Below are positions 1 to 64,000 of a stretch of 64,000 bases of DNA, in pieces. A program made the position numbers and the translations under genes. A model generated the notes under the pieces. The model did not search any database, was not told the DNA's origin, and worked only from the letters and a program-made list of their open reading frames with translations. Source of the stretch: Catajapyx aquilonaris (Eukaryota); the NCBI GenBank assembly GCA_000934665.2, contig JYFJ02000570.1, positions 1-64,000 on the forward strand, given 5' to 3'. The stretch's first letter is position 1, and each line of letters starts with the position of its first letter.

Positions 1-509
1 TAGGTAAGACATGGCTCTGAGAAATTTGAGCGCTCTCCGTGCCCGGGAAGTGGCTTAATTAGGCGTGACATACATACATTTATTAATACGTACAAATTTT
101 GAGCTTTATATATATGGGGATATTTGATCATGTGCATTAAATCTTGGAGAATAATTTCAGTGCGAAAGGAAGATATGTGTTGTTCTCCTGATGTCAAGTT
201 TCCATACAGTGGGCCCTCCCAATCGCTGGGGGATTGGTTCTGTTTGTTCTAGCACCCCACCCCCCACTGCATTCTCCATACATGTGGTAGTGTAAGGCTT
301 TTAGAAACCTGTGTTTGGAACCTAGTCTGATTTGTTGCTTCTTTTCAATGTGGTTGCTGGATAAGAATTCATAACTTTCTTCCCTACCACTTGAAATGGG
401 GGCTTGGACTCTGCACCACCCTGTATGATTTCCACATAAATTCAAACTGAATGACCTACAACACCACTGCCCTAAAAATTAATACCACGCTACTGTTTTT
501 ATTTTCCAG

Positions 510-623
510 CTCGAACTGGATTATGCAGAAGAGGAGGTATCCCTGAGCAACTTCCCGCTGTCTGCTGCCTTGACCTGCACCAAGCTGTGCTCGGGATTTG
601 AGGAAGTGTGGGGAGTTGTTTGA
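510..623 (+). CDS. EMG1: Terminal coding exon of 18S rRNA pseudouridine N1-methyltransferase EMG1/NEP1 (upstream exons lie outside the window)
   Basis: Acceptor ttttccag|510; translates LELDYAEEEVSLSNFPLSAALTCTKLCSGFEEVWGVV*, matching the characteristic EMG1/Nep1 C-terminus (..SISNYPLSAALTCAKL..AFEEVWGV). Absent from the ORF track because it has no start codon. Confidence 0.92.
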   Translation, partial: LELDYAEEEVSLSNFPLSAALTCTKLCSGFEEVWGVV

Positions 624-889
624 AACCTGTTGGTTACGACATAGACTAGAACAACTCTTTATTAAACATCTTCAACATCAACATGGACAGAAGGGAAAGC
701 AGTACAGTGGAAAAGGGGATGGAACACTTTAAAATGAGAAACAGAACACTGGCTGGTCTCTATACAAAAATATAAAACAAAAGGTAGAGCCTGTTAAATA
801 GACATGTCATAATAATATTAATTAATAAAAAAACCAGACAGGAGGAATGGAACATCGGACGGTTTTCAGTTGCTGCACCAGCCTTGGGG

Positions 890-2868
890 TCAGTCTCGGT
901 GCATCATGTATGGGTAGTGGGGGTAGTAGGGGCGAGGAGGGAGGCGTCTCTGCGGCTGCGGCTGCATTGCCTGGGGGTGAGCTTGGGGATGAGCTTGAGG
1001 ATGAGCTTGAGGATGAGCTTGAGGATGAGCTTGGGGATGAACCTGGGGATGAGTCTGTAGAGAAGCCTCAGAGTGAGGCTGTGTATGTGCCTGTGCCTGC
1101 ACTTGCGAATGCACCTGAGACATGGTAGTTGGAGGAGGATGTCTGGTTGGTGTTGGATGGTGCATTTGCGAAGCATAATGCTGCAGGTAGTAAGGATTTT
1201 GTGGGTGGTGTGGATGGTGACTCGGATGTGTTGGATAAACAGGGATGGGCGCCACTGCAGATGGTGGTGGGCGTGGGCCATTTGTATTGTCTCGTCGGAC
1301 TGGCTGGAATGAGTGTGGGTGGGCCTGTGGTTCAAAATTCAGCTGATAACCGTGTGTTTGTGGGGTTTCTTTCCCTGCCCTGACTACTGCTGAAAGGGGC
1401 ACCATCCGCCGTTGAGTCTGTGGCACAGCTGCTTGCTGTTGCTGTGCTAATCGTTGGTCATTTGATGATGACACTGCAACACTGCCTGCCTGTGTCACCT
1501 GCCTAGGTACAGGCATGGTAGAGGCGCTGCTCATCTGGTAGCTTGGGTGGTGCATTGATGGCCTTGCTTGTTGTTGTTGGCGTTGTTGCTGTTGTGGAAG
1601 CTGCTGCTGCTGCTGTTGCTGATGCTGCTGTTGCTGCTGTTGCTGATGTGCCTGCTGTGCCTGCTGTACCTGCTGATGATGCACCTGCTGTTGATGAGCC
1701 TGCTGTATAGCCACCCTTCCCTGATGTTGCTGATACCGTGCATGGTAGAGCTCCTTCAGGGCTCTTGCCTTCTCTTCCTCGATACATCTCAGCTGATCCA
1801 GCTCTGCTTGCCTCAGCTTCTGGAGCTGGGCTATTTCCTGGCGCATCAAGGCTGCCTGGTAGCGTGGTGACATTGGGCGCTGATATTGTGATGGTGCAGT
1901 AGTTGTCACAGGCGTTACTGTGGCAGCTACCCTCGTAAGAGTCACCGGCATCATTTGTACCCTGGTCAGTGTTTCAGGAGGTCCTACCTTGGTTGTCACT
2001 GTCACTGCCGGGATGCTTGACTTTGGTGAGGTTGTTGAAGGAATGATCGGGACTGGCTCTATGCTGGTGTCTGATGGCAGTGACAACCCTTGACGTGTTA
2101 GAGGTGCCTCTGCATTCTTAACGTACACTATTGCCACTTCATCCTCATTTGGCTTTGGTCCTATGCTTTGATATTGGGATGGTGGCGGAACTTTTTGAGA
2201 CAATGGCACTGGTCCAGGAACCCTAACTGGACCATACGGTGGGTGTGGTACTCCTGCATAAGGTGACTGCTGCCACTGCATCTGCATGCTCTTCTTCCAC
2301 GATCCACTGTCAGTTGTGGTTGTTGTGCAGGGTGGTCCCCATTTAGACATACTTGAGGTGTTTGGTGGCATCCACTGTGATGCTGTTGTGGCATTGTCAT
2401 GCATTGGGTTGTAACTGGCCAGAAGCAATTGATGGAGTATGACTGGAGATGGAGCCACTAAATCTGTGCCTGTTGCCAGGGCTGCAGCAGCACCATGGTT
2501 ACTATCCTCAGTGTCACTTATGGGAGTGTAGCAAGGTCTAGGAGGAGCAGGCAGCTGTAAAGTTGTATTTGGTTCTACGGCAGGAGGCATTGGATCAGAG
2601 TGTGGTGTTGCAGGTGGTGCTGTGTTGGTCCTCTCTGGCACAGGACTGCTGCCGGCATCCTCAGGGGCGCTGCTCGAGCCATTAGGAAGTGCACTGGTAG
2701 AAGAGGTTGACCTGCGCCGGGGAGGCATGACCACTCCATTATTGCCGTTTGCCCCGTTGCGAATCTTCTCCTCCAGCCAATTGTACCCAGGCAGCTCCTG
2801 AGCCAAACGCCTTTTACGAGCAGCTTCCTCACACTGCTGGCTCCGAACCTGTTGCTCCTTGCGAGACA
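890..2868 (-). CDS. Gene A terminal exon (Q/P/H-rich)
   Basis: Long ORF; polypyrimidine tract plus AG at 2869-2870; TGA at 890-892. The first ~36 aa of the listed ORF are intronic. Confidence 0.8.
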
Positions 2869-5800
2869 CTGAAGAGGAGAAGAAACATGATAAGATTATG
2901 GCCTGGTACAGGGTCCAACCTTGTGCAATCATTACATAAGTAGCATGGCACCAATGATAAAGAGTGTGGCTGTGCAAATCTCACCATGTATAATATTTCA
3001 TAAATCACATTTCTAATATGGACTGGTAGGAGTAGTTGCACATAATTATGAATTTGTCCCAATGATGTCCCTACATAAGCAGAATATTTACAACAATATC
3101 TCCATTTTTGAAAAGGGGTGGACTTGGGCCATTTTCATTCTTACCGATACAGAAATACACTACTGCCAATGACCACTCCTCTTTTTCATTTATAGCCAGT
3201 CTATTCTGTGGTGAGTGGTGACACAATCGCATACGTTACCAAATGCGAAGACTCTTTTCGTGAAATTGAACCAAGTCGGACTGGCATGTGTATTTTGGGA
3301 CGAGACTTATCAATAATGTAATATAATGGTTCAGTTCTTCCCGTCTCCTCTTGTCATTTATTCAAGACGTTTACACTTTCTATACTCTATGATTCCTTTA
3401 AGTCTGGGCTGACGTCACCATTGTTGTCATTTATGAGCAAGCCACCATATCAAAAACAACAAAAGTGACCTGCCAGTCAAAAAAGAATCAGAGAACTTTC
3501 TCGAAACGAAATGTCGATCGAAGCATTTTTCTAACGACGATATACTGGCACAAAATACCGTCACATCCTACAGTTTCATTATAAATGTCATGAACGCACC
3601 GAACGCCTAAGTTAATTTCCGTACCTCGCAATTACATCATCCAAATATCCGCCTCGGTACTCCAGAAATGTCACCATTAATCTAATATTGCCCTTCCTTT
3701 GAGTTTCCTGGTCCGACGGACGCTCCTTGTTTTTTTTCCCCCCCTTGAGAGCCCAACATTCCCAACTAGATTTATTTTAAAAATAGTATGCCATCCTTGA
3801 CAGTTTGCGCAAGCTTGATTTAATGAACGACCGGAAATAGGTCGAGTGGAAAAAAATGGTGACCATATCTGAGACTTCATAAACAACTCGATAAGAAACC
3901 TTTCGACTCTCAAGGAACTTCGATGCGAAAGAAATAACTAACCGGAAATTCAAGATCCTGCACAGCACAGAAAAGCCGAAACATTTCTCCCAGTGTTTTA
4001 TAATTAAGTTAGTCTCAAAAAATCGCAAAAAGATTTTCTTCCTTAAGATTTCTCTCGGATATACACTTACATGTTTTCTCAGAATATTAACCTGCAAACC
4101 TACAGGTGGCGAAGCTCATCCTATACTGTGAATACAGAAAGTTTCCACGTGGAATACTATACAGATCCGACACCTGCCATCAAAATGGTTCATTTGCAGG
4201 TAAATAATGCAACTGCAACATAAGCCTATTGTATTGAATGCAGAACATGTTGCAAACACATGTTCGCTATTATATATCGACTCCTATCCAAGCAGAGGCA
4301 TGCCAGCTCTGGATGCCTCTTTGGTCAAAATAGGAAACCAACATATGTGGACCAGAAAATTGTGAACAAAGACTGTGCCTGTATGTGTGATTTCACATAA
4401 CCATAAATAAATCGCAATATCTCACAGTATGCTGGACCACGTGCTAATGGTGTAAACATTAAATTTTTCTTGCTCGAGGGGTTTACTAGTCACTCAAGTA
4501 ACCCTGTGAGTGACCCGTTGTGTTGGCTAGATAAAAAAATCATTTCATGTTTATTTCTATGTTAAAAAATTGGTTCCACTGGATAGAATGCCCCTTCCCC
4601 AACCAGTCAGGTCCATAGCCAATAACTTAATAACATTAAACAAATCCCTTCCTTGTTCACTATATGCCCCTCACAAAAAATTCCCTGATTTGACATAAAT
4701 GCAGACATATGATTGGAAACTACAAAATTGTGTCCCCGGTAACATGATAGGTAGATGTAATACTCGTCCGTCCCAAGATAAAAAAAATACCCATCCGCAC
4801 TCTGCAGTATTAACTCTAAATCTACAGTGCATGGAAACCAATACATGTACCATACACGCCAAGTAATTAGTTGCCTACGAACGGTATGGAACGTGACTGA
4901 GCTGTGAGCTTAGCAAGTTCTGATAAACAATAGCCAATGTCATGGGGGGTACAGTAGCACATAAATGTGCACATCGATTAAGAATACAGAAACCTTGATA
5001 ATTCCGCGACGAATGCAGTTAGCGACATTCGTCTACAGGTTGTTTCATGATTCTGATCATTTGGAGGTTGGCATGTGAAGATGAGCAAATTATGGCAACC
5101 CACTCAACCCATCTTCCGATCTAGATCTCACGGCGGAGATACAGGGATCAGATGCAATTTTGACAACTATTCTCGCGTCAATAAGCACACTAACAAGCAC
5201 AATAACTGAGAGAAGCTCTAACGACGTCCGTGTCAACCCGGAGATGTCTGCGCTCCAGTGTACCGGTCATAATCGTGTGACGTACAATAGTCTATTTGGG
5301 TCATCACCATCCTATAACAAGGTCCGTCTCCATCACCATGCTCTAGACGCATATAATTCCCAAATTAGTTACGAAAACACTGCTTACCTCGCCTCCGACG
5401 TCGCGGTGTCTCCTCTCCGTCGCTCCCGCCCTTCCTCTTGCGACCGACGCTCTCTGGAGATGATACCTCCATCTCCGCTGTATCCGTCACCTCAGTCCCA
5501 GACACCCCGTCCGTCATCTTCTCCACTTCAGAGGTGCTCTTCTCAACAGCCTCCGTGTCCTCTTGGGTAGTCTTATCTTGGGCTACGTCCTCCTGGGTGA
5601 CGGTCGCCTCCTGGGTGACGGTCCCCTCCTGGGTGACGGTCGCCTCCTGGGTGACGGTCGCCTCCGTGGTCGACTTTTCTGTTGTCACAGTCGTGCATGT
5701 CTCTGGCTCTTCCTCCTTAGTTTTCTCCTCATTCTTTTCGGTGGGTTCTACCTCTTTGCCAGTTTCTTCGACTGCAATATCCTCAAGTCTCTCTTCCTTC

Positions 5801-8800
5801 ATCTCTTGCTCACCTTTTTCAACCTCTTCCACTTCCTTACCACCATCTTCTTCTCCCTCTTCCTCCGGATCCTCAACTATTCTCAACTCAGGCGACCCCT
5901 GCGAAGACCTCCCTGACTTATCCTCCTCTGGCAGCTCCTCCTCTTCCTCAAATTTGGTCGTCGACGACTCAGTCTCAATCGGCATAGATTGAGTCGCCTC
6001 CGGAGGACTCGACAACTGCGGCGCTGGCGACATTGGCACTGTAACAGTGGACGTCGCAGGCGACGACATCGGCGTCGACGACGGCGAAGGCGACGTCTCT
6101 GACGGTGGCGGCTTCAGTGGCTTTATCTTCACCCTGACCTGGTGTACAACATCGCCCTCTTCAGAATCGTCCTCCCACCTGCGACGATGCTTTCTATGTC
6201 GCTTGTGATGGTGGTGCTTCCTTCGACGATGCCCCTCACGAGGCTTTTCCACCTCCTCCTTGTCCTCTGTACATTCCTCTTCCTCTTCGGCCACCGATGG
6301 ATCTGTAGTATGGTTGCTGTTGACCTCTGGTTCCTCCTGCAGAACTGTTGTCTGCTCCTGAAGAACTGTCTTTGTTTGCTCCTGAAGAACTGCCTTCGGC
6401 TGTTCCTCCAGTACTGGCTTCTCGGGACTGCCGAGGGCAAAGCTGCAACAATAACAAATTGTGGACTATGTCAGAAAGGTACACAATTTCGGTACACATC
6501 GCTTCGGAAAGGAACAAGGTCTCATGACTTATTCTGTGTCCGCCACTCCGATATCAGGGTGGGCAGGTGGGTGGGGTTTCATTACTACAGCTGCTACGAA
6601 CATTGATTCCATGCTTTGAGAAACTAAATCGAGCTGCTCCACAAACACAAGGTCAGAGATGGTAATACTGGACCTATCTGATGTGTCCAAAAGCATGGTT
6701 AATGACCTGCTCGGAAAGTACATTTTACTAATTGTCTGCCACTCTGCTAGGTAAAAGTGGCAATCGCTTTGCTAATTAGAGAGGTGCATTATTATTGCAG
6801 GTGTAACATGGATGCACTTGGCGGCATGTTATGTGCTGTGGCGACATCAGTTCAAAATACACGGTTTGGGTCGAGAGGGTTTTTCTATTTCCAGCTTGGA
6901 AATACGGTCATTGAAATAAATGTTTCACAGAGCAAACTTTAATGAAATTGCTACAGTGACGAATTCGGAGAGGTATACAGCACTGTGCTTGCACGCCTGA
7001 GTGTACTACACTCAGATTAAAGCAATTACCAGCACAAAATTTTAAAAAACTTCATTTATATTCAACTGACGGTTAAAAGGTCCACGCACTGTGCCATTTC
7101 AATTGACACTATATCGTCGCCATATGTAAGTGAAATCCAACAAATCCAATTCTAGGGGTCATGAATTATGTACACTACTAAGTCGCAATTTTTCTGCTCC
7201 AGCGTTTGGTGACATCTATTTAGGCCTAAATATTCATAATCAGTCAGCAAGGCAGGACTTTCTGTATTCGCTAGTAATGTAATCTTTGTAGTTTTTTTTT
7301 TTTTTTACTTACTTGACTTAATGCCCACTACATGTATTGTATGGGGGCAATGCATAATACAAAATGCAGAAAGGCATGCCATTTGCGGAAAATTATTCCA
7401 CACAAAGAACCTTAGAGGTCAATTTCCTAGGATATTTCCAATGGCCTATTATATGTCGGGTCTAAAATTTGTGCAACTTATTGATTATCAAAATTATGCA
7501 TCACAGGCATGTACAAATTTATCTGCACAATTTCTCAAAAATATGTCTCAAAATCCGCAACATCCTGCAATATTTACACTACTAGTATACCTGCAGTCCT
7601 ATCTAGCACACGGATTACTGGTTGACCAGCATAAGAAACTAAATACAACAAAACGAAGTAGGCCTTCTGTGTAATGATACAGGTCATTTCCTGTACTTAT
7701 AGCGCATTATTCTCAACACTGAACCCGCATGTATCAAAACAGACCATAGATGATACAAGTGAACAGCACCGAAATTGCAGGTAGCCATATCGTCTGTAAA
7801 TACATACTTCTATAAGTGTATGTACTTTATAGGATCACATGGACAGCAGACCCAATTTTCGTTTCCATATCCTGCACGTACTAGCATTAGGCCTATGAAT
7901 TATACCCACCGATCCTGTGTAGCCCATGTTAAAATATGAATCAAGCTGCATTGACAATACTTTGGCACTACTTGTTTTTCAATATTATCCGGCTCTCAGA
8001 GATAGGCATATGTATGGAACAAAACAACTGGTTCAAAACATAAAGCCATAGAATGCGACAGTCAAAACATGAGGTCCGTTTGGGTTTTTTTTTTCTCCAG
8101 GCACACCCCCAACTTCCTTCCCAAACCTATCAATAACCCGCACAAGAACCAATAATAATTGACAGACCAGACGGTCGAAAATAACTAATATTCCTCCCAT
8201 TTTCGCAATCAGGTGTTCACTCCATTGTGAAATCATCGCGTACCGGTAATTACAATATAAGTGTAACCACGACATACCTGAAGATACTGTCGGATTTCGT
8301 ACGTAGCACCCTTGTTGCCATTACTATACGTTACACCAAGAGCTAATAACTTATTAGCTCTTGGTTACACTAACCATGACAACAAAGACTGCCTGCAATA
8401 TTGCAATAGTATGGAACAAAAAAGGGCAACTTTCCTGAAGTAACTGTGGCGTAACGAACGATACACTGAATCATGGCTTTTTTGCGGAATTATGTTACCT
8501 TGGCGCATATGTATAAATATGTGCGACTACACTACAAGCACGGAGGGAATATTAGGGAACGCATGCACAACGTCACCAAAGCAACATATCATACTCACTT
8601 GAAACACGACTGCACCGTCCTGGGTTCGCATGGTGCCGCATATTGTATAACGCAGGGTCTGACCGGCTGCTGTACGGGAGACAACATTGGAGGTCCAGGA
8701 GAAGTGGAGGCCGGTGGAGGCGGTGTCCCAGGAGGGCTCATCATGGGAGGGCTGGTGTTGTCCCCGTTGGCCGTCCTGTCCTCCTCTTCAGTGTTAGCCG

Positions 8801-9152
8801 GTTGGTGGACCCCGTTCCTCCTGCCAGCCCCCCTCCCCCTGGTCAGCCTGTAGGAACCCCTGGCGCTCTTGACCATCACTCGACTGCTCCTCAACATCAG
8901 CTCGTCCAGCTTCCTCAACAGGAGCCTCGGACTGCTCCTGAGGGCAGACTCCTTCAGCTCCTCGTGGGTCGGCTTCTTCTTCCCCGGTTCTCTTTGTAGG
9001 TTGTTGGACTTGACCACCTTTGGGATGGGTACAGGCGCCAACAGAGGAGGCGCCACACTCTCCTTGCACAACCTCATTGTCGCCGGCCTCAGTCCACTAG
9101 GGGGTACCGGCTCATCGTCGTGTTCCCTGCAACAGTGGCCGGCGGGTCCCAT
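890..9152 (-). CDS. Gene A: uncharacterised ~1195-aa low-complexity, probably nuclear protein; coding exons 9152-8599, 6442-5388, 2868-890
   Basis: Three long ORFs join through canonical phase-matched sites: AA|gtgagt (8599) to ttgcag|C (6442), phase 2; G|gtaagc (5388) to ctcttcag|TG (2868), phase 1. Total 3588 nt = 1195 aa + stop. Contains basic NLS-like tracts (HRRRKHHHHKRHRKHRRR, RKRK..RRRRR), an acidic E/T-rich region, poly-Q and P-rich regions. No recognisable domain; the start codon is uncertain (possible acceptor at 9167-9168). Confidence 0.75.
969..1056 (-). repeat. Coding 12-bp tandem repeat encoding (QAHP)n in gene A
   Basis: Plus-strand unit gagcttgaggat/gagcttggggat, about 7 copies; protein reads QTHPQVHPQAHPQAHPQAHPQAHPQAHPQA. 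Confidence 0.9.
5388..6442 (-). CDS. Gene A middle exon (acidic, basic His/Arg tract, ATVTQE repeats)
   Basis: Frame of ORF 5365-6294 stays open upstream to the acceptor at 6443-6444 (FALGSPEKPVLEEQ...); donor G|gtaagc at 5387. Confidence 0.8.
5591..5662 (-). repeat. Coding 18-bp tandem repeat x4 encoding (A/G)TVTQE in gene A
   Basis: tcctgggtgacggtcgcc x4 with a single substitution. Confidence 0.95.
8599..9152 (-). CDS. Gene A first identified coding exon
   Basis: GC-rich 185-aa ORF ending at a phase-2 donor AA|gtgagt compatible with the next exon. Confidence 0.7.
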
Positions 9153-11492
9153 CAGTCCCGACTGACCTATATCTACAATGCGTGCAATGCCAAGTGTCTG
9201 TGTGTACAGGTGGGCGTGTGCGTGTGACGAGGGTGGAGTTCACTTCTCTGTCCAAACATGCGTAACTACCTGCTTGTTGCCCATTTTTTTATTGTCCCAA
9301 TAAAGGTCGTTATATTCGATCGGCCAGAGCCGCCGTGCCACGTGGAATTTCCATGGGGCCGAAACGTGGACCAATGGCAGGCCTCTAGTATACCTACCCC
9401 CCCGACGGAACTGGACACTCGATTCGAGCATGTGCCAAGAATAGCGTGGTTCAAGTGCACCGTTGGGACAACCGCCCCCGACTGCCGTAACTGGCCATCA
9501 TCAATGCTCAAAACCGGACCAAAATAATGGTGCTTGAGAACATACGATTGGTGGCACGGAACCTGCCGATGACCAAACCCCTTATTTGTACCGGCCCATA
9601 AACACATCGATATGACAATACATTGTACGAACATGCGCAGACGTTTTTCCCCGTATTCTGCCACAAAAAGTGTCGATGTAAAACAAAGGCAGTGGGACAG
9701 AGTACAACGTCCTACCCTTCCCGAACAAACAGTTCTATCAATAGATTGCAAATAAATCCATATATTTTTACTGCGGTCCATTCAAGTCCCGACACCGATA
9801 CATTCAGATGGATTTATTGACCAATGCATGATTCAAGTAACGGCCATTACTTGCACTATGCTCGTTGCCCTTACGGAGTTCCCATGAATCTAGCACAAAC
9901 TGACCCCCATCAAATGTCTGATTGCACTATTCAAAAACTCATAGGTTCGTCCATATAATTCGACCTTTTTCGGCGTGACACCCCCTGTTACCTTGATTAT
10001 GAAAAATAGCTATATTGACTGCTGTCTCCTTAACACCTGTATATAGTTACGTCCTGACCTTGGACATACAGGCGATTTTTCTGTCGTCCCCGCCACTCCG
10101 GGTCAATAGGGGTTCAATACAGAACACATCACCGTAATGAGACAGCCCCCCTTGTAGCCCACAGAAACCATACCTGTCCCGCCCATATTCCATTACAACA
10201 GTCACTCTACAGGTTATGGATCAAATTGCCTTACCAATATTTTTCCATAGTCGAATAAATTTTGGATGCTATAAATGCACTTTGTTTCATCTGAGAATCA
10301 CACCTTAGCTATTTTCAAGGCTATTGTTGCATCCATTCCTTCACATTCCGCCATTAGCATATCAATAAATAAGCAGGGCTGACTTGGCATGCACGTACAG
10401 TACGGTTGCGATCGCGAGTGGCGTAAACATGACGCGAAAGGAAATTGTCATCGACCACTGATTAACTACCTACTTCCGTCTGCAAAATGGTCGGTTGCTA
10501 GGGTGGACAGCCTCAGGGGAGAAAGAATACCACAAAAAAATGTGGCGAATCCTCCAGTCATTATATATATCGCGCTTTTTTGTGTACGTGCAATGCATCT
10601 ACTTGTGAAACTATGACCTTGACGTGAAGGCAGTGCATATCAGCCAATGTCACACTTGCTAATAAAGTCACGCATGTTTTCGGCTAGTATATCTAGCATC
10701 CGCCCACTCTGTTGTTGCTGGTCACGATATCGCCCAAAAAAAAAACATTGCAATTGCATCTACCCACATCCATTTCTGGCTACCCCACTATCAAGTTTCT
10801 AAAAAAAAAAATAGCAACTCCTCCTAATGAGACCTAGTCATCACACTGTTCAAAGCTTCCTACCGGAAGAGATAAGCTTCTCGCCATTTCCTCACGTTCA
10901 AATTCGGACTCTTATGGCTGCTTCCTCCAATGCTGCCAATAGGGAACGCGCCCCCGCAAGAGCATCTGTTGCATACACTGCAGTTAGTGATGCGGGAGGT
11001 AAGCAATTCCCTATATAGAAACAACGGGGCAATTGCTATGGTTACATTTAGCCAGCAACTCGACGCCTGGGTGCCCCAGAAAAATGAGCACGTAACCATG
11101 ACGATACCACCTTATATAGCTTGTGTAAAGTACCCTGACAGTCTCCCTAGATACAGGTCGCGTATTCCAGGAAAAGCAAAAGCACAGGTAATGACATCCG
11201 TCCTTTGGTATATCTGAAGCTATTTTGGTCGCTCTTTGCTGTCTCTTACTGTCCTGTACACCTAAAGCCTACATCGTTTAGGATTATAGCATTTAGCCTC
11301 AACCAACCCTTATATACACACATTTTTTTTTTCTTCCTTATCCCGCTTTTGTAGCATCCCTTTGATGTGGCTGGTCCTTTAGATAAAATGACAAATGCGA
11401 CCTCTCCCATGCTGCGAAGGATGAACGCTTGAGTTGTCCTCAAGATCGGATTCAGACGGTAAAGGTGAACATGCCCTGACCCCAAACTACGC

Positions 11493-11555
<63 letters not shown>
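11493..11555. repeat. (AAT)21 microsatellite
   Basis: Perfect uninterrupted AAT run of 63 nt. Confidence 0.97.
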
Positions 11556-14500
11556 CACAGGTCACCTGGACGATATCAAAACCACAGCAGTTTTCACTAA
11601 CAGATCCACAGCTCTCCTGTATAATCAACCGCAGGGGTCACTTGTACAGTACAGTGCATCAGCAGAACTGGAGCAACTCACAAAGAGTCCGACTTTCCCA
11701 TCAGGTGTCACCTAGCAACCTTTGACATGGCGAAGGTACACAAAAGACGCAATTTGCCGTAAAAACTCTGGTGGTAAGCTGAATTGTGTCGGGTCACTAC
11801 ATCACGTTTTGTCCAACTGAAACCGCAATTTTTGCAATATGACATATTTTAAACCAAACTTTAAGTTAAGTTAACCAAACATTTTGCCCTGATGAGGTAA
11901 TAGGGATCGTAATAATTGCTACATAAATAACTGTAATATATCGTATGGATTATTTCACGTCAATCCTGCAGGTTTAGACACCTTGATGGGTATATGCTTC
12001 TGAAGTATACTGTATGAGAAGCACGATTTCCACTTCTGATGAACAATAAATGCGGTGACGGATTTAGACGAAAAGAAGCCCTAGGATATTCCGCTTGTGA
12101 GACTCTTCTCAAGCCCTCAGCATCACGACCGGAAAGATTTTGGAAAATTTTCTTGGAAGTCTTTTAAACCAAAAACCAAATTCAGTGAAGCCGAGGATGA
12201 TGAGTTTTTTTTAAATTCCGCAATCCACAATTCCTCCTCTGAAGGATATTATTGTTAAACTCCGCAGTGATTGAAAAAAAAGCTTATTTTAAAATGAACA
12301 GAGTGGAAAATAATTTTGTAAACAATTAGCTGTGGAAAAAGCAGTTCATAATATTTTGTATGAAATTTTTAAAATCTCAAATTCGAGTTTTAGCCCGGGT
12401 TGAAAAATTCATTCCATTCAAAAGTTCAGAAAATATATGCCTATTGAGCCCTTTCCTTATGCAAAATACGATGAGATACGACTGCAATTTTTATAACGGT
12501 ACAAATCGATAGCAATTTCAACTCATGCTTGGATCGGTCCACTAACACATCCTCATGCTTAAATCAGGCGCAATATGCAGTACAGAACCTACACGTGCAG
12601 AAAATCGCCCAAGTTAACAGGCAATCCAATTTGTCCATTTCCACAATAATTGAACCTCCTACTTCCAGTATATGCCTCCTCTAAACCTTGGACTCTCATA
12701 TGCCGAATATGATAATTAGATATACAACAATGCCCACACTGTGCGTACATGTAAACACCACATGACTTGCAGATATTGGGTGCCAATGTGTGGATGCGAT
12801 TGAAACCCGAATCGACAGGAAGTATAAGGACATTGCTCTAGGCGTGATGGGGGTGACCATAGCGTACCCCCTTGCACTCTAGACAGCATATGACTCACAT
12901 AGATAGTGAATCATACTAGCAGATTTTTCCTACCTCAAACTGCATATGTTAGAAGGTACACAATGCAACCAGATGTCAGGCTGTCAGTGCTTCATTTTTT
13001 ATAAGTGCATTCATTTCCCTAAGTATTCCTCAAATTAACTTGTACAGAAACTTCCACGTTGCCTGCTCTGAGGAATGTATTGACAACATTCGTTACAACA
13101 TTCACAGTACAATGACAGGGAAGTTGACCTAAAAGTTTGCCTGAATCATTATGAAAGCATTGCATACTGCATACCGTGCCACATCTTCACCTTGTGGATT
13201 GTTTGTGACCATAGCAATACAATGCTGCTAAAACATCAACAGCCTCAATGGGTACAATGAGACATTATGTGGAACAACTGCATTCTTTTCACATTCTCAC
13301 ATCATGATTTTATATTCCTCCGACCCCCACAATAATTTAGTGGAGATTTTCCATTATAATGAAAACGCGAAACTCACTTTTCCCCAATCTGTTACTACGA
13401 ATATCAAAAACTCAATTATGTAATTTGATCCACTTTCAACTCACAAGAGGCACTAGTAGCGTTAAAATGATTTCAACTACGAATATTTTGCAATCATGTC
13501 ACAGGACAATGATACCTCAGCATTAATTATTTTGAGTAACTTCCACCAAACAGCGGAAGTCGGATGGTGGGGGGGGGAAAAAAACCGATCCTTTCCTTCC
13601 TATACGGCTTCACCTAAAATCCAAAGCTCTGATTCTCCACAAAAAGTTGTTCCTACCTATATAACCTTCCCTGAAAATTATGAGCACATCCAATAATTGA
13701 CAAAAGCTGTGAAATTTTCCAGGAAATTTATTAACACAGATTCCCCGAGTCACTTTAGCTATCCCGCGACTACAAAGGAGAAAAAATGGACGCACTTTAC
13801 AGGGTGCTAATGCATTTATTGAGAGGACACCACAGCAGCAGGATCGAGTTGACTCCTAATGTCCTTGTCATCTGATATCTGCAAGGTTATCATAGCTATA
13901 GGCTATATAGAGATGGGTTTGCTCTTTTCTCCCTAGGTTCAACACTACTTGGATGCTATAAGATCCCAGTGTCTGTACTGCTCATCTATGCAATCATAGT
14001 GATGCATCGACAATCTGGTCGCAGATGTTACATAGTTGATGAATAGTACCACCCCAAGGTTATACCTTGTCACATAGTATATGACAATTGTTCCGAAACG
14101 TAAGCCCTATTTTTACATTCGAAAATATGGTGACCATTTGTTACCAGAAGACCTTTCCCAATAGTTTGCCTTTTGTTAATTAATCGACTGACTCGTGAAT
14201 CATGAAGAATAAAAGCGGAGGTCACCCTTCCAGATGTGCCATTATGTTTGAACACTCGCACAAATGTTGCACTTGATGCCTGGCAATATTGAGTCCCCAT
14301 ATTGCTCTATACAGACTGACACCCAGTGACTTGTCATAATGTCTGCATCACTCTCGAGCAAATATCATCTTCTGGTTATCACTTTTAGAGTTTTTTTTAT
14401 TATTACCGGAATCATATGTCCTCAAGGAACTTTAGAAAATGGCTTGAAGCCAGTACCCCTGCAACATTGTATCAGATAACATGAGATATCTCTGACCTCT

Positions 14501-17500
14501 TCGTCGGTGCTTATGCCAACCTGTGGCGAAGCATTTAAAAATGATTCCATGTTGTGGAAAGCTTATGTATTTCTTCGCAAACGTAATCTTATCATCAGTT
14601 ATCATGCAGATTAATTTTATCTTGTTATCATATATTTTACACCAGATATTTAATATCACCGATAACTAGAGCAACGTTGAGTGGCTGTTTTATACATATA
14701 AATGTTGCAACACAACAACTCTTATCTAATCGACTCAGCCTCAAGGCAGACCTCTCCAGAAGGCAGCCGCCAGTCTAACTCTTGTGGAAGTTTTTCAAAT
14801 ATTCTATGGAAAAAAACCATTGGAAATATTCGAACTAAAGTTTCCGTCCTTGTTGTGTCCCTTCTGGGTTCCTTTTACCCTGACCTGACCTTTTTTTACC
14901 CCCCTGAAGCTACAAGTCAAGAAGCAGACCCTTCCTTTCAGCTTTCGGGTGTTTTATGACATTCGTCCTCAAAGGCGGCATTCAGGGTGTCAATATACCT
15001 GGGGGAACCATGGGAAATCCAGAAGGCGCCAGGGAGGGACAGAACAACGAGGAGACGAAGAGGCGAGACCTATAGGTACGGCCAATGACCTTTTTTCGAT
15101 GGTAATGGCCCGTTATCAGGTTGACCACCGATAACTTATGCAAATTTCTACTTATCGAAACCGCAATTTGACTCAAAATGAGATCTAAATTTGGTAAAAA
15201 CTGCGTGGCAATTTTTATTCAATTGTCCAGTAAATCATTGATATTGTCCAGTACATACGCCTAGTGCAGCCCAATGACATTGAGATCACGCATCTTAGAT
15301 GTGTACTAAATGCACCACGCATATACTTATGACGCACAATTCAAACACGAAGGTCAGTCACTATCTATTGAGGTCTAGCCTATACGCAAATGGTAGGAAA
15401 ATCGAGCGCAAAACATTGCCGAATAAAACTGCACTTGTAGACATATATTTAGGACTAAGTGTACAGTACACCTGGGCCTCTCGCAACATTATCGAGCTTA
15501 GACAAAGGACCTTTTAACATATTTGTTGGTCAGAACCCTGACATTAGCAATGGAAAGTCTGAGCACCCTATTCTCTCGTCACCAAATCATTTTGTGATCT
15601 TGATTCCAACAGATGCTGAATCTATTGTATATGTTAACATGATTTTCGGTTATCTGCGTCACCTAATTTATATTATGTCTGTTGACATCATGTCCCAAGG
15701 TTAGTGGCATCTGGTATTTTTATGGCCGATACAAACCGTTGATGCTTTTACTATTGTTCACGGAATAATACTGCTTACATTTTTGGTATAGGCTAGTAAC
15801 AATCGAGATTCCTGTCAGTACCAACATGTAACTACATCCCACAACTATCCGGATTTCCAGCTAAATTTTCCTATCAGATTGTTTCTCAGAAACGTCTCAC
15901 CCGAATTCATCCCTGACATACCGTAAACATTTCCAGAATACAGCTGCCACCATGCGTTACCCCCCTGAGGGTCCACAACACCAAAGACGTGTGAAATATA
16001 ATTACACTACATGTACGTAACATATCCGACACATGTGTTCCACCTATTGTATCTTGAGAGTTCATGCCGATGATACATGACATTACCCCCCCCCCTCCCC
16101 CCACCCCCAGTCAATGACGCTTTGAATCCGGTTCATACACAGAACAAAACAGTTGTAGGCTGACATATAGTACATTAAAGGTTGAGCAGCCATAGTAGTC
16201 ACATTGCCGGAAGGCGTACCCGGTATGACAGTAATCGCCTATCAATCTGGGACCCGGCTACAAAATGACCCACAAAACGAGGTAACTGCAATAGTGCATC
16301 GACTGACATGTTGCAAATCTGACTACAGAAATTGACGATTGTGCAGTGCAATCTATACACGTACTATTCTGACACCTAATGAAAATCTTACAATGTTATG
16401 TTGACAAGTCACCTCAAGTAGGCCTATACAGCAGGTGCGCTGCCAACAGGTTGTGTCGAAAAGGTCAAGACATGATGAAACCAGTCTTCCCATTTTTATA
16501 ATCCCTAATTACGTAAACAATCGTGAGCAAAATCGTATAGAATCCTGACGCATTTATATTTTTTAGATATATATGATGTTGCTGATGACGTAACGTGACA
16601 TAACTAACTTTTTCGCAATCCTAACCGTGCAAAACGCATCTTTTCGTCTTCCAGTACGGAGAAGACATGATGTGGCCCCTCTCACTTGGACGATTACGTC
16701 ACTGTCGCTGAATATGTGTGACACATGACTTTTACCAGGCAATTTACATATTGTTGATGCACTTGTGTGCTATTAAAGCAGAAGCTCGTAACTTTCGCGA
16801 TGAACCATACGTCTAAAATAAGTCATTGCACCTGTACCACGATGAATCATACCAAAGATGTATCAAAACTATACTTGCTAGTTAGTACAAATGGCACCAT
16901 TTCCTGCCTCTCATATCGTAATACCGCGGGTACGGTCGTTGATCCCCGTGTTTACAAACTCCTTTAAACACCGTGTGTAATCATCGGTGCCGTCATATTG
17001 CCCCCTAGTCAGCAACACTGTTATCATTCATCATGACTTCCGCCGTAATTGATGAGCCTGACCTACACCGCTACACGGAGTGTGCACATTCTATTGACAG
17101 CAATGTACTTCCAAAATATGATTTCTACAAATACGCCATAGCCTACAATATATTCCACAATATAATGCAGGTCCGCTATCAACAGGTGTACACCTGTCAA
17201 CAGCGGACCCTGAATATATCGGACACGACGAAAAAAAAAAAAATGCGGTTCCAACGACAGGATTTTCCTTCAGTTTTTGTCTGTGATAATGATAAAACTT
17301 GTCTAATACGGAAGAGGTCAGCAGTTAGTTTCAATAAAAATTTCCCATACAATTTAGCAGCAACCGGCTACAAATTGCAATGTCACGCTCCGTCACGCCA
17401 ACCCCTGCCCATGTGTATGACTTACACGTGTACGTCCAACTACCAAAATATCCACCGACAGGTCCATGTGCGCACTAATTGTTCCCACCCTTATCAACAC

Positions 17501-17694
17501 CCACTAATCAGTCACGAGGCAACGGTGTGTACTACTGATCGACACAGTTGGAGGCTACCCCTCCGACCCCCCTTTCCACGTGAGTTCCAACGTGTAAACA
17601 TGCGAATGGTGCGCTCGACACGGGGCAAAAACATGTGCTCATCATTTTTCCGGGATACACTCGACCTTCAGGGTATGGTACTGCAAAAACTCAC

Positions 17695-17940
17695 CTGAGC
17701 CTCCGGCCTCTCCCCCTAGGCCGGCCGCTTCCTCCCCCTCGCAGTATTGTCACACACTTTGAAACCACCTTGTAATGCGTGCACCACCACAGCCACACGC
17801 AATGTGATCCGCACGCACTGATCTCCTCTATCGAATGGCCCTCTTGCTCCCCGACGCCTGAGCAGACACTACTGATTAGTGCGCGCTGGATCATACAGCC
17901 AATCACAGCCATACGCGCTCAGAATCGGACCAATCAGGAA
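17695..17940 (-). promoter_or_regulatory. Putative promoter and 5' exon of gene A
   Basis: Local GC/CpG-rich island, two CCAAT boxes (17899-17903, 17930-17934), and a strong minus-strand donor CAG|gtgagt at 17695/17694 that could splice to the acceptor at 9167-9168 just upstream of the gene A ATG. Linkage to gene A is inferred. Confidence 0.45.
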
Positions 17941-20376
17941 GGGATACGTCGGGGGGTGTGCTAATCCCAGGGTTGGAGATAAGGGGGGTATCATTGGAAA
18001 TATAGCCGGATAGGGGATGCTGGGTAGTCAATAAATGTTGTGGACAAGGAGATCTTACCGTGGTGGGGATGCTTGTGGCAATATGTAGGTGGCCAGATGG
18101 AGCACCACATTTTGTAGTGTGGACTTCAAATAATAATTAAGGCTGAAGCTATTCTTATGCAAATTGGCATATGGTTTATAATACTAAAAAAGTGTGAGAT
18201 ACAGACATTCATGCAAAAACATGTGGGATTTTTACATGAATAATTTAGTACCGTAGCGAATTTGCAAATGGTGGTCTAACAATGCGCTCATTGCAGTAGC
18301 ACTTGCGGGTACATAGAAATTGCAAGAATATTCATTTCCCGCATTGTGTGTTTGGTTTGTAATTTTAGTACAGCAATATGCACGGATACGTGTCCATTTT
18401 ATTTTATGACCACCAATCAAGTCGGTCCATGTTTTTTGACATTTCCATTGTTGACTTATCGTTGAGAGAAAGAGAAAAAGAGACAATGACACAAGAGATC
18501 TATGATATACTTGTTTCATGGAACTGTCAAAAGTTACAGCGAATAGAGCGTATAACTCACTTTTTGTAAAACCTACATACACATCTGAATTTACAAGTGC
18601 GTGTCATACGAGTGTCATACAAGTATTCACAAGCCTGCATCATATTCCGCCCACACAAATCCTGTTGATACAAACAGGCACTTGGTTTACAACATTTAAA
18701 AAAATGCCGCGCGTTCCTCTAAAACTATGCAAAAAAAATAATAAAAATCCCCGACGATCTAAATATAGTCCACGGGGCTTTGCTCTTCTTGGCACAGATG
18801 ACCCCTTTAAGACGTCACAGGTTGATCTCACGTCCAGGGTTAACCGCACGAACCTGCTGCATTGTATTTCACGTCATGTTTGTCATTCCTCAGACACCAA
18901 ACATAGCATTCCCCTTTCGATAAATTATTCGTATTCACCAATAAAGAACTGAGTCATTCCCTGACATTCCTGAATCTGTTGTATTGGTAAGGTCACCTAC
19001 AAGAATGGGTGTCACCAAAGACTTGTGCATGGGTTATTTTTGGAGCATCCAGTACAGGCACAATAAAAGTTAATGGTGAGGCCAGACTCAGAACTATTTC
19101 AGGTTTTACTACCTGATAAATTCGGTGTAAAATTTATCATCGAGGTCACACTGTCAGACTAATTAAGTTGCAAAGCATTGTACAAACTTCTGGACACACA
19201 TTGTGTTTCACTCCGCAATAAAGGTAACAGTCTGTAACAGGTGCGACTTCCACGGTATATTAACTATCCCGTAAACAAGACGTTTCCTGGAAATGTTGTC
19301 AAACGTGGATGAGTTCCTTTGTATTCTCTGAGCATCTCCTGCACATAACAATTTTATGCAGTTTTCAAATGCTTCCATGTTTTTTTGTGCAGTGTACGAC
19401 ATCCTTGAAAGAATTGGCTCATGTAGCCATATGTTGGATAGATATCGATATCTGGTCTGAACCTAGGAAGAGCAGCATCTGCAGCCTCAGATAAGAGTGG
19501 TTTTGTTGCCATTGCATGGCATGCTAGGGGTCATTCTTGACACATCCGCTGCTAATGAAAAGCTGGTTACGCTCTGAAGCACAGCTGGCATGCAAATTAC
19601 ATGTCAATTTTCAGCTGGTGTTGGATATCATGCTTTTGAGAGAGGAATACATATTATCAATTTGTGTCTTTGAGTTTGGGATATCAGATTAGTTGCAAGA
19701 CCTGTTGCTTTTTGCTCAGGCTATAGTACGCCGCTGACATTGAATTCATGAAGGAAAGGCTCAAGCACCGGCATAATTATGAACGCAGTGCCCATTCAGT
19801 CCCATTGTTATCTCTTTTCCTGGTAAATTCCAGAGCGCTTAATGGTGGAGATAACAAGCACTCTTACAGTATATTACGGATCAAACGTTGACGTATTGAA
19901 TCCTAACAGGCTGACTTGTCAAAAGACCCAATTAGTTTTCCGGTGCGACCTCCACCACCCAAGCTACCCGTGATGCAACCTAATCAATACCGGCACTTGC
20001 CGCCAATCAGACATATTCCCTGAAAAATGAGAGGGGACAAGGGTCGCAATTATAAAACTTAAAGCCAAATGTTGTAGCAGGACTTGTTTCGATCTACTCC
20101 AACCAATGATATAAATTAATGAATGGAAACACCATCAACAAAACCTGCAACTATGTGTGGGTTTTTAACTCCCACAGAGTCCGGGTATAGAAGAGAGTGA
20201 AAAGTGACAACAGGGAAACTGGGAAAGGGTAATAAAGAAATGACCACAATAATTATGCCACCATCGTCGCCACTTATCACAGGATGATTGTTCACAATAC
20301 TGCATATAGGATTTGCAACTTGGGCACACTTGATTTCTGTTCCCAGGTGGCTTGCAGCAGTGGCAGTGCAGCAGAC

Positions 20377-20418
20377 TCAACCAGAACACACCTCTGAATG
20401 TTCATCCCACGCAGCCAC
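20377..20418 (-). CDS. Gene B terminal 42-nt coding exon completing the MYND finger
   Basis: ttgcag|GTG GCT GCG TGG GAT GAA CAT TCA GAG GTG TGT TCT GGT TGA supplies the last His and Cys ligands. Confidence 0.9.
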   Translation of the reverse strand: MAAWDEHSEVCSG

Positions 20419-23400
20419 CTGCAAATCAAGGACATGGAATCCATAAAGTCCCCGCATGTTACGGAAAGAGGAATTTGGGCCAACAAATGAAACATGCATA
20501 GGTAATGGGGGGGGAAAGCTTTTGTCAAGAGGAATTTACTGCATCTGCTGCAGAGACCATGCTTATCTATTCTATGCCTGAAAGGACACGATGGCTTAGC
20601 AAGTCAATATGATGATTTTACTATGCCTAATTTTGTATTGGTTATGCAAAAATTGCAATAGAATCTAAAATGTTCACAGCTTTCATTTGTTTAATGAAGA
20701 AAATCATGTAATTTCTTCAATTTCACTCCNCCCCCCCCCCCCCCATGACTTAACACAAATTAATCAAATGTAAAAACCATACAGTGTGTTTCAAGTACTG
20801 GTATCTGGGTCCTTTTAGGTTTTGCACATTTTCCCTGAACTTGTAATATTTTTGTGTACAAATAACAAGTTCAGGGAAAATTTGAAAAAACTATATCAGA
20901 ATTTATTCACCCTCTATTCTTAGGCAGGAAAGCAAGAGCGGAGCCTAGATGGCCAAGTTTTCTCGTGCCTAAGAAATTCCCATATCGTTCATGGAAACTG
21001 AGATTTCATTATCTTGATGAATGCATGATTGCTTGCCCCTTTGTCATATACCTTTGAAGGTATGCCACCTACACACCAGTATTGCACAATCATGAAGTTA
21101 ATTAAATGTCAATTTTAATAGACAATATGTAACTTCAAAATATAGCTGTCACCCATGCCAGTTGGCAAAAATATTAGTGAGTAAAAATAAAAATTATTAC
21201 TAGTTATCGGTGTGACAATTTTCAACAAAACAAAAAATTGTAAATCCATATTGCTGAATCTGTCACATCCGGGGTCCCAGATAATTATATAAAAAACAGC
21301 ATCGTCCACAAGAGGTGAATGTACAGGAAATACGAAAAACTGCTAATGACTTAACTTGCACCTGTACAAGTTTGAAATTTTTTACATACATGAGTTGCCG
21401 CAGTTCAACTTCATATGATAATGTACACAAATGTGACATCAATATCCAATGACATTAAATTAAATGACTGCTGAACTTGGCTGTTTTTGATCGGGGACCC
21501 CTATTATGTTAAAGAAAACCTGCTGTGCAATTCTAACTTTCACATTTTTAAGAGATACTGTACTATGAATTGCCTAGGAAACAAAAATCTTTGCCATGTA
21601 AAAAAGTAGATGCCCTTTACATGTCCTACAGGTAGACTCTTTTCCTGTAAGCTCAGGAGTATTGTTGGCTCTCTGATTGCAAGGTTAAGGGAAGTGCCCA
21701 GAAGAAAATCCACCTTTGGTTCTCTTTCCTGATAGGAACAACAAGTACTCAAGACAGGAGCAACGGTGAGCCATTGGGCAATTCTATTCTCACCTATGGG
21801 GGAGGAGCAAGGGTGCATGTGCTTTCAGGGACTGGGAATGGAACGCAAGGCAGGTGTGCTTGATAAGGCAGCTGTCCTGGTTCCTCCCCAACAATTGGAA
21901 ATAGAATCACCTCATAGGCAACTTCCCAGTGCACAGTTGTTTCCATCACAGAGTACTCCCTTGACTTAGGATCATGCGCATTTCCACCAGTACATATGAT
22001 CAGCTGAATTCTGTTGGAGGTGGTGCAGTATTGTCATAAATTTTTTGCCATTGTGTAGGAGGGATCAGGACCGCAGTGCCAATGCAAATATAATTGTAAT
22101 ACACTATCCACTTAAAAAATTACTTCAATTTCCACCCTGGAGCGATGTATCCAAATTCTATTTAAGAACACCACTTCCTTCCACGGCCTACAAAGTATGT
22201 AGGAGCACCCATAAAAATGATATGACATAAAAGAGTGCTTCATGTTTGTGTAACTCACCTGGCAGTCCCTACTACAGTACCACTGGTTTCCACATCCAGC
22301 ACATACAAACTGTGCTGCCTTTTGCTGGCACCCTTGGCACTGGGGTACCTTTCCATCACCATCCACTCCAGATCTGGACACACTTGGTCCTGTTGTTGGG
22401 CCATCTTGCTGGTTGCCTCCTGTCTCATCTATCACCAGACGATCAGCACTGTCCTCTTGCTCATCTTCCTGTATATGCATAAATGATATTACATTTTTAT
22501 AACTGATATTTATAATAAGTTAAATCACTCACTCACCACAATCAACTCTTCCTTTGGTGCAGTTCTTGAGGATAATCCTACCCTAGTGATAGAAACTGAG
22601 TCTTTGGTCTGGAACAAACAACAATAATGAGTATCATTTCTGCAACCTTCAGAACAGTGAAATTCACCTTGGAAGAAGCAAGTAATTCTGACAGTGACAA
22701 TGATGAGGAAGAGGTCTGGCTGTTTGATAGAGCATGTTGGGAATGTGCTGCCACATTGTTCCCAATACTATTGCTACCAACACTAGTGTTGTTGCTGTTG
22801 TTATTGCTGATTGCTTCGGGGGATGTCAGCAATCGTGCCAGGGTGGGTGAGAAAGCAGCATTTGGAAGGAGTGATGTTCTTCGGGGATTGCTGGCGGTGT
22901 TTGGAATTCCAGCAGCATTTGCCCTGGTAAGGATCCCTTGCAGAAGAGCAGCTGAAGATGTCACTGGTGGTCGAGAGGAACCAACAGATGGTGTGGACAT
23001 AGAGGAGCTGGTAAGGGAAGGGGAAGAGACAGTGGAGGAAGTCGGTGTAGTTGGGGTGACAGTAGGAAGGAGAGTGGACCTCAATTGTGGGAGTGGAGGG
23101 AGGGAGGATGCCCTGGCCGGGAGCTGTTGGTGCTGCTGGTTCTGGCTCTGACTCATTTTTGCAAACTGGAGAAGCACATCCTGCACAAAGGAGCCACAGG
23201 TTTACATTAGTACTGCTGCAACACAATAATACCTATGTGATGTCAATTAAATGATGCAACTATGAACTGCACACAAAGAAAAATTGGTGACTAAAGTGAG
23301 ACACACCCGGCAACATCTTGTTTGATGGTGCTTTTCAATTAATTTTTATTATTTGGGGTGCTTGCCCTGCATTTACAGCATAATACTATCGTATGTGCAT

Positions 23401-26400
23401 TGATAGCAATTTTCAATGCATTATTTTTACTGTTACATCATTTTTGCAGCCTAGTTCTATTAGAAACTAAATATAAGCTACAGGGAACATGTTCTAAGGC
23501 ACATGCACCAGCACATAAGAATAAAGTGTATGATTCACTTTATGATGATATTTGATTGACAGCAGTGGTCTGGAACCGGACCCACCATACTAACTAGGTC
23601 TCCCTGTATTCAACAGGATATCATATGTAATTCTACGGGCATTATGTCTCCAGCCAATTATTTACTGTATTGCTGTAGAATGACTCAATTACAAAATCTT
23701 GTGTGTAACTGGGTATGCATTGACTGCCACTGATATTCTACACAAGGCAGCAGTGTACATCACTTCCACTTGAAACATCATCTAAAAGGCCAATGGTATG
23801 TATTGGAAAAAGTGAAGTTGACCAGTTAAGCGTTTTCGAAGTTTCTGCACTGGTGGCGCTACTTTCATATTAGCATAAGGCAAGAATGTGCCAGCATATG
23901 GAGTTTTTAAACACCCATCATTCAGAAAATTATTCACATGACAGGACAAAAACCAAATATTTTCAGAAATAATTTCTTTTGACAATCCTGATGATCAAAA
24001 GTAATACACATTGGAATGGCACTCTTTCTTCCGTGTACACCTCATGAATGCTGACTGTGACCAAAACAATGACAACTGCTCACCTTAAAACTGACACTGT
24101 TGTCAGCCATGGGCAAAGAAGAGTTCCCAGTTCCACCAGTACTTGAACTGGAGCTGGCACTGGCAGGCCTTCCTTCATCAGGTATCTCAACCATTCCGCC
24201 AGATGCACCCAGAGATGGGTATAGCGCTCTGACCCTTCTACCCCTCCTGGGGACTTCCTCTGGATGCTTGGATCTGTAGTCAGCAATGATGGACCGTACA
24301 TCCACAATTGGGCCCTGCCTGCCTTCACCTATTACAGCCGCTGGGCCAGCAGCAGGTTTGGGAAGGATGGGTCTTGGCGCTCTACTACTTCCACTACTGC
24401 TCCCAGGCTTCATAGAGTCAGCTTCTGCTTTGTCTGCTGGTGATGCCATCAGAGGCACCATCATCAATGGCACCTGTGGTGTTGTCTTAATGATTTGCAC
24501 TCCTTGCGGTACAAAGAGTTGTGGCACTGGGGTTGTTGGAGTAGACGATGATGGCAACTGTTGCTGTTGTGATTGAGTTGCTGGTGTGTTGAGTGGGGGG
24601 CTTGATCCAGCACTACCATCCATGAGTAGGACATCTCTCCTCCGCCTCATCCTCACAAAGAGCTCCTCCTTGACCTTCTTCAACCGGATGATGTTGTTCC
24701 ACTCACGCTCCTTGAGACGAGCCATGGCTCCTAGGGTCCGAATCTCCTTTTGCAATCTGCTCAGCACGGAGCGAACCTCTTCTACCCCTTCCTCTCCATC
24801 ATCAGGGTCCACTTTTGCTCTCTTAGCCCCATCTTCCCTACCTCCACTTCCTGGCCTCTTTATGGGGGAACTCACCCTCAGCATCTTCTTTGGCCCTACA
24901 AAAGTTTCTCCAGCATCATCACTGTCTGATGCACCTGAGGACATTTCCTCCTCCTCCTCCTCCTCATCGTCTTCCTCGTCTTCTTCCACCACCTCGTCCT
25001 CTTGATCATCATCCACCTCTTCCACCTCCTCTGCCCCCTCTTCCGCTGCTGCTACCACCACTCCCGATGTTGAGGTTGAAGATGACACTGCCACGGACAC
25101 TGGCACTGCTGCTGGCACTGGCACTGTGCCTTCGTCCTTGACTGACTGCCCCGAACACCCCTCTGCTTCCTCTACTGGTACTGATAACTGACCCTCCTCT
25201 GACTTCCCACAAGGTACTTCTGTTGAAGGTTCGCCTGTAAGAGAAAATGAAAATGAAATAAACAATGACTCACTATTGGTCTAAAAAGCTAGAGACATTG
25301 GTTGCCCCTAGTACATGCAATTGGCTTCCTCCAGCTACGAGGAGGTTCTGCGCCATAATATTTGCATAGCTATAATATGCATTTCAAAAATCAGTTCAGC
25401 TGTGTAACAATGGGAATCCTCTGGTAACTCATCTCTCTCTTCCACATCTGAAATTCAAGACTCAGGAGAGAGAGAATGGGAAAAATTCACAGAATTTCCA
25501 CCATCAGAAAAATAAACTGATTCTGGAATACACATTAAGATACTGCAAGATTTTAACGGTGTAAGTTGCAAACAGAATTAGAGACAGAATTGCTTAGAGG
25601 CCTGCCCTCTGCCAGGCCATATTTGAGACTCCAGAACAGAGTCTAATGAAAAGTTTTGGGTTACTGAAACTACCTGAGTAATTATTAGAGAAAATGTGAC
25701 GACAAGATGATGATATAAAGATCTCAAGCTTTTCAAAACTATTTTGAAAAAAAAAGTAGACAGTTGTCGATTTCAGATGTGTAAATAAAAATTTTGGGAG
25801 CGCATTGTGGTTTTTAAAATAAATAGCGGACCTTACTTTCTGGATACGCTAATAATATTTCCTTTGCCGCAAATGACACAGGTATACCAGTGAGCATTGA
25901 GGTCAGTTACAACAACTTTAATTTCTTGAATGAGTGGAGTTCAGTGACCTATTTATTTCAAGTTAGAAAGCACAGTGCATTGGCTCCAAGGTACCAACCC
26001 AAGCAGCCCTATTTCTTCATAATCATGTGCTAACAAAAGTGACCTAAATTGATAATGTGGTTAATCTTGTCACTGAAACCATGCCCTCAGGTCAACTAAG
26101 TGGAAAAACAGAGTGAATAAAAGTGGGGCATATTTTGTCCAGTGTTATCATTGGAGATAATGTAAGTAAACTTAAAGTGACTATTTTGAGAAGGTATGTC
26201 ATAAATAAGCCTTAGAATTCTAACCCTCAATTGTGTTGCCCTGCAACATATCTTACATAGGTGGAGTACTGTTTAAAATGCAAAGTGCATTTGAGATTTT
26301 TTTAAAGTGTACATCAGTAAGAAAATATGCTATGCAAAGGTGCCAAAATGATATAATTACAGAGCTATGGCTCTTTTGACTATTATAAGAATATGCACTT

Positions 26401-29400
26401 TGATGTATAAAAAGTTTGCAGTTGGCAGAAAATTAGGTGCTATTATTGGAATTCATATGACATGCTTATCCTGTGTCCCCAAGCTCGCAATTAACAGCCA
26501 TGTCAAAAGCATGAGCAAGAACAAGAGGCCAATTCTCGAAACCAATTCATCCGTGGAGTTGTCCATGAACTCAACGGGCCAATGGGGTTCATTCAGGCTT
26601 TCGATACGGCTATTTTTTTCTATGCAGCTTGGGAACTGTAGGTTAGATCAGGCACATGAGGCAAGCAATCTTTCACTGACAAAGTAAAGGAATAGTAGGC
26701 GAGCTGACAATGAAAGACCTGGGGGGGGCAGCCTAAGCCAAATAATTTCCTGAACACTTGTAACACCCTGAAATTACATGAGTATGCAGATTATTATTAG
26801 TGCATGAATTCTCTGGCACTACGGAATAATTATCATAAAATTAACGCAGTCATGAAAAATTCAATGACATGTAGCAATGGTCCCATTCTTTCAATAGCAA
26901 GTCATCCTGTCACACAACACAATATCGAATGAATTAACAGTCCGTAAATGACATTATGAAAATCAGCTTTGTAATATCCAGAAATAGCAGGACCTACATC
27001 ACATATTGTGGGACTCCATTCATTTTTTTCTTAATGTAATAGAAATCAAGGGTTTTTTTTGCACATGATTCTTCATCTATTGTACACTTGGGGTTTCCTT
27101 GGTCTTTTTCCAGGACAGGGAGAACTGATGTAATGGGTGATGTAACAGGAGAGGATTTGTGCCAATATGGCCTGGGAGAAAAGGTAGAGGAAAACTAACA
27201 TGGCAGAGAAAATTAAGAAATTAACCTGAATTTTCAATCCTGCTGCAGTCTGCCTTGCCCTAGCAGCTGCTGAGTCCCATAAGTACAAATGAACATCAGG
27301 AGCCCAGAACACGCAGTGGGTCTGACAGGAAATATGGGAATTGACATGTCACAATATATATTGGGAGCACATAAGAAAAATTCAGGTACACCATGTTATT
27401 GATATTGTGGCATCTTTCATCCCTCCCCAGAAAAAAGGACAAGAAAAATGCCTCCTTTGATGTTACAATAGAAAAATAGAAGAAAAAATTAAATCCAGAA
27501 ACATGTGATATATAGGTCCTGACTTTCCTGAACATTTCAAAGCTACTTTGAATATAACGGAATTGACAGAAAACGACCTCACCTTGAATGACATAGTAAT
27601 GAAATCCATACTCCATAGGAAAAAAATTACGGGTGTACCCTGGACTATCCCACAACAGCATTTATTGTGCCTAATATCTATTGTGATAACAAGGTGTTTG
27701 AAAAAATTTCCACCTCTTCACATACAAAGCTATTGTGTTTCTTAATGTGAATATTGTCCCACAATTATTGTCATAATCTAGTGTAATGATGACATGAATT
27801 TTCTTGTACCCTGTTCTCCTGTTGCACTGAAGAGTATGATTATACAACAATCAGAAGTGGTGTAATACTCTAAAGTGGATGTTAACTTGCATTGATAATA
27901 ATATACTTGTAGACCACCAAAAGAAACAAAGCTTCACGGTTTTCCTGCTGCTTTTCCTGACTTTTCCCCAGTGATATTCTAACTAATCTTTTACTGTGTG
28001 GTTGAGGGTTACAGTAGCAAGAGTGTGTCCTCCACAGTTAAGTGGCCTACACATATGTTGTTTTAACATTAGTTTTAGTCTTAGTCTTAAGGATATGCCA
28101 ACCTGTGCTATCCGCTCCATCCTTTATCCAGGAGCAGCCGGCTATAATTGACACAGACTTGACTAAAACTAGAACCAGTATTATACGCACAAGTGCATAG
28201 ACCTCTTTACAAATTCTGCTGCTCCAAGCAGGGAAGTGTTTGCCTACTTCTGAATACTAACAAGTAAGTGCAAGTGAATTTAATTCAATATGAAGTAATG
28301 GTCACAGCATATTAAGAAAAAAACCAGGAGAATAATTACAATGTACTAAGATCAAAAACTTTCAACATGACCACGTACAATTTCTAACACATTCTCAAAG
28401 TTGAAAGCTAAAGGACCATTTTTATGAAAATTATTTTAATTTATCTAGCAATGGTAGATAATATATGACTTTTCGAGTTACCTCTTGCCCAATAAAACTG
28501 AAATTAATGTATCGACACTTATGGTTTGCCAATAAATTAGTCCATTGACTGCGTAGCCTACTATTTAACCTGCATAACCAGCATAATCATTGAATTCAAT
28601 AAACAAAAATGCCAACGCTAAAAATTCGAAGTCACCTACCATTGTCATCAAAGTTTAAAATAAAATTTCTTCAATGTTGCTAGTGCCTCATGTGGTGATC
28701 TTAAATTAGGGAAAGTAACAAACATGCCAATTATTACCAGATGGAATTTTCACTTTTCATGTCAGAATCAATAGCACAAAACTGAGTCTCACTTTCCCAT
28801 CTAGGTATATAGTCTGGTGACCCGGGGTAGCTTGCCCCCTGGGGTAACTGGTTGTTTACTGCTATCCTTTTACATATGCTGCCATGGTGATTACCCCCGG
28901 GATAGCTTACCCAGGGTCATCAGACTAGGGGCCCTAACCTTGATGAACAACCTCCGCAAAGTATTGTTGTAATTCATGGCAAAACCAGTCTTGGAAAGGC
29001 TCTTTCAGAACTTATTGGTCAATTAATTCTACACTCTGCTTATGCACACACGACCACTTCTGCATGTAAACATAAGCACTGCCAAGTACAGCACTCATTG
29101 ATTAGAAAGGGATTGACACATAGAATCCTTGATGTCCACAAACATAAGATAGCAGTTTATGAACTATTGCTTTGTATTCTATCCTATGCAATAAAATGCA
29201 TACATTTAAAAGTTGTCAGTACATCAAAAAAACTTCCTTTCTTTACTTTCTGTCACTGTGATAAATCTCAAACAGGTTATAACTTTTTGAAAACGAATTT
29301 TAGACAAGACCATCACTGCTATTGAACATACAAAAGCAACATGTCTTGAGTTTCAATTTTAACAAACTTTGGAACATGCAACAGTACAATAACTGCTTGC

Positions 29401-30134
29401 AAAGTTGCAACATCAGGGGTCACGGTGCAATAGCAGCAGCTCTTATCAACAGGCTAAACCCGATACATGCCCATATGATAGCTTCAATGAATGAAAGGGC
29501 ATCTATAAATGAAAACAAATGGCATCAAAATGAACAGTGACCACCTGCCAGTGGGTGGTGCATGTGCCATATGTCTCTTATGCACATGATCTTCGACACT
29601 ACAGCAGTGCCTCAGAGCAGCGTGCCAATCAGCCACAAATGCATCACTCTGCATGATAACGTAAGAGGCTTGCTCCGGTTGCAACGAGGCAAATGGGGTC
29701 AGTTAACTAGTGCAGTGCAACGGCCTGTGTGTTTATCTCATGTGCTTTTTGTCATTGGTTTTGTGAGTCACAATGCATGTGGTAGCATGATCAAGTTTTA
29801 CCTCCTCCCCTTACCCTTCTCCTCCTTCACCGGGGCACAGTGTTCGCCGGACGGCCCATCCCAAGAGCAACCTTTGACCCCCGAAACAGACCCATTTGAA
29901 GACGCCGGCTGTGGCTGCGGGGACTTTGACACCGGTGGCAATGGCGGAGTCTCCTTGGAGCCCTCTTTCTTGAGACTAGGATCGGCCCCTGGGTTGTCAT
30001 CCCTAGTTCCGTCACCCCCCATGGTAGTGCTCTGTGGGGCTGCCACTGGGGCTGCCAAAGGTGCTGCAGCCTGCTGACTTGCGTGCTTGGCCTCTTCGCC
30101 TCCTTCCATAGCATGCATTTTGTCTACACGGGCC
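20377..30134 (-). CDS. Gene B: C-terminal MYND-type zinc-finger protein with LxxLL motifs and a predicted coiled coil; exons 30134(or ATG 30118)-29815, 25234-24084, 23180-22668, 22608-22537, 22468-22259, 20418-20377
   Basis: All junctions are GT-AG and phase-consistent (1,0,0,0,0). The spliced C-terminus CQGC-x8-CAGC-x5-CSRDC-x7-H-x3-C (…QVAAWDEHSEVCSG*) fits the MYND consensus. 763 aa from ATG 30118. The orthologue is not recognised. Confidence 0.85.
24084..25234 (-). CDS. Gene B large internal exon (acidic tract, helical/coiled-coil segment RLQKEIRTLGAMARLKEREWNNIIRLKKVKEE, IGEGRQGPIVDVRSIIADYR motif)
   Basis: 407-aa ORF bounded by ctcttacag| (25235-25236) and AAG|gtgagc (24084). Confidence 0.85.
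28810..28927. mobile_element. Short palindromic MITE-like element (~118 bp)
   Basis: Imperfect ~40-bp terminal inverted repeats (tagtctggtgacccggggtagc... / ...gcttacccagggtcatcagacta) with TA at both ends. Only one copy in the window. Confidence 0.5.
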
Positions 30135-30749
30135 CTGCGAATGCAACGGAAAGGTCAGCCTCCATCAACCAATCTGCAACCAAACAAGCCCTCAGGCAAC
30201 ACCAGTACGTGTAGAGTACTGTACCCCCACCCCCATATGCAATCAGGAGAGTGCAGTGTCTTGCAGGCCAACTTCCCCGACCTTCCACTCTGCACCAAGT
30301 CAAAAAGTGGGTCACGTGTCAGCGGCCTGCCGGGCATGCGGGTGGGGGTGGTGGGAGGTACGGTGAGGGGGATGACGTCGATGCACTCTGAAGACCGCAA
30401 GGGGCAATCACCACTCCCATCCCCCTCCCATGCCCTGTACCAATACGGTATCGTATTTTGCACATCGAACAGTACGGTATGTCGGTCAAGGAGTGTGAAA
30501 GGAGGAAGCTGTACCAGGGCAGTGAAGGGCACCCAACCATGTACTTGAGGTCATCCTTCGTAATGTGTTACCTTCCCATCCGCGGGCTCCGTTGCGGGAC
30601 AGACCCCGCACTTTCACACACCCAAGCCACTGTATCACCCGTACGCAGCAACACACAGTACTCCGCAACAGTCCTCCACCTTCTGCTTCCTCCGTTCCAC
30701 TTTTTCTTACAATAGCCTCCTCTCTTTTGCTCTCTCCCTCCACCCCCGC

Positions 30750-31360
30750 CTACCCTCCTCTGCCTTTCCCAAAGCTGCCCAACCGCCGCAGTGAGGTCAT
30801 GTGAAGACGTCTGTGGACCAATCAGCGAGCGAAGCGCCGATGTGACCTTAGTGTCCCCTTCGCCAGCTGCGCCGACTGATCCACCAATGGGGAAGCCGGA
30901 GCAGGGGTGAATAGACGCTGACTGCAGGAGGGGGATGGGAAGGGGGGGAGAGCTGGCGGTGGAGGGTAGGCGTCGCGACGCATCCACCCCTACCCTCCAA
31001 CCACCCACCCACCCACATGAGAGGTCATTGGCTGGATAACAGCCCTGACCCGTGGGTCAATAACCCCACCCGACGTCCTATTTCCAGCCCTGCCAAAGCG
31101 GACGTTGAACCCAGTGTTGGAAATACGGTACCTGCTACCGGGCATTAAATTGACCTAATTTCATAACTGGTCATATTGTCGTAGGTCATGACCTGACCAC
31201 CTGTCCACATTCCTGGGGCACGGGAGGATCGAGGGGGGAAAAAAATAACAGCGGCCTGTACAGGTCGTTATCTCCGGCACTAAAAAAAACCGGGGCTGCT
31301 TGCACTCCGAATCGAGGGCGCGTACCACTTCCTCAAGCCGGAAGTGGAAGATCGGAGTGG
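30750..31360 (-). promoter_or_regulatory. Putative internal/alternative promoter for gene B
   Basis: GC/CpG-rich region with CCAAT boxes (30818, 30884, ATTGG 31027), ETS site CCGGAAGT (31338-31345) and AGGTCA-type elements (31151-31194). Confidence 0.4.
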
Positions 31361-34300
31361 TGGCTACGCCTCTTTTTTTGGGCCTCATTAACTCTGGGCG
31401 GAGGTTAAATGGAATGACACGAATTGGAAACAGTGACCTTTCCGCACCGTGTATTTTGCATCGTACGTCTGTTGGGAAAAAAAGGGACAGTAAATATACC
31501 GGTAGGCCTATGCGTCTTCACCGAGGTTTCTGACCTAACCTAATTTCACTCGAGTTGCTCGTTAGCCTCCTTCACACTCTCGGTATGTAAAAATCCCAGA
31601 CATTGCCTGGAATTAAATGGTGACCGGAATTTCTCGTCTATTATGTATAGCATTCGTGACTAACAATACCAAAAAGTCAAGGTTGCGCAGTGTCTTTTGT
31701 TTTGTCCTGAATATGTCGTAGCGTGTTCTATGTCAAAGCTATTATACTCGTGGGCATGTCCCGAGGCGATCATTGTCAATCGATCTTCAAGGACTAAAGC
31801 CTACGTTGTGCTGTGTGAATGACGTAGGTTGATACGGTAACTGTACGGAAATTCAAACGTCCCGCAAGTACGATCCGACGCGTAGTTCCCTCTCAACTAG
31901 GTGGCACCACCGGTCAGACCATGCTCTGATGAACCTAGCTGATGAGGCAAACAATGGTGCTGAAACATGATTGCACTCATGACCCTGAGGTTTGCATGTT
32001 GGGACCTCGACATGTGCACTTACAATGTCCCCCATAGTAATAATTACGATTTAAAATTTAAAGACATCCGTTGCCAAATGATACGGGGTCACTATCCTAT
32101 ATGTAACGGTGGCCACCTTCGAGGGAGTGCTATATTTAGGTGCCCCGTTAGGACACGTGTGTGCTTGGTGTGTGTGCCGTGTGTCAGCCAGCAAGTACGT
32201 TAACAGCATGGCACGCACCACAAATACAATATCTAGATAGGCAGTCCGTATTTGTCCAGCCTGAATATTGAATAGAGTCATGTGCATTGTTTGTGGTGGA
32301 GATTGAAGAAAGACCTATTTTGCGACTTGTAATATCGTAAAAGTGGAGGTTACGAAGCGAGATAAACCGGCAACAAGAGAGCGACAACCTTGCCTATATG
32401 TGTTGTTGAACCCTTGTGCTCCTATCGAGACGGTTCAACGACATGAGATGTTGGAACCGGAAGTGGTTATGTGCACCGATATATAGGTGTATTGGTCGTG
32501 ACGTTGAGGATGACAATGGACGGGGAGAGTTACTTTCTATTCCATCCCAAATGCTGAGAGGTGATTCTCGTTGTTTTTTTCCTACATGAGCTTTTTTAGG
32601 CAAAATTTCACTTGGGCAAAAACCACTTTACAAAATTCTAAGCAACATATGGACATACGGATTAGTCGATTTGTACACAAACAATTACACAAACCATTGC
32701 CTATAATAATGTTTACTGCAATTGAGTCTGTTTCGACGACCAGGTCTGCATATTTAAGGCGTATCATCACATAAGTTCTTATCAGTTTCCTGCTTTATAA
32801 AAACAGTGGGCTACTCATAAGCCTATTTCCGTTCCCAATGCAAGGGGAAGAAGTTGGAAGGAGGAGATAAAAATAAATATTAATAGCACACTTATGATAT
32901 CTATAAGTACACCCTGCTGGCCTGTATTTGGACGGCTAATGATGGACAGGTCGCACATGTGTTTTATAGCGCATTTTAAAAAGCAATTGACAATACAGCA
33001 CTTTACTCTATAACTACAATTAGGTATTTCCTTTAAACAGTTCATATATGCATGCCTATTGTAAGAAAATTAATAAATCCATAATTAGTTTATGTGGTGT
33101 AGTCAGGTGTAAAAGAACCTGAGCCAGTTTCCGTTCAGCTTGCCTGACGACGACTTGGAAGAGAAAGTTATTTGACTATGGTTATTTGGCAAACTGCACG
33201 TTTCATGATTACACTGTCTGATATACGTGCAGTCTCTCTACAAATTATTCCGACGTAAGTAATGATGTATCCTGCATCAAACATTACTCACTAGGTGGAT
33301 ATTAAGTTTTCTAGAAATTATCCAAAAAAGCACGTATTTTTCAGTTGATTTGAACCTACTCGTGTTTCACGACAACTTTCATCCATATAGCTTGCATCGC
33401 ATGATTAGCAATAGAAGTTGCCCTATACGTTTTGCTGACACAAAAATCATAATCAGTGTCTCATAATTAATAGAAGACCTAAAGCGTGTATAGACTTACA
33501 TGAACTCGAGCAGGTTTTGTGTCTCTGCTGACGAGATACTATCGTGTTGCAGTGTCAAGTGACATGCGGATCATGATCATGCAAGGATCTCGGAAACAAA
33601 AGGATTGCCGACCTCCACTAATAAATGTGCCATGGTGTTACAAAACAAATGAGCAACAAAAGTGGGGATTGATGGTACAAAAATATGTGAATAAATTGTC
33701 AATGCTGCATTATGGGACACAAGTGAAGGGAAAATATGCCTACGGGACGGCAGTTCCTGGATACAGCAGGAAAGAGACAAGATCATTATTGATGCCTATG
33801 TGACCGATGTTACAGTAGTAGTGCCCTTTCCACTGAAGTAATGCAAAAATTATATTACACATGTTAACACAATTATTTGAGAGAACGGTCTAATATGGAG
33901 ATGAAACATTAGCATCAGGCCGGCCTTTATGTTCCTAAACACGTGTCAGACAATGTAATTTTTCTTTGCTAAAATACGCAGTTGGTTACTAACTGTAACT
34001 TGCAAATCCTTTGTTAGGCTATACTCCCAGATGTGGTTAAGAAACTACACGTCACAAAAACTCAACCCGTCATATTTAAACAAACGAGCCATCCAGGCGC
34101 AACACGAGCGGATGATACTTCACCAGCCGTAAATCCAATGTGGAAGTGCCGCAATACACACGCCAAACACGTAAAACGACAGTAGTTATCGAGCTCATTA
34201 AGCAAAAGTTCTAACCCAATACAACCTAACCTTGTAAAGTCTTGCTATAGACGTAGGTCAACCAGAGGGCAATTTACTGCACGTGACGTAGGTCACCCAT

Positions 34301-35026
34301 TAGTGTTGCATCAGGATTGTTTTCCCACGTTACCTGATGAGATCACATGCTTCTTAGTGGGTTTGCTGAATAATAATGATGCAATAAGCTACATATGGCT
34401 GGATATGGGCTCACAATGCATGCCCATATCTTCTTCCTATAGGGTAGACTTCCCGTCAGACAAGAAATGCTCCAGTTACCCGCTAGGTGACTCACTCAAC
34501 CTGCATGAGACCTGCCCTATTGAATTTACGGATATTGCTTATATTTGCTGGACACTGATTAGTGATTAATTATCATATTGTACTGTATAGTATGCTATCG
34601 GCATCGTAGAACCAAGAAGCAGGAGGAAAATCCATGGGGATCTCAGCACATATGCGTCAATGAGAATAATTGTCCATATGGGCATTTTTATTAATGGCAG
34701 CAATTAACGCATCTTGCAATGAGCGGTATGCAATGAGTTTTACGACCATTAAATCCGATGATGCTGCAGTTTCAAGCATGATTATCTCTCCGTGTGGAAA
34801 TATTTACGGATTTTCTCTCAGAACGGCTTTCAAGTTGAAGCCCTGACGTCATACTTCCTGCGTCAATCTTTACTATAGAAACTGCTATGTAGTTCCTAGA
34901 CTTTCTCAGATGCTGTCTAGCTGAAAAATTGTTGCCTGGGATATGATAATGGGGGCGTGGATGGATTACATAGACAAAGTGGGGGTGGACGTAATCATTT
35001 TAAAATGTAACTACTGCGACGCTAGT

Positions 35027-35970
35027 GTATTCATCCAGCTGTGCAGCAAATACATCGCAGATTGGCAGAGCAATCCTAGAGAAGAATAAGGTCCATTATT
35101 TTATAGTGTCGATTTTCTATACTGCGTCAAAGCCTGTAGTATGAGGCAATAATGACGCAATATGCACAGCAGATATACGTTTTACGTTAGTGCAGCTTTT
35201 ATAGAAGCCAGAGGCATGTGCAACATTTAGTGAATAATTCCTCGACATTGTTTGATAAATACATTTTTGCTGCCGAAATCCAAATTAATATCACTACCGT
35301 CCATAGCTGGAAATAACTTTAAAATCTATTAGGCAAGACTATACATATGATACTTTTAAATACAGTTTTTTTGTGTAGCCTGTCACCGAATTCTGGGTCT
35401 GCAGGAGCCAGTGTATGCACAATGCCCTTGGATGAACAGAGTTGCACTGATTCACTGTAACATACACTCATACATGTGTTTATACAGTACAGCTTGCATT
35501 ATCAAGATCGCGTGTTCCCTACGTATGACGTCAATAGTCACAAACCGCAGTAGTGTGAAAGCTCTCCAACTTTGCTATCATGCTCATGATAAATTGATAA
35601 CTACAACATGTTATTTTCAATAAAATGCCTTGGCAAAGTGGCTGAGATCATGAGCCCTTTAAGCCTTCACAGTACATCCTGCTGGTTAATTGTACGGTAT
35701 TGTAGCTGTCGCTATATGTGGGATACCTATGAATTCTGACAGACTGTCCCATGATAAAGACAGCTACAATCCACCGGCCTACAGGCCATTATGGGCTCGA
35801 TTCCGGTCATCAACAGATCGACACCTAAGGATTATATTGTCGTATGTTCCAGAAAGGTGGACATACGACAATATAATCCTTAGGCGTCGAGATAGCATAT
35901 ACTGTAGCACAAGAGTATTCATCCAGCTGGGCAGAAAATGCATCGTAGATTGGCAGAGCAATCCAGGAGA
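35027..35970 (+). repeat. Pair of ~55-bp direct repeats (35027-35082 and 35915-35970)
   Basis: gtattcatccagctgtgcagcaaatacatcgcagattggcagagcaatcc versus gtattcatccagctgggcagaaaatgcatcgtagattggcagagcaatcc. Confidence 0.8.
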
Positions 35971-38900
35971 ATAGTATAATGGTATACTATTCTCTTGGCT
36001 ATACAAAGGCCATCAGGTGCAAGTGTATACAAGAAAACCTGCTGTATTCTGAAAGCATTGTGTTATAAGTTATTTCCCCCATTATATTAGTTCAAGAGCA
36101 GCATATTGGATGAGGAAAACTGCAGCGTGGGTATTGTTGAAAAATATATCATTGCGATGCAGGAAAAAGCAAACTCGCATTAATTTATTAGGACAAGGGA
36201 TCCTAATGTAGCACCTTGCACATATTATCTACTCAATAATTGCCTTACACACTGGTGATTTGCTACATGTTTCGTTAAGAAAAATGCTGCCGTACTCTAA
36301 AAAAAATTGCGGACCAGACATAGCATGCATGTGTATATAGATTGAATTTATTCAGGATGACCTTGCTATGTTAATAGGCATGCCATTGAGAAATGAATAG
36401 CTGCAATTTATTCTGAAGGCTAATGTAGAATGATAGTATTACCAGTCTGAGAAAACCCTATTTACACGATGAAATATTAATTCCGGAAGTCAAACCTGCA
36501 GGCTATTGCTATAAAAAATAATATCTATCAGGCTTCAGTGACGACAAAAGAGGCAGTCGAGAGCTTCGCCATACTATGTAATACGATGTTAGGGTTTTCC
36601 CAGAAAAATGCTCCCGTTCTCTCAAATTTAGGGTAATTTCAAATTTTCCAGACGAAAACGTGTACTTTATTTTGGCAATTCAGCTCTCTTACGGCGGCAG
36701 TCGTACATTACTTTTCGTTTTGAGACACCCACGTAAATGGTAAATAATACCCTGCGGGTCAGACGACTCCGATAATACTGGTGGTTGAGGCATGTCAGCA
36801 TACGATGTTTCGTACCCGATGAAATAAAAATTATATGCGATTATCCTCATAATGGTGCCATAATCGCCAAAAAATAAACAAAAATGGCGCGTTGAAAATT
36901 TGTAAGGAACCTATAGATAAATCCAAGATGAAGGACGAACCTTTTAGAACACTGCTGTGTATATAGTTCCTGCAACAGTTGTGTTTCAATTGAAGTGCCA
37001 CTTCAATTAGCAATTTGCCTGCGTATAGATCAGTTGGGACAGAAGTACAGTACAGTATATTTCCTATACTCACATCCATGGAGTAGCCTGCTGGGATGAT
37101 AATTATACTGTATGATATTTCCCACAACGACATTGTCATTCTGATGGTGATATATATGATGGGTAAACACTACATCAGCATTTGAACGCATTAAGGTGAC
37201 ATTTTAAACACTACACTTTAAAAAGTGAAGCTGGATCTGACGGGTATATGAAGGTCACGGTTGAAAAAGCTGGGCCATAAAAAAAAGCGTCAAAGGGTAC
37301 TGTACAGTGTACAGGCTCTTGAAACTGATCCAAGGGTCGTTGTTGGGCTGTTTTTTAAACGGCAACATGATATGGGTTTCATTGTAATTCATGATCGGGT
37401 CTGACTTTTTTTACTCCATGCTTTCACGTGCTGTAACTTTAGAGTACGGTACTGGATTTTACAGGCAGCTTTTATGTCTTATCCGTTCTCCCAAATGCTG
37501 AACTCCGGCTGTGGGTTATCAAAACGTGAATAATTTTAATGGGACACAAAAGCGGTTGAAGGTGCTTGCCACGTAGGACTGTGTAATATCTATAGATTTT
37601 CTGTACCGCCTTATTGCAATGCCAAACTCTGGTGCTGACACTCTGCAGGTTAATACAGTCGAATAGCCATACTCAATTGAAATTGATAATCTTAATCTGA
37701 ACTAAAAATTGCTAGTCCTCCCTCTAAAAGTAAATATTTAAAAACAGAAACTCTCACAGCAGGACTACAGATGCGCCTGAAGCTTATCTAATATAAGGAA
37801 TTTTTACGATATACATCCAGTATAACTAAACCAATAAACTTCCACTTAGGATAAATTCCTGGCCACTATAGGGGATCATAAGTCAGGGTCTATTTTATCT
37901 ACTTCATATTGTCAATGACAGCAAAATGACACTTCTACACATGATGCCATCCACAAGAGCTCAGAAACACCCTAGAATTTGGCTGGTCTATTTATTAGTA
38001 ACAATTCAAAGTTTGGTCAATAGGTGGATAAAATGTGCCCGGGGCCCCTCGTGAGTGTTACATAATTAACGTGGGAACCGACCCGTGGAACCAAAATATT
38101 TCAAAAGATCAATTGGATAAAGTTAATGAGTTTAACAATAACGAATGTTAATGTTGCTTTAAAATATTTATTAGATATAGCCAAGTCATTCAGGTACTTT
38201 CACCCTGACTTATCCGATCGACGCACCTTTGTGCGTTTGTCATATTCTCCAGGGAAAGTGCCACAAAAGCATTGCCTCGACCCGATGCTTTTATGACTCC
38301 TCGGAAGGCCTTTTAACCACAGTAAGTACAATACTGGCAGCGATGCTTTTAGCCCTATTCACCATTGTGTTTTCCATAGTCCCTCCGGTCAGGTAATATA
38401 CCGGTATGGGACCACAGACCTTTTCTATATACCACTTGATACTCAGCAAACAGAAGGGAAAGTGCAGGGTTCTGTAACATAATGCGACAGGTCCAGGGGT
38501 CAACCCTAAGTGGTGACCCACTGCACTTGCCCTTTCTCCTGATACCATCGCGGCTACCCCTTTCAGGCATTTACTCCTTCGGGCAATGTCATACCTTGCT
38601 CTCGTGATTTCAAGGGGAAGATAATCATGGCCATTACACATGGTGGCCGTGAAAAATCAATGCAGTTTCAACATTAATTATTTACTATCTTGATTTAACG
38701 CGCGTGTAGTTTTCCTAGCTGTCGGGGAAATACAGGTAACACGCACCTGCCGACGTATTGTGACATTTCCCGTCACTTTCAAGTTTGTGCTCTGTCGAAA
38801 CATGGTCTGAGCTTACGAATGTATATAGCAATCTACAAAACATTTAAGAATACAATTTATATTCACTCTGCTACCAGTATGAAGCGTCGCAGTGACTGAA

Positions 38901-39959
38901 AATTGCAATCAACTGAAAGCACTTGAATGTACAGATTTCCGTTCCACATAAACCACTGACCTGGTTCAAACCTCGAATCAATGCCATACTATTTGTAGCA
39001 ACTCTCAGATATTTTGCAACCACATGTCCTATACGTATATCGACCTACATGGAAGAATCTAATTCTATTGAAACCAAGTACTTCCCCTTTCTGTTTTGCT
39101 TGCCGTCATAGTCATACATCTGATACCATCCCTGTTCAATCTACTTCACCACGAGGTAAAGTACACAGAACCAAAATTGAAAACGTCTTTTTATAAATGG
39201 ATATTCGAAAGTCTGATAGCTATTTCACCAATATGGATTTAGGTGGAAATATTGTAAACAAAGTCTTTCAATCAAACTTTGTCACATATAAGGTCATTTT
39301 CCATTCGTCAATTAGTGCTTTGTTGCGGCGAAGTTCAGAAATGGCTTTCACAATTCCCAACAGATGATTTTTAATACTCCAATCATCTGCTGACCCATAG
39401 TTTAAAAAAAATAAACAATGCATTCCACCGATCAACCCTGACCTTGCTGTCTACGAGACCTTGTCTTAAATGCTCCATATATGCCTTTGGCGAATACCTA
39501 CTGGTTACGCACACACCATGAAGATGCACGTCCGATACGTCATGTCGCAACTGTACAATGTTATGTAACTGGTATGCCACGACGATGACGCCAAATCTGT
39601 CCACGGTACAGTACTATCTAACAAAAATAACCTGCCTTACTACGCATTTCTAAGCTCGTTTAATTATGACTCAAATGGTAGCAAAAACGTATTGTACCGG
39701 TACTTGTAATGAACATCTCAATCCCTGCTGTGAGAGACGGCCGTAAAGCGACGCCTCCTTGGGTGGCAACTAGGTATAAATTCACGGCCTTCCACTTCTA
39801 GTGGCAGGCCCATGACCTTAGGGTCAACTCCAGTATATCTGTACACGCCATAACATCCCGGCAAGTACGTGACTAGTATTGTTTCGACCAGAAATTGGTG
39901 CTGACGTCACATTGATCATTGTTGACATTGTGACGTCACTACCATTCTCTGGTTGTGGT

Positions 39960-42332
39960 CTAATGCAAAATATACCTTTGGCATACAGCAGCTAATAGCT
40001 TGGCTGCTGAAGCACCGGATGAGGCCGAGGCCACAATGGCATCGCAGACATCTTTGACATCCGCGTTGGGCGACAGTGGAAGCAGCTGGGGCAGGCGACC
40101 TCCGTCATTAGCGGCATGGTTGACCGCCGAGGCTGCATCCTTCAAACCCGGAAGTGTCTGATGGTGATGGTGGTGCCTAGGCGCCGGCGCCAGAGCATCG
40201 CACAGCAGGGCTTCTGCAGTACCGGCCTTGCACGCACTGTTGCAATCCGGAAATGGCGCCATTGCCTGGCGCCACAACTGGTGCAACAATTCCAGCCGGG
40301 CTTCACATGGCGCCGTGGCCGACACGGGGAAGCAGGAAGGGTAGGCGCCTGCAGGAGGAAGGGCCGCCTGGAGCCATGATGGCGCTGCAGCGGCGTGGAA
40401 TGGGTACCAAGATGGCGCCGGAGGTGGCGGTGGTGGAGGAGCAGGTACGGGCGGAGGAGGCAGCCCCTGGTGCGACTGGTGATGATGGTGGTGATGGTGA
40501 TGGTGGTAGTGGTGCTGCTGTTGCTGCTGGGGCTGCTGCCTCTCCTGGTGGTTGGCATCTGGTGCGGTAGGTGCAGGTGCCAGTTCGCATGGCAATGCAC
40601 GTCGAAGCTCGGCGACAAAGTCTCTGAGTCGAGTGCCAGGTTGGGCTAGGAGTAGAGGAACCTCCCTGGCCGGGTCTCGAACCAAGGAGTGGAGTCGACC
40701 TAACGATAGGACAAGGTAGTCCGGATCCTGCAGGACTCGAGGACAGGAGAGGACTTCTGGAAAGCGGAGTTCTCTGCGGGTCAAAAGGGCGGGCAGCTCC
40801 CTGGCCGGACAGGCCAAGAGGGCAGCTAAGCGTGATTTTGGTAGAATTAAAGGGTCAGGGACTTCCATGTCTGGTCTCGCGCACAATAGTCTCAACTGCA
40901 ACGATGGGTCACCCCAGTGCTGTGGGTGCTGCTGCTGCTGCTGCTGCTGCTCCTGTTGCTGGTGCTGTCGTGTCTGTTGCTGTTGTTGCTGTTGTTGCTG
41001 CTGTTGGTGGTGACGGTGCACGTGAAGGTGCTGCTGCTGTGCCAATAACGCCTTTAATCTACAAGAACCTGACGACGACACTCGTGGCCTCTTTGGTGGC
41101 GGTACCGGTTGAGATGTCGATGTCGAAGTTGCCGTCGACGTCGACGATACCGGCGGTTGTTTTCCTTCGTCACAGATGGCGCGGGAGGTCGATTCTGGCA
41201 GGCAAGGGCCATCACGAGTGGACAGATTCAGCGGAGAATCAGATCGATCTTCCAAAGGAACGGCAGCTACACGGATGGAGGCATGTACGGCCACCGTCGG
41301 CGAAGTTTTCGGTACCGGTACCGGTAAGGGGGCGGGTGGTGGCTCTTGCAAACGCGCCAGCAGCAGAGGCATTCGTTTGACCTCTTCGCTCTTGGTCGCA
41401 CTATCACTGACACTATCCTTATTTGCACCAGCACTCTCTTGTTCCTCCTCCTCCTCTTTACTCTTTTTGGCAAAGCACAAGTCTAGTGGCGCCAGTACTG
41501 GCTGAGCGTCCTCAGGACCTTCTGACTGTCGGTCCTCCTTATTACTATTGTCCTCATCATCACCTTCCTGAAACATTGCATCTGAATGGTGATCACTCCT
41601 CCTCCTCTTCCGTCTCCTCCTCCTCTCTTTGGTATGTACATCGTTGTCCCTGTCACTCACCGCACCCGACGTGTCGCTCTTCTCCCCTTCCTGCACCTGT
41701 CGTTGTCCCATAGTCCGACTAGTCCTGGGCACTGCCCTCCAACCCCCGGCGGCCGTCTTGGTCAGCCTGATCCTATTCCGGGGGTCATAATCCTCGCAGT
41801 ATACCTCGACGATGGTCATGTCTCTCTGGGTGGCCCACACAAACACAGGTGTCACCCTACAGTTATTGGGACGCCGATGGTGGTGATGGTGCCGGCCGTG
41901 ATGGTGATGATGCCGGTGGTGATGCCTTCTGGTTTCCCAATCGTCGGGCCTCAGCAGGTCGGCCTCTGATTCCTCCTCTTCGTCCGCGTCCCCGTCCTCC
42001 TCGTTGTCGTGCCGATGCTGAAGGTGTCGGTGTCGTCGCGGCGACTGGCTCATGACGGGATCAATGTCCTCCTGCGCTCCGTCCTCCCAGCAGCCCGACG
42101 GCCTCCTCTGCTGTTGCCTCTTCCTACTGGCACCGGCTGTACCCTGCTCGGCTGTGGATGGCACCAGCGATGCCGGTACCGCCCCGCAGCGGTTGAGCGC
42201 GGACAGTAGCGGTGCCGGTAGTGGCGCCAGCAACACCGAGCAACCTGGTGTACTGGCGCTGGTACTGGCGCCGGGGGTGTCCTCTGCTGGGAGTGGCTCT
42301 GGTCTGCTGTGTATGGCCGAGCCGCTGCTCAT
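39960..42332 (-). CDS. ORF C: 790-aa single large exon, His/Gln/Pro-rich, with PxDLS-like and LxxLL motifs; either a stand-alone gene or the 5' coding exon (42332-39976) of gene B
   Basis: 2.37-kb uninterrupted GC-rich ORF, good Kozak context (gcgccATGa), acceptor-like ccgtag| at 42363-42364 30 nt upstream in frame, potential phase-2 donor AAG|gtatat at 39976. Contains two non-low-complexity blocks (41721-41858, 40614-40910). Confidence 0.8.
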   Translation of the reverse strand: MSSGSAIHSRPEPLPAEDTPGASTSASTPGCSVLLAPLPAPLLSALNRCGAVPASLVPSTAEQGTAGASRKRQQQRRPSGCWEDGAQEDIDPVMSQSPRRHRHLQHRHDNEEDGDADEEEESEADLLRPDDWETRRHHHRHHHHHGRHHHHHRRPNNCRVTPVFVWATQRDMTIVEVYCEDYDPRNRIRLTKTAAGGWRAVPRTSRTMGQRQVQEGEKSDTSGAVSDRDNDVHTKERRRRRKRRRSDHHSDAMFQEGDDEDNSNKEDRQSEGPEDAQPVLAPLDLCFAKKSKEEEEEQESAGANKDSVSDSATKSEEVKRMPLLLARLQEPPPAPLPVPVPKTSPTVAVHASIRVAAVPLEDRSDSPLNLSTRDGPCLPESTSRAICDEGKQPPVSSTSTATSTSTSQPVPPPKRPRVSSSGSCRLKALLAQQQHLHVHRHHQQQQQQQQQQQTRQHQQQEQQQQQQQHPQHWGDPSLQLRLLCARPDMEVPDPLILPKSRLAALLACPARELPALLTRRELRFPEVLSCPRVLQDPDYLVLSLGRLHSLVRDPAREVPLLLAQPGTRLRDFVAELRRALPCELAPAPTAPDANHQERQQPQQQQQHHYHHHHHHHHHQSHQGLPPPPVPAPPPPPPPAPSWYPFHAAAAPSWLQAALPPAGAYPSCFPVSATAPCEARLELLHQLWRQAMAPFPDCNSACKAGTAEALLCDALAPAPRHHHHHQTLPGLKDAASAVNHAANDGGRLPQLLPLSPNADVKDVCDAIVASASSGASAAKLLAAVCQRYILH

Positions 42333-45300
42333 GGCGCAGCGGCGGCCCGAGCGCGACTGAGCCTACGGACTAAAGAGGGGGTACGGTGGGGCAGGGGCGC
42401 TAAAGTAGTGGGGTGGGGCACGGGGCGGCGGGAGGGGGTGGTGGGGTATGCGCGCCACGGCCCAGTTCCAGGTCGGCAGCGGGAATCGAAGCGGTGTTTC
42501 TGCCAAGGCCGAGGGGGGGGCCTTTCGGGGTTTGAACCCAGGACGCATTGCCTTACTTCCACATTGCACGGTGACACCTGGCCATACCTGTAATGAGAAG
42601 GCGGGTTACATAATTTATTATGAAACGTCCTTGCAGTGCCCTGATAGACATCAAAGACAGGTTGTGGCATGCAATCGAGGAAATTTTTTATTATGGTTGT
42701 ATTTCCGGCTGATTAATTTTGATCGACCAGACGGTTGATGAATTAGTAATTAAATGCACATTTGCAGCATACAGTGAAGCAGGTGTCGAATTCGTGGTGC
42801 ATGTTACTTGAGAAGTGACTGCGGAAACCCGTCCGGTTATGTGACACAATGAAGCAATGATAATTGCTGATGCCATGATTTGGCATGTCAAACTAAGCAC
42901 AATTATATGCCAAGTAACTTCCTCTAAGTACAACTTGCCTCGCATTTCCTGATGGTTGTTGCAGTTGAAACGAAGGATTCGAATGCAAACAATGCTCCCA
43001 CAACTTACAACACAAAAACAAACGAAATACAAACGATAAATCCCTATAAAAGGGTTGTACAGTAAACCCAAGTCGAATATTTAAAATGTTTGAAATATGG
43101 GCCACATATACGTGACATACGTAAATTGCAACTTATGAGTTATGAATCGAAAGCAAACTTCGCAAACCTAACCAGATATGCTCTATCATTTTAAATTGTT
43201 CATGTGCATTTAATTTGATTCCCATCTAAAATTTAAATCCGTTTCAGGCTTACCAGGTTTCATGTGCACTAGGTGTCACGGTCGTGGTATGTGGATGACG
43301 ATACCAATATTACGACCTTGGCCCCGCCTTTGGCTTCCGAGATGAAAACATGTGGTTGATGTGGGGATTGGGTGGTTGGAAAGTGGGCTGGGGAAGAGGA
43401 GGATCGTCTAATGGTGGTGGAGGGGGTTGTTGTGGGAGATGAGATAGAATAGACTTGGGAAAAGTTCCGCCGCAGTGACTCTTCTTCAGCGAAGGTGACC
43501 CCTTCCAGCTTAGGTTCAACGTGCCTACCCTCCACTTCCGATGCACAGACACTGGCGTTACTCTCATCAAAAATGGCAACGTCACTTCAATTGCAACTAC
43601 CAATATGCAAATCGATTCTAGCACCTCCTGTCCGCCCCTGACTTTGCACAGCAATCGATGACAAATGGAAACAACTGGGAGGTACGCTTGTGTAATACCC
43701 CGAGCACAATAAATCCGGCGTGCATCGGCAGATATACGCATGTCCAGTACGTGGTCTAGGGCACGTGTCCCCAGCTGGTGGGCCCTTTTTGTGACGTCAC
43801 ATACTGATATTTCCAAAATCAGCCTATCATCTGAACTATGACCTTTTTAGATTAAACATATTTTTGACATGATTAGAATAGCAGGCAGGCTGCTGGACCC
43901 ATTTCTGGATGCTGCACTTGTTTACATTGCGGGCCATCGGACGGCTTATCGCCCTCTAGAGATGGCAATGCCCACCCCCTTAGTTTTTCTTTCCACTTTT
44001 TTGGCAATACCCCCATCCCCCCTCTTCCCAGGCCCACCCGAAAATCCCGGAGAGCCCTGGCTGCTTTTCCTCCACTCCAGCAGCACTTATTGATCTTGGT
44101 CCCACCCAGCAGTGTTGCCAGCTGGATGGGACCAAAGTGGAAGATGAGGATGTCTTTTGGTCAATAGTACACCTGGTTGACTCCATACTATTCAGATATG
44201 CATATAAATCGTACATAACTTGTGCACGTGTAAATATTCCAAGGACATCTTTTCTTTTCATGATCCTAACATTCGATTCGGTGTATGGTATTGTTGAGAA
44301 ATAAGCGTGGAATATTGCGTTGCCTTCTGTGACACAACTTGGAGGCCAAAAAAGTGACACCCATTGTGGTATCTTCCTGCCTGAGTCTATCATATACGAT
44401 TGTGTGCCTGAATATGTAATGCAAATTTCCCATCTGGATAAGGCCACATGCGATGACTTTGTGACTGCAAAAACTGGCAACATCTACTCTATTTCCTTTT
44501 TTTAAAATGAAAGAAAGAGGATTGGGGGGGGGGGGGGGTCCCGGAAATAACGGATATTGGAAGTTGCCATAATGGAGTTTGCTCTGAATCAAACTTAGTC
44601 TCCAAAAACAACAGGAAATGATTGTTCCTATTCCCATGTGGATCTGTGTCTGCTATTGTGCGCAATGCTATAAATTAATTTTGTAGCATTCGCAGCAGCG
44701 TCAGGGGTAAGCCAGAAAGGTTATTGCCCCCCTATACCAGGCTTCCCGCAACACAGCGGAAACGGTCCTTTACATTTTGCACATATTTTCGAATTTAAAA
44801 TACAAGAATATGAATCCAAAAACCGTTTGTCACTATCTCCTGCGGTTTAGGCGCTGATACATGTCCACAGACAGACAGACAATTTCGATGAGAAAAATTA
44901 TTTCGTACGGGCTATATTGAACATTCCTGCTCCTTCTGCAATATTGCGATTTGGTGTGAGAAATGCATATTTTGTGCTTCTTTTTCATCCCCACGGTCGT
45001 CACCCTGCTTTCCGCTTCCAGAAGCCTCCGAAGAAGCTGCATCCTTCTTTCCCTCTGGACCAGTTGTCCCTTTTCATGGCCTTTGCTTCATTGCCCCCCG
45101 GAGTCCGGATTATCGCTTCCTATTGGCCGATTTTTCATCCCTGGCTTTTCATCAGCTGGCAATCCTATGGGAATCGAAACCGCACCCATAAAAAAAAACT
45201 GTCCTATACAGTAGGGTGGGTCCGATCTATAAAAAGGGGGGATATAGTGTCCACCCTCCTAATCCAATTACTAATCGGTTAGTACACAGTGTTGGCCACG

Positions 45301-48300
45301 TGCCGGCTCGTGTTGCCCCATGGTTGGGTGCCCGGACCTGTGACGTCACTGGTATGTTGGCATTCTTCGATAGGCCCCATGTCACAAACTGACGTGACCT
45401 TCATTTTCCTGCAATCTCAAATTCGTTCAACCATAGATATTTTATGAGGACGCAGCTATTTTTGCGACCTCAGCAGTGCTTCAAAGCAAATCAACCTGTA
45501 CAGGACTAATGAATAAATAATAGCTACACGTAGTTGAATGGGAACATAACCAGCTGTGTTCTTGTAGGCAATCAAACCACATTTTTGGGTTAATATTTAA
45601 TACGATGGAAGCCGACACGAATGGCGATATTCACACGGCGATAATGTGACATAAATGTCCTGTACAGTCTATACCTGTCCATGACCCTGACCCATACCTA
45701 ACCCAAAGAAGACAATGTCCTACCTAGCAGATTGATATTTCACTAATATATTTATATTTAAAATTATTATATATAATAGCTATACAGAATATAATAGCTA
45801 TTTATATTATAATAATATAATAATAGTTAGAGCATCCTCAGCAAGACTTGTGCCCTTCTTGGTCTGTCTTGCATGACCTCGGAATCCCAAGATTTGTAGT
45901 CCCCAAAAAGCTAGGAGTTATACTTAGCTTGTCTGGGATGGCCAATCCCTTAGCGAAGGCCTGCTGTGGGGGGAAATTAGTGCTTTTAATTAAATCGTTC
46001 GGTTGCCTTGGGGACATGAGTTTGGCACTTAAAAATAAATCTCGTCCAGAAAGATCCGGGAGAAGAAAAAATAGGATCGATAACAATGTTTGCTGGGTGT
46101 GAAGAGGTGGGGGAGGGGGGGGGGGGAGCCAAGGAAAATAACAAGTCAAGGACGTTAATAGGGAGAGATGATTAATAAGAATTATGATACACGTCTGAAA
46201 TGTGTGTTCGGCTATTAAAAATTGTGAAATATGCAGCTGCATTTTTTACCAACTGGTAAAAATTTTAATGGCCATATCACACATAAATTGGCGCCATATG
46301 TATGACAATGGTGTTTCGTTACGTTATCCACATCACAATGTTGAATTACGGCCTACCCATGCGTATACCTACGAGAAACTGTACGTCACTATTACTACGC
46401 ACCGTACGGAAATTGAACCGCAGGTATACCAACCCACAAAAAACCTCCGATATATATTTTAAGCTTCTCCTTTTTGTAGCCGTCCTAGATCCGCATACAT
46501 TGGCAATCCTGCCACATTGCAAAGTGAGAGATCGATGATGCTACCATTTTCTCCATGGTATCCATGGTAACCATGACGTAAGCAGGCACAGGGTGGCAGT
46601 GGAATGGAGGAGGTCACCCCCCAGAAGGTCGTTACAGATTGCCATTTTTCATAACCCAAGCTGACAACCTCCACCATAATTTTAATCCGGATGTCTAACC
46701 TATACAGAACATGTAACTTCCTATAGTATCCATGAATATGATAATCCACAGCTGGTAATGCCAGTTGCTATGGTTTATGTATAGGTTGGTATCATTGCGT
46801 CTGCGCATCTAGGGGACCATCCGATTGAAGCAATTTGGGAAGAGTAGATCGATAGAGAGAAGGGTGGTCATAAAAAAGGATAGGGTAGATACAGGAATGT
46901 GCCAAAAAAGTAGGACCACCCTATATATATATTTTTTGGGAGAAATTGTACTTCTGAGGTCATTCTAGAGATTGGTCATTCTAGCCAGGTCATTCCAAAG
47001 AGTTGTCGATAGCTGGGTTCCTACACACTGGGGGATGGGTGTCCATGGCAACGGTAGGGGTTGGAGGTGTAAAAAGTGTGCAAAAAAGAGCAAAAGCACG
47101 TGGACTTTCCATTTCACCCACACGTGACCAATGGGGTGTAGGGGAGGAGGGGGACATATACATACACTTCCGGTAGGCAGAATCCTCCCCTATGTGTCCC
47201 AGGGCAACTAATTTGGTGGAAAAGGGGGTGCTCCCTGGGGGGCCTTTGTGCAACCCCCCCTCACTGACTTCCAATTGTGGGAGTACCNTCAGGACAGCAG
47301 TGCAATTAAGATGGAAAGGGGTGGGGGGTGGGGGGTGGGGGAGGGATAAATAAGTGCTGCCTTCTGTTTTGCAGGGTGGGACATGATTTGATACACGGAG
47401 GACTCGAAATGGTGTTAGGGTCATATTAAGAGTAGGGTAGGGTCGTGGAATTGGGTCGATCAGCACTTTTTTTTCTATCTGAAGGGTTGGGTGCGCCCTG
47501 GGCATGGCTTGAGGTGCCTTAATATTGGAAAAATAATTGCACTCTCGGAATGACGGAATCCTGGATAAATTGGACTTATTTTAATGGGAATTTCTATGGG
47601 GAGAGGGGGATATCAGAACGTTGCCAAATTTGCCTGCTAAACTTAGGCAAGTTAATAATAATAATAATAATGAAAATAATAATAATATCATTAAATGCGA
47701 TATGGCAAGAACCGAACTAATTTACACTTAACTTAATTACAGGATAGGACCGTTTACATGAGGATCAAGGGAGTAATTTTGATGAGATCACATGGGGCTG
47801 GTCCCTTGGTTACAATGTCTAGCTAAATAAGGCGTAACTCCTCCTGTTAATGAATTTCCGCATAGTAAACCCCCCCAATACCAAGATGGGGGGGTTTGCT
47901 GAGCATGCAGTGCTGACACAGGGGAGGTCTCCCCAGCCTCCTAAGGGACTTCTTATCGCCTCGTCAGACTGATTTGCGAGTAGAAGCATACAAGTTGCCT
48001 CGCCTTGTTAGCGCCTGATTCTCCTTCATGGTGCTAATCAGTTTGAAACAAGGTGTGTGCATAATGGGAAGGGGTGAGAAAAGGTGGTGGTGCTGGAGGA
48101 AGTTTCTTAAACATACCTTTCTTGGAGGTAAACGTGCCATTGACTCCAGCATGCATGTTTATGAGTTTGGTTCAACCAAGGTTATAGGGTATGTTCTTGC
48201 AACGAGGACTAGTCATAATTATGTTAAATATACTATGTGCAGCAGTAGAGATTAATATGTGCACATTCTGATGCATGTATGAACACTCCATAAGTTTGCA

Positions 48301-51300
48301 GATTTGAAGCATTATTTTTGAACCTTTTAACCAGTGGCGGGGAATATTGCTTTGGAAATGCTATATTCTTATGAGTCATTGCATTAACAATAATTTATAT
48401 TACTTCTGTACACATATCGGTATAAACTTGCGTCACGGACCGAGTTTTTCCCTTGATTTTATTGTCGTCATTACAGTTGATTTTGCAATCCTCTTTATCA
48501 CAATGGTAATTGCCCTGTCTCGACCTTGAGATTTTAATATAATTTCTGCTTTAGCACGAAAATACTGTACAATTGTCTTTGTTACTCTAGGCTCTGTTTT
48601 ATAGACTGCCATAGCCACACAACTAAGCTTTTGATATTCTTATAATACGCCTATTTTCAAGCCTTATCGGTTGGTGTAGTGACGTCGCAGTTTTAACTTT
48701 CCAATTAATCAGTACACAAGAGATTACGCCGGAATTAACGAATACAGTAATTGCACGCAGGTGTTACACCAGCAGTACATCGACCGATAAACGAAAATGA
48801 CTACTGGCTCAGTGTTCGTGAGCAAGCCTACTAAAATCGGATTTAAGTATTTTGTAACAAGAAATTGTGTGATTGCCAAGAAAACAACTTTTTTAAATTG
48901 ATTTTATAGAACAAGTTAACCAACATGTGGCAACACTGCATATCGCTTGGGAATATGCAATCCAACTAAAAGTAAAGCGCACATGCAGCATGAGGTCACC
49001 ATACAATAGGCTACCACGCACATGACATTTTATGTCAGCGTCGTATTTACAAAATAAAATCATTAAATTCAATTGATTTTCAAAACAATGATCCTCAATT
49101 TTGACATGCATTGATCAGTGTGACAGGCACCGTCCTCGAGTATACAATTCGCCAACATTATATTTTTTCCAATAAGCTGTGCATACCGAACGTGCGTAAA
49201 CACTTCCCACGTGTCTTAAGTGACATCTCATGCAATTATCTGCCAGCAGGATGCAAACACGCCCCCTGGGATTTAATATCCGCTTTCATACAACATAGCA
49301 GGGTCGGGAACATGGTTGGGAAAGTTGATATACAATAACAGAATCAGTTACCAGAATTCAATAGCATTTGACGTAGCAAAAGTACCATTACGACATTAAT
49401 GCACCTCGGTCTCCATAAATAATCAATCTAAATGAGGAGAAAATGTGAACACGCTGTGCTATTGTGGTAAGGTGAAAGGTTCGTGATTTTTCAGTGTTAA
49501 ATGTGGTGACAAGGCTCCTCCTTTCCTCCCCCCGCCAATTAGAGGGGTGCAAGACACCATTCCCCACAAGTGATGAATGGCGTTGGCAATGACTCTATGT
49601 TCAAGATAATGGGCTGCTCTGTCCCCGAGAAGAGGCGGATATTGCTAGAGGAAGTAACGTCCATTGCCTCGACAAATCAGTCTAACGATCGAGTCAAGAA
49701 TAGGGCGATATTTAGGAACCGAAACGACGACTGTGGTCTAAGAATAGTGACAACCGTTCGAAACCTCTAGATGGCGTTGGTGAGAGGGGGACTTTAGGGG
49801 ACATGTGCCCTGTGGGAGAGGCTACTTGGTTTGTGTTGGTCTTTGGAGGAGGGTAGCTGGAATTAATTTGTTGATTACAACCCGTATGTTACATACATTA
49901 ACCTTACGACCCCGAGTAACCATTTTAGACAATTCTTTACAGTATGTAGTGAACCTGATGGGTTCTAAAATTTGTTCCAAAAATGGCCAACGGGGCCCTT
50001 CCCTCGACATTTTCCTTTTCGATCGGTTGCCGGGCTCGTTAGGAAGCCAAGTGGCGCATTAGACATGGGTGTGGTTGATGGAGAGGGGGTGGTAGAGAGT
50101 GGGGTGGTTGAGGGTTGGATGGGAAAAGGGTCTGTGCATACAAGGGGGGGAATATGTGAAGGGGAGCCCCCCTTCTGGCTTTTTGGGTGCCCTTCCCATG
50201 GGGTTTCCCCCCTTCTACAACCCTCGGTCATCTCGCCACAAATTGCATAACCTGCTTCGGTATGGCAGCTCGCATTGTTCCAAACTGCATTGGTATGCAG
50301 CTGCTGGCTCTCGCCATTTTGAAAATCAGCAAATCGTCAATGTCGCTATTCTTGAACCTGACCTTACACGGTACATATACCGGTACTTTCTTTCAGCTGC
50401 AAGACAAGTTTTTGTGAATGGATAATAATTTTGAATGTGTACAGGCAAAGCTAAATTAATCTACCATAGGTCCACTGCTATGTAACCATTAGCTAATTTC
50501 ACATGATAAATTTTACTGGAACACTTTCTGTGTTTCAGCAAAATTATTATAATTGCTCCATCGTCTGTAACTTAATGTCTACAAGAATGTTACCAGTCTC
50601 CTTGTTTCATGCCATAACAAACAGCAACTTTAACATTGGAATCACTTTACTTCTTCGAGCGTATAACACGAGTTGATGAGCTTAACAAAATGTTTCCATT
50701 TGAGCCAGTAGCAGCCGCCATTTTGAACCTTTCCATCGACCGGATCCATGTAATCCGGTAGAAAGTTCAAAATTCTCAGACTCATTGCTTGATCCAATAA
50801 GCGAGACTTTCAGGAACAAAAGACGGCAACAAAATGAACGATTGAATGATCCTAAAGAAGTTAGGAAGTGGAAGATGTGTTAAGTTCATCGCTCCGGAAA
50901 AGGTCATCGAACTTTGGTATGCATATGCAATGGGAAGGGATATGAGAATAGTAGGGGAAGCTTTTGAGAAGAGTACCCCCCTGCTGAGACTCAAAATGGC
51001 CTCCTTTGCTATTGTTGCATTGGCCGCGGTTCCGCCCCAATGCCCTCTCGATGGGAGGCCAGTTACTTTTTTTTTTTTTTTTAACCTTCTGTAGATCAGT
51101 AGTTAGGTTGGTACCACTGTGGATCGAGTTAATTCCTCTTTGTCCCCAACACCCCTCTCCCCATCACCATCGAAATCTCCCCTTCCGCCCACACTATATG
51201 CCGACTCAATCGGCTCTGGCGATGATTGGCAGCTACACAAGTGGAAAAAGGGGGGGTTGCTAGAGGGGGTTGTCCGGAGGTCTATGACCCCCCCTCTTCA

Positions 51301-52032
51301 CATGCCACCCTCGTCTGGACCAAAAGATGACGATGCTCAACAGCAAACGGAATGCGCATAGTCAAACTAGAAGTTATGTCCACACCTGCTGCTACCGTAC
51401 AGCATGGGTCGGATCTACAAATGAAAGGGGGTTCTCACCAGTTGGTTATGCCGAATCACGGTTGCCATCATGAAAAGACCGGTGTAACCATCCGCCCGCC
51501 GAAGTATGTTTCGCCGGGACAAACTTCATTACGATTGGTGACACCTGCAACTCGGCGAAACTCAATTCGGCCGAACTGACCCCGCGGTCCTTACCCTGTT
51601 ATCAAAAAAAAATTAATCATCCAAATCATCATCATTACAATATATTATTATCATCAAGTACTTTTTACAAACAACCATGGCTCTGCCATTACTTAACACA
51701 TCTTCAGTGGGATCTGGCCCACAAAAAAATTAACAAAAAAGGCGCCTAAAAAATAATTGTGGGAGGGGCTGGAGGGGTTTTTGCGGACCACGAAAAAGGG
51801 TCGTCGGCTGGTGCTCGGCGTGACCATCGCAGCAGGTGCATGACGGGAACGAATGGGTCGCTGACAAAAGACGAGCGATTGGCAGCGTAGCTCTTGGAGG
51901 TATGGATAAATGAGTAAGGTTTTTTTTATATATTTGAGAGAGGTTCCCCCCCCACCCATGTACCTGCTGATACACCGTTGCCGCTCTTCCATTTTTAAAA
52001 AAGGTCTAATAAATACTGGTGGAAGAAGAGGG

Positions 52033-55000
52033 TTAAAGTTCATCATATAGAAAAGGGATGACATTGAGCTGCGCTAGGATGACCACCACTAGAAAGATGG
52101 CGTAGAGAAGAAAGAGGTAGATCCCATATCCTCTTCGTGCCTGGAACCGCACTATTGGGAAGAACAGGAGAGAAGACAAGAGGCTGACCATCAGGAAGGC
52201 CACCAGGACATAGTTGGTGGCTCCAAATTTCACCGGAACTGAAGAACCTCGTTTGACTGTAGCCACTGCAAAAGACACGCCCATACCTACCAAAAGGTCT
52301 GCAACAGTGTTAAGGAACTTATATATTGATTCATCAGTAGGTCCAGGCTGTTGGTTTTTGCCAGCAAAAACCAGCTTCATCCCCTACCCGTTCATCCATC
52401 TCTATCTCCCTTTTGGCATTCCGGTGTGGTCGAAGGGGAGGGGTTGTCGAAAATCAATTTGACTTCAAAAAGGATACTGAATAGGGGTCCTCCAAAACAG
52501 GCTGAGATTCCCATACGAGGAAAACCTTGCCTGGCCACCATCACGTTGGTCACCATGTCTGAAAAAATTGAGGCATATAAAAATGAAACTTATGGTACAT
52601 CGGATGTGAGTTATGGCTGAACTGAAAAAAGAGGCCCATCAGAACTCCTTTTGAGCTCTTTTGCTTGAGGTCATAAAGCCCCTGGCACTTTCCTTTTTCT
52701 TTTATGCCATCATATACCGAGCAGGTTACAGTTATGTCCACGTGCCCAATCAGACACGGCCTACCGCCTGGCTTCCTATTGGACGGTATAGCATTACCTC
52801 AGAAAGTAATTTCCATTCCATCTGTAATTCTACCAAGTTATGAAGTACCCTGCTAAATAGCTACAGCGTGTCGAAGAATGCAACTATATAATTTTCAGTG
52901 AATTTTTTGCGAACATTTGAGCAAAGTTCAAATGAATCTATATGCATTAGGTGTAGAAGGCGAGGTTGCATGATTGAACTCACCCCCGACCGAGTTGCCC
53001 CAAGCCAGTACCGTCAGACCAAGGAGGACATCACTCAAGTTGAAGGCAACACCCAAAGCCTTCAAAAGGCATACAATCTCAGTGGCCAGAATGTAGATCC
53101 ACGTCACAGCCCCAATGAAGCCCAAGCAAGCGAAGCCCTACGTGACAGATGGGTGTTAATTACTGGCGGCACGAAGAGTGTCAAAGGGTCACCTACCGCA
53201 TGGAACCTGGGAATTCGGTCGGATTCGGTGATGAAAAATACTAGGGTGGCGAAGTACAGGCCAGCTAAAAGGCTTACTAGCCATACCTGGGCGGTGGAAA
53301 ACACTGGCGCTGTCCCATCTGAAATAGATTTAAGTGAAAAACTCTTAACTTACAAATTTAGCATCCGACTTAAGTTGTAAAAAAATGGTTGACTTACATC
53401 CAGAAGCAAAAGCTACGAAGACAAGAAGAGTGATACAATGGAGGCTGTTGAGAGGACGGCACCATCCGTTTCTCAATTCCTCCTCTTCATCGACGACAGG
53501 TACTGTCAACTTTAGGGCCAGAACTAGAGGTGCCTGTAACAATGGATTTGTTAGCATATTTGAAAAGAAGCTATTGGAAGCAACAACATAGCCACATACG
53601 TATGCTTGTCGTGACTTTGTAGCAACATTACAATGGCTGCCACCAATATTTCTGTCTGCCTCTAGCTAATTTGACATGTGACAAAGTATCACTAAATATC
53701 ACATCAATGTCTGCCGAAAGTGACAGATACATTGTGGACCTACGGGACCGTTTCGTGCGGCAACAGTGGTTCCCTGTGCAATATGTTTTGATGTCGCCTA
53801 AGTATAAGTACAAGTATTGTGTTACTTTATGATCATCAGAGGTATTTCCTCCCAGGTCCGGTTTAGTTATAAATAGCTCTCATATCTGTACCTTCACGAC
53901 GCAAGTGACTCTATAGAACCAGGACCCATCTGCCCACGATTGCAAATCCACAGGGCACAACGATCGCAGCAGATCCATCAGCAGAGTGGAACAGCAGCAT
54001 TTGCGAGGTTGACCTGACGATGAAGAACAATATGTAATAAAACGGACCTCGAATATCGTCTCCACTCTACAACTATGTGCATAATTGACATAAAAAAGAA
54101 AAGGGTGCGCAGGAGGAGTGCATGATGGTGGGTGAGGGTCGGAGTCTGAGTCAGTCAGCGGTGACCGCCCTCACTACCCACCGCCAAGGAGCGGCGCACC
54201 TTCGTCTTCCGTATCGCCAACGACTTCTGACTTGGGATCCACGTTGATGCTGGATGACGCAGATTCAACTTCCACCCGGAGGCCATTGGCACCGATAATG
54301 GCAATCTGGGTTGGAGTATTAGCTGCGAGCTCTGAAACAAATCAACCATATATAAACACGCTAAGTGCAATGACATGCGGATACGTACCACGTATGGCAT
54401 GTATGATGGCTGTCACATCAGCGTCCGAAGACTCGTTCCGATCCACATGTGGCGTTCCCGATGTTGGGGTTACTGATACCGCCGGATTGTCGGTGCCGAA
54501 CAGGTCGCTCTTGTCATCTTGTCTCATCTTAGAGTATACACAGCGGCCAATCAAGACCACGGCGATGTATATCACATATAATGCTAGAAAACCTGGAAGA
54601 AATGACAGGAGATGGAGGATATCGTACTGTGGGCAACAAGGGGTTACCCACTCGACTGTAAAGTGTACACTGGAGTACCAAGGAGTAAGGTACCTAAGGA
54701 GTACCTGGGAGTACCACTGCAGATGTACACCGGAGTACCGAAGTGGTTAACCCCGTGGTGGGCAATGTAATGCAAGTCTTACCAGCTGACTCGAATAAAC
54801 TGACAGATCCACTGCTGAAGGCGTAATAAGCCCAGTAAACTGCTGCCAGGTAAAATATGACGTCCCTGAGGAAAGGACGTTCCATGAGTTTGAAGGGGCT
54901 GGTCACACAAACCATCCCCACGACCATTGAGGTCACAAACATGCCTCCTCCTGCAAATTTTAAAAAATCAAAATGTTGCATTCAGCGGGAGGACATGTGG

Positions 55001-57874
55001 GAAAATTTGCCACTTCTGAAATACTGACCAAAAAGCTCCCCCAAGACCAGCTCGGGTCTCTCTTGGGCTGCACTTGCTAAAGAAGAGAATATATCGGGCG
55101 CCCCGTTGCCCAGGGCCACCACGGTCACCCCTGCCACATTTTGGGACAACCCCAGCAGCCGAGAGATGACTTTGAGGCAGGGACAAAAGCTGATGAAACA
55201 AAAAAGACAAAAGGTTGTAGTATTTCATTACCAGCATTGTTCCAAGGTGACTCACAAATCATTGGCGGCCGTGGCCAGCACGGTGAAGAACATGACCAGA
55301 AGCACCACCTGCAATGAAACAGTGTTACAATAAAATAAACAATGAAGCAGGAACTAACACAACGTCATGCCATAATGTATGAGGTAGCAGGAATTCCTCC
55401 TAATGCCATTCACAATATTTTTATTAAGTAAACTAAGAGCATTAATTAACGCAAATTATGGCAATCAATGTGGGAGGCAGAAGACACAATGACATGTCAT
55501 CATAATGACCAATAATTCAGAATTTCTGATGGACATTTGCAAGCACGGTGACAACAGGAGTCTTTTGACCTGTCCATTCTCACTCTAGGACTAAACTCTA
55601 AAAGTTACATTCGTGCAGACACGGTATGTTAAGGTCGCCACAATGGGTGACCTTTGTGACCTTTAGATTGAACGCTCTTGGTTAGGCGGACAATGGCTCC
55701 TTTAGCGATGTCAATCACAAGGACAAAAGATTTCTAGGTCTTTTTTCCGCCCTGACTGAAGGACTAAAAACTCACGCATAGGAATACCCCGGCGACAAAG
55801 AATGAAGTGTTGACTTCACAGTAGAGGAACTGGATGTAGTTGAACACGCCATGTGCGTCACTGCAGTCGCTCGTGTTTCGTACGAATGCACACTGAGACT
55901 CATATGGAACACTGTGGACTTGTCGACACTGTCAAAGAGTCAGTAGGATCAGAGTAGTAATTACTGTATACAGACACTTCTTACGAAACTACTAGCACAA
56001 TTGCACTTAACTTGCAAGGAGCTTACCATTTAATGAATGCATTCATTCTTGAAATAATTAATAATAATAAGATCGGTAATAACATTTTAAAGAGCAATAA
56101 TTGCTGCATGTGCCGCATTTTCTCTGGAGGGCTATTTTTCAAATCGAGCATATAAAGGGCGCAATATATAGTTTCAATGATTTACAACTGAAATTCTCTA
56201 TAATTTTCCTGTAATTAAGAAAATTCTGATACAATACAGCTGAAAATAGATAAACGTGATATGGGTGTCTAAATGTGGGTACATTTTTCTCTGAACTGAT
56301 TACTAATCTTAATACTCACTAAAGTGTCTCAATATGCAGTTATGTAAACACCCTTTACCGATTATCTTCCCAACATATATTTGCATTGAATTTCAACATA
56401 CTTCCATCAGCAAGGTCATGATGAAGGCTTTCGATGGGTAAATGAACCGAGGCACCGTAGGCCATGCCATGAGGAAATCAACACCATTATCCGCATGAGT
56501 TAAAAGGTTATACTCATGACAACTCATGGATCGTTTAACGCACCTTCATAACATTCTGCCCAAAGCCAGGTGCCCATCTCATTGACCTCATTCATATGCC
56601 AACACACAACACGCGCAGTAAAATGCCCAATATGTACAACTTTACTATTTATCTAATGTTGCATTAAATCATGTGTCATGTTTTAAGGACAACTATTAAC
56701 TGATGTCTTCATCGGACATATTGCGACGTTGTTGTTGGGGTTCACAGAACTTGATGAGACACTTAGTAATAAACGCACATGTGCACCATATTTATCATTA
56801 TATTATGACAATTGCCCTCTACTAACATCTGTGCCAGGCATGACTTCAGGTATGCATCACGTCGTTTCGCAAATAATAAAAACGCCATTTTCCTCCACAT
56901 TGAACCCAACATATTGCATTTCCTCGGTCATTTTTGACCCCCATCCTCCTATAACACTCACTTACTTCCCTTTATCACTGCACTGAAAATAGCAAAACGC
57001 TCCCTAAACGACCATTTACCACCCTAATTAAAGTTGGACCACTTGATTTATGTCTGAAATACCTCTCGAGGATGTCTTGTGGCCGTAATCATGGTTTCAG
57101 CCGAAATAAACCCCGCACTAGACAGCTTGAAGAGGGTTGAGTCTGTATATCCTTCGACCACACACACACATCCAGAACTCTACACACACATCCTTCCAGA
57201 ATCACCACACATCTCCGTATGAGCCTGTCACAATATCCAGCCCCATTTGGTTCTAATGGGGAGCAAGTGTAAGTTTGACCACGGCCAGAAAAAAAAATTA
57301 TTTAGGCCTATGTAGGTCAGGCATCTATGAGACTGATACCATGGAACAATTCGTTCCAATTATTTAGGAGATATGACCGTGCTGTAGGACATGGGGGAAG
57401 AGGTCAAGGGTCGGTATATACCGTGTTCAAGGACAGAAGATAAAAGTGAGCTTTCTATTCATCACCTTAATGGGAATTTTTAGGGAGCTTCACACGCTCA
57501 TGGTATATACGTGTGTACTGTGCAGTACATGCGGTACATATTCCTGATTCGTTTTGTTTAAAGACGCAGACGGAAGTTGTTTATCATATGCTGATATGGT
57601 ATATGCATGACCAACCGAAATTATTCATGGCTACAGTTTTTAAGATCATTTTATCACCATTGATTCGTGTTAAATATTTCTCTACTTCATAACTCTTCAT
57701 CGTTCTAATATTCGTTCACATAATTATTGAAGCAGCCACACCAATCATAATAATCACACTTTGCGTCCCAAAAACACTGCCATTACAAACACTCACATAG
57801 ACTTCTTCATGATAACTGGAATTAGTTGAGCAGTTGGACCCAAGGCTTTTGTTGAGTACTCCTAATTCCATCAT
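52033..57874 (-). CDS. SLC8B1: Mitochondrial-type Na+/Ca2+(Li+) exchanger NCLX (SLC8B1/NCKX6, CCX family), 609 aa; exons 57874-57797, 55928-55776, 55308-55256, 55189-55029, 54950-54783, 54592-54389, 54331-54200, 54013-53892, 53533-53398, 53318-53197, 53137-52984, 52558-52478, 52298-52033
   Basis: Alpha-1 repeat NVAGVTVVALGNGAPDIFSS, PFLRDVIFY, alpha-2 repeat LGLTVLAWGNSVGD…GFPRMGISACFGGPLFNLLVG, and an N-terminal Cys motif (CRQVH..QCAFV..C...GVFNYIQFLYC) typical of NCLX. All 12 introns are phase-consistent; total 1830 nt. The first exon and the loop exon boundaries are less certain. Confidence 0.92.
52299..52477 (-). other. U12-type (minor spliceosome) GT-AG intron, last intron of NCLX
   Basis: 5' site |GTATCCTT and branch site TTCCTTAAC (52317-52309) about 10 nt from CAG|, with no long polypyrimidine tract. 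Splicing restores GGPLFNLL. Confidence 0.9.
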
Positions 57875-59733
57875 ATGTCTGCTGACACTGACGAATTTCC
57901 TTCAGGATGTTGAACAAAGAAAATAGGACCGATAAAAGTTCAGATATTATCTCCAAAAAGGAGATAAACAATGTCAGCTGGATTGGTCCAGCCAGTGGGT
58001 GTGGTTGTTACTGGCGGTTTTACACGTCCTGTAACATTGGAGTCTGACTGGTTACTGATGGTCGAGTGTCAGTGGATCTGTGGGATGACGACGGTAACCT
58101 TCCTTGTGTACCAGTTGCTTAACGGAGGGGTGGACAGGTGTAGTTGTTGTACTGAGCGATTGTTCCGACGTGCAGATGACTTAGCGGATGTTGCTGATTG
58201 ACTATTATCGATATTTACGAGACTGTAAATGGGGCGGAACGCGTTCATATTGCTGCTTAGTTATTATATGTGACATGCCATTGACGAAAATATGGTGTGT
58301 CTGTCTTGATTTATGCAGGCGATTCTGCGTTTCCCACAGGAACATGATGTCTGGTAGTTACTGGTTCACACCAGTGTGAATAGAAACGCTTAGAGTAAAA
58401 TTTGTATTAAAAAATAAGCTGAATCAGGTTTGACTCTTAAAAAATGGGCTCATATCATCTGCCACTTCACAAATGTCCTGACGTGACCTCTCACCCCCGC
58501 AGTGACCGTGTCCTCTCGATTGTTCCGCTGCCACCCCCTGTATGTCGAAGGGCAACCTCTAAAGCCACATTATTGTCGCACACACATATTTATGTAATAA
58601 TCACCTTGCTCATGTCCGTAGGGGGCATGGGCACCCAGGGCAAAGCACATCAAAATCAAACTCGATCTGGACGGGGTGAATAATTTTGAATTGTGCAACT
58701 AGTGTGTAAACGGACAGAGGTCAAAAGGAAATTTCTAGACCGATGACTGTTATCGCCTCATCAGTCATCGGTAAGCCAAACTTATTTACGGTTGAAGAGT
58801 ATGTCCATATAGTATTGCTATTTATACACTTGTACACCATTTCAGACATATTGTGTTAATTTAACTTTGCTACAATGTGTGAATGTACGTAAACTACACT
58901 AGCAAGATATTTTCCATGCCTTCATCATGTGTTGTTACAATATAATGGACAGCATTGAGTTAAAATAACTACACCGTACAGTTTTAGGCTTACTTAGCAG
59001 ATTCTGGTTCACAAAAAACTATCCAGAATAGAGTACCGCATGCATATTAGATATTACTCCATGAATATCATATCATTAATGCAGTACTTCCGCGAAGTTA
59101 TATTACCATATGTTTTAAATAACACATTTCAAATCGCTTGTTTTCCTTATTGACACACGTATAGCATGGTATGGCAAAATCGTAAGAAGAGTGCATTCTC
59201 GCGGAGAATCTTAAACGTTACAACATAGGCTGTTAAGTACCGGTATACAGGCTAGTGGGATATAGGCTGTGGTTATAATAATAATGACCTGCAATGTTTC
59301 GCACGTGTGTCGCAGATATGCATGTACTCGTATATATAAGTAAAGTATTATTTTCCATACGTGCGTTGGAGGAAAAGAGGAAACAGACATAATTTTTGCA
59401 CATAAGGACGTCATTCCACCACGTTTACAAGCGGCAAAATGCGATGCAGGTTGTATAAGCCTGCATATACAGCTGCATACAATGGTCCAATGCCTATAAG
59501 CTGACACCTCCAACAATGGGGCAGGATAAAGACATGATCGCTATTGTCGCATATATGCATTCCCAGTGGTTCCAAGCGGTTCCACACTTCCATTGAACAT
59601 ACTTATGTAAGCAGCTGGTTTTGTCAATAACTCCTTAAAAAACCGCTGAAAAACTGTTGAAATTAGCCTAAGAAAATTAGGGCAAAAATTGCTCACTGCA
59701 ACGAACACCTCAATTGGAATATATACTCTAGAG

Positions 59734-59901
59734 CAGACCGCAGGGTCCTTTTTACTCCTGGGGAACCCTTGAAATCATATTCATGTTTGAGGGAACCCTT
59801 ACATAAAAATATTATTTATCAATAATTAATGACTCCATACATTTACCTACATATTAGCCTATTATCACTATTTCTCGCGGAACCCTGGTTGAGAAAACCT
59901 G
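59734..59901. mobile_element. Degenerate hAT (Charlie-like) non-autonomous element
   Basis: Starts CAG and ends ...cggaaccctggttgagaaaacCTG; flanked by CTCTAGAG / CTCTATGG (6/8 match, resembling the NTCTAGAN hAT target preference); internal ggaaccc subterminal repeats. The left TIR is degraded. Confidence 0.45.
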
Positions 59902-61219
59902 CTCTATGGTGAATTTTCCACACACCTGTCACAGCTGTACAGTTTATAACTGCCGTCAATATTGCTCTGAAATATTTGGATAATTTTTTCACTTCAAGTT
60001 AAACATTGCAAAGTTTAATAAAGAGAATATTTCCAGCAGTTTACAGTATACACGACATACGAATATATTGTAAACTGTAAAATTAGGCTTATTGTCGAAT
60101 TGATATTTCTTCTGCAGTGGTTCAAAAAATAACAAGCACACCAACAAAATGCCACCACGACGTATCTCTGTAAACGAGGAAGTCAGAAATAAGATATTCA
60201 CGTCAAGTAAGAAATATAGGGTTAAAATATAGGCACCCATAAACAGATGACATACTATGACACGTAACAAAATATGGCACCCATAAAGAGGCAACATTCA
60301 ATGACATACAATACAATATAACACCACAGTGTCAATAATGACCTAAACAATCATATATAAGGACAGCCTTCAACTCATGTCATTTGCTCGTACATTGACA
60401 CCACTACTCCTGTACTTACTAAGCATGATAAATATGGCAATTCCATCGCATTGATCATCTCCACCTGAGCCACACCCTATGCACTTCCTGGCTTTAAACT
60501 AGACATTCCTTTATACTTCAGGTACCTATCAATGCTGGCCGAACTGGCTCATTTTTCGCGCCTCACCAGCAGTGTACCCAACAGCACTTCCCACTATCAG
60601 GTTTGAACCTAATTTTCATATTTTATTTAAATTTCCATATCTAAATCACACATGGTACGTATAATTAATGTATTAAATATTTCAGTCACAGACCTTGTGT
60701 TGGCACCCCTGCTCGATGCAGCCGACGCTTCAGTGGCGCCACATTTTCTCTTCCGCCTTCTGCTCCTCTGCTGCTTTCCCCCTAGTTCCCACAGTGTGTG
60801 TTTTTTTGTGGGTGAGAAAGTGAGAAGCAGGCTGTTTGCGTCGATCTGTCTCTTTTTTTTCCGGCTAGGAGGGGGGTGACGTCCAAGTCCAAACCCCGCC
60901 CCGCCAGGCAGCGTCTTTCTCCGCCGCAAAACTGGGACGCTTTTTGTATAATCGCAGTTGATTTTTCCAACAAGAGGCACCGATAAGTCTCAAGGAGATA
61001 CCATCCATGGGGAAGACGTCATAGCCGCCGCCCCCTCCCACTACCACCAGCAGCTGCAGACTCTTCTTTTATTGAATGGAAAAGGAGCATGGCAGATAGA
61101 GCCTGACAACTGCAGCTGGACGCACTATAAAGGAGGACAGGATGGAGGGACTCATGTGAGTTGCTTCCAAGCCAGGCCACGGCGATACCCACCTTTTGTG
61201 CATATCACTTGGTTTCGGG

Positions 61220-63884
61220 ATGTCCGAGGCATTGGGGGAGGAAGAGGCTAGGAATGAGGCACGGAGAAAGAGGTTCGCCGTGGCCAAACCTGGGGATGAG
61301 AAGGACTTAAAGTGAGTCCAGTTTTGCATGCTCAGGGGGGAACGCCAGGACAGTTGTTAGCTGAGACGTCACCTAAATTTAAAAAAGGAAGTCACATAAC
61401 ACGTGAGAACGTGATATGTGAATTTTAGGTGAACTGTGCTTGTCGGACGCCACCTCCACTGCCGACTATGCTGCGCTGCTGGTGGTGGCATGTACGGAGC
61501 AGTCTGACTGCCACTTTGCATGATTTCAGGTTACGGGTGGTGACCTGGAATGTCGCCACGCGTACGCTGGAGGAGGATCTTCAGGGATTGCTGGGGCTGG
61601 AAGGGGATGTGGCAGAACAGGACTTGCCTGATATGTTTGCTGTCGGGTAAGATTGGGCACGGAGCATCTCTACTACCTAATCAATATAATGACACTTGTT
61701 ATGCAATACCATTGATGTGTTACCAGGAACTGCAGTAAACAGGTCAATACTCATTTTGAAAGTGGCCAATAACTGAAAAGCATTCACAAAGTAACTTTTG
61801 TTGTTTGTATTAAAAGCTTTGCTCTGTGCACATCTCTTTTGGATTGCGACGCATAAATATTTCTGATGTGATAAAATACGCACAGTTCCCAGATAGCAAT
61901 TTTATGTGGCGGAACGTTGAGAATCTTCAAAGATGAACTCTATCTCTATTCATATCTCCACTCTATTTCAACAGACCACTATATCAAACACATTATCAAA
62001 CCACTATATCAAACACATCAAACTCCATGACACTCCTAATACCTCAGAACCCTGATTATCCCACTCCTAGGTTTATCCGACTGTCCCGCTCCAGTGATAA
62101 ATCTGTTTTCTCATCATAATGCATGCCTACTAATCATTTGTTTTGTAATGCCTCAGTTAAATTTATTGTAAATGCAGTACATCAGAGTGTGTATGTAAAA
62201 GACAAATACTTCACTATTTCTTAGAAAACCATAATATTGTACATTATTTCATGTTTTTATGTTTTTGTTGCGTTTCATTCAAGCTTTCTTTGCTCCTCTG
62301 ATTATCCTACCTTTTTGGTTATCCGACGATGCCCCAGTCCCATGGGTGACGGATAATCGGGGTTCTACTGTACCTCTTTTAAGTTTATTGTTTCTGCAAC
62401 ATGGGGCTTTCAAAAATAAATTGCAGCAACACAGTTGGATAAAACATTATGAACAAAACATTTAGTATGCTCTTGATGAAGCAATATCACATGTGTTGGA
62501 AAAAAAAAGTGCAGTGCATTGTAAACCACAACTTCCTTCTATTTCTGTCTGCAAGAGAGTTTCTCCACCTGCACTAGCAGGTGGATCTGGCAAAAAAAGG
62601 TGATATTTACGTAGCATTTAAACTTTCTCCACCAGAACCCTTAACTTGGCTTGGTGTATATGTCTATGGAAAGGTGTGTGATGTTCATCAGAGCAAAAAC
62701 ACGTTTTCTTCTGGCTGTGAAAAGAATCAGTCATAATAATTGTACTCTTTACAAGTGAAAGCCAGTGTCATATTAATGCCCTTTATATATTTAAGAATTT
62801 CTTCCAATTGTAGAGATATACAGTAGAACCCTGTTTATTCGACCTCGGATTATCCGGATTATCCAACCGTCCTGCTCCAGCAATCATGAAATGCTGTAAT
62901 GCAAGACTACTAATCATTTGTTTGTATTGCCTGAGTTAAATTTTAAACAGCAGAGTGTGTACATAAAAGATAAATACTTCACTATTTCTTAGAAAAGCGC
63001 AATATTGTACATTATTTCATTATTTGTTATGGTTTTGTTGTGTTTTCCTTTGTTCCTCAGATTATCCTACCTTTTCTGTTATCCGACAATGCCCCAGTCT
63101 CGTGTAGGTCCCATGGGTGACGGATAATGAGGGTTCTACTGCAGATCAAAGTTTTCTTTGTCTGTTGCAATAGAATGTGGGTAAGAGGTAATGGCAACTT
63201 GAAAATGCTTGGTTCTGATAGATTTTAGACCATTTGGTGTATTGACTGACTCAAGCAAATTGTCACTTTCCTAAAGATTGGGAATGCTTAGCATATGGTT
63301 TAATGATTACATCTCTCCCTAAGTTTACACTCAAAATTTTACAGCAGTACTTTCGACATACACAACAGTTTATTACATAACATGAAATAGCCTGTTATTA
63401 TTTACGTCTTACAAGTTAAGGGCTGCTTACGTACTCACTGTCCCTACCAAAACATTGTATATTATAATTATCTACTTGTGTGTACAAGTGGCAGCAGACA
63501 ACTGCCACTTACTTCATTCAACTGTAATGAAATTCTTACTTGCCTCTCATAAAAACTGCCGTCACTTACTTCCAGTCTGCAAGAGGTGAAGTCACAACCG
63601 CAAAATATAATAATGGATGCCTTTTTTGAGGATGGCTGGACCAATTCATTCAGGCAAGTCACTTCTTTCCATGGACTGTCCAGGTTTCTGTTGTGACCGC
63701 AGATGAAGATGCTATTGGCCTGATTTTTATTTTTAGGAATGAATTGGCCAGAAAAGGTTACGTTAAGGTGAAGACAGTGAGGATGCAGGGAATAGTGCTA
63801 AGTCTCTTCTGCCTCAAAGCTCACCTGATACACCTGAGGGATATTGAGATGCAATATACTCGCACAGGCATGGGTGGAATGTGG
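61220..63884 (+). CDS. INPP5K: Inositol polyphosphate 5-phosphatase K/J-like (SKIP/PIPP family), 5' part; exons 61220-61311, 61530-61646, 63576-63653, 63737-63884, continuing beyond the window
   Basis: Spliced translation ...DLKLRVVTWNVAT...LPDMFAVGLQEVKSQPQNIIMDAFFEDGWTNSFRNELARKGYVKVKTVRMQGIVLSLF...YTRTGMGGMW contains the 5-phosphatase motifs TWNV, PD...GLQE, VRMQG and TG.GG.W. Phases 2,2,2,0 are consistent. The first exon is less certain, and INPP5K versus INPP5J cannot be resolved here. Confidence 0.88.
62042..62370. mobile_element. Tigger/pogo-like MITE copy 1 (intron of the INPP5K-like gene)
   Basis: TA-flanked; right TIR cggataatcggggttctactg, degenerate left TIR cctcagaaccctgattatcc; internal sequence aligns with the copy at 62821-63141. 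Confidence 0.75.
62821..63141. mobile_element. Tigger/pogo-like MITE copy 2
   Basis: TA|CAGTAGAACCC ... GGGTTCTACTG TIRs; shares long blocks with copy 1 (aaatacttcactatttcttagaaaa, aatattgtacattatttcat, gattatcctacctttt, gtcccatgggtgacggataat). Confidence 0.8.
63654..63736 (+). other. GC-AG intron in the INPP5K-like gene
   Basis: AG|GCAAGT donor, otherwise perfect consensus; gives W-to-KV..VRMQG spacing equal to the INPP5K family as recalled. Confidence 0.75.
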
Positions 63885-64000
63885 GTAAGTTTAGAATAGT
63901 TGCATATGAATGACATAATTTTAGTTTCATTGGATATCTGGTGTATGAATGCATCTGACAGAAAACATGCTCACTAGTCACTAGCTTCTAAAAATGGAGC

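Follow-up and report, generated by a model that had tools for sequence, protein, structure and literature searches.

ORF C and a MYND-finger gene in the 64,000-nt stretch of Catajapyx aquilonaris DNA analysed here (contig JYFJ02000570.1; hereafter the window) very probably form a single transcription unit with seven coding exons, encoding a 1554-aa protein in which two insect families are fused. This fixes the gene model: the 800-codon "orphan" frame and the MYND gene located 9.8 kb away encode one protein, which an annotation separating them would miss.

Gene structure

All features of the gene are on the minus strand. ORF C is an 800-codon stop-to-stop frame (42362..39960) with an ATG at 42332. 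The last exon base before its donor, CAAAG/gtatat, is 39976; if the donor is left unspliced, the frame reaches an in-frame stop at 39962-39960. The acceptor, ggctgacctttccgttgcattcgcag/G, has 30134 as its first exon base, and the ATG of "gene B" (30118-30116), the would-be start of a 763-aa B-only protein, is located 16 nt downstream, inside exon 2. The seven joined exons make up 4665 nt (1554 codons and a stop) with no internal stops. The donor, the acceptor, the open phase-2 join and the length of the product had all been proposed in the original prediction, and all are present in the sequence. The features are as follows:

39976..42332, minus strand: coding exon 1 (ORF C), 2357 nt, from the ATG at 42332 to the donor CAAAG/gtatat
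30135..39975, minus strand: intron 1, 9,841 nt, GT..AG, phase 2; spanned by one contig of depth 31.3
30135..31500, minus strand: last part of intron 1, GC-rich (0.52-0.60), adjoining exon 2
29815..30134, minus strand: coding exon 2, carrying the conserved KMHAME motif
24084..25234, minus strand: coding exon 3, with an acidic tract, the coiled-coil-like KEREWNNIIRLKKVKEE block and the IGEGRQGPIVDVRSIIADYR block; GEGRQGP at 24309-24329
22668..23180, minus strand: coding exon 4, with SFK/DVLLQFAKMSQ, LLQGILT and TLARLLT.PE; LARLL at 22827-22841
22537..22608, minus strand: coding exon 5, 72 nt, bounded by the contig joints 22467/22536 and 22608/22668
22259..22468, minus strand: coding exon 6, with the acidic SIM-like LIVEDE and DRLVIDE; the MYND finger begins at 22339
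20377..20418, minus strand: coding exon 7, with the end of the MYND finger (VAAWDEHSEVCSG) and the stop TGA at 20379-20377

Transcript evidence

In the public run X1, one contig (record 1; 4148 nt, depth 31.3) joins 39976 to 30134 across the 9,841-nt intron; the joint is listed as 30133/39975 ("skips 9841", ends CT..AC, cut +1). Its further joints, 25233/29814, 23179/24083, 22608/22668 and 22467/22536, are four of the five other predicted junctions; the last intron (22258-20419) lies outside the region compared with X1, and record 1 continues past that end. Since the contig joins exactly 39976 to 30134, the C+B mRNA exists, and ORF C serves the MYND gene as a 5' coding exon. The junction on which the original prediction was to be checked is therefore carried by a contig, together with four others that had been predicted, and among the three products envisaged (C alone, B alone and C+B), the joined one is the sole form seen. 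These data come from one run of one study with the library kind unrecorded, and they are assembled contigs rather than reads: they prove each junction, not one ATG-to-stop molecule, and rare variants are lost in them.

The X1 contigs cover ORF C in two pieces, 39975-41618 (record 1) and 41616-42319 (record 2), ending 13 nt short of the ATG. The depth drops from 31.3 to 4.5 at 41616-41618; hence, many transcripts may start inside ORF C. The depths of the bins 29687-30353 (15) and 39692-40358 (18) are those that record 1 alone would give. There is no contig cover on 30354-35689 or on intron 1 apart from repeat-like pieces, which is not taken as absence. The GC-rich stretch 30135..31500, a candidate internal promoter, also has no X1 contig.

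It is highly improbable that record 1 is a chimeric de Bruijn contig or derives from a processed retrocopy, a DNA copy without introns. A single run of unrecorded library kind, available as contigs only, leaves room for such an artefact; however, each of the five joints of the contig coincides exactly with a GT..AG site that had been predicted in advance from the sequence alone, the frame stays open, and no other letters occur over all the listed pieces. The uncovered introns and the total of only 32 million letters of contigs fit RNA, and a retrocopy would itself derive from a spliced mRNA.

According to another explanation, which appears improbable although less so than an artefact, C and B are separate genes, and the C-to-B splice produces a secondary chimeric transcript that was assembled by chance. 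There would then be a C-only mRNA that terminates within intron 1 and encodes 790 aa up to the stop at 39962-39960, and a B-only mRNA, encoding 763 aa from the ATG at 30118, whose promoter would be in the GC-rich DNA at 30.1-31.5 kb. The CpG observed/expected ratio is 0.05-0.5 over 20-30.5 kb and rises to 0.7-1.0 across intron 1 and exon 1. This step and the GC-rich stretch just before exon 2 would both be compatible with B having a promoter of its own. In addition, the C donor AAG/gtatat, having no G at +5, looks by eye weaker than the other five donors of the gene. Nevertheless, no X1 contig other than the joined one, of depth 31.3, runs out of exon 1 or into exon 2, and the 1.2 kb after the donor contains, by eye, no canonical AATAAA and only two ATTAAA.

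The C half belongs to the CG16711 family

ORF C has 138 homologues at E<=1e-3 and, judging by its alignment, represents the first two thirds of the CG16711 family: of the 1276 nodes of the family profile, only 21-820 align, to ORF C aa 71-550 (205.7 bits), and nodes 821-1276, the C-terminal third, have no match in ORF C. In the C half, disordered linkers bearing PxDL-type and LxxLL motifs accompany a basic/His-rich run, a small block rich in strands and a domain of ~90 aa. Two blocks are common to ORF C, Blattella C0J52_21114 and D. melanogaster CG16711:

41709..41933, minus strand: C-family block 1 (aa 134-208), a His/Arg-rich run followed by RVxPxFVW..IVEV.CEDYD.RNRIRLTKT..GWRAxPRT
40647..40907, minus strand: C-family block 2 (aa 476-562), a predicted fold of two strand-helix-helix repeats containing LAALL and LPALL

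Block 1, predicted to form four short strands (pLDDT 58-75), is 67% identical to the Blattella homologue and 67% identical to CG16711 (E 2e-16). Block 2 is 47% identical to CG16711 (E 2e-21) and contains the family pattern PDPL..P..RL..L...PA.E.P.LL..R.ELR.PE; its predicted structure has a pLDDT of 87-95 in context and, when modelled alone, a mean pLDDT of 78.9 with a pTM of 0.67. Foldseek searches gave a best E of 2.2 for C aa 130-570 and 0.78 for block 2 alone. The best VIA hits for aa 130-570 (Z 4.9; e.g., rmsd 3.1, 52 aligned) are all on a poly-Q helix, and the best VIA-wide hit for block 2 alone has a Z of 2.8 (rmsd 3.4, 40 aligned). Block 2, as modelled, is without a detectable fold relative; novelty of the fold does not follow from this.

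Pfam has no family in ORF C at E up to 0.1, none in 29 distinct C homologues and nothing on the 12 other long ORFs of the window. A search of PDB sequences with ORF C matched only the His/Gln/Pro-rich tail (aa 533-682; best E 0.0055) and neither of the two blocks.

CG16711, called uncharacterised in one report (PMC4938649), and its orthologues (Blattella C0J52_21114, Osmia LOC114871326 and Hermetia LOC119647893) resemble ORF C in blocks 1 and 2 and in the PxDL-type and LxxLL motifs between them. The family also has the MLWLPYL, CKSLxNLL, PIDLSG, KLKVKQHLIDP, LWHPLFG and WNWTTVTATGE blocks, which ORF C does not have; it continues instead by splicing into the MYND protein. The C-terminal blocks of the family were not found in the 64-kb window by tblastn with 131 tails and 68 middle pieces (E<=5; tails, E<=50), which returned scattered matches only, several of them with stops. 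A cluster of weak matches at 50068-50230 and 57005-57190 was considered as a C-family tail and rejected as low-complexity or stop-containing noise. With no exons for the last third found in the 64 kb, C on its own would amount to a truncated member of the family, which argues against separate C and B genes.

The B half belongs to an insect MYND family

Exon 6 alone matches zf-MYND (Pfam PF01753) with an E of 1.1e-5 and 25.8 bits against a cut-off of 22.7, and the joined frame contains a complete C4-C2HC MYND finger at aa 1515-1552. By sequence comparison, the B half is the whole of an insect MYND family. All the family blocks (MHAME, coiled-coil EWN..KVKEE, IGEGRQGP..ADYR..RRGRR, SFKDVL.QFAK.SQ, TLARLLT.PE, DRLVIDE and AWDEHSEVCSG) are matched at the exons, with 35-47% identity to the insect members over 409-491 aligned columns. 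In all 28 family members compared, neither the ARLLT core of TLARLLT.PE nor any of the MYND cysteines varies.

The finger of a homologue matches PDB sequences of ZMYND10 (E 1.5e-7), CBFA2T1 (0.005) and DEAF1 (0.1). ETO/CBFA2T1, DEAF1, BS69/ZMYND11, ZMYND8 and ZMYND10 share with the window protein a C-terminal MYND finger of C4-C2HC spacing; the other domains of ETO/DEAF1/BS69-type proteins (TAFH/NHR2, SAND, PHD-bromo-PWWP) are absent here, zf-MYND being the sole Pfam match.

The closest relatives of the B half are insect THAP/MYND proteins (Nasonia LOC100115141, Blattella C0J52_21117 and Bacillus rossius LOC134541744), which have all the blocks from KMHAME to AWDEHSEVCSG and in which, as here, the MHAM methionine is preceded at a distance of a few codons by an acceptor for alternative 5' coding exons. 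What differs is the upstream exon, which is the CG16711-like ORF C here and a THAP or Lys/Glu-rich exon in the insect proteins. In Hymenoptera, where the alternative N-terminal exons at this acceptor are THAP-bearing or Lys/Glu-rich, all five pairs of isoforms converge three residues before the M of MHAM. The acceptor before this methionine is ancient. The MHAME methionine is itself conserved, and 5 of the 50 B homologue models begin exactly at it, as separate C and B genes would lead one to expect. When the 2717 six-frame segments of the window were searched with a profile of 11 THAP N-termini, no THAP exon was found, the best E being 2.5; such an exon may be located outside the 64 kb.

Comparison with insect genomes

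The union of C and B is not general: in insects, they are separate proteins. MYND, GEGRQ or MHAME is found in none of the 138 C homologues, and none of the 50 B homologues matches ORF C or the 162 C homologues; the expectation that the C blocks and the MYND/IGEGRQGP block might occur in one protein of other arthropods is thus not borne out. The fusion relative to insects holds at the level of database proteins. That the two families are separate in all sampled insects is also what would be expected if the C-to-B transcript were only secondary.

The genomic position of the homologues gives a mixed picture. Consistently unlinked homologues had been named in advance as evidence against a single gene; they are on one contig, in the sense that both lie on contigs of identical size, in five of the eight insect species and on different contigs in the other three:

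Blattella: one contig for both, size 475,489; tags 21114/21117
Cephus: one contig for both, size 431,906
Osmia: one contig for both, size 9,721,635; LOC114871326/114871324
Microplitis mediator: one contig for both, 26 Mb
Belonocnema: one contig for both, 184 Mb
Diploptera, Orussus and Eretmocerus: different contigs

The arrangement has the properties of a conjoined gene, in that the parents are separate elsewhere and the transcript uses a donor of the upstream gene and an internal acceptor of the downstream gene. As in conjoined genes and Rosetta-stone fusions, scaffold neighbours elsewhere are joined here by splicing of the upstream exon into the first internal acceptor. Unlike in occasional read-through, no 3' exons belonging to the upstream partner alone could be detected. 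Given this, and since the joined form is the sole one in the single run, a fixed fusion seems a better description than sporadic read-through. Exon 1 (C, 2357 nt) is spliced over the 9.8-kb phase-2 intron to the acceptor 16 nt upstream of the "B start codon", and in this lineage the exon of a neighbouring gene occupies an ancient slot for 5' exons. The gene is an example of an acceptor kept for alternative 5' exons capturing a neighbouring gene.

The opposite direction of change, with the single gene being ancestral and insects having split C+B by fission, is rather unlikely. In that case, C would have gained its own C-terminal exons, and B would have gained THAP and other 5' exons; the contigs still shared in Blattodea and Hymenoptera would be what is left of the single gene. 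It agrees with this that the branch of the B half (35-47% identity to insects) is long and falls outside the insect orders sampled, grouping weakly with Odonata (support 0.86); however, the B tree, which covers insect orders, is unrooted and weakly supported. Moreover, the C-terminal blocks of the C family are common to the homologues of Blattodea, Coleoptera and Diptera that were read and are therefore old, and it is these blocks that are missing here.

A fusion in the Catajapyx lineage links two conserved, unstudied insect families, one CG16711-like and the other THAP/MYND. A search of the literature for six homologue identifiers found none, and one for THAP, MYND, CtBP and insects gave nothing on either family among the matches listed.

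Short linear motifs

Every motif listed in the original prediction was found in the joined 1554-aa frame:

41475..41489, minus strand: PLDLC (aa 282-286), profile-aligned to the family PTDLS(I/L)PK / PKDLSYKK
41220..41234, minus strand: PLNLS (aa 367-371), a possible counterpart of the family EPLDLGK / EPLNLGK
41043..41057, minus strand: LKALL (aa 426-430), aligned to the family ITLKNLL
LxxLL motifs: aa 426, 502, 513, 747, 1390 and 1439
Other motifs: LIVEDE at aa 1469, LVIDE at aa 1482 and GEGRQGP at aa 1195

The equivalence of PLNLS is approximate, since the profile places the family motif ~20 residues further on. The six LxxLL motifs compare with 0.66 expected, and none of 2000 composition-preserving shuffles reaches six; for Px[DN]L[STC], two occurrences compare with 0.18 expected (P 0.013). 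PxDL-type and LxxLL motifs occur between the blocks in all 28 homologues that match both anchors. In the alignments, the PxDL-type motifs, LKALL and LARLL are conserved features of their families. PLDLC and PLNLS are located in low-pLDDT regions, and both depart from the strict PxDLS consensus. LAALL and LPALL are unlikely to be free NR boxes, since both are in helices of a confidently predicted folded domain. PDPLLVP, considered as a free PXLXP ligand of the MYND finger, was rejected for a similar reason, being a predicted strand inside the folded block 2.

Possible function

The protein had been suggested to be a corepressor hub. The conserved PxDL-type motifs, LKALL and LARLL are in favour of this, whereas LAALL and LPALL, located in helices of the predicted domain, are not. 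A corepressor role is possible, though it falls somewhat short of being probable; it is suggested by the PxDL and LxxLL motifs, the MYND finger and the published co-purification of CG16711 with Sfmbt. CG16711 has been named an interactor of Sfmbt, a Polycomb protein (PMC9451159): Sfmbt BioTAP-XL yielded 14 of its peptides in embryos and 11 in S2 cells versus 0 in the input (Kang et al. 2022, PMC9451159). In the embryo Sfmbt sheet, it is sixth by enrichment, just below Ocm, the fly MGA orthologue (PMC9451159), and CtBP is not among the top-ranked rows listed for this fly pull-down (PMC9451159). CG34179, named beside CG16711 in the same paper, was considered as a member of the MYND family and rejected, being a 21-kDa protein (PMC9451159).

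On this view, the fused protein would be located in the nucleus and, being largely disordered, would act as a scaffold for complexes of repressive chromatin. Its C half would bring the link of CG16711 to Sfmbt/PhoRC-type complexes and possibly CtBP, known to bind PLDLS motifs (PMC9907507), through its PxDL motifs, and the MYND finger would dock a partner with a proline motif. The MYND finger of ETO binds PPPLI in SMRT/NCoR, and that of BS69 binds PXLXP in E1A, EBNA2 and MGA (PMC3555993). A predicted complex of the Blattella C homologue (195-600), the B homologue (640-734) and two Zn scored 0.01, which says nothing either way.

That the two families are fused in one lineage and share a scaffold in several others points to a function in common, and it leads to the hypothesis that both act in repressive chromatin, the setting in which CG16711 of the fly has been detected with Sfmbt. 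Extended to a Rosetta-stone view, these observations might mean that CG16711-like and MYND proteins cooperate, in insects generally, in a repressive assembly of Polycomb type (Sfmbt/PhoRC, PRC1.6-like). In it, the MYND half could dock Ocm/MGA or SMRTER, since the BS69 finger binds the PXLXP of MGA and CG16711 ranks just below Ocm, and the C half would hold Sfmbt and perhaps CtBP. We consider this view speculative and on balance doubtful. If it is true, the sharing of contigs in five of the eight species and the fusion described here would both reflect a C-B partnership.

NRIP1 and LCoR combine LxxLL boxes with CtBP-binding PxDLS motifs. Coregulators of the NRIP1/RIP140 and LCoR type are long and largely disordered, with several LxxLL and PxDL-type motifs, as is the protein described here; unlike in them, two of its LxxLL motifs are inside a predicted folded domain. 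The NRIP1 repression domains (Pfam NRIP1_repr_1 to _4) have no match in the window protein at E up to 0.1, hence no sequence homology to NRIP1 is seen. In a protein-language-model search, whose results are leads only, an NRIP1-like cluster ranked third (0.78) and adenovirus E1A seventh (0.76).

Gene Model and Transcript Evidence

The gene is located on the minus strand, and its coding sequence consists of seven exons in one joined frame.

Coding exons of the joined gene
42332-39976, minus strand: coding exon 1 (ORF C, the C half)
30134-29815, minus strand: coding exon 2 (start of the B half)
25234-24084, minus strand: coding exon 3
23180-22668, minus strand: coding exon 4
22608-22537, minus strand: coding exon 5
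22468-22259, minus strand: coding exon 6, with zf-MYND by Pfam
20418-20377, minus strand: coding exon 7

ORF C is a stop-to-stop frame of 800 codons (42362..39960, minus strand) with an ATG at 42332. Its donor is ...GTA TGC CAA AG/gtatat, with 39976 as the final exon base; unspliced, the frame runs into the stop at 39962-39960, five codons past the donor including the split AGG, with YILH before the stop. The acceptor, ggctgacctttccgttgcattcgcag followed by the exon base G, lies upstream of the ATG (30118-30116) previously taken as the start of the MYND gene (gene B), and the exon begins at base 30134. The joined exons comprise 4665 nt, encode 1554 residues before the stop codon and are free of internal stops; the zf-MYND match in exon 6 has an E value of 1.1e-5. 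The donor, acceptor, open join and total length of the original prediction were all found on this strand, and each motif that it listed is present at its place in the joined protein. In the last intron, a poly-G run with an N (about 20727-20745) looks like a weak spot of the assembly. Downstream of the gene, there is a 696-codon open frame (890-2980, minus strand) without a Pfam match.

Transcript data came from one public run, X1 (32 million letters, kind not on record), available as contigs and not reads; these were placed on 22350-42349, a stretch that ends before the last intron. The longer contig, record 1 (4148 nt, depth 31.3), has zero letters differing from the window and contains five joints: 22467/22536, 22608/22668, 23179/24083, 25233/29814 and 30133/39975. 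All are CT..AC on the plus strand, i.e., GT..AG on the gene strand, and they are exactly the junctions predicted from the sequence. The last joint skips 9841 nt and, with one added to each cut, is 30134/39976; the predicted junction between ORF C and the MYND gene is therefore correct to the base, and the inference that they form one gene is right. Since five introns are cleanly removed and the introns lack cover, we infer that X1 is derived from RNA. For the depth bins at either end of intron 1, record 1 by itself accounts for the value, so none of the remaining X1 contigs crosses from exon 1 into the intron or from the intron into exon 2.

Within ORF C, record 1 extends as far as 41618; from 41616 to 42319 the frame is covered by record 2 (704 nt, depth 4.5), and the ATG at 42332 is 13 nt past the end of that contig. 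At the contig break (41616-41618), the depth is 31.3 on the downstream side, relative to transcription, and drops to 4.5 on the side of the ATG. This step could reflect either transcription starting within ORF C, past the conserved block 1, or low coverage of the GC-rich region with its His-codon repeats. Short X1 contigs with both ends loose at 25748-25793, 28879-28933 and 35853-35890, in introns 1 and 2, probably derive from transcribed repeats or from pieces of transposons.

Isoforms and Base Composition

The joined form is the only one seen among the X1 contigs of this run; four pointers hint at further isoforms, none of them counted as evidence. The CpG observed/expected ratio is 0.05-0.5 over the B part of the gene, exons and introns alike (20-30.5 kb), and 0.7-1.0 from about 31 kb across intron 1 and exon 1; the low values look like germline gene-body methylation restricted to the B part. 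A GC-rich stretch (0.52-0.60) is located at 30.0-31.5 kb. On either strand, the 3' end of intron 1 (30135-31500) is open over long distances in several reading frames, with no X1 contig on it; it could be a candidate internal promoter or an unrecognised exon. The methionine of the MHAM motif at the former B start is conserved, and 5 of 50 B homologue models begin at it. The fourth pointer is the step in contig depth at 41616-41618.

The C Half and the CG16711 Family

A HMMER search against 1.84 billion representatives revealed 138 homologues of ORF C (E<=1e-3, 85-2019 aa); the named ones are all from insects and are labelled uncharacterised or carry an automatic low-complexity name. The family and ORF C share two blocks, aa 134-208 (block 1) and aa 476-562 (block 2). 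For block 1, identity to Blattella C0J52_21114 is 67%. In D. melanogaster, the family is represented by CG16711 (NP_729532.1), matched by ORF C in block 2 (E 2e-21) and block 1 (E 2e-16). No Pfam family was matched in ORF C or in 29 distinct C homologues.

When aligned to a family profile built from 39 homologues, ORF C aa 71-550 covers only nodes 21-820 of 1276. Unlike the CG16711 family, ORF C does not have the last third (MLWLPYL, CKSLxNLL, PIDLSG, KLKVKQHLIDP, LWHPLFG, WNWTTVTATGE), which was not found anywhere in the 64-kb window. All 215 HSPs from the 138 homologues fall inside the 40.5-42.0 kb bins, and permissive searches of the window with 131 family tails and 68 middle pieces yielded nothing beyond noise. 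When insect C-family models are compared (P0053, P0054, P0055 vs P0062, P0067, P0108), some stop at LWHPLFGR or LWHPLFSR or enter an apparent intron read-through, whereas others extend with ...SPWNWTTVTATGE; a small last exon has probably been missed in several annotations.

The B Half and Its Acceptor

Exon 3 (383 aa) as a query revealed 50 longer proteins of 680-1489 aa, the named ones all from insects. A MYND finger was recognised by pattern in 47 of them and an N-terminal THAP domain in 16 (precomputed Pfam column), while seven match all B exons in order. In an alignment of 28 members, a coiled-coil-like block, IGEGRQG..D.RSIIADYR, ARLLT.P and the MYND residues are invariant, as is the ARLLT core of TLARLLT.PE; the I of DRLVIDE is nearly so. 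The nearest PDB matches of the finger are ZMYND10 (E 1.5e-7), then CBFA2T1/ETO and DEAF1. On the B-half tree, the window sequence, 35-47% identical to insects, is on a long branch grouped weakly with Odonata (0.86); judged by these sequences, its lineage is distant from all those sampled. The B-family model P0043 (Hetaerina americana, 1419 aa) has an N-terminal Tc5-transposase HTH (PF03221) before MLVMETE; this probably reflects a transposon fused to it in the annotation.

In all five hymenopteran isoform pairs, THAP-bearing and Lys/Glu-rich N-termini merge exactly three residues (LNK) ahead of the MHAM methionine, and the window acceptor is five codons before the same methionine. Thus, the former B start lies immediately downstream of a splice site to which alternative 5' coding exons are joined across insects, and this acceptor is old. 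In Catajapyx aquilonaris, the exon joined to it is ORF C. A THAP exon was not found in the window (best E 2.5).

Linkage of the Two Halves in Insects

The original prediction suggested looking for the C blocks and the MYND/IGEGRQGP block in one protein elsewhere, and none was found among the 138 C and 50 B homologues. MYND, GEGRQ and MHAME are absent from all 138 C homologues, and searches against the 50 B homologues with ORF C (phmmer, E up to 10) and with 162 C homologues (blastp, E 1e-3) gave no match. For eight species, homologues of both halves are listed; assignment to the same contig was made by equal contig size, as a proxy, and by tags, and concerns contig sharing only.

Insects with both homologues on one contig
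Blattella: 475,489 bp (C0J52_21114, C0J52_21117)
Cephus: 431,906 bp
Osmia: 9.72 Mb (LOC114871326, LOC114871324)
Microplitis mediator: 26 Mb
Belonocnema: 184 Mb

In Diploptera, Orussus and Eretmocerus, the homologues are on different contigs. Sharing in Blattella, Cephus and Osmia far exceeds chance expectation; Microplitis mediator and Belonocnema, both at chromosome scale, are weak evidence of linkage. In these eight insects, linkage is common, not universal. Beyond the original prediction, the analysis adds that in insects each half is a gene of its own, often linked to the other, and that a fused homologue is absent from the databases searched.

Motifs and Possible Function

The joined protein contains six LxxLL motifs vs 0.66 expected, a count reached in 0 of 2000 shuffles; Px[DN]L[STC] motifs number two, with 0.18 expected (P 0.013). 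The region between the blocks was surveyed in the 28 of 162 C homologues matching both anchor patterns: P.[DN]L[STGCNV] occurs at least once in 28/28 and at least twice in 25/28, typically as PTDLS(I/L)PK or PKDLSYKK plus EPLDLGK or EPLNLGK, and LxxLL occurs in all 28 (FLESLL, ITLKNLL, SRLLELLT). The profile alignment places PLDLCFAKK of the window on the first family P.[DN]L motif and LKALL on ITLKNLL.

According to the literature, PLDLS motifs are bound by CtBP (PMC9907507), PPPLI in SMRT/NCoR by the ETO MYND and PXLXP in E1A, EBNA2 and MGA by the BS69 MYND (PMC3555993). CG16711, still termed uncharacterised in a 2016 paper (PMC4938649), was named a Drosophila-specific Sfmbt interactor (Kang et al. 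2022, PMC9451159), the one experimental datum found in these sources for either family. In data file S1 of that paper, the Sfmbt bait gave 14 CG16711 peptides in embryos, 11 in S2 cells and 0 in inputs; 0 are given for the baits RYBP, L(3)73Ah, dKDM2, E(z), Pcl, Scm and Jarid2. In the embryo sheet, CG16711 is sixth by enrichment, behind ocm, pho, Su(z)2, Sfmbt and Asx. The same sheet is also enriched for usp, EcR, Hr46, Smr, H and CoRest; the pull-down is thus broad, and co-listing with CG16711 is no proof of direct contact. Because of the CG16711–Sfmbt data and the CtBP and MYND motif literature, the fused protein can be read as a putative scaffold of repressive chromatin complexes. The contacts with CtBP, nuclear receptors and SMRTER that were originally proposed are possible, and its reading as a corepressor hub is plausible but unproven.

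Predicted Structure of the C Half

AlphaFold2 modelling of ORF C aa 130-570 with 39 homologues indicated disorder apart from two regions: block 1, with four short strands (pLDDT 58-75), and block 2 (pLDDT 87-95). Block 2 alone (mean pLDDT 78.9, pTM 0.67) is modelled as two strand-helix-helix repeats. Structure searches with the predicted fold (aa 130-570, and block 2 alone) found no structural relative. LAALL and LPALL are in helices of the predicted domain and PDPLILP forms one strand; in this model, the three are probably structural and not free docking motifs. Block 2 (40647-40907) is an internal duplication of the strand-helix-helix unit, and its second repeat in the window retains a second PAREVPLLL, which matches the profile of the first repeat.
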